The position numbers and the translations under genes are program-made. Under the pieces are notes generated by a model that saw only the letters and a list, made by a program, of their open reading frames with translations, was not told the DNA's origin and did not search any database. A stretch of DNA of 64,000 bases from Dimorphilus gyrociliatus (lineage: Eukaryota > Animalia > Annelida). The stretch spans positions 1-64,000 of the forward strand of contig CAJFCJ010000060.1 of NCBI GenBank assembly GCA_904063045.1, given 5' to 3'. Shown piece after piece: positions 1 through 64,000 of this stretch. How positions within the stretch are numbered: the first letter of the stretch is position 1; each line of letters opens with the position of its first letter.

Positions 1-500
1 AAGAAGCGAATTGACAAGGTGGGGAAATGTAATTTGATTGTTGATAAATTATTTGTTTCATTGTCAAGGAATTCTTTTCACCAGTCCTATCTTGTCATGA
101 AAATTTCCATCACATTTCAAGATGATACTAATACATCATACATCAATTTCACACAGAAGGGAATATTCATTACACAATGCTGCTGTATCAACACTAATAC
201 ATTCTTCAATTTTGGATGGTTTGTATAAAAGATCTTGAATAATTCAAATTTATTTATTACATCATTTTTTAATAGTCTATTAAAAGGTGCCTACTAGCCA
301 ATGTGAAGATTACAAAATACATAGAAAGTTGGAAAATTTCACATTTCAACATTGAATTTTGAAACTTTTCAAGCAACATCAATAAAAGGCAGGTATCATT
401 TCTATCAAATTTTTCTATTCTATTTCACATCTTTGTGTTTAAAAAATACTATAAGATGAAAAAGTAAATTTGAAGAGAAGGATAAATATTTGAAAAAATT

Positions 501-518
501 AGAGAGAGAGAGAGAGAG
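501..518. repeat. (AG)n microsatellite
   Basis: agagagagagagagagag read directly. Confidence 0.9.
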
Positions 519-1464
519 GGAGAATGTCTTTCTCACCAATCATATTTGAATGTTAGTCAATGTATTTAACCTTGCATGCAAAACAATTTGAATGACTATT
601 GCCAAGAGATACATGTAGGTTGTGAAATATATTCAATATGCTTATGGCTCTTTTAAAAACATAAAAATATGTAGAATACTCTTCATCTCTTTCATTCTGA
701 TTTTGTTTAAATTATCCTCTTTATTTATCTCATCAAAATTCAAAAAATATGATTCATTATTCTTAGTAATTGTATTATATTTTTAATTGGTTCAGGCAGA
801 AAAATGTCCACAAGAGACAGAAATCTTCTAAGATGAAGATAGGAAACATCAATTTCAACCTTATCCTCTATGGGTGAACCACAGAGAGGGAAGGGGGCGC
901 AGACCTCAGCCCAGCCCCAATCCCAAACCTAATTTATTTGTAAAACACTAAACTCCATTAATGAACAATAGATGGCATTGTTGTGGACACAATGAACAAT
1001 TAATTGGCATGAAAATTGTATACTGTTATAGTATTATCTAAAAGTTTAGAAGTGAGATAAGAGCTATCACAAGTTCAGTCACATAAAAACTGTCAATTAC
1101 ATAGAAGTTTTTTTTATCTTCTTAATCTTTGAACATATTTAAAATTCTAATTAATGAAATGTTTTATTAAATATTCAAAACTGAGTACTGTATATTAATA
1201 AAGGTTTGTTTTTCTCTCTTAATTTATGATAAGCATTTAAGATGATAGAATAAACTTAACTATTCATAACATTTTAATTTTTCCTTTTATTTTATTAGAA
1301 ATTCATCAATTTATAAGCTAAAATCGTGAATTACATAATTTTAGATTCAGTATATTATGTGTTAATGGAAAAGATTGAGCCTATGCTTGTAACTTGATAA
1401 ATATTCAGTTGATTTTGACAATTTTTTTTTATTTTAGCTTGTAGTGTAGGCTGTAGGAAAAAAA

Positions 1465-2150
1465 ATATTTTCAATACTCCCTCCCCCATTGTCAATACAT
1501 TGCTGACATTTCTTTGGAAGAAGACTGATGTGGTGCAAAGTCTGCACTCTTTCCCCTCAAAAATTGGGTCACAGATTTTTTCAATTCATTCAGCCTATTG
1601 TAATCTGTCACCCAAATCAGGACTGTAAGGAGGATGAGGACAGAGTGTCCAATTTGTCTCTGTATAAAAGTCATTCATGGAAGCTTATATGGGTTGTGTA
1701 TTGTCATGCTAGAGAATACATTCTTTCCTGGGCAAATTCAGTTTATTGTTCTCTTTAGGTTTTTGGAGGATCTCTATGTAGTGAGCCGAATTCATAATTT
1801 CCTCATAATACACAAAATCAATATGGATTATACTTGACCTGTCCTGAAAATGCTACACTTTAGTTTCTCTGCAGACTTTGACATTCTTACCTTTGTCTGA
1901 GGGTAAAGAGAATGTTTACATGTTCTTTGGACATGGCCCTATCTTCCCTTATCAAGCTATTGAATTTTTGTTTTGTTTGAGTCAACACTAACTGTTCTTG
2001 GACATCCAAACTTTGGTAAACCTGCTAAATTTATCTTCCTTTTCTGATATTAGCAGCCCACCTCTTTGTGGAGGAATAGCTCATAGCAATATTTTTACTA
2101 ACCCCTTTAGCATGAATCTTCCCCCACCTGGGTAGGTTTACTATACTAAA
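1465..2150 (-). mobile_element. Degenerate, internally deleted mariner transposase relic
   Basis: Minus-strand translation gives HPPYSPDL, a C-terminal PKKCQQCIDNGG (cf. mariner PKRWQKCI..GEY) and N-terminal pieces SSTKRWAANIRKGR / GCPRT / LIREDR; many stops and frameshifts. Confidence 0.7.
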
Positions 2151-2855
2151 GAACAAAGAACATGGAAATTTCAGTTGGAGAATAAATGTAAGATGTCTTC
2201 AAGAATAAATGAATGGAGGTCAACTTGAAGCTATCTCACCAATCTTTATAAAGGATAATTTTTTATGCCATTCCTTGTGTGAAAATTGCTTCACCAAACA
2301 AACAGAAATGATGTAATAGCATAGATATTCTTGTTCAGAGTATCATATTTCTTCACCAATAATCTTCAAGTTCTCACATTTCCATGACAAAGTTAACTAA
2401 CTTAATAAAAAAGGTTCATTTGGATGGCAGCCTTTGATGAGACCACATATATGCTATTGGTATGTCAATCTTATATTTGTTTTTTTGTATGTAGAATTTT
2501 GAATTGTATATAATCACCACCTGAAGAAGGAATATTACTAATGAATATCTTCAATCTCTGTATAGTGTAGGTATTAGTAGACTCTGGTGAGTCCTTGGTA
2601 ATAAATAAAGAGGGCGGACAAAACTGTGGTAGATCTTGTAGGTAAGAAAAAGAAAAAAAAGTGTTTACTTTGAGAATTTTAAAATCAGTAATGGGCGACT
2701 TCTGTTGATCTCTGGTATTGGATATTTATAGAGAGTTGGGGTTTATTTTATTCAAGTCAACAAAATTTCTAACTAGAGTACTATTTGCTTAAAAACAAAA
2801 GAAAAACAATGTAGACATGTTTTGTTCAACTGGATACAGAAAATATTTAATAGAA

Positions 2856-3995
2856 ACTATTACCATCAACTTTGGCTCCACTACTTTTAATTCTCAACAT
2901 TAATTCATTAATTTTTGAAAGATACTCATCTACTTCTTTGGCTCTGGCTTTGTCATTTTCATAAACCAAAATAACATTCATTGAAGTAGCATTGTGGCTG
3001 TCAACTGCACCATATTTGTACTTTATTCTATTGCAATTGTAGGAAGTTCTGGTTTGTCACAACTGTAATTGTTCTTTTCAATCATTTACCAATTTGCCAA
3101 AGTACTGGTCCAAATAGAACCTTTAAAGTTCCTCCACAAGTAGTTTAACAAATGTAATTTTGGTAGAAATGAATCAACAAAACACAAGCATTTCGTCCAA
3201 AGAATATGTATTGAGTAAAATGAGTTTCTAGTTCTAAACAAGCTAGTTTAAGCAGCTAGCTGATGGTTAGAAAACTGAACTATCAACTGTTAATTTCATA
3301 GGGTTTATATACTCTTTTGAAGGTTGATAGTTCACAAATTTCAATGTTCACAAAAACAAAGTAACATTTTAAGACAAGAGAGTTGTAAATATGGTCATGT
3401 TTTTATTGTTTTCCTCTTCTAAATAATAATTGAATTTCAAAGGTTGGAGAGTTGCATAAGATGTAACAATTTTAATAGGACAAGTCCAACAATCAAGAAA
3501 ACATGTAGATTGTATATTTGACGGTTTTTATATTCTACATTAACAATGATATTCAATTGATTGAGTTAGTATTTTTAGCATCTTCATATTCAGAGGAAGT
3601 ATGTTTGATTGATGCATGTTAAGTAGAACAGTATTGTGTTCACAATACTGTTGGATAGTGAATATAATCTAAACTTAGAATTTAATCATAATTGATAATT
3701 AATTCAACTAGTTTTAGTTGAAAATCCTAAATGTATGGATTAATAAATTGTAATATTAATGCTAGGTTGCAAATAGCAATATTCTTTATATAATTTAATA
3801 GGTTTTATATAATGTGTATGCACTGCCCTACGTGAAACTAGGTCACTACTGCTTATCAGTGCTACCTGCATAGTGCAATACTGGTTCAATACTACTTCTC
3901 TATTGTAGAGTATAGCTGACAAATATATGTGTTCAATATAATTCAAAAGTTGAATATAAAAATGGAAGTGTCTGGGTTAGCCAAGTTTTTTCATA
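2856..3995 (-). pseudogene. Terminal coding exon of an unidentified gene, split by a solo LTR
   Basis: Removing LTR 3017-3935 plus one 5-bp TSD copy restores HQDQYEKTWLTQTLPFLYSTFELYGAVDSHNATSMNVILVYENDKARAKEVDEYLSKINELMLRIKSSGAKVDGNSFY*; an acceptor-like tttaagcag precedes it. Confidence 0.5.
3017..3935 (-). mobile_element. Solo LTR, diverged relative of the LTR at 56456-57396
   Basis: TG...CA termini (tgtact...gtgttca); U5 block tactggtccaaatagaacc...gtttctagttctaaacaag shared with LTRs at 31125, 48966, 56456 and 61066; flanks atatt/atata form a near-perfect 5-bp TSD. Confidence 0.85.
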
Positions 3996-4165
3996 TTGGT
4001 CTTGATGTCTGCTTAAATATTAGTTTATAGAAATAATTTGCAATATTTTCAATAGAGAAAACTTGGAACACAAAAAAAAAATAACTCCAACCTCTAAAAT
4101 CAGTAAAAAAACCTAAAGAGAATTGTATTAAGGCAAATAATAACACTAAGCTGGGAAGTATTATT

Positions 4166-4385
4166 AAAAGGGGTCAGGTGCAAATGTACCTGTTTTCAAA
4201 TATAGCCAAAACACTGATAAAATTTTAGGGGAGGGTTAATTTGGAAACTTGGGTGGATTTATGGTTAGAGGTGCTTCCAATTTAGGATTAGGTAATGTAA
4301 ATATAGTTCAGGTATTATGCTCAACTCCTAAAATAATTAGGTATGCTTCAACCCCCAGAGGGTACATTTGCACCCTGTCCCTTAT
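4166..4385. mobile_element. MITE-like element (~220 bp) with ~25-bp terminal inverted repeats
   Basis: Left aaggggtcaggtgcaaatgtacc matches the reverse complement of right ggtacatttgcaccctgtccctt; TTAA-like flanks; no coding capacity. Confidence 0.55.
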
Positions 4386-4677
4386 TAAAAATATGTCATT
4401 TTTGATGGGAATTATTTGGTTGTTTTTATCTTTCTAGTTTCTTTTTCTGAGAATTCATTTTTATACTTTCTGCTTTATAACCACAGTATAGAAATCATAG
4501 CGTTTGGTTAAGGAAGTAAAATTAGTAAAAAAATACTCAAATTACGTATCACATAGAAAATTTTTGCTATTTGGTGAATAATAGCTAGGAAATTCTTGCC
4601 ATTGTGGTTGGCTTATATAAATAGTTGTAATGTAGTAACTGCTGAATTTTCTAAGCTAGAGAGCAAGTAATAGAGAA

Positions 4678-7600
4678 ATGGCTATTTTTGGAAAAGCAGC
4701 TGTATTGTTCAGCTCAGTTTTGATATTGTACTTTAAGAAATCTCATCAAAATTTGGAATTTTATCCATACGGCAATGGTACTACAGATCAGGTAGTCCCA
4801 AGCAATGATGATGACAGTTCTGGGCAGGTCTCCCTTTCGATACCCATAAAGTTCTTTGATGACATTTTCAACACTGTATTTGTCAATACTAATGGCGCCA
4901 TTTCGTTTACTGTAGAAGTTAGCCAATACACACCGGATGCCTTTCCTCTTGCAGATGGTCGCCAGCTAATTGCTCCTTTCTGGGCCGATGTGGACACTAG
5001 AAAGGGAGGAACTGTCTTCTATCGCGAGACGACGGATGTGAACATTCTCAATCTGGTCAATAGTGACATCAGACAGGCTTTTATCAAGTTCCAATCATAC
5101 AAGGCAATCTGGGCTTTTGTGGCCACCTGGCACAAAGTTGCATATTTTGGCAGAGCTCTCGAAAAATCTCACATTCACAACACATTCCAGGCAGTGCTCA
5201 CAACAGATGGACACAGGTCATTTACCATCTTTAATTACGGGAACATCAGCTGGACAACAGGAACATCCAGTGATGGTGACAAAAATGGCCTTGGTGGCAC
5301 GCAGGCACAGGCAGGCTTCAATGCAGGGGATGGGCGACGATATTTCAACCTACCCCACTCAAGGACTCACAACATTATCGATGTTGAGTCCACCTCCAAT
5401 GTTGGAATTCCTGGGAAGTGGATCTTTCGTATTGATCTCTCGTCAATTCAAGCAGGAGGCTGCAATGAGGCAGGTCAACTGACACTGTCCCCATTTTTTG
5501 GACACCCGCTAGGAGGAACTCTAGTGACTCTGTCTGGCCCCTGCTTTAACAGTTCCTCTCAAATTGTGTGCCGATTTGGTGGACATAAAGTCAATGGAAC
5601 TGCAGTTGACAATGTAAGGGCCACCTGTATTACTCCATGGCAGTTGGCCTACAGTGGCCAATCACGCATCTTAGCGGAGGTTAGCTCTGATGGTGGAATT
5701 ACATACACTCACAAAACATTCTTCACACTGATACAGTTGTCATCTGACACAGTTGAACGTATCAGAGCAGATGAATGGAGCAAACTAAATTCACCTATGA
5801 TCCTCCGCTGGGATGCCAATAAACTGAATTCCTCTTTCATTCATGTTGAGTGTGTGCTAGGACTGGAGCCCAAAATTGATTCCTCTCAGGACCCTCAAGT
5901 TGTATTCCTACAAATAATGCAAAACATCACCAATACTGGAGAAGTTTGGCTCCCCAATGCTTTGCATATAACAACATGGTTAGAAGCTGGAGCAATCAGG
6001 TTACGGCCATCAGAGTCCTCTGTCAGCAACCCTGTGTCCCTGTGGTCTGATATCCACACCCCTGACTGGCTATTGAAAGCAATGTTCAAGAATCTCCTAG
6101 CAAAACCACAATCCCACATACAACGCCGAGAGGTTGGAGATTCAGGACTGTTAAAATCTTTTGTTCGTGGAGCCTTAACAGCTATTGAAAGCATAAATGC
6201 TGGGATAAAATCAGCTATCAATGCATACAATGAACTTAAGGCATCACGTGATAGTGCAAGGTGCCGTCAATGGTATGAAAAAAATTCACCACCACCAGCG
6301 ACATTACAAGAGCTCATCTCTTGCCCATGTACCTTTGATTACAACATTGAATTTGAAAATGACCGCCGATTCAATGACGATTTAGCATGTAACCGTGGGA
6401 GTGGCTGTCGTTATCATGTTGGGGCTCATCACTGTATAAGATCCATTAGTCCCAGTCAGTCGGGCCACAGACAACAATGCTGCTATGACCAAGCAGGCAA
6501 CATCCTACCATTTGAAAACGGAGGAGGAACAGTGGATTTGGGTTCTAATTTATTATCTCACTATTTTAAAGATGTACGCCCCTACAACTTCTGTTGTAAG
6601 TCTGGAAATAAGGACTTGTGTTCATTGTACAGTGAACTCAGGCCCACAGATGACTGCTCTGGATACCAACCTGAGCGTCCCACTAATACATTCGGAGATC
6701 CTCATTTCATCACCATAGATGGTTTCAAGTATACATTTAATGGACTTGGTGAATTTTACTTGATAACTTATGAGGAAAGTAACAATTTGCTGATGGTTCA
6801 AGGTCGCACAAAAGTTTTTAACAGCCCAAACAACATTACTTTAACAGCAACGTCTTGGGAGGCTTTCGTGACTGCTGTTGATGTCAGTGACACAGTTGAA
6901 GTGAGCATATCGCCTGTGAGAGGAATGGTCCTAGTTATCCATGGTGAAGATGTGACTGAAACCTTCCAGGATTTGTCGTACCAAGAGTACAATGGTGTGA
7001 CAATTGAGGCTAACTTTAGCATTCCTCAAATTAAAGTAAAGTACCCTGGAGGCCCTTCATTCAAATATGAAGCTGTGGGAAATAACCTAATGGTTAGCAT
7101 CCAAATGCCAAAGCTGTATCAAGGTAAGCTGAAAGGCCTTCTGGGTAATTTCAATGGTAACAAATCAGATGACCTAATATCATCACTTGGTGATCATGTG
7201 GCTCCCGACTCTGATTTGAAAACAATACACAACTCTTTTGGTCTATCCTGGATGGTGCCTGAAGGCAAAAGCTTATTTTTGCGTGAGAATAACTCAATGC
7301 CAGCAAACAATGCTAACTTTGTCCCTTCATTTGACATAGCTCATGACAGCGTGAATTCCTCCATTTCAGAGACATTGTGCAATGGAGATAGTGCCTGTAT
7401 CTTTGATTATATTGTTACTGGTAATGAAGATCTAGCTAAAAGTTCTGCTAAAGCTAGCCTCATATACAAGAAATTGGCATCTCTGGAGGAAAATCCTATA
7501 CGCACTTGTGGCTTCCTTAAAACACCTGCAAATGGTAGTCTAACATTGACAAATGGTTACCGTGTTGGTTCTACAGTCACCTTCACCTGTCAACCAGGCT

Positions 7601-7776
7601 TTGAACTGACAGGTTCCACTTCACTAAAATGCCAAGCCTCATCTCTGAAGTGGAATGGTGTTGAACCAGAGTGTACAGTTGTTAACAAGCCTTCCAGGGC
7701 AGACCATCCAAGTTTAGCCCTGCACATGGCTCTTCTTGTAATTCTGATTGCCAGTTCTTTATTTCTGTGTAGCTAA
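4678..7776 (+). CDS. SUSD2: SUSD2/Mesh-like cell-surface protein (signal peptide-NIDO-IPT/TIG-AMOP-VWD-Sushi-hydrophobic/GPI tail), single exon, 1032 aa
   Basis: NIDO (IAPFWADVD, NTFQAVLTTDG, SNVGIPGKWIFRID), TIG (GGTLVTLSGPCF), AMOP (CPCT...QQCCYD...CC), VWD (FGDPHFITIDG..YTFNG, GLLGNFNG), Sushi (CG..KTPANG...TFTC.PGF.L.G...C...W....PEC), C-terminal hydrophobic stretch; orthology not tested. Confidence 0.92.
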   Translation: MAIFGKAAVLFSSVLILYFKKSHQNLEFYPYGNGTTDQVVPSNDDDSSGQVSLSIPIKFFDDIFNTVFVNTNGAISFTVEVSQYTPDAFPLADGRQLIAPFWADVDTRKGGTVFYRETTDVNILNLVNSDIRQAFIKFQSYKAIWAFVATWHKVAYFGRALEKSHIHNTFQAVLTTDGHRSFTIFNYGNISWTTGTSSDGDKNGLGGTQAQAGFNAGDGRRYFNLPHSRTHNIIDVESTSNVGIPGKWIFRIDLSSIQAGGCNEAGQLTLSPFFGHPLGGTLVTLSGPCFNSSSQIVCRFGGHKVNGTAVDNVRATCITPWQLAYSGQSRILAEVSSDGGITYTHKTFFTLIQLSSDTVERIRADEWSKLNSPMILRWDANKLNSSFIHVECVLGLEPKIDSSQDPQVVFLQIMQNITNTGEVWLPNALHITTWLEAGAIRLRPSESSVSNPVSLWSDIHTPDWLLKAMFKNLLAKPQSHIQRREVGDSGLLKSFVRGALTAIESINAGIKSAINAYNELKASRDSARCRQWYEKNSPPPATLQELISCPCTFDYNIEFENDRRFNDDLACNRGSGCRYHVGAHHCIRSISPSQSGHRQQCCYDQAGNILPFENGGGTVDLGSNLLSHYFKDVRPYNFCCKSGNKDLCSLYSELRPTDDCSGYQPERPTNTFGDPHFITIDGFKYTFNGLGEFYLITYEESNNLLMVQGRTKVFNSPNNITLTATSWEAFVTAVDVSDTVEVSISPVRGMVLVIHGEDVTETFQDLSYQEYNGVTIEANFSIPQIKVKYPGGPSFKYEAVGNNLMVSIQMPKLYQGKLKGLLGNFNGNKSDDLISSLGDHVAPDSDLKTIHNSFGLSWMVPEGKSLFLRENNSMPANNANFVPSFDIAHDSVNSSISETLCNGDSACIFDYIVTGNEDLAKSSAKASLIYKKLASLEENPIRTCGFLKTPANGSLTLTNGYRVGSTVTFTCQPGFELTGSTSLKCQASSLKWNGVEPECTVVNKPSRADHPSLALHMALLVILIASSLFLCS

Positions 7777-7949
7777 CCCTGTGACATTGTATATGAGCAA
7801 ATGCAGGATTTTTTCCATCTTTTTTAAATAAATAGTTAAGGAAACATGCAAAAATTATCAAATTGACCTACTACAATCTTTGACATTTCATTTATATTAG
7901 TATAATTTATTAGAACAATTTGCATTTTGAAAAGCAGGGTTAGGGTTAG

Positions 7950-9100
7950 CTTTAGAGTTGGGTTCTGGTTTGGATGGTATCCAAAAGTACTGTCAAACCC
8001 AGAAAATAATAAAATTGCAGCTGGTGATTGTTCAAATCTTCTCTTTCTCCTCTCAGTTCTTGTTCTTTGATTTTTTGTCAATGCCTGTTTGCAGAACCAC
8101 CAATGGTAGGTAGCTTTTAAGGAAGATATGACTGATTTCCAGATAATTTTGTTAGGACAGGTCTTGGGGTTTGGGTTAACCTTAGTTCCCAATATGAAGG
8201 GTTTATAGGTTGTTTCAGATGATATATGAGTACCATCTTCTCTGTGCTTGCTCCTTTCATCATCTTGTATTTAGTGTTTGTTTCTTTGTACCATTCATTA
8301 AGAATTGACAAATGGTTATCATTACTTCCCAAGCCAATTTGTTCTCTAACTTTATCTGGATAGCTAAGTAGGAGTTTTCCTTCTTTTTATTAATCTTTTG
8401 ATAATATGGTAGGTGGTGTGAAGGTTACTTAGGTGTTTCTAGAATTAAACTTTTCTCCTCTAGGGGTACTAATACTTCTGTTCCAGGACCACCAATACCA
8501 TCTATGAATCTATCTTGATAAAGGATGTCCAGTATGGAATAGTGTCCTGTAAATTTAATACAGTTAACCTAGTGACTTCTTAGTTTCCAGGGTGATTCTT
8601 GACCTGGTGTGTAATCATTGTTTAAGGTTTTAATAACAATGATGGCCTCATCTGTTTTACAATACGATTGTCCAGGCAAGAAAATCCAGCAAGTAGTCAA
8701 GGTTAGTGATTATTCTCTGATATGTGGGTTGGAAATATACTTTTCCGGATTAGGGTTTGGTTTTGGTTAGGGTCTGTACCACTCACAAAACTGTTTTTCA
8801 ATGGATGTTTAACAGTTGTAAGTTCCAAATTTGGGGTCTGGTTAGAGTTGAATAAAACTAGTTTTCTTTTTCACTTTCCAGTGCCACTGTTTTTGTTAGG
8901 CAGGGTTCCCACTGATGTTTAGGAAACTATAGCACACCCAATTGTGCTGAAGTCCAATGTAGATTTATGTTTTCATGGATTTCAAAGTAGGATAGTTGTA
9001 GGTTCCAAATTTGAGATCTGGTTAGTGTTGAATAGACTTTTCTTTTACTTTCTAGTTTCAATATCTTATTCCTGAAGTCAGGAGACAAGTCCAATGTCAG
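7950..9100 (-). mobile_element. env: Degenerate retrotransposon env (class III-type) fragment, divergent lineage
   Basis: Minus-strand pieces GKVYFQPTYQRIITNLDY, GQESPWK, PYQDRFIDGIGGPGTEVLVP and ILNEWYKE align with the env at 54530-55040; many frameshifts. Confidence 0.7.
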
Positions 9101-9329
9101 TTGCACAACTTCTATTCAATTTAGTAGGTTAAATTTTAATGTTTTCAAAGTTAAACTATATTAAAAGAAACAATATTTTGACTTTACTTAAGTCTTCTTC
9201 ATGTTTAAAATGCCTTTACTGAACAAATTTAAGCTTTACATACCCTACACCAATACACAAAAGATGGCTGACCAGGTACATGCGGGCCATCTCCTGGTAT
9301 ACAAAATACAATAATATTATGCTGAGAAG

Positions 9330-10468
9330 TCATCTGATCAAGACAAAATAACTACCAATCTGGAATATATGGAAGACTGTCCCATAAAACATAGATTCTG
9401 TAGAACACTGAATACAATCATCATATTCAATCCAAAGGAAGGGCAACACCTTTTTGGCCATATGTCACCTTGGAAAATTGTGTGAAAAACATAGAATGTG
9501 TTAAGCTAGGAGGATACTTTTCATGTCCAAACTTTGCTATAATGGACCTACCATATCAAGACAGATAAATAAGAGGATTTGGTGGACCAGGAACAAGAGT
9601 ATTAGTTCCACATTAAGTATTTGATTTACTAAGAACTGACCTCAAAGAATCAAATTATGCAAATAAGAAAATGCTAGCAGACAAAAAAATACCAAGTTAT
9701 CTCAAATATTGAGACCATGAGACTAGAAAAGTTTCAAGGAAAAAAGAAATCATTTTTGAAAAATGTAAATGAAACAGATAAACAAAATATTGTTTATATT
9801 GTTACAATGATTGGTATAGAGAAGATGATAGAAGTTATCACATGTTGCTAAAATCCCAAGCAACAGTATTAGTAAAAACACTTATTTTGGAAAACATTTT
9901 TTCGCCTGATATTAGGGATATAGATAATAATTACACTCTGACAATGTTGAAAGATTCCAAATTAAAATCCACTTCAAAGATTAGACTGGAAGCCTTCAAA
10001 TTGAACCACAAAGAAATCACTTTCAGCTTATTACCAAAATTAGGTGTCTGGTATGAAAGTCCAACAGGAAAAGATTTTCAAACAATGAAAGTGAATGGAA
10101 AATTTACACTTTTACATCATAACTCAAATATTGCAAAATGGAGAATGGAGGGAAACATGATGCAAACACACAACAATTTCAGAAGTTGGACATTGAAAAT
10201 GCAGTTAGAAAATCTGCCTTACTCAGTAATATTGATAGGAACTTCCAAAATTTACAAACTGCACTCAAACAAGTATCTCAACTTTTATGCAAGGAGTTTT
10301 TTATGAGAAATAAGATGGTGGCATTGCTTACACCTTTGGCCCCTCAACTCCCAACAATATTGGATCCAACACAGGAAACTCACAGCACTTGGCTGGGTGA
10401 TTCAACAACACTCAACACATGCACAGAACTAAAATCAGTTCAAGTAATTTGTGATATTGGAATCATAA
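9330..10468 (+). mobile_element. env: Degenerate retrotransposon env fragment, close to the 49.7-57.4 kb element
   Basis: Nucleotide and protein similarity to 54550-55670, e.g. MRNKMVALLTPLAPQLPTIL...HSTWLGD.TTLNTCTELKSVQVICD; stops and frameshifts. Confidence 0.85.
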
Positions 10469-10680
10469 TGTACAACTTTGGTTATATTTTATGCACCTAT
10501 GTTATTCTATGCAAATATGCATGTATCTATTAAAAACCTATGCAGGAAAATGTAATAACATTTGGCCAAACATAAACTTGATTAGTCATCCTTAAGGCTC
10601 ACCTTTAATTGCCAGTTCAAGTTTGGCCAAGTTATAATTCAATTAACCTCTCCATATGTTGAACCTTTGTAACATCCTGT
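10469..10680 (+). mobile_element. 5' part of an LTR (13102-13736 family), truncated near the Tc1 insertion
   Basis: Starts tgtacaacttt; reverse complement matches 13490-13736. Confidence 0.75.
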
Positions 10681-10719
10681 TTTTTTTATAAAAATTACTA
10701 TTGTTTTACAATTTTTTTT

Positions 10720-11925
10720 TCTTATTTGGCCAAACAACATGATTATTGGCACATAATCTTTTGAGTTCAAATTTTCTTTATCTTTGTAAGTGCCAACCCT
10801 CCCTTTCAATACATTTACTAATCCTATGGCCCATTCCATCATACAAATTTCGAAGCAACTCTGGATTCTTCTTTATGAGCTCATAGGAACATTTTTTAAT
10901 TTTTTCCCATAATTCATCCTCTGACTCATCCTGTGGCCCATCATAGACCATTATTTTTGTTAGGTGCCACATGTTTTTGATCAGGCTCAGGTCAGGGCTC
11001 CTTGCTGGCCCATCAATGGTCTTAATTTCATTTTTTTTAAAGGCCCTTGCTGTTGCTCTTGCTGTATGGCAGCCAGCATTATCTTGCTGGAAGATGTACT
11101 TCCTGCCCATTTTTGCCTCAATCTCTTCTATAACAGGAAGAACATCTTCCACAATGAAGGAGCTATAAATTTCTGCATTTAATTATTTCTTTATCCTCCA
11201 TACTTTGAATATGCCATCAGATGTGATCAACCCCCAGACCAATACTCTGCCTCTTCCCATATTTTTTGTCACCCTAAAGTCCTCTTGGCTATTGTTTGTC
11301 CAGGTCCTAAAGTCATCAGGTCCACTTAGTGAGAATCTAGCCTGTCAGTGAAAATTACTCTAGACCAGTCTAGATTATCTCTAATCATTTTGAGGCAATA
11401 CTCTCCTTGCCAGTTACAAACTTTGGAGGTGAGATCTGTTTTTTCCTGATTCTTTTGTATTTGAAATTTTGCCTTTTTAGCCCCCTCTGAATTGTTCTAA
11501 TGCTTACATCTACTTCTAATTCTTTCAAAACCTGCTGTCACCCCTTCCTTATTATCTTTCAGCTTCTTGACAATCCTTTTCATCCTGGCTATCTCTCTGT
11601 CTGAAAGCTTCTTCAGACTGCCCCTATTGTCTTGCTCTGGCTCTTTATAGTTGATGATGTTTCTTACTGATGATGATGCCATTCCTAAAACCCTTGCCAT
11701 GACCCTCAATTTCCCTATTTCTGTATATTTTCTGACTACAAGCTCCCTAATATCTTTACTCCACACCATTATTAAAAAAAGTACTATAACTATAATATAC
11801 AGTAATTGAAAAAGTCTATAACTAGGAAACTTAACTTAAAAAAGCTGTTTGAGATGTCTATTTGAATGCCAAAGTGGATGTCAAGGAAGTGTGCCAATAA
11901 TCATGTCGTTTGAACAAATAAGGAA
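10720..11925 (-). mobile_element. Tc1-family DNA transposon, inactive
   Basis: Inverted repeats cttatttggccaaacaacatgattattggcac / gtgccaataatcatgtcgtttgaacaaataag; N-terminal HTH ORF 11497-11769; catalytic ORF 10778-11152 with FQQDNA..H...PARSPDL; third catalytic residue at D+34 is K instead of E; frameshifted middle. Confidence 0.9.
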
Positions 11926-11984
11926 AAAACTTATGAAAATTACTAGAAATATTTTGCTAATAATATTTACAAAATATGATGATT

Positions 11985-12220
11985 TTGTTACTATGAAAAA
12001 ACTTCAGAAATATTTGGAAAGAAAGAAATCTCAACCAATGGCTCCAGATATCCAGCAAGGGGAACTAAATGTCCCAACACACTCAAAAATAGAATTTGAT
12101 GCTGAAACAGTACCTCCTCAAAGCTACCAAACATTTACAAAAAAAGATAACAAAGTCAATGTGACAAGTCCCAGACATTTTGTGGAAGCAAGGTCTTAAA
12201 AGGGTGGGAAATTTGTTCAC
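11985..12220 (+). mobile_element. 3' end of an env-bearing retrotransposon (env tail, polypurine tract, LTR start)
   Basis: ETVPPQSYQTFTKKD matches EEIPLQTYPTFKKD at 56350; ggaagcaaggtcttaaaagggtggga PPT block also at 56425 and 61040; TGTTCAC at 12214. Confidence 0.7.
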
Positions 12221-12539
12221 TTCAGAATTATAACATAAATACATAGAAATTAGAATGGTGGAATATTAAAAAAACTATTATTTAATATAATTAATATCTC
12301 AAACCCAAGAAAGGCTTTTTTTTAGTAGAATTAGGTGCTTTGAACCCTAGAAAGGCCTTTATTTCACACAAAATATTTTCCCTAGTGGGCATTTTCTCCT
12401 GGAGAATTATGGAAGCATATGTGGAAAATTTATTTTTCAAAAATAGTTGAAATGTTTTTCAAACTCCAACTGAAAATAATCTAAAGAAATTGAAAAGATT
12501 TATACAGCTGAACTCTGAATACCACTGCGTGGATGGTTC

Positions 12540-12715
12540 ACCAAGTTATAAATGATCCAGATGATAATTTATGCTTTTGTTTCATAGATAAAAAGCCAGT
12601 ATTCTTTAAACTTTTCTGTGGACATATCTTTCATACTGAATGTATAAAAAATTGGCCAAGACAGATAAAAAAAAACTTGTCCATATTGTAGGAAAATATT
12701 CACTTTATTGCAATG
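12540..12715 (+). pseudogene. RING-H2 finger relic
   Basis: Translates DNLCFCFID...CGHIFHTECIKNW, then after an A-run frameshift TCPYCRK; no intact start or upstream ORF. Confidence 0.55.
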
Positions 12716-13101
12716 AAGAAGATTTATAAGCAACTGATCTTTTTTAAAGTCTTTAAAGGAATTTATTTCCTACAATAATAAAAACAAAGTAGAAAAATAT
12801 ATTTAAAAAATTGATATTAATTTTTCATTCTTATTCATTTGATATCATTTGTTCTATCCAACTGTAAAATGATCCAACTTGTTGGTTAATAGTTAATCCA
12901 TATTTACATCCTTTGATAAAATTTGATTGTATACCAATCAATGTTCATCTGTTGTTTCTTTTACAAAATAATCCACCACCAAAATCACCCTTTTTCAAAA
13001 AAAAAGACAGAATTCAACTTTTTATCTAAAAGAAATTAAATGATTTTGATTTTTACATAAAATATATGATTGTTCTCCTGATTCTCCAATTGAACACATA
13101 A

Positions 13102-14270
13102 TGTACTGCTCTTGCTGGCAAAATCTATGTGTTTGCAAGTTATAACAATACTGGTTCTACTCAAACCTTTAAAATAATGTTTAAATTAAAATGGTTTATT
13201 CGCAATAATAATACTTAAGCAAGTAACAATATGAGAGTTTGATAGCAGAGTAGATAGTTCGTAAAAGCAGGTTGCCAAATTACCAAACTGTCTTCTAATG
13301 TTGAGGAGTAGATGGATGGTTCCAGTGGAAGTTGTTTCCAGATGATCTTCCCAGGTCCTTGGGTCCAGATGGAAGCTGCATGCCAAATGAGAAATGTGAG
13401 GATTTATATACTTTGAGGTTTACCTCTGACATCCAATCATCACTTTACAGTTGCTGAAATGTGTAGTTCATATTTATGTTTAGTAACAGGATGTTACAAG
13501 GTTCAACATTTAGGAAGGTTAATTGAATTATAACTTGGCCACACCCTAGGTAAGTTAATTAAATTATAACTTGGCCAAACCTTTATTGGTAATTAAAGAT
13601 GAGCCTTCAAGCTGACTACTCAGACTTATGTTTGGCCAATGTTATAGATTTTTCTTGCATAGGTTTTAAGATGTACATGTATATGTTGCATAAAATAATA
13701 GAGTTCAAGCATATAAAATATAGCTAAAGTTGTACAACTTCCCCCTTTGTGAAGATGAGTCCCTTCATCTTGATTTAATGAGAATTACAGGTGGTTGTTC
13801 TTCTTCATTAGTTTGATGTTGACTAGACCTACAACTTTGTTTCATTAGTTTTGGGTTTTCAGGAGAGTTATCTGTGCCCTCACTTGGGGTAGCAGTTTCT
13901 TCTCTTTGTTTTCTTCTTCCAATAATATAGTTGAAAATGATGATACATACCATTGAAACTACAATACTCAAACAAATATTACGTATGATAACATAAAGTG
14001 TTTTCCCAGGTTTATAGTACCAACTATGGAAAAACTGCTTAATTCCAGATAGGTTGGGTACAATGCCATTTTTCTCTGCAAACAGTGACCATGTTATCTA
14101 TCATACCTTGCCTGCTTCTGTTCCAGTGAACTGATAACTTGCTTAATTTTTGAGTGTTGGTATGCAATATCCTTCTTTACACCATGGTGGAGTAGGTCAG
14201 CTAATCTGGCAATTTCAATTTTTGGTTCAGAAAGGTGATTGTGGATATGTAACTGAATGGATTTTGCAAA
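13102..14270 (-). mobile_element. 3' end of a third env-bearing lineage: env C-terminus with TM, PPT and complete 3' LTR (13102-13736)
   Basis: EPKIEIARLADLLHHGVKKDI aligns with EPKLEVARLTELIQLGIKEDV; TM-tail ORF 13765-13971; PPT aaagggggaagt directly before TGTACA; LTR ends agcagtaca. Confidence 0.85.
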
Positions 14271-14274
14271 CACA

Positions 14275-15970
14275 GTGTGAAATCTGCATCCTCTTTCTGA
14301 ATAAACAAAATTGTTGGAAAGACTTTAAAGACAAAATAAAACAACAAGTAAAAAAAGAGTTTGAAACAATCTGTCAATTTCCGTTTAGGAGAGATAATGA
14401 AAAATAGATCAGTTTTATAGATTATTCAATTCCTAAACATCTTATAGCGAAAAAAGTTAAACCACACCGGAATAGACGTACCTACAATGACATTGAATTT
14501 GCCAGTGAGATCACAAAAGGCTATAACAGAATTCTTGTACAAAGAAATGCTGGGATAGGAAAAACTCACCATTTTACAAGAGTTCTGCACAAATGGGCAT
14601 CTGAAGGTCAAATGTTACAAGGCTATATACTTTTATATGTAAAATTGAATGAGGTAAAGAGTAATACAGACTTTTACGAAGAGCTATTGAAACAAAATGT
14701 CAAATATGATTAATTATGATGTCAAGTATCATTATCATTTAAAAGTCTTATTCTTAACAGATCAATTGAAAAAACAGACGAGATCGAGAAAACCAACTAC
14801 TTTGGTGGACTTTTATTTCCATACAAAAGAAAGAGAAAAGGAAATGAATTATTGAAATTTGTTCATTTTTCTTTTCAAGAATACTTCACTGCTTATTATA
14901 TTTCTACAAAATATATAAAAGACAACGGCAATAAATCCGACTTGAACACTGCATTGGAAAATCCAAAATGTACCATTTTTCTGCAAAATGTCTTTACATT
15001 CCTACAAGAAATGGACCATGCAGTATTTTCACTGATACTTACTGAATATCCAAATGTTCTGGGCAATTTAGAAATTCATAGAGATATTATTGACATTCTT
15101 CAAACTTAGAATTATACACAGAATCCTACTGTGTGTCAGAATTGTATTCATCTACAGAGCTCAGTTTTGAATTTAACAATTGAGTATATATTGAAAAATA
15201 TTACTGCTATTGATTTCACTTTTGTTAGTGTTGAATTTCCAGATTTCTTCCTTATCATTAAACAAAAATTGCAAGGGTGTCTTACAAACTTAACATTTCA
15301 TGGCGGAATTAAAGAATCAATTGATATTTCCTATTTGGAGAATATTTTGGAAGCATTCAAAAAACTTGAATGTCTCAGTTTTTCTAACATTCCATTTAAA
15401 AGAAAGTTGTTAAAAGCACTGTTGTCTACAAATATTCAGATTGTAATATCAGTGAAAAGACTGCTAGAAACCTTTACAAAAATAGTCTATGCAAAATGAA
15501 TGATTTGTCTGAATGAGCTGTTTAAACACGATATCCATTTGGGAAATTTGTATTCTTTAAACTTTTCATATAATAATCTTTAAGGAGCTAGAAGCTTTTT
15601 TAATTCATTTCAAATGGATAATTTAAGTGAGTTGTATTTGAAAAGATGCCAGTTAGAGAGTAAATGTTTGAAACTTGTATATCTTTATTCAATTCTCTTG
15701 AAATTATTGATTTATCAGAAAATTCATTTGAATTTTATGCAATTCATTTATCTGACAGATTCATCCGTACAAACTCTTGTCTAACAAGTCTATCAAAATC
15801 ACAAAAGTTTAAAAGTAAACTCTTTAATTAGGCAACAGTGATTTGAAAGTTCTTAATTATTGGGGTTGTAATTTTTTTAATACAAAAGCTTCTTTGAAAA
15901 TAGAAAATATTTTAGAAAATTTTACTGGAATACAGAGATTAAGTTTAGATAGGAATGAACTCGTGGAAGA
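14275..15970 (+). pseudogene. NACHT-LRR (NLR) pseudogene, internally deleted
   Basis: RILVQRNAGIGKT...LHKWA (NACHT Walker A), FVHFSFQEYFTAYYI (winged helix), LRR-like LYSLNFSYNNL, LSELYLKRC, LDLSENHL; many stops. Confidence 0.75.
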
Positions 15971-16219
15971 AGAAGAAAATCAAGGAGAAGAGTTTGATTA
16001 AAGAATGAAATATAGGTGTTTTGAACAGCAGTCATTGCAAAAGACAATTCATCTAAATGATGAGAGCAAAACAAGTAATTTCTAAGTGGAAGTCTAGGAA
16101 AAGAATGTTTTTTTTCCAACATTGTACATTGATGCATATTACTTTTGTAAAAAACCATGAGTAAGTATGCTTCAACTCTTACATATCTGATTAAAGAGGG
16201 GTCCATCAATTACCCAAAT

Positions 16220-17300
16220 TTATAGTCTGTGAGTCACAACATTTTTCATAGACATTTTTAAATATATTTTAACTAACTTCAGTTCCTAAATTGTTCCACT
16301 GTAAATCAACATCTATCAGTCCATTCTGTTCTCTGAACAATTTTCCAACTAACTTATGAACAACTGTTGTTTATGCTCTCAAAAATACTGTGATATATAT
16401 CATATGATCTTATTTTAATCCTGATTTTTTTCCAACTAACCCTGATCCTATCTTGGCAGAGAAAAAGTATATTTGAGTGATTCTTTGATATTTCTCAATA
16501 ATCTTTGGAAGTACAATAGAAGTTTCTTCATTCATCTAAATTGCAAAATACACGCCTAAAATTTCCAATTTACAACCTTTTATCAATGAAATTGCTTCAA
16601 AGATCTATGAAGACTGCTGCTAGAGAGGCATGCTGTTCAGGGATTTTTGATTCCTAATTATTGTATTTAATGTTGCAAATAGATCATATGTTAACTTCTC
16701 TTGAAGTATTATGGTTGTTAAAGGATATTTGTTGTGTTTCAGAGTATTTATAATGGTACCAGTTGTCAAATTATCATTTCCACTCAATACTAAAATTTTC
16801 AATTCCAAAATATTTTTGAAAACATTCATTATTCTTTCAAAGTCTTTCGAATTGAGTATCTTTAGCATTGAAATCATTTGATGAAAGGGAAGAAGAGTTC
16901 AATATCTGCAGTTTATCATTTTGTATGATTAGTTGACAGATCAATATTATCCATTTTAATTTCCAATTACAATTATGAATATGTAATTCTGTTAGATTAG
17001 AGTTTTCATTGATCGAGTAGTTGTACATTGCAAAAGATATTCACTTTCCAAACTGTTATAAGACGATAGACATTTTGAAAATGATAAATCGAGATTTGAA
17101 CACCTTAATGTTTTTTGAATTATTTCAATATCTTTGTACTTTGTTATATTGTAATTGCTGCTTCTTCAGGACAATATTCGCCCTTTTGAATCATTGATCA
17201 ACTCACCAAAGTATTGGTCCTAATAGAATCTTTTAAGTTCGTCCTCAAGTAGTCTCAACAAATTGAATTTTGGATTCAATTGGTCAAAGGATTAGAAGGG
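16220..17300 (-). pseudogene. Degenerate ribonuclease-inhibitor-type LRR segment, probably a second NLR relic
   Basis: LTELHIHNC, LKILVLSGNDNL and LIDVDLQWNNLG in broken minus-strand frames. Confidence 0.55.
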
Positions 17301-17339
17301 CAAAATGTAGCAGTCTCATAATCCACAAGTAACAAAAAT

Positions 17340-17640
17340 ATCAGACTATTATATCACACATACAGAATGCAATCATTAGATGAAGACCATATGGCCAACA
17401 TGTGCCACTGCAGCACAGGCTTGCTTCAGTAGCATCTGCTATTGCCAAAGATGTAACAAATTTCACATGCATCTTTTCTATGTTCTTTGTTCCTTTTTTA
17501 ATTGTATAGTGGCTCCATCTAATATGGGTAAACAATCTATTTCCTACGAAATAGAGCTCATTCTAAAGTTCTAGAATCTTATTCTACAAAATAATAGACT
17601 TTCTAAAGTTGCACCATTATAGTTGCCACGAAATGAAAGT
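17340..17640 (-). mobile_element. LTR U3 fragment related to 49395-49620
   Basis: Shared tgcatcttttc.atgttctttgttcc, cgaaatagag.tc.ttctaaag and ctttctaaagtt.cacca. Confidence 0.6.
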
Positions 17641-17643
17641 TAT

Positions 17644-18360
17644 TGTACTGCTTTGGTCTTGCCAATTTATGAGTTTGCAACTTATAACAGTACTGGTTCT
17701 ACTTGAACCTTTAAACAAAGTGTTTAAATTAAAGTGGTTTATTGAAAATAATACTTAAGCAAGTAACAATATGAAAGTTCCATAGCAGAGTAAGTAGTAA
17801 CAGTAGGTTGCCAAGTTACCAAACTAGTGTCCAATGTTGAGGAAGTAGAAAGATCCCAGTGGGTGTTGGTTCCAGTTCATCCTCCCAGGTTGAGGTTAGC
17901 CGATTGGAGTAAAGCAGTGAGGAGTTATATACTTGAAGACTATTCTCTAGTGTCCAATCACCACTTCACGACTGTCAAACTGTCTAGTTTACATTTATCT
18001 TTAGTAACAGGATGTTACAAGGTTGAACATTTAGGAGGGCTAATTGAATTATTACTTGACCACACCTTGGCTAAACTAATAAAATGGTATCTTGGCCACA
18101 CCCTAGGCAAGCTAATTCAATTATAACTTGGCCAAAGCTTAATTGGTACTTAAGGATGAACCTTAAGTATGACAAACCAATGTCTGTGTTAGGCCACATC
18201 TTATTGTATTCCCTCAAGTAGGTTTTAAGTAAGTTATAGATAATAGTCTAAGAATAAAATAGAACGATAGTTGTACATTATTCTAAAGTTCATTTATATC
18301 TAAAGTCTAAATATCAATATGTTATTAGATCTAAGTGTACAATCTTTCTCTTTTAAGGTA
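17644..18360 (-). mobile_element. 3' LTR (17644-18341) with polypurine tract
   Basis: TG...CA termini; PPT aaaagagaaaga adjacent; U5 similar to 13102 LTR, U3 start similar to 61066 LTR. Confidence 0.85.
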
Positions 18361-19015
18361 CAATTCTAACATTTTTTAACTTCATACCTGCTGGTTTGTT
18401 TTCAACTGTCATTACATTTACAATTGTCTGAAACTGATCTAAAGAGGATGTTGCATCATTCAAATGTAGTTCAAGCAAGTTTTTTGAACTATTCAACATT
18501 TTTTGAAGAAAATTCCACATTATTTAACATTCCAAAGAATTTTTCCCATCTAATGATTCCAAATTTGGCAAAAATGTGGAGTAGTGCTCATCAATTTCAA
18601 TTCCACTATCAGCTGTTTTTAGAAATTCCATATATGGAAGCTTTAAAGTGGTCATCTATTATTATGTTTCCTTGTAACTTGTAAGATTTTCAAGTTGGCT
18701 ATGTTTCCCCATGAAATTGATTAACCAAGTTGTCTTGAGTTTGGTTAGCGAACCTGATGAATTTACCATGTCAGCATGTCGATAACCTCTTAATGTATTA
18801 GAGTCATTTTTTATAGTATTCAATGATTCATTTTCATTAAAGAATTCCTGAAAGTATATTTGCAAACAATGTTGATTAAATTGTTTAAATTCAAAAATAT
18901 GTTCATACGTTTCTAAGAAATACAACTATTAAATCCTCTAGCTTTTCATAATCATTAGTAATCTCTCTTCTTTTCATTGGTGTTTTCATAAATGTTATAT
19001 GCACGCTTGTGAATT

Positions 19016-20050
19016 GAATCAGAAAATTCAAAGGGAGTATGGGAAAAAACGTCCCAGAGAGGGAAAAAATGTCTTAAGGGTGGGAAAAAATGTCCCAAGG
19101 GTGAAAAAAATGTCCCAAGGGTGGGAAAGGGTATTCAAGGTCAAAAATATTATCATAATTTGGAAACTAAAAATAATATACTGGGAATATAATAATTAAT
19201 AATGAATAAATATTTTTAAAAATGTATTAAAAATATAAAAAGCTAAAAATGTTAGATAAAGTTTGAAAGTTATTTGAATACAAAAAAAGAATGTTGAGAC
19301 ACAATAAATTATGTTGAATAGATTAATGGAATTTTGTAGAAGAGGACAGCAGATGTAATCATTCCTAATTTATATTCATCCCAAACAGCAAATACTTGAT
19401 TCTGCATCTGAATCACACTTTTCTTCTCAGACTTCTTTAGCCTTTTTTCTGATAGAAGTTTCTCAACAACTGGAATAAGACAGTACTCCTGTTTTAAAAT
19501 GTCTATGAGCATCTAAAATGACCCTTTTGCAGATGTTTTTTCATTCATTCTTCTGTGCCATCCTTCAACATCATTGTTGGTTCTGATGGCAAGACCAAAT
19601 ACAGACCAACAATCTGGTGTCCAAATTGAATGCTTAATCCAAGTACTGTCAATGTATTGAAAAAAATCCAGAAATTCATTTCTCTCAAAAGCTTTATCTT
19701 TTAGCATGTAAAAACTGCTTAAAATAGCTTCAGCTATTAAATATATGATAAGAAATGTAAAATCTATCATTCACTGCTAGGCAACACAATGAAATAATTC
19801 ATTTCTCCTTTAATAACATTACATAATTCAGAGAAAACTGGTAAAAATATGACTATTATATTTTATAATTGAAACAAACAGTATAGGTAAAATTATCAAT
19901 AGTTAAGGCTACAACACTTTATTTTTACCCCAGGACGTTTTTTCCCACCCTTGGGATGTTTTTTCCCAAACCTTAGGACGTTTTTTCCCACTCTGGGACA
20001 TTTTTTCCGAAGGATGTTTTTTCCAGACCCCTTCAAAGGAATTCAGATTC
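19016..20050 (-). mobile_element. Internally deleted MULE (Mutator-like) element with both terminal inverted repeats
   Basis: Tandem ggaaaaaa(c/t)gtcc units at 19040-19135 are inverted relative to 19931-20035; transposase C-terminus WSVF...RTNNDVEGWHRRMN on the minus strand. Confidence 0.85.
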
Positions 20051-20364
20051 GATGAAGGCTTATTGTTCATTTGCTGTTTGCTTAACAAAAACTCTTGAAT
20101 TTTGAATATAATATCGCCCTATTCACGGCTATGGAACTGATAATTAATTTTTATTACTGAATATGCCATGAGTAAGAATAAAAGCTAGTCAGCCAGTTTA
20201 TCAATAATAAAGGTATTTTCGTCGCAAAGTATTTGTTGAACACAGGAAAATTAGGCCTTTGAATTGAGCAAAGTACAATAGATCTAGGCCTACGGCAAAA
20301 GAAAATTCATAGGTTAGTTATAAGGTTTAGTTTCCTAAACTTTATGCAAGGATATAGAAATCAG

Positions 20365-20390
20365 ACAGACAGACAGACAGACATCAGACA
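20365..20390. repeat. (GACA)n microsatellite
   Basis: agacagacagacagacagacatcagaca. Confidence 0.85.
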
Positions 20391-21050
20391 ATTGAAGGAA
20401 ACCAGTGAAAACTTTGCTTTCACACACAAAGAGAATTTTGGGAGAGAGTCGATTCCGCAAAAATAAATACACTACCAACAACATAGTAATGGTAGAACAT
20501 TCATTAAAAATGAATGGCTTGAAAAATTCTATCAATATATCCTCTATGAATGCTATAACCTGATTCATAAGATTCATATACTATTTGCTTTCCTACATAC
20601 TTTCAATTGCCTAAGTGCCATTTATTGCTGCCATAAAGATTGAAAAAGGATGCTGAATGTTTGGATGTAATATATTTTTTTTCTATAGTTGTTTTCAATC
20701 TATCAACATTTTTGGCAATTTCAATCTAAAAGAGGTGAGATATTATCTTCAAAAGTCTAGTGTATTTTCTTTGATTTTCAAAAGAAATTGATGTTTTGAT
20801 GTTTTTTACAACCTTAACCAATGAATTGCGATGTTTTAAAGTTGTCGTATTCCCACAGAGTTCTTCACTGTGTAACCAAGTTTTTGCAGATTTTAATACA
20901 ACAATGGTAAAATTCAGAATGTTGAAAAAATGTGTCATTTATATTTAATTTTGTTGAATTTCTTTGATAATTTGTAATATATAGAACTGAAATCATTAAG
21001 ATTTTTATATAGTGTAGGTATTTTAAGGTACAATTTTCGATTTGGGAACA

Positions 21051-21077
21051 GGGTTAGGGTTAGGGTTAGGGTTAGGT
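21051..21077 (+). repeat. Short interstitial (GGGTTA)4 telomere-like tract
   Basis: gggttagggttagggttagggttaggtt. Confidence 0.8.
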
Positions 21078-21139
21078 TCTACAATACTTTTTAATGTGAT
21101 TTACTTTTAGAGGATTTGTTACAGCTTGATATCTTTCAA

Positions 21140-21460
21140 GTGTAATCACTGATATACTCAAGAAAATGACATTATTGAACCAGAAACTTTGCAGTAGGGA
21201 CCGATTAAATACAAATTGGAAAGTAGGTCACTATTCAACAGACATAGACGATACAACTTTGATGATTCTGAATTCTTTCTTGTCATAATATATGCTCTAA
21301 AAATATTTCCATAAGACAATTGAAAATAAACTTTTTCATCAGAATTATCTGAGCAATCCCTATGCAGATCACTGACTAATGAATCTCGTTGAAACATCGA
21401 GAGAAAAGAGATTCATCATTGATACAATTCGTTTCATCCTCATTGTTTATGCAGTCTTTT
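21140..21460 (-). pseudogene. Relic of a third LDLa/LGR-type GPCR
   Basis: DCINNEDETNC and DCSDNSDEK (LDLa ends), then SYGNIF...KLYRLCLLNSDLLSNLYLIG, which matches TM1/TM2 of the 40-47 kb GPCR (IGNVISF...VYRILLNLSDFLTSIYI). Confidence 0.55.
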
Positions 21461-22270
21461 AGGGACTCGGACATGGAAAAAATGTCCCATGGAATGAACA
21501 ACCCATGAAAAAAGTGTCTCAATTTGGAGAGAAATTACCATTCAGGAAAACAATCCAAGAGAATAAGTTTCAGCAGATAAAGTTTGTTTAAAGAATAAAA
21601 CTACAATAATAGAATTAAAACACATTAAGAATAACTCTTGTTAACATGAAGAAAGAGAGACTAAAATGTAAAGTTATGATACATATATGTTTGATATTTT
21701 CTCCAAGAGATCCATTGCCATTATTAATCTCAAATCATAATCATCTCATAATTGCAATATTTTAACCTGCAATTTCAAATGTTCTTTCTTTTAGTGTTTT
21801 TTCAACTTTTTTTCAGATAAGAACTTTTTAAAAACCTCCATAAGGGAAGTCTTCTTATTTAATTCATCTACCAATTGGTAAAAAGAGTCCTTGGTTGAGG
21901 CATTGCTGTTCAACCTTCTGTACCAAGCTTCAACTTCATGGTTTATTCTGATAGTATAGCCAAACACCTTGCTGAGGTTGCCAAATTGAATTTTCAATTC
22001 AATTCAGATCTGACATAATCAAACTAAAGAATATAAAATCTTAGCATATGTCACATTTAAAAACAAGCACATCTCTACTGTTTCAGTGTAAACTTCTTTC
22101 TCAAAATTGAGTATACCAGTTTTCTTTGACAGACATAATAATGTACCATTACATCATCATAAAATATCAGTATCTTTATACACGTTAACAAAAGTCCAAA
22201 AATTTAGAATATTTCTTTTAAAAAGGGATATTCTTTCCAAAAATGGGACATTCTTTTCATAACCCACTTG
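21460..22270 (-). mobile_element. Degenerate MULE relic
   Basis: TIRINHEVEAWYRRLN...FYQLVDEL (cf. RTNNNVEGWH.RLN); gaaaaaatgtcc-type terminal units near 21470 and inverted near 22240. Confidence 0.6.
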
Positions 22271-22599
22271 CCATTTTTACATACTTCACTGATATAGCAC
22301 TAAAAACTGTTGGTTAAACAAGAATATCCGGCATTGGTAATTGAATTCTGCAATTCTCCTGCATTAACTATAGATATGGGTCATGAGTAAAATCTTAAAT
22401 AAATCAATTCATACAGCTAACCCTGAATTTAATGCAGACAAAAATATCATTCACTGAGTCTTTATGCTTAATTAAGCCACTACTTTTCATTATCAGATTT
22501 CGCTCATCTGAGAAGTTTCCCAGACCCATTCAAAGTTGCTTCTCTTTGTTTTTGTGTTGTCTTTTCCCCAATATAGTAAAAAATTACTATACAAATTGT

Positions 22600-23181
22600 T
22601 TATACTATAATACTCAAACAGATGTTTTGTAAAATAGTGTAGAGTGTTTTTCCAGATTGGTAGTACCAATTATGGAAAAACTGTTTAATTCCTGAGAGAT
22701 TAGGTACTATTCCATTTTCTCTGCTAACAGATACCATGTTGTCATACATGGCTTAGTTCTGTTCCAGTGAACTGATTGCCTGTTTTATTTTTGAGTATTG
22801 GTATGTAATATCTTTCTTTATCCCATGGTGGAGTAGGTCAGCTAATCTGTCAATTTCTATTTCAGGTTCAGAGTGGTGACTATGAATATTCAACTGATGA
22901 TCATATTTTTTTCTTGTTGGAAGATAAATGACTAAGAAATGATCAAATGCAACAGAAACCATCATATCATAAATTTCAACTATAACAATATATCTGAATA
23001 GAGTTGCTTCTTTTAAATCACTTTTTAGAATTGTAACAGCCAAAAGTAAATTTAATGGAATTCCCATAGCAACTGAGAGTAGTAATGTAACAATTGGAAA
23101 CAATTGATTATATAACCAAGTACAATTTTCATTTTTTGTTGTATTCATTGTTCTTTTATACTCTAATAGAAATTCTGACAA
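22600..23181 (-). pseudogene. Rhodopsin-type GPCR N-terminus/TM1-TM2 fused in frame to a retrotransposon env fragment
   Basis: ORF 22753-23181: NCTW...LLSVAMGIPLNLLL...LFRYIVIVEIYDMMV (TM1 N, TM2 D), then EPEIEIDRLADLLHHGIKKDI; 22640-22900 matches 13998-14270 at nucleotide level. Confidence 0.65.
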
Positions 23182-23951
23182 ACTTCTCTTCTTGTTCTTC
23201 TTTCCTTAAGCAGATTTAAGCTGAAGCCAAAGATGAGAGGAGAAGCATTAAGAATAGAGCAGTTTGCTGGATTTTTTAAAAGAAATTATTAAAAAAGAGA
23301 ATTTATATGAACATGTGATGATGTAATATGTTAATTTTTTTAGCATAAAAAAAACAATGAATGGAGCTAAAAATCTTTTTTATTGACATAATTTTAATTA
23401 GGAGAATAAGAAGAAAAAAATACAAATAATTCATACAATCATTGATTGCTAAAACATACATGTTTTATTTTTTTTCAATTTTTGTTGCCAATTGTGATAA
23501 ATGACACAAATAATTGTTCAATGATAAATATAGCTTGATTGAACAATTGATTTTAAAAGGCATTAGATGAGTTGTACAATTGTATTGATGATGGTAGGAG
23601 GTCAGATTTTTTGCTTTGAATGAGAACCAGTTTATTGTTTAAAAAAAAAACAAAAACATAAGATATATTATAAACAAGAGAATTTTCAAATCTTTGCAGA
23701 AAGTATTGGTATTAATTGAGTAGTGAAGCATACTAGTACTCAGCATTGAACTCTCTTTTGATATTTTCTTATATGCAAATGCAAAATGAGCTTTTTTAAA
23801 CCCTCATTAAATGGAGACTTATTGCTGTGGAAATGATAGCATTGCATGTAGAAATGCAGAAATGAGAAAATTCCAACTGCAAAACAGAACCAAATAAAAA
23901 TCAATAGACATAAAATGCTTTATTTGTTCAAAATTCATTTGTATTTTCTTA

Positions 23952-25133
23952 TTAGAGAATTGTTGTCACCTCACAAACTTTCATAATTCCCCTCTTATCA
24001 ACCATATTCACATAGAAGGCTTGACAATATTTATCACCACAAATACAACTATATTGACAATTGGTGGGAGATGAAAGAGTCAGTTTGCAGGTGAAAAATT
24101 CACCTTCAAACTTTGCCTTTATCTGATGTTCCAGTGGAATGTAGACAACAACTCCATTTGTATCCCCTGTTACTGCAGAATAGCACATCATATCTTGTCC
24201 TTTTATGTCAACTTTAAATTGGAATTTATTAGTATTGGAAGTGGGCCAAGGGAATCTAATTGTGATTGGAAATTGTTCAATCACTTCACAGGATTCATTA
24301 TCATTGTCAAAAATTTTATGATCCTTGGAAATTATTTTACTGCCAACCTTAATGTTTTGTATAAAATTTCCATAAAAGCAAAGATTTTCATCATATTTTT
24401 TAGTAATTTCATTGAGATCTATCATCTGCAGAGATGGAAAAGACAAAAAACACCTTGCAGGAGTTTGATATTTGAAAATAGAGATATAAATAATAAAAAG
24501 CAATGTAATAACTTACACTCTTCAACTTTAAACCTTCTGCAGTGAAAGCTATCACTCTATTATTGGTTTTGGCATTGTTCAATGCTATTTCTTTATCAGT
24601 ATAATTATACACTACATCATGAGCACCATCAAATCCACCAATAAAACAAGTCAATCTACTATCAGCAAGGCGATGTAATGACGTAGCAGCAATCTTATAT
24701 TGTACACATTCATATTTCAAAAAGCAATGGGTGCCCCATACAATTAGAAATGCGACACAGTTGCTTCGCTCAAAACAATAGCGTGAACATTTGTCTACTG
24801 AATTGAAATGGAAGCTTGCTATGTCTGAGCCACCACAATCCATACTTTCTTTAGTCCTTTTAAAGCCTGGTACCTCATCATTTCTCAAATAGCATCCATA
24901 TCCCATCTCATAGCATAGTGATCCAGTATCACAGATTGTTTGTCCATCATCATTATCTTAACAACAGACAAATTTGTTCTTAATTTCTACCTTAATTAAT
25001 TAATTAGTTAGTTACCTCCAACTTTCACTCTGAAAGAGAGGGGAATATTGCACTGTCCATTGACAAAATAGAAAACACCTCTCTGCAGAGTAAGAAAGAT
25101 AAAGACGGTTATAAAGTGTTCAGAAAACATCAT
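23952..25133 (-). CDS. Secreted PAN/apple-domain protein with a Cys-rich C-terminal domain, about 3 exons
   Basis: Signal-like MMFSEHFITVFIFLTLQ...; GT-AG introns near 25015-24960 and 24516-24426; PAN motif DCGGSDI...SVDKCSRYC...CVAF...CFLK; ORFs 24409-24906 and 23952-24503 join in phase 0. Confidence 0.7.
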
Positions 25134-26164
25134 TATGAAAGTTGAATAATCTGATTGCTAGATTCAACGGTGAAATAAAAAAAAGGAAAAATTTAAACAT
25201 TAAAATAATCCACTCCTTGTCACTTTAAAAATTCATTTGTTGTCAGCTAAACATAAAATATTCATAATTATCCATTAAATGAGATTTTTCTTTGTTCCCT
25301 TGTTTGTATTGGTAAAGAAACTTCAAATTACTTCTAGTTTTTTAAAGCGGTAACAAAGACAATGATAAAAAATTGATGTTCAAGCAGAATTTTTCTCTCC
25401 TATTTTCCTCCCAACTATTAAATATTGAATTTTGACCTATGGTTTAAACAATAAATATTCAAAACAATATAATAAGAGGAGAAAGAATTTACACTGCTCT
25501 TGTACAACATTTGTTATATTTGATGCTTATGAGTAGAACCAGAACTGTTAATTGTTAAAAATACATAAAATAGCTAAGTAAAGCAGTGCACTGTATTGTA
25601 ATTGTGGGAGTTTCTAGTCCCGGTCTATTTTTCTCCACAAACAATCTTTTGCCATTATTAATTTCATTAAGATAAGCCATTCTCCTCACATTTTCTTTAT
25701 AATTGTCCTTAAACTATGAGGTTAGAATTAAACATTTTGACATTGACCTTGACATTTACATTGTGTAAATAATTCATTTCTAAAATAGTAAAATATTCAT
25801 TTCCATATATCACCTTTATACTTTTTCCAACATTTCTGGATTATTCTTAGCATTATGAATCAAAATCTGTTTTTCCGCCTTTTAACTCTTTCTTCCTATA
25901 TTTGACAGAAAAATACTTTCCCCAAATCCTGGTGACATTGAACTTGATATTAAGTAATCCTTCTTTCTTGTGTTTAGTAAGGCCATTGAACTGTTATTTC
26001 AAAAGTTTTTTCTGCAAAGAAAAAAACTAATGATTTTTAAAAATTTAAAAATAAACACAATTCTACTTTTCCAATGTTGAACAAGTAGAAAGGTCCTAGT
26101 GGATGTTGGTTCCAGTTCATCCTGCCAGGCTGAAGGTAGATGTTTGGAGTGAAACAATCAGGAT

Positions 26165-26692
26165 TTATCTTAGGTACAATCGAAAAGTTTCAAACTATGT
26201 GCTGTAATTTTAAAATGGCTCAGCTACTATCATTGATACTGTCCAATTGTCTTAGTAAATTAGTAAACTTTCATTGTGCAAACTTTCATTCGATTCTGTT
26301 GAGCCATTACAAATTTATTTTGGTGTAAGCAACTGCAAGTCATGTGCATATTGTTCTGATCAACAACAAATCATTGCATTTTTAGTGCATGAGAAGGTCT
26401 CTTCAAAACAAATTTATAAGTGGTTAAAAAGCTAATTTGGGGATGAAACTCTGAGTGAATGTTCCATAAGAAGGTGGGTTTCTGACATAAAAAAGGGAAG
26501 AAAAAATTTGGAGAATTCCCAAGATCTGGTTGTCCAAGGACAGCTGTAACAAGTCAGAACAGAGAAACAATTGACAGGCTTATCAGAGAAGATTGGACCA
26601 TTTCTCAGAGAGAAATCGCCAAAAAATTAGAAATTTGTAAAGAGGCTGTAGGAAAAATTATAAAGGAGCTGGGGTACAGAAAGATCTATGCA
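26165..26692 (+). mobile_element. 5' half of a mariner element (end sequence plus HTH region), truncated by an LTR fragment
   Basis: IIAFLVHEK..SKQI...FGDETLSECSIRRWVSDIKKGRKNLE...SGCPRTAVT...IDRLIRED..ISQREIA..L...LGYRKI; preceded by a 70-bp LTR piece at 26090-26160. Confidence 0.75.
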
Positions 26693-26991
26693 TGATAACC
26701 CTTGACCCTGTTTGTTGTGAACAACCCTTATCTGGAGTTAGACCCTTGTTGTTGACACCAATGGCACAAACAACTGATAAGGAATTGTATATAAGACAGG
26801 GTGTAGGTAGTAACAGGCATTCAGTCCTGAATCAACCCTCTTAGTCAACAGGTCTAGTATTACTTTAGAATAGAGTTTTATTGTTTTTACAAATTGCTTC
26901 TATATTCATCTTTATTCAATTCTACATCTCTTCTAAGTGGCTTATTCCTAATTTGATTTAATTTGGACCAGTACTTACTTACAACCCTATA
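26693..26991 (+). mobile_element. 3' part of an LTR of the 33.9-39.7 kb element family
   Basis: Near-identical to 39428-39728. Confidence 0.88.
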
Positions 26992-26994
26992 GCT

Positions 26995-27560
26995 ATGATG
27001 ACAGGACTCTACATCATTGTTGGTTCCGATGGTCACTTGGTAGATTGACCAATTATTTACTTTCCAAATATTATTTCTAATAAAGTAAAGTTTCTTTCAA
27101 AATAGTTCAAAAAATCCAGAAATAAATTTTTCTCAACAAGTTCTCTTTTAGAAGTTTTGAATTGTCTTTTAATGATATTAGCAGGTAAGAATGGTAGAGA
27201 GATTATTTTTCACCTCCATAATTTTTTTCTTTATAATCTTTTACTCATCCAAGATGCTGCCCTAAATAAAAAAAATTTTGTAATTCTCAAATGACTATTT
27301 ATACAATGAATACTTGTATTTTCTTAAAAACTGCACTTTTAAAATGATAAACACATCCTTGAATTGTTGTTTTTGGAAACATTTCTTTGACTTTTTCTTT
27401 CTTTTGCTCATTTACACAGCAAGCAGTTGAATTTTCAGTTTCAGAGAATTCTATATCTGTTATCTCATTTTGTCCAAAGACCATTGCAGTTCTTATTTCA
27501 AGCTCATTACAATATTTCAGTTCATTCCTATTGTCCAGTTCAATACCATTTTCCAGCTTC
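26995..27560 (-). mobile_element. Degenerate MULE transposase relic
   Basis: EMFPKTTIQGCVYHFKSAVFKKIQ followed by a GT intron; WSIYQVTIGTNNDVE. Confidence 0.7.
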
Positions 27561-28080
27561 TTTTCATTTTTCCTTTATATCTGTAGTCTAAATATCAATA
27601 AACCACTATTTCTAAGTGTACAGGAGGCGATGACTCATCTAGTTATCTATTCTCAGATTTATATTTAAGATATATTAGCCACTTTAATAATATCAAACTA
27701 TTGTCTATATGACAACAATAACAACAGAACTAAGTAAAAAGATATTTCTTTTATTATTCATGAAACATTATTTAAAATTTCATTTTAAAACCAGCAAAAC
27801 AAAACATACGAAAATGTTAAGGAGGAAATGAGAGTAGTTAATCTGCTGGTTTCCCCTAAACCAAATTGGTATTTAGTAGTATAAATTTACAGGAAGTAGT
27901 ATTCCCCTTCAACTGCCTCAGGTATAATTAATTCTAAGTTTGTTGTTTAGTATATATTCTACATAGTACAAGGTTTGTCTGTCAGTTGAATATATAATGG
28001 AGAATCTAACTCTATCCACAAATGAAATAGATGTGAAAAAATTCACTCCATATTTGATTTATATGTCAATTACTATCATT

Positions 28081-30043
28081 TTAGGATTTCTGGCAATTCT
28101 TTCCTCTAAATCCAGGTGGGCATTCACATACATAAGACAATTTGCCATGGTGACGACACACACCATTGTTTTGGCATGGATTTGAGCTGCACATATCAAT
28201 TGATTCAGTAGCCATAGCATTAGTCTTTGTCAAGCCTAATCTATGACATTCCCCACAGCATCTCTTGTCATACTTTCTAAAACAATATTCTGGAAATATT
28301 GAAATCAGAGCTTTACAAGTTGTTATCCTTGACCTTCCATATATGATATTTAATGGTGTATCAGTACAACCAGGTGGTACAGTTCTTATCAAAGCTTGTC
28401 CACCTGTACAATTACGTGCAAACCGCATGTTTTTATAAAGATTAAACTGTGAAGAACGAATACATCTGTGCTTATAGCATTGTTTTCCATCCCCACAAGA
28501 GCTTCCATCTTCTGCTCCAGGGTTTGAAATGAAGCAGCTTGGTCCCTTATCACATATCAGTTCATGACAATCATCAGTTCTGTGGCTTGAACATGCCCAG
28601 GTATTTGCAATTGCTCCATTTCCATACCTTAATATACATTGTTCAGTTTTTGAATATTTGAGTCCTGGATATTTAACATCAGAGGTAATTTCGTCCTTGT
28701 TGAATGCATCATGGCCACATACTTTATTCATCACACATACTCTTGGAAATCCATCTCGGGTATTTCCAATAATTGTATTATACATTGCATCAATTGAGCA
28801 TTGACTGAATATAAAAAAATGACTAATTTTAGAAAGAGGAAAACTTTCACCTCCAGGATTCATTATCTTTTCTGCACTGGCTGGACAAGCTGCATTAGAT
28901 CTTGATCCATCATGTCCAGATCCAAGATTATGTGCAAGTTCATGAGCAGCAGTAGACCAAGATCTCATGTTAATAAACTCATTAATTGAAACACCCCTCC
29001 TTGTACAGACTCCATGCATAAAAGCCAATCCAATTACATCACCATAATCATATACATCTTTTTTTGTCCAGACAAAAGTATGATCCCAATCCATAAAATC
29101 AGCTCCATTAGTATTTTCTTTGTTGTCCATCCAATCAGAAATCTTTCTCAGTGCTACAAGTCCAGAAATTGCTTCTCTGTCACCAATGTTGGGTAAATTT
29201 AATGGAGGAGGTCCATCTGTAAATGGGCAGTTTTCCCTATGCCTCAATATGATAAATTTTTTAGCATATACAGATATCATATATCTTGGATCATTGATTC
29301 TTCTATAAACAAGATCAACACCATTTAGTAAATGAATAAACTTGTATCTCAAAGCTTTAACAGCTTCATCTTCACCTTTGTTTCCAGTTGACTCAACAAA
29401 GTGATTCCATACTGTATAGTCAATGATGCTCACTGTTTCAACATGAAAATGAGGTTTTTTGACAACAGCTCTTTTCATATCTTCCTGAATTTTATCAATG
29501 TTCAAGGGATAAGTGTCCAATGATCTTTCAGAGGGGGAAAGAATTTCAAGAATATGTTCATCATCTTCACCACCACTCCTTGGAGAAATGAATACTTGGA
29601 GGCCATTATGTTCAAATTTTCCTTCAATTGCTCGCTTCACTTTACCATCAATAATATCTTCAGACACCATAACTGCAGCCCAGTATTTGTATCTTGATAA
29701 GGGTGCACTCCATGAAGATAACCTCTCGCCACATCCCGATTTTCAAATTCAATTTTCAAGTTGGGGTTCATGTTTGTATTTCTTTTGAGTTGAAGATTAA
29801 CAATATCATCATTAAGAGGAATACCAACACTAATATCGTAAGGATCATCCAGCGATCGTTGATAAATTCTCTCAAAATTATTGATTTTCACAATTTTTTG
29901 TTCTGTTAAAATAAAATATTTTTTTTGGAAAGATATAAAATACACATTTCCTCTCCCTCCCCTTTTTATAGTTGATAAATTTTTCACTACTTACCATTAG
30001 CTGTTATACAACCAACAAAGGATAAAATCAGGAAGAATTTCAT
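28081..30043 (-). CDS. ADAMTS-like M12B (reprolysin) metalloprotease: signal, prodomain, catalytic, ADAMTS Cys-rich, six-Cys module, EGF; one apparent frameshift
   Basis: MKFFLILSFVGCITA signal, one GT-AG intron (~29995-29905), HELAHNLGSGHD zinc motif, KIMNP Met-turn, PG..YS..EQC...YG and AEDGSSCGDGKQCYKHRC, C-terminal EGF CSSNPCQNNGVC...CECPPGFRGKNC; frame change at a GGG near 29680. Confidence 0.88.
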
Positions 30044-31124
30044 GATTGTTGATTTTCAAATGTACAGCAATAACAGATTATGTAATGATTGAAAATTTTC
30101 TTTGTCTCTCTCACATTTTATAACATTTTGTAAAATATTTTTTAAGTATAATTTTTTAATTTTAATGGATTTTATTTCATTGTTTAATTGTTTCCTTTTA
30201 TTGCTTGTTTTGTAAAAAATTATCATTCAGAAATTTTTTTTTCTATTTATGAATGAAAAAATTTAAATAAATGTAAAAAAGAATAAAAAAACATAAAAAT
30301 GATATCCTGGTGATATTTTATAATATGGAGATAAGGTATGAGTTTTACTCTCCAAGGTCATTATAAACTGGAGCAAAAAGTGGTACCCTATTGAAAAATA
30401 CACATAAAATTTAATCTTTAATCACTATCAATAGAATCTCTATCATTATCAATCTATTGAATTTTTAATATGCATTTTCAAACTGGCTACAGGAGATTGA
30501 CCTTGCAAACTGTCATTATTAAAAAGATTTAATATATAAAAGTTAACATTTTATAGAACATTCAAATTCAGCTCATAGGTTCTACCTGAAAAGTACCTGT
30601 GTAACAGAAACTGGTAAGACTCTTTACATATTAACATTTATAATTTCAGTTTTCATCACACAAAAATATCTTGAATTCTGAGGTTGTTGAGACAACAATA
30701 ACAACAATAAATCCTAGTATAAGTACCAGTTGTATTGACTGGGTAAAAAATAAAATAATATACTCAAACACAGACAAAAAATAATAAATTCAATTCAATG
30801 CATAAAATATTTACTGTATACTTAAAAGAAGTTATAGACTGATAATTTGAATTATGAATTTGGAACACAAGTAGAACATTTACTTTTATAGAATTACAAT
30901 TGTGGAATACACAAATAATAGAAAATTTTGCATGTGAAATAAAATACCATTCCATTTTATCAGGATGCAATAATCATGGTATTCAAGGATGAGAAAATGT
31001 TGTAGAACTGTTTATTCTTTCAGCACTTTTATAAATAGATTACTCCACGAAGGGAATTTGGCAAGAATTCATGTAAAATTGTTAAGTGAGGGAAAGATTG
31101 TTTCAGAATTAAAAGCAAAAAGTA

Positions 31125-32077
31125 TGTACTTTGTTCTATTGTAATTGTAGGAAGTCCTAGCTCGTTGCTATCAAATTCGTCCTCTCCAATCATTTACCAA
31201 TGTGCCAAAGTACTGGTCCAAATAGAACCTTTCAAGTTCGTCCACAAGTAGTCTTAATAAATGTAATTCCAGTAAAAATTAACCAACAAACACCAGTATT
31301 TCATTCAAAGAATATGTATTTGAGTAAATGAGTTTCTAGTTCTAAACAAGCAAGTTTGAACAACCAGCTGATGGTTAGAAAACTGAACTGACTACTGTTA
31401 AATTCGTAGGGTTTATATACTTTTCCAATAGTTCACAGTTCACAGATAAAAATATTCACACAAACAAATGTAACAATTTGGATAAAGGGAAAGTTCAAAT
31501 ATACTTCCATGTTTGTTACTTTTTCTTTATCTTGGAGAACTTTTGCTCCCTATTTTAGTAGGTCAGAAAGTTGCCTAAGATGTAACAATTATTAATAGAA
31601 GTTGGATTGATTCCTAAACACAAAAATAGGGAAAGGTCAACTTGATGCCGTTTTAATATACAACAAATTATTAATAATAATTGCTTGTGTAAGATAATAT
31701 GTTTCTGTGTAAAGGACTGGTAGGATAAAAGTATTAAACTTAATCATCTAATATAGTATTGTGCATACAATACTGTTCAAAAGTGACAAAAATCTAAAAG
31801 CTCCAAATATAAATAGAATAGTGGAAGATATAATTAATATTCATTAAATATGATGTGTATAATAATTAGGGTTAACATCTAAGTTGTAAAATACTTTTAC
31901 AACTTAGTTTAAATAGTGTATGTTGTAGTTTTAGGCATGTAGACTACTCAATAATACTCTTTCAATATTGCTTTCCATTGATGAATGAAATGTAACAATT
32001 TGGGTGTATTGTGTGCATTTGTGAGCCTGGTTATAAGCTTATGTGTTTAGTACCTACGAACTGCCTAAATGTGTACA
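31125..32077 (-). mobile_element. LTR, inverted near-identical copy of 56456-57396
   Basis: Full-length reverse-complement match; TG...CA termini; flanks aagta/gtgat do not form a TSD. Confidence 0.93.
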
Positions 32078-33910
32078 GTGATCAAGATCAAAGAGTTGAC
32101 ATTCAGGATGAAGTATCATTTGATACAAGCAAGGAAATAAGTGTTTATGAAGCAAATGAAAATGATTTTGAAATTGTCAAGAATGGAAGTAAAAGAGGAA
32201 AAGATATTTTATTGCATAATAATTTTTCCCTCTCACTAAAAACAAAAAGCTCTAACATTTGGAGGTGTTCACAAAGATCTACAAATGAGACCTGTAATGC
32301 TTATATTATTCAAAAAGGTTCAAAATTTCTAATAAAAAATTATCATAATCATTCTAATTCTGGAAAGAATTTAAAACAAAGCATAAAAGCAAGACTTCAT
32401 TTAAAGTTTTTCTTACCTTGGAAAGAAATGAAAAGTCTGGAAAATGTTTAGCTGAAGATACTGCAATGGAATTTTGTAATTCAATTAAAAGTTTGCCTAC
32501 AATTGAATCATTTAAAAGAACAGCAAATAGATACAAACAAAACCTTAGACCTAAGCACCCAGAAGAATTATTTTTTCAACTAGATATGAATGAAATACCC
32601 AAACAATTTTCAGTGCAAGATATTCAAGGAAAAAACCATAGAAACATAATTTTTGGTACCAGTCATCAAATTAGCTTATTGTCCAAATGTAAAATATGGT
32701 TTGTTGATGGAACATTTAAAGTTGTTAGACCCCCATTCTATCAACTATTTTCCATACATGGCTTCATTAAGAAAAAGGATGAATATCATCAAGTTCCACT
32801 TTTGTTTGTCTTAATGAGCGGAAAGAAGAAGAAACACTACTTGGAAGTTTTCAGAGTGAGTAATTAAAAAAACTTGCTTAAGAAAAAATACAAAATTATT
32901 CTGTTCTTGAAGGAAATAGAAAGTATAATGATGGAGAATAAACTGCAAAAGCTTGTATTAGACTTTGAGGCAGGCTTGTGGAAAGCAGTTACTGAAATTT
33001 CTCCTGAAGTTGATTTACAAGGATGTGCTTTCCATTTTAAGCTATCAATTTTCAGAAACATTCAGGTATAATTAATTCAAAATTAAATTATAAATAATTT
33101 TTAGCCTTTTTTTTGCAGAAGCTGGGTTATATCAATGACTATAATAATAAAAACTATGGAGGAAAAATGCTGAGAAAACTCATGTGTCTCTCATATATCC
33201 CACATAAATGCATTGTTTCAACATTTAATGAAATAAAGTATGAACTCTTAGAGAAAAATTTATATGGAGATTTATTAGATTATATGGAAAGGACCTATAT
33301 CTATAGCAACATTTGGAAACCAAAGTATTGGTCTGTGTACAACATGACCATCAGAACTAATAATAATGTTGAAGGATGGCACTGCAGACTAAATACAGCA
33401 GTAAGAGCAAATGAAAATTTCTACAATCTTGTAAATGAATTAGCCAGAGAAGCTGATTTAATTACAATTTATAAGAAGCTACTTTCTGAAAACAAGTTAA
33501 AGGGAATGCAGAGAATAAAACAAGCCTACCTACAATCTAAAATATTTAATTTATGGGACAATTTGGAAACTAATAAAATCACTTTAGATAATCTTTTAGA
33601 TGGATTAGTGGAGTTAAACATTGCATGATTATTAAGTTTAATAGTAGTTGTTTGTAATTTTGTGGTTTTTTTTGTATTTTTTGCTTGTAGTGTTTTGATA
33701 TTTAACATTCTATACATCAATAGCAAATATTATTAAAGATAAACATTGTTCAAATTACAGTTTTGAATATAAATTTATAGGTTAAATTGTCCTGAAAAGG
33801 CTGAATTGTCTCAAAATTTGCTGAATTGCAAATAGGCCGAATTGTCCCAAAAACAGGCTGAATTGTCTGAAAAACAGGCTGAACTGTCCCAGGACGAATT
33901 GTCCCTACAT
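32078..33910 (+). mobile_element. FLYWCH-MULE DNA transposon, 5'-truncated by the LTR; spliced transposase with one frameshift
   Basis: FLYWCH (RGKDILLHNNF...WRCSQR...C.A...HNH), WFVDGTFK, LDFEAGL, GCAFHF, RTNNNVEGWH; introns 32856-32912 and 33066-33118; subterminal gg(c/a)(c/t)gaattgtcc repeats 33790-33905; frameshift near 32405. Confidence 0.92.
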
Positions 33911-34017
33911 CGGATCAAACAGATATTGGCACGCCTGTTGTATGACCACTTTGAATTGATCTTTGTGAGGAGGCCACCCCATTCAAGCAAAAACCATACA
34001 GATTACCACCTATAAAA

Positions 34018-36760
34018 ATGGACAAATGTAAAAAACAAATCAATGACCTATTGAAAAGTGGAATCATTAAAATAAGTAAGAGTGAATGGGCATCTCCAAT
34101 ATTGTTTGTACAAAAGAAAGAAGGAACACAAAGATTGTGTGTTGACTACAGGAAACTCAATAAGCAAACCAAGAAAAATAGATACCCACTCCCACACCAT
34201 GAAGATTTATTTGATCAACTAGGTGGAGGTAACAAATATTTCTCAGCACTTGATCTTACAAGTGCCTATCACCATATTAAAATAAAAGAAGAAGATAAAG
34301 AAAAGACAGCATTTATAACACCATTTGGCCTCTTTGAATTTAACAGGATGCCATTTGGATTGGCAAATGCTCCACCCCACTTTAGCTATGTTATGGCAAC
34401 ATTTGTTCTAAATGGAATGGATAAATTTTGTCTCAATTATATGGATGATATTTTCATTTTTACCAGCACTCTAGAAGAACATAAAGTAGCTTTGACAAAA
34501 GTGTTGAAACAAATCAAGAGAAAAGATTTCAGAATCAAACTGAGTAAATGTAACTTCCTCCAGGAATCAATCCAATTCCATGGACACAGAATAAGTGGTA
34601 ATGGAATTGCTACAGATCCAGAAAAAATTGTTAGGATCAAAGAAGCAAGCAAACCTGTGTTTGCCAACACATTACTCAGTTTTGTTGCATTTTGTGGATA
34701 CTATAGAAGGTTCATCAAAGACTTTGCAAAAATTACCAAACCCCTACGAAGTTTGATAAAGGAACATGATAAAAACCGCAGAATAAAGTGGACTAAAGAA
34801 GCTGAGGAAGCCTTTGATACCCTCAGAAGAGTGATGATAAAGCCTCCAATTCTACAGTTACCCGATTATAACAAACCTTTCTTCCTAACCACTGATGCAT
34901 CTGATTTTGCAGTTGGATCTATTTTGGAGCAGGAAACCTTTGGAGATAATGGAAAGATCAAGAGACCAGTCTCATGTGCATCAAAATTACTTATTAATTC
35001 ACACCTCAAGTATGCTGCATATCAAAAGGAAGCTTTTGCTGTTTATTGGGCAACACAGAAATTTTCACATTATCTGAGATACAAGAAGTTCTTCTTATAT
35101 ACTGATCACCAAAGTTTTGTTCAAACATTTGTTCAAAGAAAACTTAATTTAAGTACAGTAAAATGGGTAATGGTCCTTATGGATATGGAATTTGAGATAA
35201 TATACATACCTGGAAGAAATCACAGAGCTGACTGGATATCCAGAAATGGTGAAGGAAGAAATGAAATAAATTTTAAAGATTTATTAAAGAAGGAGTTATT
35301 AGAAGAAAAGGATGAGGAATCCACAACACAGCTTATGCAAAGAAAATACATAATTTCATGTAATTTTTTAGATACAGAAGATTTTCAGGACATAGATAGC
35401 AATGATGGAAGTGAGAATGATGAGGAAAATGAAGCTACAGAAATCACAATGGACTTCTCACAAGAACAAGCTAAGGATTTGGAGCTGATGAAAGTAGTTG
35501 ATAAATTAGAAGGTTTAGAAATTTCTAATGAAGAAATGGGTGAATATGCTGCTCATTTGGAAAGAATACTAATAAGAGATGATTTGGTATGGTATGTGGA
35601 AGGAACTCAACCTCTCTTAATTCTGTCAATCAAATCTCAAATAAAGCTATTTGAGCAGATGCATGGACATCCCTTATTCAGACATTATGGAATAGATACC
35701 ACTATACAAACTTGGGAATATGCATTCTGGCACACAAAACTAAAGACTAATATTAAAGACCATCTATGTCAGTGTGAAATATGTGAGCAACTAAGAGCAC
35801 CAAGCCATAGGCATGAACTGGTAGAAACACCACATCTAGTTGAGCCTCTACAAAGAATTGCTATGGATATTATTGGACCTCTTAGTGGACACAATACATT
35901 TAAACACATTCTAGTTATTGTAGATCACATGTCAAGATTTACAAATTTGTATCCTCTTAAAAGACAAACATCAGAGGAGATTCTAAAACATTTGTTTTAT
36001 AATTACTTTCCTAATTTTGGTTTACCAGAGGAAGTGTTAACTGACCAAGGAAGAAACTTCCTAAGAGAAACATTTGTTGAACTTGTCACATACCTGGGCA
36101 TAAGGAAAATCAAAACTACTGCCTTTCACAGCCAAAGCAATAGCATAGTAGCAAGAAGAAACTTAGAAGTAAGACAAGCACTGCATAAGTTACTGGTAAT
36201 AGAAGAATATACTAATTGGGTAAAGCAGTTACCAATTATTCAAAGCTCTCTTAAACAAATTCCAGTTGGAAGTACAGGGAAGACCCCCCATGAATTACTC
36301 TATGGGCTAAGAAATCGAAACATGTTGGATACATTAATAACAATTCCAAGAATAGAACCAACAACAAAATTCTTGTTTGATAGAAAGCAAGACCTTGATG
36401 AATTAAGGACAACTGCATTATGTAAATCAGTAATAAAGAAAAAGGAATACAGGGATAGAGCTAACAAAACCCTGACCAGAAAACCACCAACCTATAGTAT
36501 TGATGATTGGGTACATATTAGGAGAGAAGATATTCACAGAGGCATGGAAAGGATACCAAGCTTTAAGTGGAATGGATCATACAAGATAACAGCTATGGAT
36601 GAAGCAAACTGTCTGTATGAAGTAGAGTTGGAAGATGGCAAAAGGAAATATTATCCTGCTACAAGACTGAGATTGGCTCATAACCAAGCAAGAAATGGAA
36701 CAGTTAATCATGTTGATGCTGAAAAAAGAATAAAACCATTGAGGTTATTTCCAATCAGGG
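34018..36760 (+). CDS. pol: Pol (RT, RNase H, integrase) of lineage A; integrase catalytic E mutated
   Basis: RLCVDYRKLN, FSALDL...YH, TAFITPFGLFEF.RMPFGL.NAP, YMDD, TDASDFAVG, YTDH, HHCC, IAMDIIGP, LTDQG, SNSIVAR (E to A). Confidence 0.93.
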
Positions 36761-39138
36761 AGGTGACACCTCTCATCATGATGATATTTATCTTTCTACC
36801 ACTAGCAATGGCAAATAAATTTACAACAGGTGCTAACATCACCTTAGAATTTGTACCTCCAATTCAAAACTGCAATGGACAGCAAGTACAACAAACATTT
36901 GATTTAGCAGATCAACCTGAATGTCAAATACTGGAAAAGCCTGTCACAAACATCTTAGCCAATGTATATGAAATCAACACAGCTGATTTAGAAGTTGAAG
37001 CAGTAAAATGTATGGTGAGGAAGAGAGAGAACTACTAAATCTACTATTTTTTTGGTTCAAAGAAGCACAGAGTTGAAAAATTCATTGTAACATAGTCTGA
37101 AGAAGAATGCAGGAAAATGTATCAAGAGAAGAGAGCTTTCTCTGGGCAGAAGCTTCACAAAAGAGGAAACATTTGGACTTTTAATGAGAAAAAAGGAACA
37201 GCATATAATTACCCATCAACAACCTTAGTAACTGAATATGCCACAATCATACAAGTTGGAAAAGTGTATTGGTTACCTTACCAAAACTATGTTACAACAG
37301 ATCTTGATTTTGTAGAAGACTGTCCAGTTCAGCAATGATTTTGCCAAACCATAAATTCAGTTATTATCCTCCAATTGTTGAAGGATAATAGGATAATGGG
37401 ACAAGAATCACCATGGAAAGCAATTTCAAGAAAGGTTTCATGCATAAAATTTGCAGGATATTACTCCTGTCCTGAATATACTATTATGGATAAATATTAT
37501 AAAGACAGTTTCATAGAAGGATTTGGAGGACCAGGTACAAGAATTCTGGTTCCTATTGAAGAAAACCAACTTCTGAGAACAGATCTATCAACATCTGGGT
37601 ATCAAGATGAAGAGATTCTAGAAAATGCAGTATTCAAGTTGGCATCAGAGGAGGAAATAGCTTACTTAAAAAAGTATCAGTCAAAGAGTCTAATGCTATG
37701 GAATGCTCTTCAGAAGGATCATGAAAGCATACCCACATTTAGAGATTGGTACAGGGAAGGAGATAGAACATATCATATGATGATTCAAATACCTGGTCAT
37801 GCTGTAGTAAGAATATATCAGTTAAGACAACCTATAGCATCAGATGTGTGGAGCATTAAAAATGCATACATTGGGCATATGGTGAAGAAAGTAACATTGC
37901 CCATTGCAAAGGAATCAAGAGAAGAAGAGTACAAAGTTACCCACAAATTTGTTGAAGAAAAACTGTTGCCAAAAATAGATGTTTGGTTTCAAGGACCTCA
38001 AGGAAGGCAGTTCAAGTTGAGTAAGAGAAAAATAGGATATCTCCTACTACAAAGAGTTGCAAAATCAGAGGAGGAGAAAGAGGTGAAAAGAAAATTAACA
38101 AAAGTAGAACAAGGGTACATGGAAGAACCCATAAACATTAAAGAGGCAGTGCGAATGGCAGCATTTCTAAAATCAGTTGATAGAAATTTCATGAACTTGC
38201 AACAAACTTTCAACCAGCTCTCAGGAATGTTATGTAGAGCATTCGTGCAGAGGAATAGAATGATAACACTATTAAGCCCTATCTCACCACAGTTACCTAT
38301 AGTTATATCAGAAGAAAAGGGAACTCACAGCACTTGGCTGGGAGATCTCACAACAATTAATTATTGTACACAACACAAGTCTATTCAGATCATATGTGAC
38401 ACAGAAATTATTGTAAAAAATGGAAAATGCTCAAAGCAGCTGCTGGCCAAGTACAAGGAATTAATATTCTCTGTGGAACCTATAACCAATCAGATTCGTG
38501 AAATCCATTTAAAAGATATAATATATGGTGAATGTGATTCTGAGCAAAATCTGTTCAAGGTGAAAGATAATCCTTTGGATAGCCAAGATAGCAATAAACA
38601 AAAAGTCTTCATTCACTACTCTACAAATGGATGCAAATTTAGGAAAGTGGTTGCTCAATCAATAAGATTAAAAATTGCAAACAAACTGAAGGAACCTCAA
38701 TTGGATATAGAAAGACTTTCAGAACTTCTAAAATTGGGCATTAAAGAAGATATTGGAAAGAAAAGTGTACAGCTAGAACAAGTCTTGGACTACATGACAA
38801 ATAAGTTGGATCAACACTCAGATCAATTAAATTATGCAAAGCAAATTGGCATTGACCCTTCAGTAACAAAAACTGGAAGATATTTTATGGCATGGGTGAA
38901 TAAACCACTACAAACTATTATTAATTTCCTTATTCCTGCAACAGCAATGGGTGCAATTGGAACAATATTGTATTGGATAAAAACAAAACAGATTCACAAA
39001 AACATAATGCAAGGAATACTGAACAGATTTAGAAGGACAAAAGATATCCAATCCATTGAAGAAGGTCAACCCTTGAAGATTGTCAGCAGCAGGAAGGGAC
39101 AAGTTGTTATTGCCAATGTTGAGCCATCAGTGGAATGA
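36760..39138 (+). pseudogene. env: Env-like class III fusion glycoprotein, in frame with pol, three premature stops
   Basis: Internal signal LIMMIFIFLPLAMA; AVKC...YYFFGSK...EECRK; LC...RNRMITLLSPISPQLP...STWLGDLTTINYC; C-terminal TM; ORFs at 34018, 37117 and 37375 share a frame and the stops align with Y/L/K of lineage B. Confidence 0.85.
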
Positions 39139-40072
39139 TTCTTTAAGGAGAGGAGAAGTCTGTACACTTATGAACTATAGACAATAGATATGATATTAAT
39201 GATACTTACAACATGTTGCTAGAAGTAGTGGAGTAGATGTTGCCTCTAGGGTAGATGGTACCGAACTACCAGAATCAAGCCCTTTTATAGGCAAAAGATA
39301 AGATATTACATAACCAAACATGTTGACAACAACACCAAGTGTTTATTTACATAAGTATGATGTAACAATTGACCCTTAAGGGTTTACCTACACAAAGTTG
39401 TTGTTGTTTACATCACTATTGCATAATATGATAACCCTTGACCCTGTTTGTTGTGAATAATCCTTATCTGAAGTTAGACCCTTGTTGTTGACACCAATGG
39501 CACAAACAACTGATAAGGAATTGTATATAAGACAGAGCATAGGTAGTAAGAGGCATTCAGTCCTGAATCAACCCTCTTAGTCAACAGGTCTAGTATTACT
39601 TTAGAATACAGTTATATTGTTCTTACAAATTGGTTCTATATTCATCTTTATTCAATTCTACATCTCTTCTAAGTGGCTGACTGCTAATTCGGTTCTATTT
39701 GGACCAGTGCTTACCTACAACCCCATAGCAGGAAAGTACAGTTACTGTGGTTGAAATTACAATTCATTCCTTTTTACAAACTTATAAGTTATAATTTATT
39801 ACAGTTTGCCTTCTATTTAAAGAAGGTGTAGGGCTTAATTCTGACAGTATAAAACTTTGGATTAGTAATTTCCCTTTGGTTCAAATTTTGCTTATATGGA
39901 AAAATAATGAAATAGAGTTTTGGGTTCAGTAAAACTTATAGAGAGAATGAGTTAATTAGAATAAGATAAAAAAAAACACAATTTGATATAAGAGAGATAC
40001 TATTCAAAAACAGTTTGGAGGACATATTTAATTTTAGCCCTTTTTACATAGGTCTATGCTTCAAAAATGGTA

Positions 40073-43000
40073 TTAATAAAATTGTTTTCTCTTTTGTAAA
40101 ATTTTCTTAGTAAGATCTCCAATTGAATAAATGTTATTCTTTGCATTTTCACTGTCCAATCTCTTAAATTCTTTCCATTTAAGGAAATAGTTCTTTTGTT
40201 GTTTCTAAACAAATTAACAATATAGCATGACTTATTTAGTATAATTGTTATATATGATATATAATCAAAAAGTTTCATTCACTTCCTTGTAAATTGTACA
40301 GGCAATGGATGTAAAGTAGAAGCACTCTCTCTAGCAGAAATTATAGACTAAGTTACATTTTTAAATTGGGCCTCTCAATTAAAAAAACAAAGTGTATAAA
40401 ACTTGTGACTATTTGATATTACAATCTAACATTGTAACCAATATCCTTTATTGTGATATCTCCCTCCAGTGCCAATTGATTTTCATGACAAAAATAAAGA
40501 CCATAAACAACATTACGCAACAATATGAAATATTGGAGATTATTATAAAGTTTTTTATTGAATTCTAGTTGATCATAGAAAAAAAATGTTCCATGTTGGA
40601 AAATGTGATTATTTTTGGCTTCTTTATAAAAATTAATGACTGTTTTTTTTTTAAAAGATATTTTGAAGAAATTTTTTAACTAACTAAAAAGATTGTTATA
40701 CAAAACCTCTAACTATCAGATTATCTTCAGCATTTTTAACTGCTGCCATCCTGATCAAAAGAAAGAGATGAAATAAGAAAAATAATTCAAATATAAAAAA
40801 ATAACAAACAATAAAACCTTATTGAGATGATTTTTTCAATTTTCATTTTAATCAATTCACTAAAATCTCTATATGAATTTAGAAAAGGGTTAATAGTAGA
40901 ATTGAGTGGTAGGCATAGAATGATGATTATTAAATAAATGTCATTTCTTAAATGAATATTCAATGCAATTGATATTGTTTCTGTGTTGAAAACAGAAAAA
41001 AAGTTTTATCATTTAACTGATGACAGACATGACCCTAAGGCTTCACAGAAATCCCTATAAAAGAAGAGTCACTGAACACAAAATTCAACATTACTTGCTC
41101 ACCCTTAAATGAGTGTAGAACTGATGTTACTCAATACTAAACTGTATCTAATAGAAGATCTAATTGTTGTTGATTTTATATTCTACACATCTTAAACTAC
41201 CCTACTTGCCAAAGAAAAGCAATAGCTGTTCAAGACACAGTGAATGAGAAAAGTACAACAATTATACAAACCAAGTATTGAAATTGGAAGCCAACCAACA
41301 AGGTTTGTTAAAATTGTAAGGGAAACCATTATATATACTTTTGTAGATGTATTTTTATTGTTATTTTTATGTTTTTTAAATTTTAAATTAGACTTGTACA
41401 CTGCTATCATAATGTGAATGCAAAGGAAACCAACAGTTATGCCAATTATAGGGAAATATAGGCCAAAAATTAGATACATGTAAATCCAATCTTTTACTTT
41501 ATTGCTTTGTATGTGTAAGTTGAAGCAAATTGGTGATTCTGTTATATTATCCTAAATTTGTCAAAAAATGGAAAAGAATCTTTTTATTAACAATATTTTT
41601 TGAATAAATAACAAAAATGTGATTACATCATAAATAAAAATTTGTAAAGTGCACATAAAAAGTGATAAGAGAATGATTAGTATACCAAAAATATACCTAT
41701 ACATTGATTGTATAGGCTTTTTCAATGGATAAATTATTGCTTTATACTTTTCAAGAGTGATTAGTAAATGACTATTACTAGACAGTATAAGGGAGAAAAT
41801 TATAAGCTTTCCAAGAAATTTACAAAGAAAACTATTCCTCCAGAAATCATCATTTTCTATGTAAATTTTATGGTAATGTATATCAACTGAAGCTATAATA
41901 CATATATAAATAGAAGTGAGAAAATCACTCAAATTCAACAAAATTCTATACACTATTATTGAAAAATCTTGTAATAATAGCAAAGAAAAAGAAATTACAT
42001 TTCCAATTAGTCCCAATATGCCAATGATTAAAAACAATGCACGTATATAGCTTGCATTTAAAAGACTTGAACAATTCATAAGAAAACTAGTATTTGGATG
42101 GCAGACAACCTGTCTACCAATATACTTCCAGACCAAACAACATAATTTATATTTTTCAGTAAACAGCTTTTTAATATTTTCAAGAGATTGAATGACTTTG
42201 TTGTCAGTTAAATGAAATGTTGTTCCATTTAAGTGGAGTTCATGCAAATTTTTTAAATTACTAAAAAATGAAGATTCAATTTTTGAAAAATGGCAATTGG
42301 TCAATTTTAAAATTGATAAATGTTTAAAAGAAGATATCTCATAAACTAAATTTGTTATAGGATTATTGGAAAAATCTAGATATCTCAAATGGATGGGATT
42401 AAAACTTTGTACAATGGAGATATTATTCAGTTTGTTATCAGCCAAATCAAGATATTGAAGAATCTTTAATTTGAGAATTGGCTGATGTTGAAAATACACT
42501 TTTTTTACTCTAATTGTTAGAAATACAAGATTGGGAAAATTTTTAAAAATGGATATATTCAAAATTTCATTATGGCTAATTGATAAAACTGTAGTTTGAA
42601 ATAAAATTTCAGAAATATTAAATGTAAAATTGCCAATAATATTGAGTTTTTTGACTGATGAATAATTCAGATTCAAAATTTGTTCACTTTTTCCATTTGT
42701 CTCCTTTTCATTTATTGTACATTTGTAATTGTAAATAACATTTTGTTGTTGGCAGAATTGATTTGATAATAGGTGAATATCACATAATATTTCATCACTT
42801 CCATATTTACAATCAATAACTCCATTGCAAACTCTCTTATTAAAAATATAATTTTTTTCATTTCTACAACTGAAAAAGCCTCTCAGATAGAAATCATCTG
42901 AGTTTTAATAAAATCTAATTTATATTTTCTGCATTAAAGATCAGATTAGAGAAATGACAACTGTCTTAAAATATTTTAATGCAGCATAATTTCTCTAACT

Positions 43001-46000
43001 TTACTTATGTAAATTATTACCACAAATTGATTCATCATCATTATGTAAACAATGATTAATTCCATCACAGACTTGCTCAATTGAAATACAATACTTTGTA
43101 CCAGTGCATAAAAATTCGTTTGGTTTACAATGTGTTTTTTGACAGTTTGAAAAATCATTGAAAGGGGGATACATTTTTCTTTGGGTATTACCAGATGAGT
43201 CATAGCTTAAAAGACAAGGAGTAGTTTTAACTTCATAGTGAGAACAGAATTCATATTTCTCATCTTGTCCATCTGCACAATCTAATTGAAAATCACAAAC
43301 TCTATTCAAATTAATGCATTTCTCTCTACAAGGGAATTGGACAGCTCTTCTACAATCTGTCAAGTACAGTTTTACTGATAAATGTGTTTCAATGACAAAA
43401 GAAATAAATATTTTACCTTTTCTAAAATTTTCAGTGATAGCTTGACTATTCAAACAATTCTCATCACTATTATCAAAACAATTTTTTTCATTATTACATA
43501 CTTTCACACTGTCTAAACATTGTCCAATTGTACATTTTCTGAAACAGAAGACATTTTACTTAATTATTAACTGAGAATATCATGAAGTTTATGATTATAA
43601 AGTGTAATAGTTAGGCAAGTAGATAAAGTTGACTACATCATGAATGCTATCTATATTTATGTCACATTCCCCTGACAAGGACTTAATCATCATTTCAATC
43701 TCACATTCAAAAGAGTTGGCTGGGATAAACTTGGCTTTGTCATTTCTGTCTTTATCATCAACCTAACATATACACATACACATAATTATGTATATATTAC
43801 ATTTCATTGGTTTTACATTGTCTTCTGTCTGTTGAAAAATTTCAAGTATATAAAATTTTTGACAAAGTCATGCAACATAAATGTATTATTGAAGAAATTA
43901 TTCAAAATCCTACTGCAGAATTCTTCATCTGAACCATCTGAGCAATCCTTTATAAAATCACAAACTAAAGTATAGCTTATGGATACAGGTGACGAAACAC
44001 AATGAAATAGTGCAACTTCTGAATGGATTGAGCAGTTGCTTTCATCTTCAGACAATGGACAATCTGCCTTTCCATCACAAACATATACTATATTGATATA
44101 TATTTGATTATGAGTACAAACAAAAGTATTTTCATGATTAGTTAAACTGAAATTAAATGTATTGAGTTTTAATTGAATATTTCCAATTAGGCTATTTTCT
44201 GAACCTAAAACATAATCATTTATTAAAAAAATAGATTTAAAACATTTCAAGTTGTAGGCCAGAATATTTGATTACTTTTAATAGTTTGGCACATGTAATA
44301 TGTCTGTGATATATCATCACAATTAATCTGCATTATCTTCCAATCTGAAGATAATTTTAAAAATTAAAGTCTATTAATCTTGGAAGTAATTTACTTATGA
44401 GGCGTTCTCTTATGTCTATTAATTCATCCTATAAAAGAGGTAGATTGTATGAATCAGTTAAAAATTTCATCATCTAAAACTCAAAAATTATTTACTGTAG
44501 AAAATTCTAAACAATTGCCTTTAAATTTCTTCAGAGTAACCACTTTGTTTTTCAAAAAAGAAAGAGCAACTTCTTTAGATTCATCAGCGGATGTACCCTG
44601 TAAATGCAGAGTATAATATGTATATATCACATGACTCAGGCTGTCCTGTGGACAATTGGAGGTTGACTTAAGAACTAATCCCAAAAACTATCAACTATAT
44701 TGAAAGATTGTGTTAGAATTCAGGAATATTCTTGTAGATGTAGAGTCAAGACCTCACTCATCATGAACAAATGCTATTCAGTCTCTTTAAGTCTACTGCT
44801 GTATATGGTGAATGATAAAATATTTACCATATATATTTGTAAGATATAGCTTGGATAAAATGAAAGAGGAATGTTGGACAATGTTACATTGATTTTCTTT
44901 CCTTTAAAGTCTTTAGTTTTTAAAGCTGTTTGGCAAAGATAAAAGAAATTTTTTCCCCTTTTCAAAAATTAAAAAATGTATACAACCATTATATACTCCA
45001 AAGTTGAATGCAAATTCACCAATTGAACTAAAATAATATGAAAATATTTCTACAGTTGTAGATAAATCTTGAAGGATATTTGTAGTTGGAAAATCAGCCA
45101 AAGTAGAATTTAACTTTTCACAATTGTCTTTCATTTGAGAAAAAGACAATGGCACATTCTGCTTAAAAAATGTATAGCAAACATTGTTAAGTTGAAAAGA
45201 CTTGTTTGCAGAACATGACAATTCTAATTTTTAAATGAAAAATATTCAATACAATAAGTGATGATAGTCTAAATTTGTATTTTACCAAAGTTACTACAAC
45301 CAAGCATAAAATTTGTTATGGAAATTTCTCTGTTGATAGGGAAAAAAACTATTATTCCAATTCTAAATTGCAGTTTGGGCAAATCAACTAACCCTAGACT
45401 CTTTTTAAAAAACCAACAATCAGTAATGTGTTTAGCATCTGGTTTACAGTACAAATAGGCTGATAAGTATGATGAATGTCTAGTGCCACCTCCAATATAC
45501 CATGCATTTTTATAGCCACGACTCTTACAAAAAACACTGTGTTCATGATGATAAACAAAACCAAAATTATCCCATTTTTCATGTAATCTATAGTTTAGAA
45601 CACCATAAATCTCATTAAATTGATTCATAGCAGTCTGTTGAAATTTGTAGTCTAAATCATGAGAAGAAAAAGAAGAGGAAGAGTTAACTGTTGTTTGTTT
45701 TGTTTTGTTTGTTTGTTTACTGTTTTCATTTATTTGCCTCATACAATTTGGCATGAAAATACGATAATCATTTATTTTTTCAGGTAAATAATTACAATTT
45801 AAAAATGTCTTTGATCTATATGAACAAGTCATCATTGATTTTAAATTTAAAGTTTCTTTATAACTTGGAAAAATTGTTTGACAATATTTCACATTTTCAA
45901 CAAGAAATAAATTAATACATAATTGTTTACAAATCAAATTTATATGTCTTTTATTAATAATTTTGAAAATTGGAGGAAAAAGTCCAAATGTTTTTGACAG

Positions 46001-46960
46001 AAAGAACACATTCATAAACCTTTGCTTTTCGAAAAGCCTAGAAAATATCTCACTGTCTTTATCACCTTTTATGAACTCTTTTACTTTAAGATCTGTTATT
46101 TTGGAAAAGACAATACAATAGTGTTTTTGTGTCTAAAAAATAATTAATTTCTATTTTATATTTATAAACACAGACCTTCTAGTTCTTTATAACTGCACTG
46201 AATCACTGCTCCTGCAGCTCCTTTTGCCAATTCCTTAGTTATATTGATATCTAATAAAAGATTGCCACTGAATGAAATTATATAAGTAGAATTGTCAGTT
46301 TGTAAAGTATTTTTTGTGAAAAATTGAGACTGTTTGCAAAGATTTTTCCTGTTTTTTGAATTTTTACTAATTGGATAAATATTTTGTCCATTTTTCAAAT
46401 ACAACTCAAAATCATTGTATCCAATTTTAAAGGCAAAAATGTCTATATTTTAATAAGAATATTCAAAATGATTATATTCATTTACTCATTCAGATGTTAA
46501 ATAAAAAAAGAAACTTGTACATGTACTATTTCTTTTATAGCATTTCAAACAAGACCGATAGTTTTCTGTCTTAGGAAGATGTTTACTGAAATAGGGCCAA
46601 AATGGTGGAAAAATCATTTTAACAATCAAAAATTTAATGACTAACATTTTGCAACATTGGCCACCTACTACAACTAAATATCCTTGTATATCATATTTTT
46701 CAAGTGGATAACAAGGGAATACATTGGAATGTAATGAGTCATAGGCAAAATGTTGACATATTATATTACTCTCATAAGTAGTCTTTATTGAATGTGCTGC
46801 CCATTCAGGTCCATTGTTTGAGTCAAAAAATAAATAGCCCTCAATTGAACTATAAGTTTCCAGGTACACTTGAAAATGCAATTTGATGTTTTCTTCAGAA
46901 GCAAAAACTGTTGTTTTTGAATGAAGAAAAAAAGAGACAAATAGATAATTGAACATATCT
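40073..46960 (-). CDS. Multi-exon GRL101/LGR-like GPCR: SRCR-like, C-type lectin-like, multiple LDLa, LRR, 7TM, kinase-like tail
   Basis: LDLa repeats (VCDGKADCPLSEDESNC, VCDFIKDCSDGSDEEFC, VCDFQLDCADGQDEKY, VCDGINHCLHNDDESIC), LRRs (LQYLDLADNKL, LRYLDFSNNPI), hinge LCCL, TM3 ITLEKY, TM6 GWLPISIL, TM7 LPLNSTINPF; 5' end and some exon borders uncertain. Confidence 0.87.
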
Positions 46961-47479
46961 TGATATATTTTTCATTCGTCTTCTTCCTCCTTTAGCTGCA
47001 AATGATTTCCAATTTGTAAAAGATTTTCTTTTTAATTACTTTAATTAAATGTTATGAAAAAAAAATTTTTCTTTATTTTTTCATGAATAAAAATCATTTA
47101 TTTCAGCAAAATTGAAATATTTTAATAATGAAAAATATTAAATAACATTGAAAAATAATGAAAACAAGAAATTTTCTCTAAATTTCATTAAATGAAAATA
47201 ATTTATTACTTTGTTGAAATTTAAGAAAATATATGAATTCAACCAATAAAAAATCTTTATATTTTCTTCACTTATTAAATGAATTGTTGGTAAAATTCTT
47301 CTGAAGAAATGGATGCAGTTGCTGTTCAGTAATAGGCTAGTCCTTAATGTGGGTTCTCCATTTTCAGGATACCCACTGACGTATATCACTGGGGCTAAAG
47401 CAAGAGTGCAAACCATAGGGTGCACAAACCCTAATCCCAAAACCTAACCCTGTTCTGCTCCCAAACAATTGTCAAAAAT

Positions 47480-48500
47480 CCATTTTTCCTTTCCTCCTTT
47501 GATATATTTTCTTTCTGTTAACTCATGTTCAAACTTTTTTTAGACTGCTAAACACTTGCGTTCAGTAATTCCATAGTTTTTTTCCAAAGCTGTCAACTTC
47601 TTGCTTGCCCATCTTATGATGACTCTGCACATTCCTTTATCTGTTCATGCTCCATTGCTACAGTCCTTTTAATCCATCAGTAGCGTTGATGTTTTCTCAC
47701 TATACTTTGGTATAAATTCTAAAATTCGGCATTAAAGAAGATATTGGAAAGAAAAGTGTACAGCTAGAACAAGTCTTGGACTACATGACAAATAAGTTGG
47801 ATCAACACTCAGATCAATTAAATTATGCAAAGCAAATTGGCATTGACCCTTCAGTAACAAAAACTGGAAGATATTTTATGGCATGGGTGAATAAACCACT
47901 ACAAACTATTATTAATTTCCTTATTCCTGCAACAGCAATGGGTGCAATTGGAACAATATTGTATTGGATAAAAACAAAACAGATTCACAAAAACATAATG
48001 CAAGGACTACTGAACAGATTTAGAAGGACAAAAGATATCCAATCCATTGAAGAAGGTCAACCCTTGAAGATTGTCAGCAGCAGGAAAGGACAAGTTATTA
48101 TTGCCCTTGTTGAACCATCAGTGGAATTATGCTTTAAGAAGAGGAGAAGTTTGTACACTTATGAACTATAGATAATAGATATGATATTAATGGTACTTAC
48201 AACATGATGCTAGAAGTCTAGTATTACTTTAGAATACAGTTATATTGTTCTTACAAATTGGTTCTATATTCATCTTTATTCAATTCTTCATCTCTTCTAA
48301 GTGGCTGACTCCTAATTCAGTTCCATTTGGACCAGTACTTACCTACAACCCCATAGCAGGAAAGTACAATATCATTGATATAAATCTCAATTTCATCACT
48401 ATAAATATCTTTGAATATTTTACTCATGATTCACTGCAAAATCTGTGGAGAGTTTTTAAATCCCATTGCCATTGTGATTAAATGCAAAGGCTGTCCTTTT
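47480..48500 (-). mobile_element. Relic of an unrelated Ty3/Gypsy RT/RNase H, interrupted by a lineage A fragment
   Basis: MAMGFKNSPQILQ.IMSKIF...IEIYINDI at 48369-48500; FIPKYSEKT and RWASKKLTALEKNYGITERKCLAV at 47500-47715. Confidence 0.7.
47716..48368 (+). mobile_element. Second copy of the lineage A 3' end (env TM tail, PPT, internally deleted LTR)
   Basis: Near-identical to 38727-39740 but lacking ~39227-39589. Confidence 0.93.
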
Positions 48501-48965
48501 CCAATATTTTCTAATAAATAAAATTTACTTATCCAGTTTCACTTTCCCTTATTCATTTTACTTTTTTCCTGTTGGTCTCTTTCATTTGCTTCCTCTTCTT
48601 TCTCAATCTTAATTCTTGTCCTGTTACCTTTATATTTTTTTTCCAAATTCTCAGCTCAATTCTCCAATTGGTGACCAAACCTACTTGTACCTGTCACCAC
48701 ATTCATCCAACAATTTTCTCTTGATTTTCCCACTAATTAAAAAACTCACAATATTTTGGAAGTGTTGCTCCTTTTTTCAAGTGAGTGGAAAAGTGACTGT
48801 TTAATTTGCACCAGACTGACTGTTAAGGAGCTTATTGTTCTTTAGAATGGATACTAGTTTTATCCTAAAGCTATAATATATGATCTCCTGTGAATCAATG
48901 CAGTTTTGAAGAAAGCAAAGTCAAAGAGCTGCAGACATTTCTACAGGAAAATTGATTTTCTCCAC

Positions 48966-49702
48966 TGTACTTAGTTGTATTGTAATTGTAGGAATTTCTG
49001 CTTCTTCAGAACAGTATTCGTCTTTCCAATCATTTATCAAATTACCAAAGTACTGGTCCAATTAGAACCTTTCAAGTTCGTCCACAAATAGTCTTAACAA
49101 ATGTAATTTTGGTAGAAATAATTCAACAAAATACCAGTATTTCGTCCGAAGAATATGTATTGAGTAAATGAGTTTCTAGTTCTAAACAAGTAAGTTTAAA
49201 CAACCAGTTAATGGTTAAAGAACTGAACTGACAAGCTGAGGAAATGCATTTCCTTTTATACATTTTCCAAAGCTTGGGTTCAAGTGGTCAAAGGATTACA
49301 AAGTTGAAATCTGACGGTCTCATAATTCTCATGTAACAAAAATATGAAAGACTGTTATATCACACATATAAAATATAATCCTAAGATTAGGGCCACATGC
49401 CAAACATGTGCCACAGCAAGCAGGCCTGTCTCATCAGCATCTGGTGTTTGACCTGCATCTTTTCCATGTTCTTTGTTCCTTTGTTAATTCCCCAAGTAGC
49501 CACCATCTGTTACAGTCAAAGAGTCTATTTCTTACGAAATAGAGTTCTTTCTAAAGTACTAAAAACTAACTCTACAAAATAAAAGTCTTTCTAAAGTTCC
49601 ACCACTATAATTCCTACAAAATATAAGTATTTCTATAGTTGCACCAGTCTAATTGCTATAAAATAGAAGTCTTTCTAATGTACCCTTATATCTAAGTGCA
49701 CA
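48966..49702 (-). mobile_element. LTR, inverted copy of the 61066-61700 type
   Basis: TG...CA termini; reverse-complement match to 61100-61700; U5 shared with the 56456 LTR; flanks tccac/aatcc are not a TSD. Confidence 0.9.
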
Positions 49703-49718
49703 AATCCAATATATTAAA

Positions 49719-52700
49719 TTGGCAAAAAGAGCAGAAATTTACTTTAATAATCCAAGGAGAGAAGATGAAAATGAATTCAAGCAATTCAAAAAAAGATTTG
49801 ATAACAATAACAGTTATGCAAATGATAATGACCATAAATTTACACCTTTTTCTCAAAATAGGACCCATCAATACCAAAGATCTGGAAATGAGAGAGGTAC
49901 CTTCAACAGATTAATTCATGCTGAACCTGATCAACCTAATGAAAGAGAAACTTCCAAGGGTACAATGGCAATATTTAATCTTAAAGAGGAGAAAGTTGCA
50001 CATTTCAAGTGCACATCTCAAATAAAAGGAAGAGATGATTTCCAATTTCGTTTGAAGAATCATAATGGAAGAGAAGTGATTGCATTATGTGACACAGGAG
50101 CACTCATGTCATTTATCACTGAAAAAAAAATTAAATTATTGGACCAAAAATGGGTAAAGAAAGAAACCACTTCATTACCATTAATAACTTCAGCTGATGG
50201 AAATGCTTTGAAATCTAAAGGTAAAGCAAAACTTAACAGACAATTTGCTGGAAGAATAATGGAACAAGAATTCTTTATAATGGAAAAATTGGATATGGCA
50301 ATAATTTTGGGATGTGACTTCTTAAGAAAGTCTGGAGCAATAATCAACTTTGCAATTAAACAAGTTTCACTCCCATTCTTTATAAGAAAAGGAGAACCCG
50401 TTAAAACTTTTCTACAAAAAAGACAAAAGGATCAAACACACAAAAGAAACCAAGGGAAACCTAACAAACTAACTGTAGGAATGATTGGACAATATGCTCA
50501 TGAACATGATGACCCATCTGAAGTGTCAGATAGTGTGGATTCAGATATGGATATTACTGAGCCAGATACTGGATATGATACAAGTAATACTTATGGCTCA
50601 AATGAAACTTTGAGTTCTTCTGAAAATTATGATACAGAGATGAGTAATGAACCAGAGCATAACTCAGACTCAGATTTGGATATTGTTAATGGTATAAAGT
50701 CATCTGAAGAAGAAGCCAATAATATTTTTGAGTCTGACAATGATTCAATCATTATTATAGATTCATCTGAAGAAGAAAATGGCAACATAACAGATTCACA
50801 CAATAACTCAGTTATTATCATTAACTCATCTGCTGAAGAAACTGAAACTGAATCTGAAGAATTAATTACAGAAATGGAAATGAAAACACAATACATAGAA
50901 TTAAAGGATGGAATAACTATCAAAGTTGAAAAAGAACAAATGAAAACTCCAGCAACTCCTGAGATAGAAGAATTACTGCTGGAAAGTGTTGAGTTTGAAC
51001 ATATGTCTAATCAAAATATACACCACATTAATTCAAATACAGTAGAAATTGACAACTATTTACATGTGTCCAAAAATAATCCTGACAAAATCAGGGAAGA
51101 ATTGAAAGAAATCATCAAGAATTATGAAGACATTATTGCTACAAATCAAAATGACATTGGCTCACCAGATGTTCCACCAATGGCAATTGAATTATTGGAA
51201 GATGTGAAACCTTTTAAACAAAGACCATACAGATTACCACCCAACAAACAACAGGAATGCAGGGAACAACTTAATGGATTATTAGCAAATGGTTTGATTA
51301 GAGCAAGCAAAAGCCAATGGGCTTCACCAATCGTTTTTGTGAAAAAGAAAGAAGGAACATTCAGAATGTGTGTAGATTACAGAAAACTTAACAAGTATTC
51401 AAAAAAGAATTGTTATCCAATCCCACACCAAGAAGATTTATTTGACAAACTTGGAGGAGGACATAAATACTTTTCCATCTTGGATTTGACAAGTGCATTT
51501 CACCACATCCCTATCAAGGAAGAAGACAAAGAAAAAACTGCTTTCATAACACCATTTGGTCTATTTGAATTTAATCGAATGCCTTTTGGTTTAGCAAATG
51601 CACCCTCACACTTCAGCTATATTATGGCAAATTTTGTCATAAATGGATTAGAAAATTTCTGTATTAACTATATGGATGATATTATTGTTTTTACAAAACA
51701 TTGGAGGAACACTACACAAGTCTACAGAAACTGATGGAAAGAATCAAAGAAAAGGACTTCAGAATCAAGTTAAGCAAATGTGCATTTCTACAAGAATCAG
51801 TACAATTTCTTGGTCATAGAATTACACAGAATGGTATTGAAACTGATCCAGAAAAGATTCAAAAGATAAAAGATGCTGAATTACCAATGTTTGCAAATAC
51901 TTTACTAAGTTTTGTAGCATTTTGTGGTTATTATAGAAGATTCATCAAGGACTTTGCAAAAATTACAAAACCATTGAGAGAATTATTAAAACTACATCAG
52001 AAGACTGAAAGACTAAAATGGACTACAGAAGCAGAGAAAGCGTATCAGACACTAAAGAAATCAATGACAGAACCACCAATACTTCAACTACCTGATTTTA
52101 GTAAACCATTCTATCTAACAACAGATGCCTCCAATTATGCAGTTGGTGCAGTTTCAGAACAAGAATGGGAAGAAGATGGAAAGAAAATAAGAAAGCCAAT
52201 TTCTTTTGCTTCAAAACTCCTAATCAATACACAACTAAGGTATGCAGCTTATCAAAAAGAAGCTTTTGCAGTCTATTGGGCAGTACAAAAATTCTCCCAT
52301 TACTTGCAGTATAAGAAATTTTTTCTTTACACTGATCACCAAAATTTGGTACAAACATTTGTACAAAACAAATTAAATTCAAGTACTGTTAAATGGGTTG
52401 TGGCACTTATGGATATGGACTTTGAAATAATTTACATACCTGGAAGAACCAACAGAGCAGACTGGATATCCAGAATTGGAGAAACTGATGAAGTTATTGA
52501 TTTCCGAAATTTACTAAAGGAAAGACTAAATGAAGAAAAACAAAATGGCAATACAATTCCACAATTAGCAGAAAGAAAGGATATGCTTAAATGCTTTTAT
52601 ATTGATACAGAAGATTTAGAAGACTTAGCTGATTGTTTGGATGACATTTTAGACAATAATGATGGTTATGATGAAGAAGCAGATGACAAAAAATTACAGA

Positions 52701-54033
52701 TCATGAAATTAAAAAATAAACCTGTTGAGATAAACTTCTACACTGAACAAGTTTTGGATGACACCCTAATGAAAATTGTAGAAAAATTGGAAGGAGCAAA
52801 TATTGATGTTGAAATGTTCAAGGAATACAAAAATTTTATTGAACATATGTTTGTCAAAGATGATTTAGTATGGTATCTGAATGGTTGTCAACCATTACTG
52901 GTAATTCCACTACTAACTTTAACAAACCTACTGAACCAAATACATCAACATCAAATATTTGAACACTATGGTGTAGACATAACAATTCATACTTTGGAAC
53001 AAGCTTTCTGGCATCCACAACTTAAGAAAACAATTAAAGACCATATAAAGAATTGCAAATTCTGTGAACAATTAAGAGCACCTGGAAACAAACATCTATT
53101 GGTTGAAACACCCCATCCAACTCTACCAATGCAAAGAATTGCAATGGACATAATGGGACCACTAACAGGACATGAATCTTACAAATACATACTTGTCATT
53201 ATAGATCACATGTCAAGATTTACAAATCTATTTCCATTAAAAACTCAGACAGCTGAAGAAATATCAAAACACTTGTTTTTTAACTACTTTCCAATATTTG
53301 GTATTCCAGAAGAAATTCTCACAGACCAAGGACAGAATTTTCTGGGAGAAATATTTACAGAGATGGTTACATCAATGGGAATAAGGAAAAAAAAAACAAC
53401 AGCATTCCATAGCCAAAGTAATGGAATGGTAGAAAGAAAGAATTTGGAAATTCGCAGAGCACTACATAAACATGTAGTTATGGAACAATTAACAGATTGG
53501 ACAAGACAATTACCAATAATTCAAACATGCTTAAACCAAATTCCAGTGGGAAGCACAGGCAAAACTCCACATGAAATATTATTTGGATTGAAGAATAGGA
53601 ATGTCTTAGATGTGTTAATGGAAGTTCCAAGATTAGAACCAACAACAAAATTTCTATTTGATAGAAAGCATGAAATGGAAGAAATAAGAGCAACTGCATT
53701 GTGCAAATCTGTCATGAAAAAGAAGGGATATAGAGATAGAGTAAACAAAACTATCACAAGAAAACCCCCAACTTACCAAATTGGTGAATGGGTACACATA
53801 AAAAACGAACACATTGGACAAGGAATGAATAGAATAAATACAAGCAAATGGAGTGGACCATACATTGTAACTGCTACTGATACTACAAAATGTCTTTATG
53901 AATTGGAAATATTAAATGGCAAAAGAAAATTCTACCATGCTAGTAGACTAAGATTGGCTAACAAACAACCAACTAGAGTTAACACACTCAAGGTAGAGAA
54001 ACAAGAAAGGAAAGTTGGAACACTTCCTATAAG
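49719..54033 (+). CDS. pol: Gag-tail/Pol polyprotein of lineage B (PR, RT, RNase H, IN), one -1 nt lesion in RT
   Basis: LCDTGA protease, ILGCDFL, YMDD, TDASNYAVG, HHCC, intact D-D-E (IAMDIMGP, LTDQGQNF, SNGMVER), WSGPY; frame change at acaaaacattg ~51690. Confidence 0.95.
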
Positions 54034-56400
54034 AGGATCCATTGTTTACACTCTGCTAGCTCTCTGCTTATTAAACTTGGTTCAGGGAAATGCATCAATA
54101 ACAAAAGCAAACATAACTGTGAGAATGCTTCCTTCAGTACAATTCTGTCAAGGGCAACAAGTACATCAGTCATTTGATCTGGCTGATGAACCAATTTGCA
54201 CATTCAAAACTAAACAAATGACCAAAATAATGGCAAATATTTATGAAATTAAAGCTGATAATTTGGCAATACAAGCTGTTAAGTGTTTGGTAAAGAGAAG
54301 AATCAACTTTTACACTCATTACTTCTTTGGAGCAAAGAAACACAGAGTTGAAAAACAAACACTTACCTTAAGTGACAAACAATGCAGAAAAATGTTATTG
54401 TCAAAAAAGACCTTAAATGGACAAAAACTCATTGAAAAAGGAAACCTTCTAATGTACAATGAAAACAAAGGATCAAATTACAAATGGCCAAGAACAACAG
54501 TGGTTGAAGAATTTACAACAATTCTCCAAATTGGCAAAGCTTATTGGCACCCAAGTCAGGATAAGATAACAACCAACTTGGAATATTTAGAGGACTGTTC
54601 TATCAAACATAAATTTTGTAGAACTCTGGATTCCATTATTATTTTCAATCCTCAGAAAGGACAAAATCTCCTTGGTCATGAATCCCCATGGAAAGCAGTA
54701 TCCTACAATGTAGAGTGCATTAAGCTTGGAGGATATTTTTCATGTCCCAACTATGCAATAATGGATTTACCTTATCAAGATAGATATATCAAAGGATATG
54801 GTGGTCCTGGAACAAGAATTTTAGTACCCCAGAAGGAATACGACTTATTAAGAACTGATCTTACAAATTCAAATTATGCTGACAACAGAATGATGGCAGA
54901 TATCAAATATAAAATCATTTCAAACAAAGAAGTTTCAAGATTGCAGAATTATGATGGAAAGAAATCAACTTTGAGAAAAGCAAATAATACAGAAATACAA
55001 AATATACTAACCTATAATGATTGGTATAGAGATGGTGACAAGACTTATCATATGCTGATCAAAAATCATGTAACACCACTGGTTAGGACCTGGATGGTCA
55101 GAGAAATAATCTCACCTGATATATGGGATATTAACAACAAATACATACTCAAAATGTTGAAAACAACCAAAATAGAACCTGCTAGAATGGCAAAAGCAGA
55201 AGATTTTGAACTCAACAAGAAGAAAATTAGTTTCAATCCATTACCAAGACTGGACACTTGGTACCAAAGTCCAAAAGATAAACAATTTCAAACACATCAA
55301 GCAAATGGAAAATTTACACTTTTGCAAAGAACACCAAAGAAGCATAAAATGGAGGAGAAGAGTATCAGAAAGCATACAAAATTTCACAAAATAGACATAG
55401 CAGATGCTATTCGAACATCTGCTTTATTAAATAACATTGATAAAAATTTCCAAAATTTACAAACAGTTTTCAAACAAGTATCACAACTTCTATGCAAAGA
55501 ATTCATTATGAGAAACAAGATGGTAGCATTACTCACACCATTGGCACCTCAACTACCAACAATACTTGGATCTAAGCATGGAATGCACAGTACATGGCTT
55601 GGTGATCTAACAACCTTAAATACTTGTACAGAATTAAAATCAGTTCAAGTAGTGTGTGATACAACAATTATCACCAAAAATGGATTATGCTCCAAAGAAT
55701 TTCTCATCAAGTATAAAGATCTCTTATTGTCAGTTGATCCAATACTCCATCATGCTTACCACATAACAAAAGAAGATATAAGATATGGAGATTGTGACCA
55801 AACACAACACCTGTTCAAAATTAAGAAAAACCCACTGGACATTGAACACAATCAACATGCAATGTATTCTGGAAAGAAAACATTCATCTATTACACAAAG
55901 AAAGGATGCAGATTTCAAACTGCAGCAGCACAATCAATCAGAATGAAAATAAGCAATGAAATTGAAGAACCAAAATTAGAGGTTGCTAGACTTACTGAGT
56001 TAATACAACTTGTATAAAAGAGGATGTTGGTAAGAAACAATAACAAGTTCAACAAGTTTTAGAATACATTCAAGACACTTTAACAAGACATAAAGAGCAC
56101 ATAAACTTTGCTAATGATTTGGGCATTGATGCTGCTTTGTCTAAAACTGAACATATATTCTCATCATGGGCCAGGACACCTTACAAAACACTCATCAACA
56201 TACTTCTTCCAATAACAATAATCATTGGAATTGGGATTCTGATTTGGTTTCTTTGGAAGAAAGACTGGAAAAGAGTACACTTCACCAAGCTAGCTAAGCT
56301 TTTAGCTAGAAAAGAAAAGTTACCTACAGCCCCAACAGCTGAACCAGAAGAAATACCACTACAAACTTATCCAACATTCAAAAAGGATGGTGACCACTGA
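54034..56400 (+). CDS. env: Env-like class III fusion glycoprotein (~790 aa), in frame with integrase; one frameshift and one stop near 56010-56045
   Basis: Signal IVYTLLALCLLNLVQG; AVKC..R...YFFGAK...QCRK; NYKWPRTT; LC..FIMRNKMVALLTPLAP...STWLGDLTTLNTC; C-terminal TM ILLPITIIIGIGILIWFLW plus cytoplasmic tail. Confidence 0.88.
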
Positions 56401-57396
56401 TTGTTTCAAGCCCAAGACCTTTCGTGGAAGCAAGGTCTTAAAGGAGTGGGATGTTTGTACACATTTAGGCAGTTCGTAGGTACTAAACACATAAGCTCGT
56501 AACCAGGCTCACAAACTCACACAATACACCCAAATTGTTACATTTCATTCATCAATGGAAAGCAATATTGAAAGAGTATTATAGAGTACTTACATACCTA
56601 AAACTACAACATACACTATTTAAACTAGTTTATTTTAAACTAGATGTTAACCCTAATTATTATACACATCATATTTAATGAATATTAATTATATCTTCCA
56701 CTATTCTATTTATATTTGGAGCTTTTAGATTATTGTCACTTTTCAACAGTATTGTATGCACAATACTATATTGAATGATTAAGTTTAATACTTTTATCCT
56801 ACCAGTCCTTTACACAGAAACATATTATCTTACACAAATAATTATTATTAATAATTTGTTGTATATTAAAACGGCATCAAGTTGACCTTTTCCTATTTTT
56901 GTGTTTTGGAATCAATCCAACTTCTATTAATAATTGTTACATCTTAGGCAACTTTCTGACCTACTAAAATAGGGAGCAAAAGTTCTCCAAGATAAAGAAA
57001 AAGTAACAAACATGGAAGTATATTTGAACTTTCCCTTTATCCAAATTGTTACATTTGTTTGTGTGAATATTTTATCCGTGAACTGTGAACTATTGGAAAA
57101 GTATATAAACCCTACGAATTTAACAGTAGTCAGTTCAGTTTTCTAACCATCAGCTGGTTGTTCAAACTTGCTTGTTTAGAACTAGAAACTCATTTACTCA
57201 AATACATATTCTTTGAATGAAATACTGGTGTTTGTTGGTTAATTTTTACTGGAATTACATTTATTAAGACTACTTGTGGACGAACTTGAAAGGTTCTATT
57301 TGGACCAGTACTTTGGCACATTGGTAAATGATTGGAGAGGACGAATTTGATAGTGACGAGCTAGGACTTCCTACAATTACAATACAACAAAGTACA

Positions 57397-58876
57397 ATTA
57401 TCGCTCATTATTTTATTCTGGGCAAAGCATTTAAAAAAAGAATTTAGAATGTTATTAATACTAAGTGATTTTTTAACAGCTACATACGTCACAGCTATTG
57501 CAAGTGTAGCAACATATTATAAAAGTCAATATATTGAACACGATAGATATTGGCGTCAGAGTATCCTCTGCCGAGTACTCGGTCAAATTATGACGTTTTC
57601 TCTACTACTCTCTGCTGTTAGTCTACTATTGCTAACGCTAGAAAGATACGAAGCAGTTATTAATCCTTTAAAGCAATCTAAACTTTTGGCCTATAAACAT
57701 AAAATTGTTGGAGTAGCATTCATTATTTGTCTACTAACAACAATCATACCATATCTTCTGTATGGCAATGTGAGTATAAGGGAAAATGGAAACAGACACA
57801 CACAAAAACCAATTTTTAAACACTTATTAGATTGATACCATGGCAACGCCAATTTGTTTTAGTATACACATAAGGAGTGAAAAGACTGATGGATGGCTCT
57901 ATTCTTTCATAATGTTTATTATAATATTTATAATTAACAATATTATTGGTATTTTATATATAATAATTTTAATTAATATCAACAAATCATTTACAAAATT
58001 TCATCATCAAACAACAACAATAAGGCAACAAAAAATCTTTAAAATTGTCTTTCTTGTCATTCTAACAAATATGATCTGTTGGCTTCCTATGTCAATACTT
58101 GGTTTGTCTTGGTTTTTTCAAGTTCAAACTGTTCAATTTTCACTCTTAATTTCTCTTCCTTTCAGCAACTTTATCAGCAATAACGAATATTTATTTTAGT
58201 AATGACACTTACTCAATAATAGTCGCTTTATTATTGCCAATTAATTCCATACTTAATCCATGTTTATATTCTTCTGGTGATATTAGTAAAATTATTGAAG
58301 ATCGGAGAAAAAAACTTGAATTCAAAAGGTTTTCTCTCTCTCTACATATTTATCATGTTTATCAATCTCTATTTGCACAAAACAGACAACAGCTTATTGA
58401 ACATTCTAAAAATAACCTACTTGAAAGAGGTAGTTAATTAATTAATTAGTTAATTAATAATTGAAATATTTTTATCAGTTTTGAAATTCTTCCTTCTTTC
58501 CCAAGAAAATTGTCTTATTCAAAAGACGCCTCATAGACAGTTTAAAAGTCTTTATACAATAAAACATTTGTCCAAAAGCTACAATTGCTTAAAAGTTTTA
58601 AAGGACATTGTCTTTGGAATATCCTATTGCCACAACAATTCTTTAACATTTAAAAAGGAAATTTCAATAGATAATATTTATTTTGATGTAAAATTTTATG
58701 TTCATTCAAATATTCCAATATGAATGATTTTTTCATTTAAAACTTTCAATATTTCTTAGGAAGAAAGTCAAAGATATTTTGTCATTTGGGAGGAATTTGT
58801 AAAAATTGAAGATCATTTGCAAAAGAGAGATATTTTTTCTATTGGAAATATTACGAAAAAGATATTAGTGTGGTGA
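57397..58876 (+). pseudogene. 3' half (TM1-TM7 plus kinase-like tail) of a second LGR/GRL101-like GPCR; ectodomain absent from the window
   Basis: LSDFLTATY, RYWRQSILCRVLG, LTLERY, MICWLPMSIL, LPINSILNPCLY; introns at the same positions as in the 40-47 kb paralogue; begins exactly at the LTR end. Confidence 0.85.
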
Positions 58877-59499
58877 TTAGAGTGGTTCCTCTATATGAAA
58901 AATAAAAAAAAAACATTTCTTTAATTGATATTTTTAACTTACATGAAATAAAGCAAAAAACAAGCCATAAAAATGAAAATACTCTCTATGTAGGCATATT
59001 ACTCATTGTATTTGTCAACAGGGCATGTTAAAAATCACTTTAATAATTTAAATAATGATAATAATTATTTATGTGGAAAACACCTAAATAGATTATTATA
59101 TATTGTCAACTTTTTCATGGTCTATACTTGGGCACAGTTCATCTCCCTTACCCAATGCATTAGTAATTTTGTAATTATACACTTTTTAACAGACTGACAC
59201 TAAGCATAGAAAGTTACCCAATTTCTCAAATTTTTGTGTGTGTATTTCGAACACAATTTGCCAAGTCAGTATAAAATATTTACTAAAAATAAACAATGCT
59301 TGGACTATTATTGTTTATAAAGGAACAAGTATTTCAAGTTTACCTAAGAATGATGTTAGTTTAAGTGGTAAGTTCTTTATGTCCTTTTGGTGTTGGTCCT
59401 CCCCAACTAATTGGATAAATTATTTCTAAGATATTTCATTCATTTTGATGATATATATTGTGAGAATGGAAAAGTATTGTCTTTAAAGAGCTTCCTTAT

Positions 59500-60900
59500 T
59501 ACCATGAATTCACCAAATTGTGTACTATCTTTCTTTGAGAATGCTTGTAACTAGTTTTAAATATCTAAAACTGCTTTTACAAACTGTCTACTCTGCTATT
59601 GAACTCTCATATTGTTACTTGCTTAAGTGTTATTATTGTGAATAAACCATTTTGATTTAAACATTTGTTTAATCTTTTGATTCCATTGGCCTCTTCTTTG
59701 CCTAGTTGAATTGGCCATCCTTTTTAAATATTTCATATATATATATATGCATTTCTGCATATTCCTCCATTTTTATCATGTACTCACTAATTTCCTTGTC
59801 ATTTTTAATTGTTTATTATTATAAGTGCCATTGTTCCTTTAGAAGTTTCTCTTTCAGTGGATTCATCAGGTTCAGTAAGTATTAGTCTGTTAAACTTGCC
59901 TCTTCCCATTGCTGTGTTTCCCATTCTTTGATGTGGTTGAAATGTATTTTGGGTAAAATTTATGTTTGGATTAATTGGGTTGTTGTCATTTTAGCAATCC
60001 AGCTGATCTTCTCTTTGAATTGAATGCAGAATTTAAACTGCATGACTTTTTAATCAAGGACATTAAAAAGGATGATGCAAGATATATCATTTTTGGTGAT
60101 AATCATCAAATTGATCTGTTGAAGCAGAGAATGCTTCAAAGTGATTTCTGAACCATTTCAACAGCTTTTCAAAATCCATGCATTCATAAAAAAGAATGGA
60201 AATTTAAAGCAGGTTACATTAGTTTATATTTTTATGAGTCATAGAAAGAAAAAATCTTATAAAGCCATACTCAAGGTAAAATATATGTCTTATTTTCATG
60301 AATAACATTATATTTTTTAGGTGTTAGCTGATTTTTATATGGTCATCAAACAAATAAAATAGTTGTTGATTTTGAAGAAGCATTATGGAATTTTTCAAAA
60401 CACATTTCCATAATTTCCAACAACAATGTGTTTAAGAAAATTCAAGTAAGTTTTAAACAATCACTCAATAATTGAAAAGGTCTCCTTTGATACAGAGCCT
60501 TGGATATACAAAAGATTATAAAGAAAAAGATTATGAAGGAAAAATGCTCAGAAAAATTGTGGCTTTACCATTTTTACCTGACAATATAATTAAAAGACAA
60601 TTTAAAATTATTTAAAGAGTAGATATGAGATGTCTTCATTAATAAATCAATAGATGTCAATTTGTTTAATTTGAAATCATCCCACAAAACAAAAAATTTT
60701 GTTTGAATGTCAACATACTTCTTCTTTAGATGCTTATAAACCCTTTCTCACAATCATTATTGGTTGTAATTGATAAACCAAAAACTGACCAATTATTTGG
60801 TTTCCACAATTTATTTTCCATCCAATGTGTTTTGAAGTATTCTAAGAGATCCAAGAACTTATTTTTTTCAAAAAGCTCTTTCTTTAAGCTGTCAAATGTT
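59500..60900. mobile_element. Scrambled FLYWCH-MULE fragments on both strands
   Basis: VVDFEEALW, VFKKIQ/gt and KMLRKIVALPFLP on plus; FLYWCH and TNND..W-like pieces on minus; caactaggcaaagaagaggccaatgg resembles 63630. Confidence 0.6.
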
Positions 60901-60924
60901 GGTTGAATAATAGAAGAATTACAG

Positions 60925-61701
60925 ATCCCAACATACTCAACTATGGAAATTGACCAAGAAGCAATACCTCTTCAAAACTATCCAACATTTTCAAAAGAAG
61001 GTAATAGAGTCATTGTGACAAGTCCCAGACCTTTCGTAGAAGCAAGGTCTTAAAAGGGTGGGATATCTTAGATATAATGACATATCAATACTTAGACTTT
61101 AGATATAAGGGTACATTAGAAAGACTTCTATTTTATAAGAATTAGACTGGTGCAACTATAGAAATACTTATATTTTGTAGGAATTATAGTGGTGGAACTT
61201 TAGAAAGACTTTTATTTCGTAGTGTTAGCTTTTAGTACTTTAGAAAGAACTCTATTTTGTAAGAAATAGACTCTTGACTGTAATAGATGGTGGCTACTTG
61301 GGAATTAACAAAGGAACAAAGAACATGGAAAAGATGCAGGTCAAACACCAGATGCTGATGAGACAGGCCTGTTTACTGTGGCACATGTTTGACATGTGGC
61401 CCTAATCTTAGGATTATATTTTATATGTGTGATATAACAGTTTTTCATATTTTTGTTACATGAGAATTATGAGACCGTCAGATTTCAACTTTGTAATCCT
61501 TTGACCACTTGAACCCAAGCTTTGGAAATGTATAAAAGGAAATGCATTTCTCCAGCTTGTCCGTTCAGTTCTTTAACTGTTAACTGGTTGTTTAAACTTA
61601 CTTGTTTAGAACTAGAAACTCATTTACTCAATACATATTCTTTGGACGAAATACTGGTATTTTGTTGAATTATTTCTACCAAAATTACATTTGTTAAGAC
61701 A
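60925..61701 (+). mobile_element. Env tail, PPT and 3'-truncated LTR (~61066-61701) of a lineage B relative
   Basis: EAIPLQNYPTFSKEG, gaagcaaggtcttaaaagggtggga, reverse-complement match to 49090-49700. Confidence 0.88.
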
Positions 61702-61849
61702 TAGAAAGTGTTCCAAAAGTAAGTAAATATCTTTCTTTTCTTTCCTTTTTGTAAAACTTACATATCTTTAATCAGAAAATGATTATTGTGTTGATTGCTT
61801 CAATGTTAGAAGACAAAAAGTTTTAATTAAGTTAAGAAAAATTGTTGAG

Positions 61850-63095
61850 AAAAAAAATGAAAGTCATTCAAATGAAAGTCAAAATGAACTGGGTGCTATG
61901 AATACTGAACAGTTTCATGAAAAAAATCAACAAGTAAATAACTTGTAACTTTTCTCAGTTGAAAAATTGTTAAAATTTTGTTATTTCAGTTGAGACTATC
62001 CTTTGATTTTGAAAATTGTATTGAGGATATATCTGAAGAAGAAAATAATAATTCAAATAACTGTGATCAAGATCAAAGAGTTGACATTCAAGATGAAGTA
62101 TCATTTGATACAAGCAAGGAAATAAGTGTTTATGAAACAAATGAAAATGATTTTGAAATTGTCAAGAATGGAAGTAAAAGAGGAAAAGATATTTTATTGC
62201 ATAATAATTTTTCCTTCTCACTAGCAACAAAAAGCGTTAACATTTGGAGGTGTTCACAAAGATCTAAAAATGAGACCTGTAATGCTTATATTATTCAAAA
62301 AGGTTCAAAATTTCTAATAAAAAATGATCATAATCATTCTAATTCTGGAAAGAATTTAAAACAAAGCATAAAAGCAAGACTTCATTTAAAGTGTCTTACC
62401 TTGGAAAGAAATGAAAAGTCTGGAAAACGTTTAGCTGAAGATACTGCAATGGAATTTTGTAATTCAATTAAAAGTTTGCCTACAATTGAATCATTTAAAA
62501 GAACAGCAAATAGATACAAACAAAACCTTACACCTAAGCACCCAGAAGAATTATTTTTTCAACTAGATATGAATGAAATACCCAAACAATTTTTAGTGCA
62601 AGATATTCAAGGAAAAAACCATAGAAACATAATTTTTGGTACCAGTCATCAAATTAGCTTATTGTCCAAATGTAAAATATGGTTTGTTAATGGACCATTT
62701 AATGTACTTAGACCCCCATTCTATCAACTATTTTCCATACATGGCTTCATTAAGAAAAAGGATGAATATCATCAAGTTCCACTTTTGTTTATCTTAATGA
62801 GTGGAAAGAAGAAGAAACACTACTTGGAAGCTTTCAGAGTGAGTAATTAAAAAAACTTGCTAGAAAAAATGCAAAATTATTCTGTTCTTGAAGGAAATAG
62901 AAAGTATAATGATGGAGAATAAACTGCAAAAGCTTGTATTAGACTTTGAGGCAGGCTTGTGGAAAGCAGTTACTGAAATTTTTCCTGAAGTTGATTTACA
63001 AGGATGTGCTTTCCATTTTAAGCAATCAATTTTCAGAAACATTCAGGTATAATTAATTCAAAATTAAAGTATAAATAATTTTTAGCCTTTTTTTT
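61850..63095 (+). mobile_element. Second, 3'-truncated copy of the 32-33.9 kb FLYWCH-MULE
   Basis: Near-identical to 32078-33110; open across the position of the 32405 frameshift; first catalytic D is N (WFVNGPF). Confidence 0.92.
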
Positions 63096-63099
63096 TTAT

Positions 63100-64000
63100 A
63101 AATGAAAAAGCTTTTGTATGTGCAATTTGTTTAGATTCTTGGATAGGGAATGATCCTAGGATTTAATTACCATAAGAAGTGTGTTGGTGGTTAGTTTTTG
63201 TTGAAGAAAGCTTATTTGAAAAACAACCAATCAGTATTAAATTTTTAGATTCCACTAAATTTGAAGTTATAAAATATGGTAGCCAGAAAGGAGAGAATTT
63301 ACTAGTTCACAATGGCTTTTCTTTCAATATAAAATTTAAAACAAAGGAGAGAACTGTATGAATTTGCAGCAGAAGAAATAAAAATCAAAGATGTCCTGCT
63401 AGTGTTAATCAACAAGGCAGTATCTTTGCTAAAGGAAGTCAACAGCATAATCACGATGGAAAAAGAGATCTACAAGTTGGTGTTGCAATAAAAAGGGAAT
63501 TGAAAAACTTATGCTAAAAAGATTTGGCTATAAGTGGAAGGAAGCTGGCTGAAACAGTTCTTTTTAATAACCAGGATAATACTGATTTTCTACCAAACCT
63601 GCAATATTTAGAAAGGATGGCCAATTCAACCAGGTAAACAAAGAGGCCAATGGAACCAAATGATTATGACTTTGAATTAAATATGGATTTTATATTAGAC
63701 AACTTTCTAAAGAAAAACATCTGTGAAAACAATGAAAGGATTCTTATATTTGGAACAGACTATTAGTTTGAATTCTTGAGTAAATCAGTGCATTGGTTTG
63801 TTGATGGAACATTTAAAATTGTAAAAAAAAACCATTTTACCAATTATTGACTATCCAATCTTATGTGAAAAAGAATGGCAACATGAAACATGTGCCTCTG
63901 GCCTTCATTTTCATGACATTGAAACACAAGAGAGCTTATAAATTGGCAGTTAAGGTAAGTGTAATAACTAATTATATTTTTAGTTTATTAACTTTTAAAT
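63100..64000 (+). mobile_element. Another degenerate FLYWCH-MULE family, running off the window end
   Basis: CAICLD zinc-finger piece, GSQKGENLLVHNGF...ICSRR...CPA...HNH, WFVDGTFK, VPLAFIFM. Confidence 0.8.

Follow-up and report, generated by a model that had tools for sequence, protein, structure and literature searches.

Drosophila gypsy and ZAM errantiviruses are Ty3/gypsy elements whose env, which is used for soma-to-germline spread, occupies a separate open reading frame, is expressed from a spliced RNA and carries a furin site. This env belongs to the baculovirus F type (PMC13524379). Invertebrate errantiviruses with a herpesvirus glycoprotein B (gB)-type env have already been published by Chary and Hayashi as 'ancient errantiviruses' (PMC13524379), among them Annelida_Polychaeta_Dgyr_errantivirus_1, recorded there as ENV_HSV, present in 7 copies and spanning about 9.3 kb, with about 630 bp per LTR and a stated primer-binding site (PBS). 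Atlas virus and related nematode belpaoviruses are described as encoding a single Gag-Pol-Env polyprotein in which env stands last and from which host proteases release the glycoproteins (PMC9094657). Our analysis of a 64,000-nt stretch of Dimorphilus gyrociliatus DNA (hereafter the window), together with related copies across the genome, makes it probable that three old Ty3/gypsy families (A, B and C) carry an in-frame gB-type env under purifying selection, and that family C has acquired a second protease (PR2) and an acidic spacer, likely captured from B.

Nine places in the window had originally been predicted to hold homologous env sequence, and all nine were env-homologous in tblastn searches that used as queries the A and B env found in the window and env tails from other copies (best E 2.6 in a reversed-window control for the A/B env search). 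The piece at 11985-12200 is not matched by the A and B env of the window; the env-tail queries match it at 11951-12196, with E 2e-8 and 9e-22. The predicted motifs were likewise recovered in place, with GQESPW at 37399 and 8604 (-), GGPGT at 9581, 37525, 54800 and 8493 (-), and EP.[IL]E[IV].RL at 55967, 14228 (-) and 22869 (-). Some details change: the first fragment, placed at 7950-9100, is real env homology confined to 8180-8746; the piece at 47716-48140 is env, and is not a separate lineage because over 47716-48126 it matches the A copy of the window at 96% identity; and the pieces starting at 11985 and 60925, homologous to env as predicted, consist of env cytoplasmic tail and LTR start. 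The features of the window are as follows.

8180..8746, minus strand: env fragment of a divergent C-group member (63% aa to C, 59% to D; dN 0.20 and dS 1.43 against C).
9336..10468, plus strand: env fragment assigned to subfamily B3 (88% nt) and interrupted by stops and frameshifts (tblastn match 9336-10518; the DNA match stops at 10468).
11951..12375, plus strand: B-group env cytoplasmic tail and LTR start (79% nt to B4, 73% to B3).
13700..14304, minus strand: 3' end of an env of family C, the two-protease family, with polypurine tract and LTR edge, 96% nt (tblastn match 14115-14303).
22522..22896, minus strand: C-group env C-terminal fragment, 78% nt to C and D, dN/dS 0.13 against C (tblastn match 22549-22896).
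26692..26993, plus strand: partial A-group LTR, 93% to the window's A LTR.
33955..36762, plus strand: pol of element A (RT, RNase H, integrase), missing its 5' end and adjoining a DNA transposon.
36763..39135, plus strand: element A env in the pol frame, with hydrophobic leader, ectodomain containing 3 stops, TM anchor and tail.
37615..38091, plus strand: family-specific insert of the A env, lying after the N-terminal fusion/PH part and before the central helix.
39160..39740, plus strand: element A 3' LTR, following a polypurine tract, terminus TACA.
47714..48368, plus strand: another A copy (97% nt), comprising an env tail and an LTR with an internal deletion.
49977..50378, plus strand: aspartic protease of element B, with DTG, 65% aa to PR2 of family C.
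50463..50936, plus strand: acidic Ser/Asp/Glu spacer of element B, separating protease from RT (27% D+E, 23% S+T), homologous to the spacer preceding env in C and D.
51186..54019, plus strand: element B RT, RNase H and integrase, with one frameshift, in RT.
54020..56441, plus strand: env of element B, continuing the integrase frame, with a single frameshift close to the ectodomain end (tblastn match 54020-56397).
54890..55354, plus strand: family-specific insert of the B env, limits approximate, mapped from copy L001.
59812..59958, minus strand: B-group gag-tail/protease fragment.
60912..61700, plus strand: B3 env tail and LTR region, 92% nt to copy L027 (tblastn env match 60865-61005, E 6e-5).

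These env pieces are parts of families A, B and C, each with subfamilies; env identity among the families is 37-46% and synonymous sites are at or near saturation between them, in agreement with the original estimate of at least three divergent lineages. Of family C, the window contains env pieces only, the two-protease copies lying elsewhere in the genome. The proposed local radiation did not hold, as the families are genome-wide (at least 150 matches) and the window pieces are insertions of these families heaped on short repeat-rich contigs. Nor can all lineages be called active: LTR pairs reach 99% identity in B2 and C, and family B has 7 env matches at 99-100% identity among the matches listed, while A, with 7 genome matches, shows no sign of recent activity, its examined copies being broken.

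Pfam recovers the order PR-RT-RH-IN in the B and C frames, with an additional PR after IN in C. The best PDB match of the RT is Ty3 RT (4ol8, E 1e-66), with caulimovirus and retrovirus chains ranking lower, and its catalytic box reads YMDD or YLDD, Ty3-like rather than Bel/Pao-type. Gag, pol and env occur in one multicopy element, the gag match being weak (PNMA, E 3e-4), and TG..CA LTRs, a polypurine tract and a PBS (at most one mismatch in A, B, C and D copies) are present; a 4-bp target-site duplication was found in 1 of 3 C copies and none in the one readable B2 copy. Domain order and frame continuity were seen at each junction in natural copies, and all motifs in one frame in 0 of 28 stretches checked, several of which are cut by stretch or contig ends. 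Internally deleted copies were also considered as reverse-transcribed spliced RNA, a reading rejected for want of GT..AG at the 6 junctions looked at.

Between natural copies of sister subfamilies, env dN/dS is 0.09-0.10 (B/B2, 0.09 over 694 codons; A/A1, 0.10 over 512 codons; C/D, 0.10 and 0.09 over 237 and 259 codons), with pN>=pS in 0 of 1000 bootstraps. Env and gag/pol agree on the family grouping: each of the 8 ordinary modules joins A to B and sets C apart, A=B!=C site patterns dominating in gag, PR1, RT, RH, IN, envN, insert and envC. Because env shows this constraint and the same family relationships as pol, the original proposal of an old acquisition maintained under purifying selection, instead of a recent capture, is upheld.

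The original prediction had overlooked the type of this env, the fact that env is fused in frame to pol, and family C's second protease. Env follows integrase in frame, and its ectodomain is flanked, as judged from hydropathy and sequence, by a signal-like/TM segment and a C-terminal TM anchor. We predict that it is a class III (gB-type) fusogen: a profile of natural env copies matches 21 proteins, one of them named 'Envelope glycoprotein B' (hhalign 96.4%), and Monjiviricetes_fusion, Glycoprotein_B or Rhabdo_glycop_FD was found by Pfam in 10 of 17 scanned profile matches. The env model matches HSV-1 gB (Foldseek E 9e-12), and its top 13 VIA rows are all class III fusogens, including Chandipura G (Z 7.9, rmsd 8.7, 179 aligned), so that profile and fold both point away from a baculovirus/paramyxovirus F-type env. 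With a monomer pTM of 0.36 and whole-chain TM of 0.16-0.25, the model supports the domain folds and not their arrangement, such as the five-domain hairpin and the trimer that characterise HSV/gB-type errantiviruses. Pfam on env alone gave no significant family in 7 segments, and a word-based search of 5.8 billion proteins with the B env gave 0 matches among 6809 candidates. An insert of ~170 residues folds separately in the model (pLDDT 78), its position holding about 190 residues here against 17 in the nearest outside relative (P0005). Fold searches with the insert found nothing clear, the best scores being Z 3.6 in VIA and E 0.015 in BFVD, which does not imply a new fold. The signal for an origin by tandem duplication is weak, at hhalign 1.8% and with one shuffle in 100 attaining the score.

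We infer that Gag-Pol-Env is made as one polyprotein. A hydrophobic stretch inside it would lead Env into the ER, Env would be released by host signal peptidase, and the element protease would detach Gag-Pol from the membrane-bound remnant; Env may then serve cell-to-cell or soma-to-germline spread. In family C a Met stands directly ahead of the signal stretch, so Env could possibly be made from a separate RNA instead.

Family C carries two retropepsins in one frame, in the order gag-PR1-RT-RH-IN-PR2-acidic spacer-env. Pfam places both protease stretches within one stop-free frame (copies L023 and L022), the order IN-PR2-spacer-env recurs in 16 C copies on 16 contigs, and IN-PR2-spacer is bridged by one independent contig. 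PR2 is 65-67% identical to the B protease, 51-53% to that of A and 26% to C's own PR1; its dS from the B protease is 0.96-1.43, while C-B RT is saturated, and site patterns give PR2=B 31 times, against 9 for PR2=A and 14 for A=B. In AU tests, a protease clade of A and B that excludes PR2 was not rejected (p 0.11 for protein, 0.27 for DNA). The family C spacer is 53% identical in amino acids to that of B2 and the spacer is absent in 2 of 2 A copies holding PR and RT; D copies carry it preceding env, and the spacer-env junction is common to C and D, which differ by a dS of 0.7-1.0. The PR2-spacer block would likely have entered C through a template switch between B and C RNAs packaged together, at a time before the C/D split, a timing that rests on the spacer because the region where PR2 would lie is kept in 0 of 3 D copies. 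Two C-group copies (L021 and L058) lack PR2 through internal deletion. A 60-nt PR2 gap in run X1 was rejected as a DNA deletion, since none of the 40 genome copies scored (of 121 candidates) has it and its ends look like those of a minus-strand intron.

To judge from its sequence, PR2 may still be a working protease under relaxed constraint at the integrase-Env junction, a reading to which we give slightly less than an even chance. It has the retropepsin motifs D-T/S-G and G-x-D-F/L, its catalytic DTG and G-x-D-F-L being intact, keeps 24 of the 26 columns invariant in five other proteases, and has changed in ways that avoid conserved columns (Fisher p 0.034), a conservation that persists although the spacer-env junction is shared with D at the dS given above. 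The competing view, somewhat less probable, is that PR2 and spacer are a passive B-derived passenger, brought in by nested insertion or template switch and stop-free only because env lies in frame behind. This would fit a PR2-branch dN/dS of 0.35 that is not significantly below 1 (dN>=dS in 114 of 1000 bootstraps), a dN/dS of 0.60 [0.32-1.23] against the decayed C-group copy L063, a PR2 lineage branch longer than the B branches, and families A and B, for which one protease suffices. Selection on PR2 is weakly supported. We doubt the fullest version of the working-protease reading, in which family C would be an enveloped LTR retroelement with two working retropepsins, PR2 being dedicated to the integrase-Env junction, and with the insert as a new receptor-binding domain. 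If it were true, PR2 would free Gag-Pol from its membrane anchor or travel with Env, and the ~170-residue fast-evolving insert, where herpes gB has only a linker, would be a built-in receptor-binding module.

The exchange between B and C also bears on where the families diverged. Divergence in other hosts followed by separate horizontal or infectious entry, making the families co-residents rather than products of an in-lineage radiation, could account for the saturated synonymous sites among A, B and C and for a fourth lineage at about 50% (P0002) outside G000, and a conserved fusogen would permit such transfer. We consider it unlikely, however, since the PR-spacer block swap required a common cell at dS about 1 ago, old and young subfamilies of each family are present here, and host-concordant annelid clades have been reported (PMC13524379). 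The direction of the swap could in principle be reversed, the acidic spacer having begun as an env leader in C/D and been gained by B through recombination within the homologous protease. This is improbable: A without a spacer, a spacer preceding env in both C and D and ambiguous rooting inside the protease tree are compatible with it, but PR2 falls in the A/B protease group (51-67%) and not with C's PR1 (26%), so that a capture from A/B into C would be required even then. Finally, descent of all pieces from one recent family, or an assembly chimera as the source of the two-protease order, can be dismissed despite frameshifts in many copies and one C/D chimeric copy (L021), being refuted by genome env identity tiers from 100% down to 34%, synonymous saturation, the identical order on 16 contigs and the independent contig spanning the junctions.

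A word-based protein search with IN-Cterm/PR2 gave 1 match among 328 candidates, metagenome contigs gave 90 pattern matches with 0 confirmed, and literature searches on a second protease in LTR elements gave nothing relevant among the records listed. The main text of PMC13524379 uses 'protease' once, in the Figure 1 legend, without 'polyprotein', 'in-frame' or 'acidic', and 7 of its text supplements contain no 'protease', 'peptidase' or 'insertion'. The two-protease layout was thus not found in these texts or searches, relative to which it appears new.

Among known systems, Atlas virus resembles the elements described here in its single-frame layout only: it belongs to the Belpaoviridae and has class II phlebovirus-like Gn/Gc, in contrast to the Ty3-like RT and predicted class III env found here, and the available passages of PMC9094657 describe no second protease. 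The gypsy/ZAM env is F-type and a separate ORF, whereas the env here is gB-type, in frame with pol and devoid of the furin-type R-x-K/R-R in 4 of 4 ectodomains. With herpesvirus gB and the G proteins of rhabdoviruses and nyamiviruses it shares a predicted fusion-domain/PH fold, central helix and crown, at about 10% identity and with the extra, separately folding insert. Class III fusogens usually depend on partner proteins, and the insert is a candidate attachment domain within env. The closest likeness is to the HSV/gB-type errantiviruses, which have a Ty3/gypsy pol and, behind it, a gB-type env with a signal segment and a TM segment on its two sides (PMC13524379). Family C is very likely Annelida_Polychaeta_Dgyr_errantivirus_1 itself, matching it in 630-636-bp TGTA..TACA LTRs, 9.15-9.31-kb spans and the same PBS; a chromodomain is reported for that element (HHpred and AlphaFold; PMC13524379), whereas Pfam gave no Chromo match after IN in family C, only a weak Integrase_p58_C and then protease. 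Families A and B are not in the published list, which has a single element under that host abbreviation. An enveloped gB-type Ty3/gypsy element is therefore an already known kind, to whose published picture the old env under purifying selection adds dN/dS values and two more families. The second protease between integrase and env is the weightier addition: it records an exchange of modules between families whose RTs are about 62% identical, contrary to 'infrequent recombination', and B, with one protease, and C, with two, both having the same env, form a natural pair for how a single-frame Gag-Pol-Env divides between cytoplasm and ER.

The window (GC 31%) contains two partial Ty3/gypsy elements, A and B, and seven other env pieces, which we sorted into groups A, B and C, named after three LTR families, using env trees and the identity of their DNA to other copies in the host genome. 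Element B retains a gag tail, protease, acidic spacer, RT-RH-IN and env, the last in frame with IN, and is broken by one frameshift in RT and one close to the ectodomain end. All nine places originally predicted proved to be env homologues (best match in a reversed-window control, E 2.6). B's protease-spacer block is present in the window, and family C is represented there by env pieces only.

4660–7773 (+): unbroken 1038-aa frame with NIDO-TIG-AMOP-VWD-C8-Sushi domains, presumably SUSD2/Mesh-like; GC 43–46% vs 31% around
8180: env, more distant C-group member
9336: env, B3
10781–11182 (−): piece of a DDE_3 transposase, lying between two env fragments of group B
11951: env, B4-like
13700: env, C at 96%
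14720–15496 (+): NLR-like HD2, weak match, host gene or piece
22522: env, more distant C-group member
23955–24957 (−): PAN domain, weak match, host gene or piece
28084–29742 (−): reprolysin-ADAMTS_CR-EGF protease, host gene or piece
31125–33914, 56456–57396, 61963–63095: FLYWCH-containing DNA transposon, three pieces at 97% identity, which we take to be Mutator-like; adjoins element A at its truncated 5' end and splits the 3' LTR of element B
33955–36762: element A RT-RH-IN
36763: env, group A
up to 39135: element A env, same frame as RT-RH-IN, 3 stops
39160–39740: element A LTR
41564–46132 (−): LDLa-LRR receptor, host gene or piece
47714: env, group A
54020: env, B
57365–58196 (+): 7TM receptor, host gene or piece
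60912: env, B3

Env has no Pfam match of its own, and a word-based search with the B env against 5.8 billion proteins returned zero matches; a profile of 14 natural stretches reached 21 proteins among 1.84 billion. Monjiviricetes_fusion, Glycoprotein_B or Rhabdo_glycop_FD was found in 10/17 scanned profile matches, and one remote match (hhalign 96.4%, 202 columns) is named 'Envelope glycoprotein B'. A predicted model of a natural B ectodomain (pLDDT 68, pTM 0.36) matched a PDB entry of herpesvirus gB (E 9e-12) and, in BFVD, gB along with negative-strand RNA virus glycoproteins; rows 1–13 in VIA were all class III fusogens. Since TM-scores were low (0.16–0.25), the model supports gB/class III domain folds but not the domain arrangement. 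The env frame has a hydrophobic stretch after integrase and ends in a TM segment and cytoplasmic tail; ectodomains carry 2–5 N-glycosylation sequons, and those examined lack an R-x-K/R-R site.

Env residues 258–449 face only 17 residues in P0005, the nearest outside relative, marking an insert of ~170 residues that is common to A, B, C and another outside relative, P0001. Modelled alone, the insert reached pLDDT 78, and fold searches with it gave no clear match. At the sequence level, it is constrained, yet evolving faster than env overall (dN/dS 0.15–0.31, three unsaturated pairs).

Searching the genome with 207 env residues turned up 203 candidates and, among them, 150 scored matches, in tiers of 99–100%, 88–89%, 76–86%, 49–53%, 43–45% and 34–36%. 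The original prediction of a local radiation was not borne out: the same families occur throughout the genome and, because just 10/150 matches lie on five long contigs (C5, C12, C14, C22, C23) and the remaining match-bearing contigs, where size is given, are ≤305 kb, the window is a repeat-rich sink of genome-wide families rather than a local cradle. Across its second protease, family C shows ≥99% identity in at least 40 copies (40/40 scored), and its LTR pairs are 99.1, 99.1 and 92.0% identical; LTR pairs are 99.4 and 97.2% identical in subfamily B2 and 96.2% in B. Family A gave 7 matches, and the copies examined were broken. Assembly copy and independent run differ at single bases, so part of the copies' breaks may be assembly errors, not decay.

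Nei-Gojobori estimates on natural copies gave env dN/dS of 0.09 [0.06–0.12] for B/B2, 0.10 [0.07–0.14] for A/A1, and 0.10 [0.06–0.16] and 0.09 [0.05–0.14] for C and its sister D, which supports the predicted purifying selection between sister subfamilies; RT values were 0.03–0.06. Synonymous sites among A, B and C are saturated or nearly so. Site patterns placed A+B against C in 8/8 ordinary modules, env and pol alike, as did the C-terminal env tree (96/94); the N-terminal tree gave no resolution. Taken together, the low env dN/dS, the module patterns and the concordant C-terminal tree support a single old env, inherited together with pol. A fourth lineage, P0002, lies outside this genome (best match there ~50%). 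P0001, P0002 and P0003 come from other assemblies (ENA contigs); P0001 carries the insert too and represents a fourth deep lineage, and P0003 is a C-group member.

Module maps gave gag-PR-RT-RH-IN-env for A, gag-PR-spacer-RT-RH-IN-env for B, and gag-PR1-RT-RH-IN-PR2-spacer-env for C (16 copies, 16 contigs), PR2 being a second protease; it is gone through internal deletion in two further C-group copies, L021 and L058. Two copies (L023, L022) hold two Pfam protease stretches within one stop-free frame, several natural copies keep the frame across each C-order junction, no stretch has all motifs in one frame (0/28), and one contig of the independent run X1 bridges IN, PR2 and spacer. PR2 is 65–67% identical to the B protease, 51–53% to that of A and 26% to PR1; PR2-B dS (0.96–1.43) is below saturation, and C-B RT is saturated. 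Site patterns favour PR2 with B (31:9:14 and 24:7:14); on the opposing side, AU tests did not reject an A+B protease clade excluding PR2 (p 0.11, 0.27). Spacers are 26–28% D+E and 23–26% S+T, with 53% identity between C and B2. Because D (dS 0.7–1.0 from C) has a spacer before env, the PR2-spacer block is likely older than the C/D split, with the PR2 region retained in 0/3 D copies; flanks of P0001, P0002 and P0003 would reveal where spacer and PR2 originated. Speaking against selection on PR2, its branch omega was 0.35, not significantly <1, and the comparison with the decayed copy L063 gave 0.60; speaking for it, catalytic motifs are intact, 24/26 invariant columns are kept, and changes avoid conserved columns (p 0.034).

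Element anatomy and the Atlas precedent (PMC9094657) suggest a mechanism in which a single Gag-Pol-Env polyprotein would be made, the internal hydrophobic stretch would route Env to the ER, signal peptidase would cut there, and the element's own protease would free Gag-Pol. In family C, PR2, adjoining the membrane anchor, would be positioned for the Gag-Pol-releasing cut. A separate env RNA is possible in this family, because a Met stands immediately before the signal stretch.

Contigs of run X1 skip 60 bases at L047:7504–7563 and 58 bases at L032:8617–8674, with minus-strand ends GTAAG/GTAAT...TTTTCAG. The pattern looks like splicing of transcripts that run antisense through copies of C and B2, and hints at a piRNA-type precursor or host read-through RNA. 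L021 (contig C115) is chimeric, with C-type 5' LTR, gag and pol (95–98%) and D-type env and 3' LTR (95–98%). Three C/D copies with internal deletions (L018, L055, L058) have lost most of pol and retained spacer-env, and are possibly non-autonomous env carriers.

The core of the original prediction, an env acquired long ago and kept by selection, holds, but is of a kind already known: PMC13524379 describes gB-type env in Ty3/gypsy elements across invertebrates, diverging together with pol. Family C agrees with the sole polychaete element listed there in PBS, LTR length and span; the text searched, supplements included, does not mention a second protease, polyprotein or insert. Rotifer elements carry extra ORFs (PMC5408684), none a second protease in the portions covered, and the literature searched, subscription journals and Repbase aside, held nothing relevant on two-protease LTR elements. 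The two-protease family C and the env insert set this case apart from that known picture.

Follow-up and report, generated by a model that had tools for sequence, protein, structure and literature searches.

What kind of element occupies positions 49,703 to 57,396 of a 64,000-nucleotide stretch of Dimorphilus gyrociliatus DNA (contig CAJFCJ010000060.1; hereafter the window), and does its envelope glycoprotein (Env) make it a virus? An earlier note had described a near-intact, potentially infectious Ty3/gypsy element whose Env resembles the class III fusogens, such as herpesvirus gB and rhabdovirus G. Our analysis indicates that the locus is very probably a copy, frameshifted and truncated at its 5' end, from a young multicopy Ty3/gypsy family that encodes Gag, Pol, and Env in the same frame; the predicted class III Env of this family would likely mediate cell entry.

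The search for further genomic copies that the earlier note had proposed recovered sister copies with paired long terminal repeats (LTRs), including one of 9,185 bases. The 3' LTR has 40 near-full-length genomic matches at 95-100% identity (40 scored of 767 candidates), and paired LTRs are 99.79% identical in the window's own subfamily (A1) and 99.36% in subfamily A2. The family is thus young and has recently multiplied. Sister copies have all of the expected terminal features: direct TG...CA LTRs, a primer site that matches host tRNA-Ser genes, a polypurine tract, and flanking 5-bp target duplications. At least five related subfamilies (among them A1, A2, A3, B, and C) reside in this one small genome, with Env identities of 38-98%.

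Ty3/gypsy membership was confirmed by the domain order protease, reverse transcriptase (RT), RNase H, integrase (Pfam; Table 1) and by the RT itself. With a sister copy about 98% identical to the window copy as the query, the closest RT in the PDB is that of Ty3 (E=3e-62), followed by Pol (E=6e-34) and MLV-type enzymes (about 1e-25). A BEL/Pao-type pol was not found: RT is Ty3-like, and only gypsy/retroviral-type Pfam families scored. No chromodomain was detected by Pfam in family C pol or in the window integrase tail. At the family level gag, pol, and env are all present. The gag remnant of the window copy is about 99% identical to sister copies, whose gag frame extends about 280 codons further upstream, and an A2 gag matches Retrotrans_gag (E=2.7e-5). 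The distance from protease to RT is about 810 nt in the window copy versus about 275 nt in family B.

Table 1. Features of the element in the window (positions in the 64,000-nucleotide stretch)
Feature	Position	Strand	Evidence or remark
LTR of sister subfamily A3, inverted	48966..49702	-	severs element inside gag
gag 3' remnant	49703..50015	+	capsid-coding portion absent from window copy
Aspartic protease	50016..50381	+	Pfam RVP E=4.7e-5; DTG at 50091
Acidic Ser/Asp/Glu-rich spacer, protease to RT	50500..50960	+	translation
Reverse transcriptase	51192..51900 (3' end approximate)	+	RVT_1 E=4e-24; YMDD at 51669
RNase H / connection domain	52010..52429	+	RT_RNaseH E=8e-30
Integrase: zinc finger, D,D35E core, C-terminal domain	52910..53989	+	Integrase_H2C2 E=3e-10; rve E=1e-9
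Signal-like hydrophobic segment, internal, same frame as integrase	54029..54088	+	
Env fusion domain nested in PH-like domain, residues 41-257	54209..54859	+	
Candidate fusion loops in Env	YFFG 54320-54331; KWP 54482-54490	+	
Env folded insert, residues 269-420	54893..55348	+	missing in distant relatives
Env central helix (437-482) and gB domain IV-like crown (499-612)	55397..55924	+	
Env stem, TM helix, cytoplasmic tail	56044..56400	+	out of upstream frame in window copy
TM helix	56188-56259	+	
Polypurine tract	56440..56451	+	sequence reading; 4 bases 5' of LTR
3' LTR, 941 bp, TGTAC...GTACA	56456..57396	+	ends set by sister-copy target duplications

To call this particular copy near-intact is too strong. 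It begins at position 1732 of the 9,185-base sister copy and lacks the 5' LTR, the primer site, and about 260-280 gag codons (about 1.7 of 9.2 kb), retaining only the polypurine tract and the 3' LTR among the terminal features. There is an RT frameshift near 51694, a short out-of-frame patch at about 55345-55376, and a stop in env at 56041-56043, ahead of the TM helix, flanked by frameshifts near 56011 and 56394. The earlier note was correct that the frame runs past integrase into a signal-like segment and a Cys-containing ectodomain, but this frame ends at 56017 and does not reach the TM helix and tail. The small frameshifts may be true lesions or assembly errors, which look alike here because sister copies also have small indels (0 to 36 per copy), mostly private and at scattered sites. 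If the breaks are real, the window copy can be at most a passive template.

Two candidates for the missing 5' LTR were rejected. The inverted LTR at the truncation point, which has no target duplication, is not the element's own 5' LTR in flipped orientation, since it is about 84% identical over 270 bases to the own-family LTR versus 96.6% to an A3 3' LTR (locus L021). The LTR at 31125-32077 was dismissed because no primer site follows it.

By itself, env matched no Pfam family directly and no PDB sequence, and word-based protein searches at near and longer lengths gave nothing beyond P0001 and P0003. A profile from 15 genomic copies, run against 1.84 billion proteins, recovered 22 of them at E<=1e-3. 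Seven of these 22 score above the curated Pfam threshold of a class III family, namely Rhabdo_glycop_FD (P0005 and P0019) or Monjiviricetes_fusion (P0015, P0016, P0017, P0018, and P0020). Against PDB sequences, an A2 profile placed gB in its 24 best rows (best E=7e-13), followed at about E=2e-3 by glycoprotein entries over the N-terminal fusion-domain region; an A1 alignment gave one weak match. An Atlas result, taken as a lead only, named PF24664 at 0.89. All of the motifs that the earlier note had quoted occur in the window copy (AVKC 54275, YFFG 54320, QCRK 54380, KWP 54482, QLLCK 55484, LGDLT 55598).

A predicted structure agrees with these relationships. The AlphaFold model (pLDDT 71.4, pTM 0.36) is a monomer that ends at the break 5' of the stem. 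Foldseek matched it to gB and rhabdovirus G, as the earlier note had anticipated: gB accounts for all 35 PDB matches listed (best E=8e-13), and the BFVD matches listed fall to gB, to the rhabdo-, nyami-, and chu-like G proteins, or to entomopoxvirus proteins. In a Foldseek-free search of 48,161 chains, class III fusogens hold ranks 1-11. The gB-like ectodomain fold lies between the signal segment and the TM helix, and the model contains the proposed central helix followed by the LGD...C segment. Judged from its secondary structure, candidate hydrophobic fusion loops lie at the tip of domain I, where YFFG forms a hairpin tip between strands 60-78 and 81-92 and KWP closes a loop ahead of strand 135-154. 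An F-type Env (class I, with a furin site and fusion peptide) was not seen, as class III matches were obtained throughout and no R-X-K/R-R furin motif occurs in four family representatives. These results place the predicted Env among class III fusogens of gB/G rather than F type.

Like the reference families of this class (rhabdovirus G, herpesvirus gB, and Monjiviricetes/chu-like G; PF00974, PF00606, and PF24664), Env has a fusion domain in a PH fold, a central helix, and a beta-rich crown, whereas identity is about 10% and there is an extra inserted region. This folded insert of about 150 residues sits where relatives carry a linker or a furin site; P0017, P0018, and P0020 have a furin motif at that position, unlike the four family representatives. 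A part search with the insert returned no specific match.

Purifying selection acts on Env. In comparisons among subfamilies A1, A2, and A3, env dN/dS is 0.10-0.18, compared with 0.02 for RT and 0.014 for integrase, and constraint within Env is strongest across the fusion and PH region (0.06). Such selection indicates a maintained protein and is not proof of infectivity. We consider the chances evenly balanced that Env serves a role other than animal-to-animal infection, such as soma-to-germline transfer inside the host or membrane-coupled assembly, and that the element behaves as a retrotransposon and not a virus. Env identity to the window copy declines alongside that of pol (A2 85%, B 48%, C 38-40%), and this pattern within one genome fits vertical inheritance. 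Long vertical descent has also been argued by Chary & Hayashi (eLife 2026, PMC13524379), who call infectivity unclear. However, the present data do not separate the two uses. Fusion activity is probably retained in either case, given the strong constraint on the fusion and PH region.

How Env is expressed is a second question. In sister copies, gag, pol, and env share one frame. Two A2 loci have stop-free frames from gag into env (1,967 and 2,075 codons), and another frame runs from RT to the end of env (1,741 codons); no unbroken frame from gag to the end of env was present among the loci examined. Sister loci L003-L006 and L008-L010 keep the stem, TM helix, and tail joined to the ectodomain. 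In the window copy, the hydrophobic segment (54029-54085) is the sole one in a 1,445-codon frame and is followed in frame by 642 ectodomain residues with 14 Cys. We propose that a polyprotein of about 2,500 residues would be translated, with the hydrophobic segment 3' of integrase acting as an internal ER signal. Signal peptidase would then free Env as a type I glycoprotein with three N-glycan sequons and 14 Cys, and the protease of the element would liberate the Gag and Pol portions. Env would trimerize and, in the manner of VSV G and gB, insert its YFFG and KWP loops into the target membrane, with the 150-residue insert possibly serving in attachment.

Drosophila gypsy and retroviruses produce Env from a spliced or subgenomic message. 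Such a message would make the open integrase-Env junction incidental. A2, B, and C have a Met before or within the signal segment, which would suit it, as would the apparent waste of producing Gag, Pol, and Env equally from a single frame. We nevertheless regard it as improbable here. Of 31 distinct A/B loci, 26 have an open junction and 5 do not, across families just 48% identical in Env, which argues against splicing because a separate ORF would not require openness; moreover, A1 (the window copy) and A3 have no Met ahead of the signal segment. A programmed frameshift at the family C junction was rejected because indels fall at scattered sites, though two recur in 2-4 copies. The broken window copy and many indel-bearing copies might suggest that the env-like region was a fragment captured from a viral glycoprotein, or a neutrally decaying passenger. 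This is hardly credible and already contradicted by the dN/dS values, by ectodomain matches that are full-length and stop-free (15 A1/A2 rows; 17 of 21 family C rows), and by conservation of the 14 Cys across A1, A2, and C.

The locus is correctly described as a gypsy element with an envelope of gB/G type, but that combination is already published, so it contributes a further example and no new concept. Ty3/gypsy errantiviruses with HSV/gB-type ENV have been catalogued across animals (PMC13524379). The catalogued elements share with ours multiple copies, a class III Env downstream of a Ty3/gypsy pol, a signal segment, fusion loops, a TM helix, and no obligatory furin site. The catalogue's intact-ORF rule for inclusion would leave out the window copy, which concerns the copy and not the family. 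One polychaete ENV_HSV row has LTRs of about 630 bp, like family C (635 bp), and a primer site, TCGACTGCGCCA, whose 12 bases are identical here. On these features, the catalogue probably already contains the window lineage or a close relative. No ENV_HSV entry with 940-bp LTRs appears in 30 of 221 ENV_HSV rows and 15 of about 74 annelid rows, and no env sequence motif was found in supplement cells of up to 400 characters. Differences are that the paper describes three ORFs whereas gag, pol, and env are in one frame here (its text has no wording for a fused or single ORF, splicing, or a frameshift, and 'protease' occurs once), that the fusion module here is nearer rhabdovirus G with a gB-like crown, and that this Env has the 150-residue insert. 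The planarian elements Burro and GYPSM1, reviewed in PMC6431247, likewise hold a mononegavirus-glycoprotein-like Env inside one gypsy polyprotein; according to that review, other gypsy-like elements express env from an ORF of its own. In the 30-kb Burro, Env sits between gag and protease, in contrast to its place after integrase in a 9-kb element here. Atlas virus and related nematode belpaoviruses share the single Gag-Pol-Env polyprotein with C-terminal Env, but they pair a Belpaoviridae RT with a class II phlebovirus-like Env (PMC9094657), unlike the Ty3-like RT and class III Env found here.

Sister family C has a second protease, captured from the window's lineage and located between integrase and Env. 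This two-protease layout is directly observed, and the function of the second protease is putative. A bolder reading, which we hold tentatively and consider somewhat doubtful, is that these are actively spreading single-polyprotein gypsy viruses whose class III Env has its own 150-residue attachment domain, and that the youngest, family C, captured a protease and acidic spacer and so has two working proteases, the second separating Pol from a membrane-anchored Env precursor. Exact-phrase searches of open-access text returned nothing relevant on a second protease in an LTR element or on a single Gag-Pol-Env polyprotein with signal peptidase, and neither the 150-residue folded Env insert nor the two-protease family was found in print in such text.

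At least five subfamilies in one genome thus show selection on a class III Env. If its second protease is active, family C would represent a new retroelement layout. More broadly, these elements raise the testable question of how an Env that begins about 1,700 residues inside a single polyprotein is matured.

The copy at 49703-57396 has the Ty3/gypsy order of Pfam domains, namely protease, reverse transcriptase (RT), RNase H (RH), and integrase (IN). All motifs quoted in the earlier note were found in it. As that note stated, the integrase frame continues into a hydrophobic segment and a Cys-containing ectodomain: one frame of 1,445 codons joins RT, integrase, a single hydrophobic segment, and 642 ectodomain residues. 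The same frame was also said to reach the transmembrane (TM) helix and tail, which are instead placed in their own frame of 118 codons by a frameshift (near 56011) and a stop codon (56041-56043). Nor is the copy "near-intact", since about 81% of the element is retained, the 5' LTR, primer site, and capsid are missing, and the frame is broken. Its first base corresponds to base 1732 in a sister copy of 9,185 bases, and it is truncated within gag by an inverted LTR from another subfamily. Because sister copies carry small scattered indels (0-36 per copy), some of these breaks may be assembly errors. The initial observation is thus confirmed in part, and its interpretation partly supported.

Related elements fall into classes by Env identity to the window copy: subfamilies A1 (97-98%, including the window copy), A2 (85%), and A3 (~73%), and families B (~47%) and C (38-40%). 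The window harbors a nest of such elements, in which family C is present only as a 3' remnant (13102-14303) and the family B element has its integrase in frame with Env.

Elements of the env-bearing clade in the window, with family C reference loci elsewhere in the genome
Feature	Position	Strand	Remarks
Further breaks of the window copy	near 51694, 55345-55376, 56394		
Family C 3' LTR, truncated copy	13102-13736	-	96% identical, with polypurine tract
Family C env fragment, same truncated copy	~14187-14303	-	
Second env-bearing element, family B, 5'-truncated	~33914-39800	+	Env ~47% identical
Duplicate piece of family B env tail	47714-48390		99% repeat, directly upstream of the window copy
Further jumbled pieces of env, gag, and LTR from related subfamilies	8464-8746, 9336-10533, 2844-3478, 59812-59903, 60916-61700		
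Family C reference loci	L088:1248-6551, L084, L031	- (L088)	Junction probe L088:1700-2200

Several neighboring features were also observed. An LTR at 31125-32077 (-), 97% identical to that of the window copy, adjoins ORFs at 31996-33628 that presumably resemble a Mutator-type transposase and are repeated at 97-99% near 62060-63095 (region 61963-63900). The 3' LTR of the window copy adjoins rhodopsin-family receptor exons (57365-58437; 7tm_1, E=5e-10), and a similar receptor gene at 41561-44271 has, by eye, leucine-rich and LDLa-like repeats. Beside a family B copy elsewhere, an intronless 465-codon ORF (L033:1-1395, -) resembles, by eye, a PLP-dependent CoA acyltransferase.

The 77.9-Mb genome holds at least 74 env matches (69 of 387 candidates scored) and at least 40 near-full-length LTR matches at 95-100% identity (40 of 767 candidates scored). 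Identity within LTR pairs is 99.79% in A1, 99.36% in A2, and 99.84% in C, and the target duplications measure 5 bp (A) and 4 bp (C). The ectodomain is crossed stop-free by 15 of the A1/A2 env matches and by 17 of the 21 from family C. The RT is nearest to Ty3. Base complementarity links the primer site to host tRNA-Ser genes, with 13 pattern matches versus 0 in the control; at two of the 13, ARAGORN calls Ser-AGA and Ser-CGA genes. Anatomy, selection, and recent copying are evident in these elements. One internally deleted copy (L075, G000:C91) lacks most of env, yet its LTRs are still 99.8% identical and it has a target duplication, which shows that derivatives without env have been inserted recently as well. 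At the 5' LTR-gag junction of L075, L073, L078, and L084, 4 bases separate the LTR from the tRNA-Ser primer site; the gag frame is open from within the LTR, and the first bases of the primer site are overlapped by an ATG. The polypurine tract is spaced 4 bases from the LTR in family A versus 1 base in family C.

In sister loci, a common frame holds gag, pol, and env: two stop-free runs, of 1,967 and 2,075 codons, extend from gag into env, and a third, of 1,741 codons, extends from RT as far as the end of env. Of 31 distinct A/B loci, 26 have an open integrase-Env junction, and none of the loci examined has a frame unbroken from end to end. A1 and A3 have no Met ahead of the signal segment, which argues against separate initiation, but Env may alternatively be made via splicing. 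A single polyprotein of ~2,500 residues would carry the hydrophobic segment as an internal signal, and signal peptidase would free a type I glycoprotein. Gag-Pol could stay briefly membrane-anchored until cut by the element's protease, and Env would form a trimer and fuse membranes in the manner of G and gB. Any particles might infect further animals or might just pass from tissue to tissue.

Chary and Hayashi catalogued 1,512 env-carrying Ty3/gypsy elements, including 221 ENV_HSV entries (PMC13524379). Among its rows, one from a polychaete combines ENV_HSV with LTRs near 630 bp and a 12-base primer site identical to that of this clade; judged by row description, the window lineage or a near one is therefore probably in the catalogue. 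In-frame Env is described for Burro, but between gag and protease (PMC6431247), and for the belpaovirus Atlas, but of class II (PMC9094657). The window element thus belongs to a known kind, and its variant traits are the in-frame C-terminal Env and an inserted folded region of ~150 Env residues.

Family C, with 635-bp LTRs, is the more unusual result. Its order is gag-PR1-RT-RH-IN-PR2-acidic spacer-Env, in which a second aspartic protease (PR2) and the spacer sit between integrase and Env. An exact-phrase search of open-access text found no description of a second protease in an LTR element. All 40 matches scored, out of 124 candidates, contain the IN-PR2 junction at 99-100% identity, and 6 of 15 loci have a single open frame from IN to Env. 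As a separate observation, broken family C copies can resemble protease-Env ORFs (locus L032). The catalytic motif is preserved in PR1 and PR2 alike (DSG, DTG), and their mutual identity is 31%. In a small tree that leaves its exact position open, PR2 clusters with the proteases of A and B and well apart from PR1. It is closer to A (68-72% identity) than B is (54-57%), its identity to the protease of the window's lineage being 69-72%. Over 377 alignment columns, the PR2-spacer cassette and the corresponding region in that lineage are 46% identical. Despite this A-like PR2, family C is the most divergent of families A, B, and C in RT and IN. Pairwise dN/dS for PR2 is 0.18-0.26; its branch value of ~0.4, a split of three pairwise values, is rough because dS is near saturation. 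As this rough estimate exceeds that of A, the cassette may be a tolerated recombination product.
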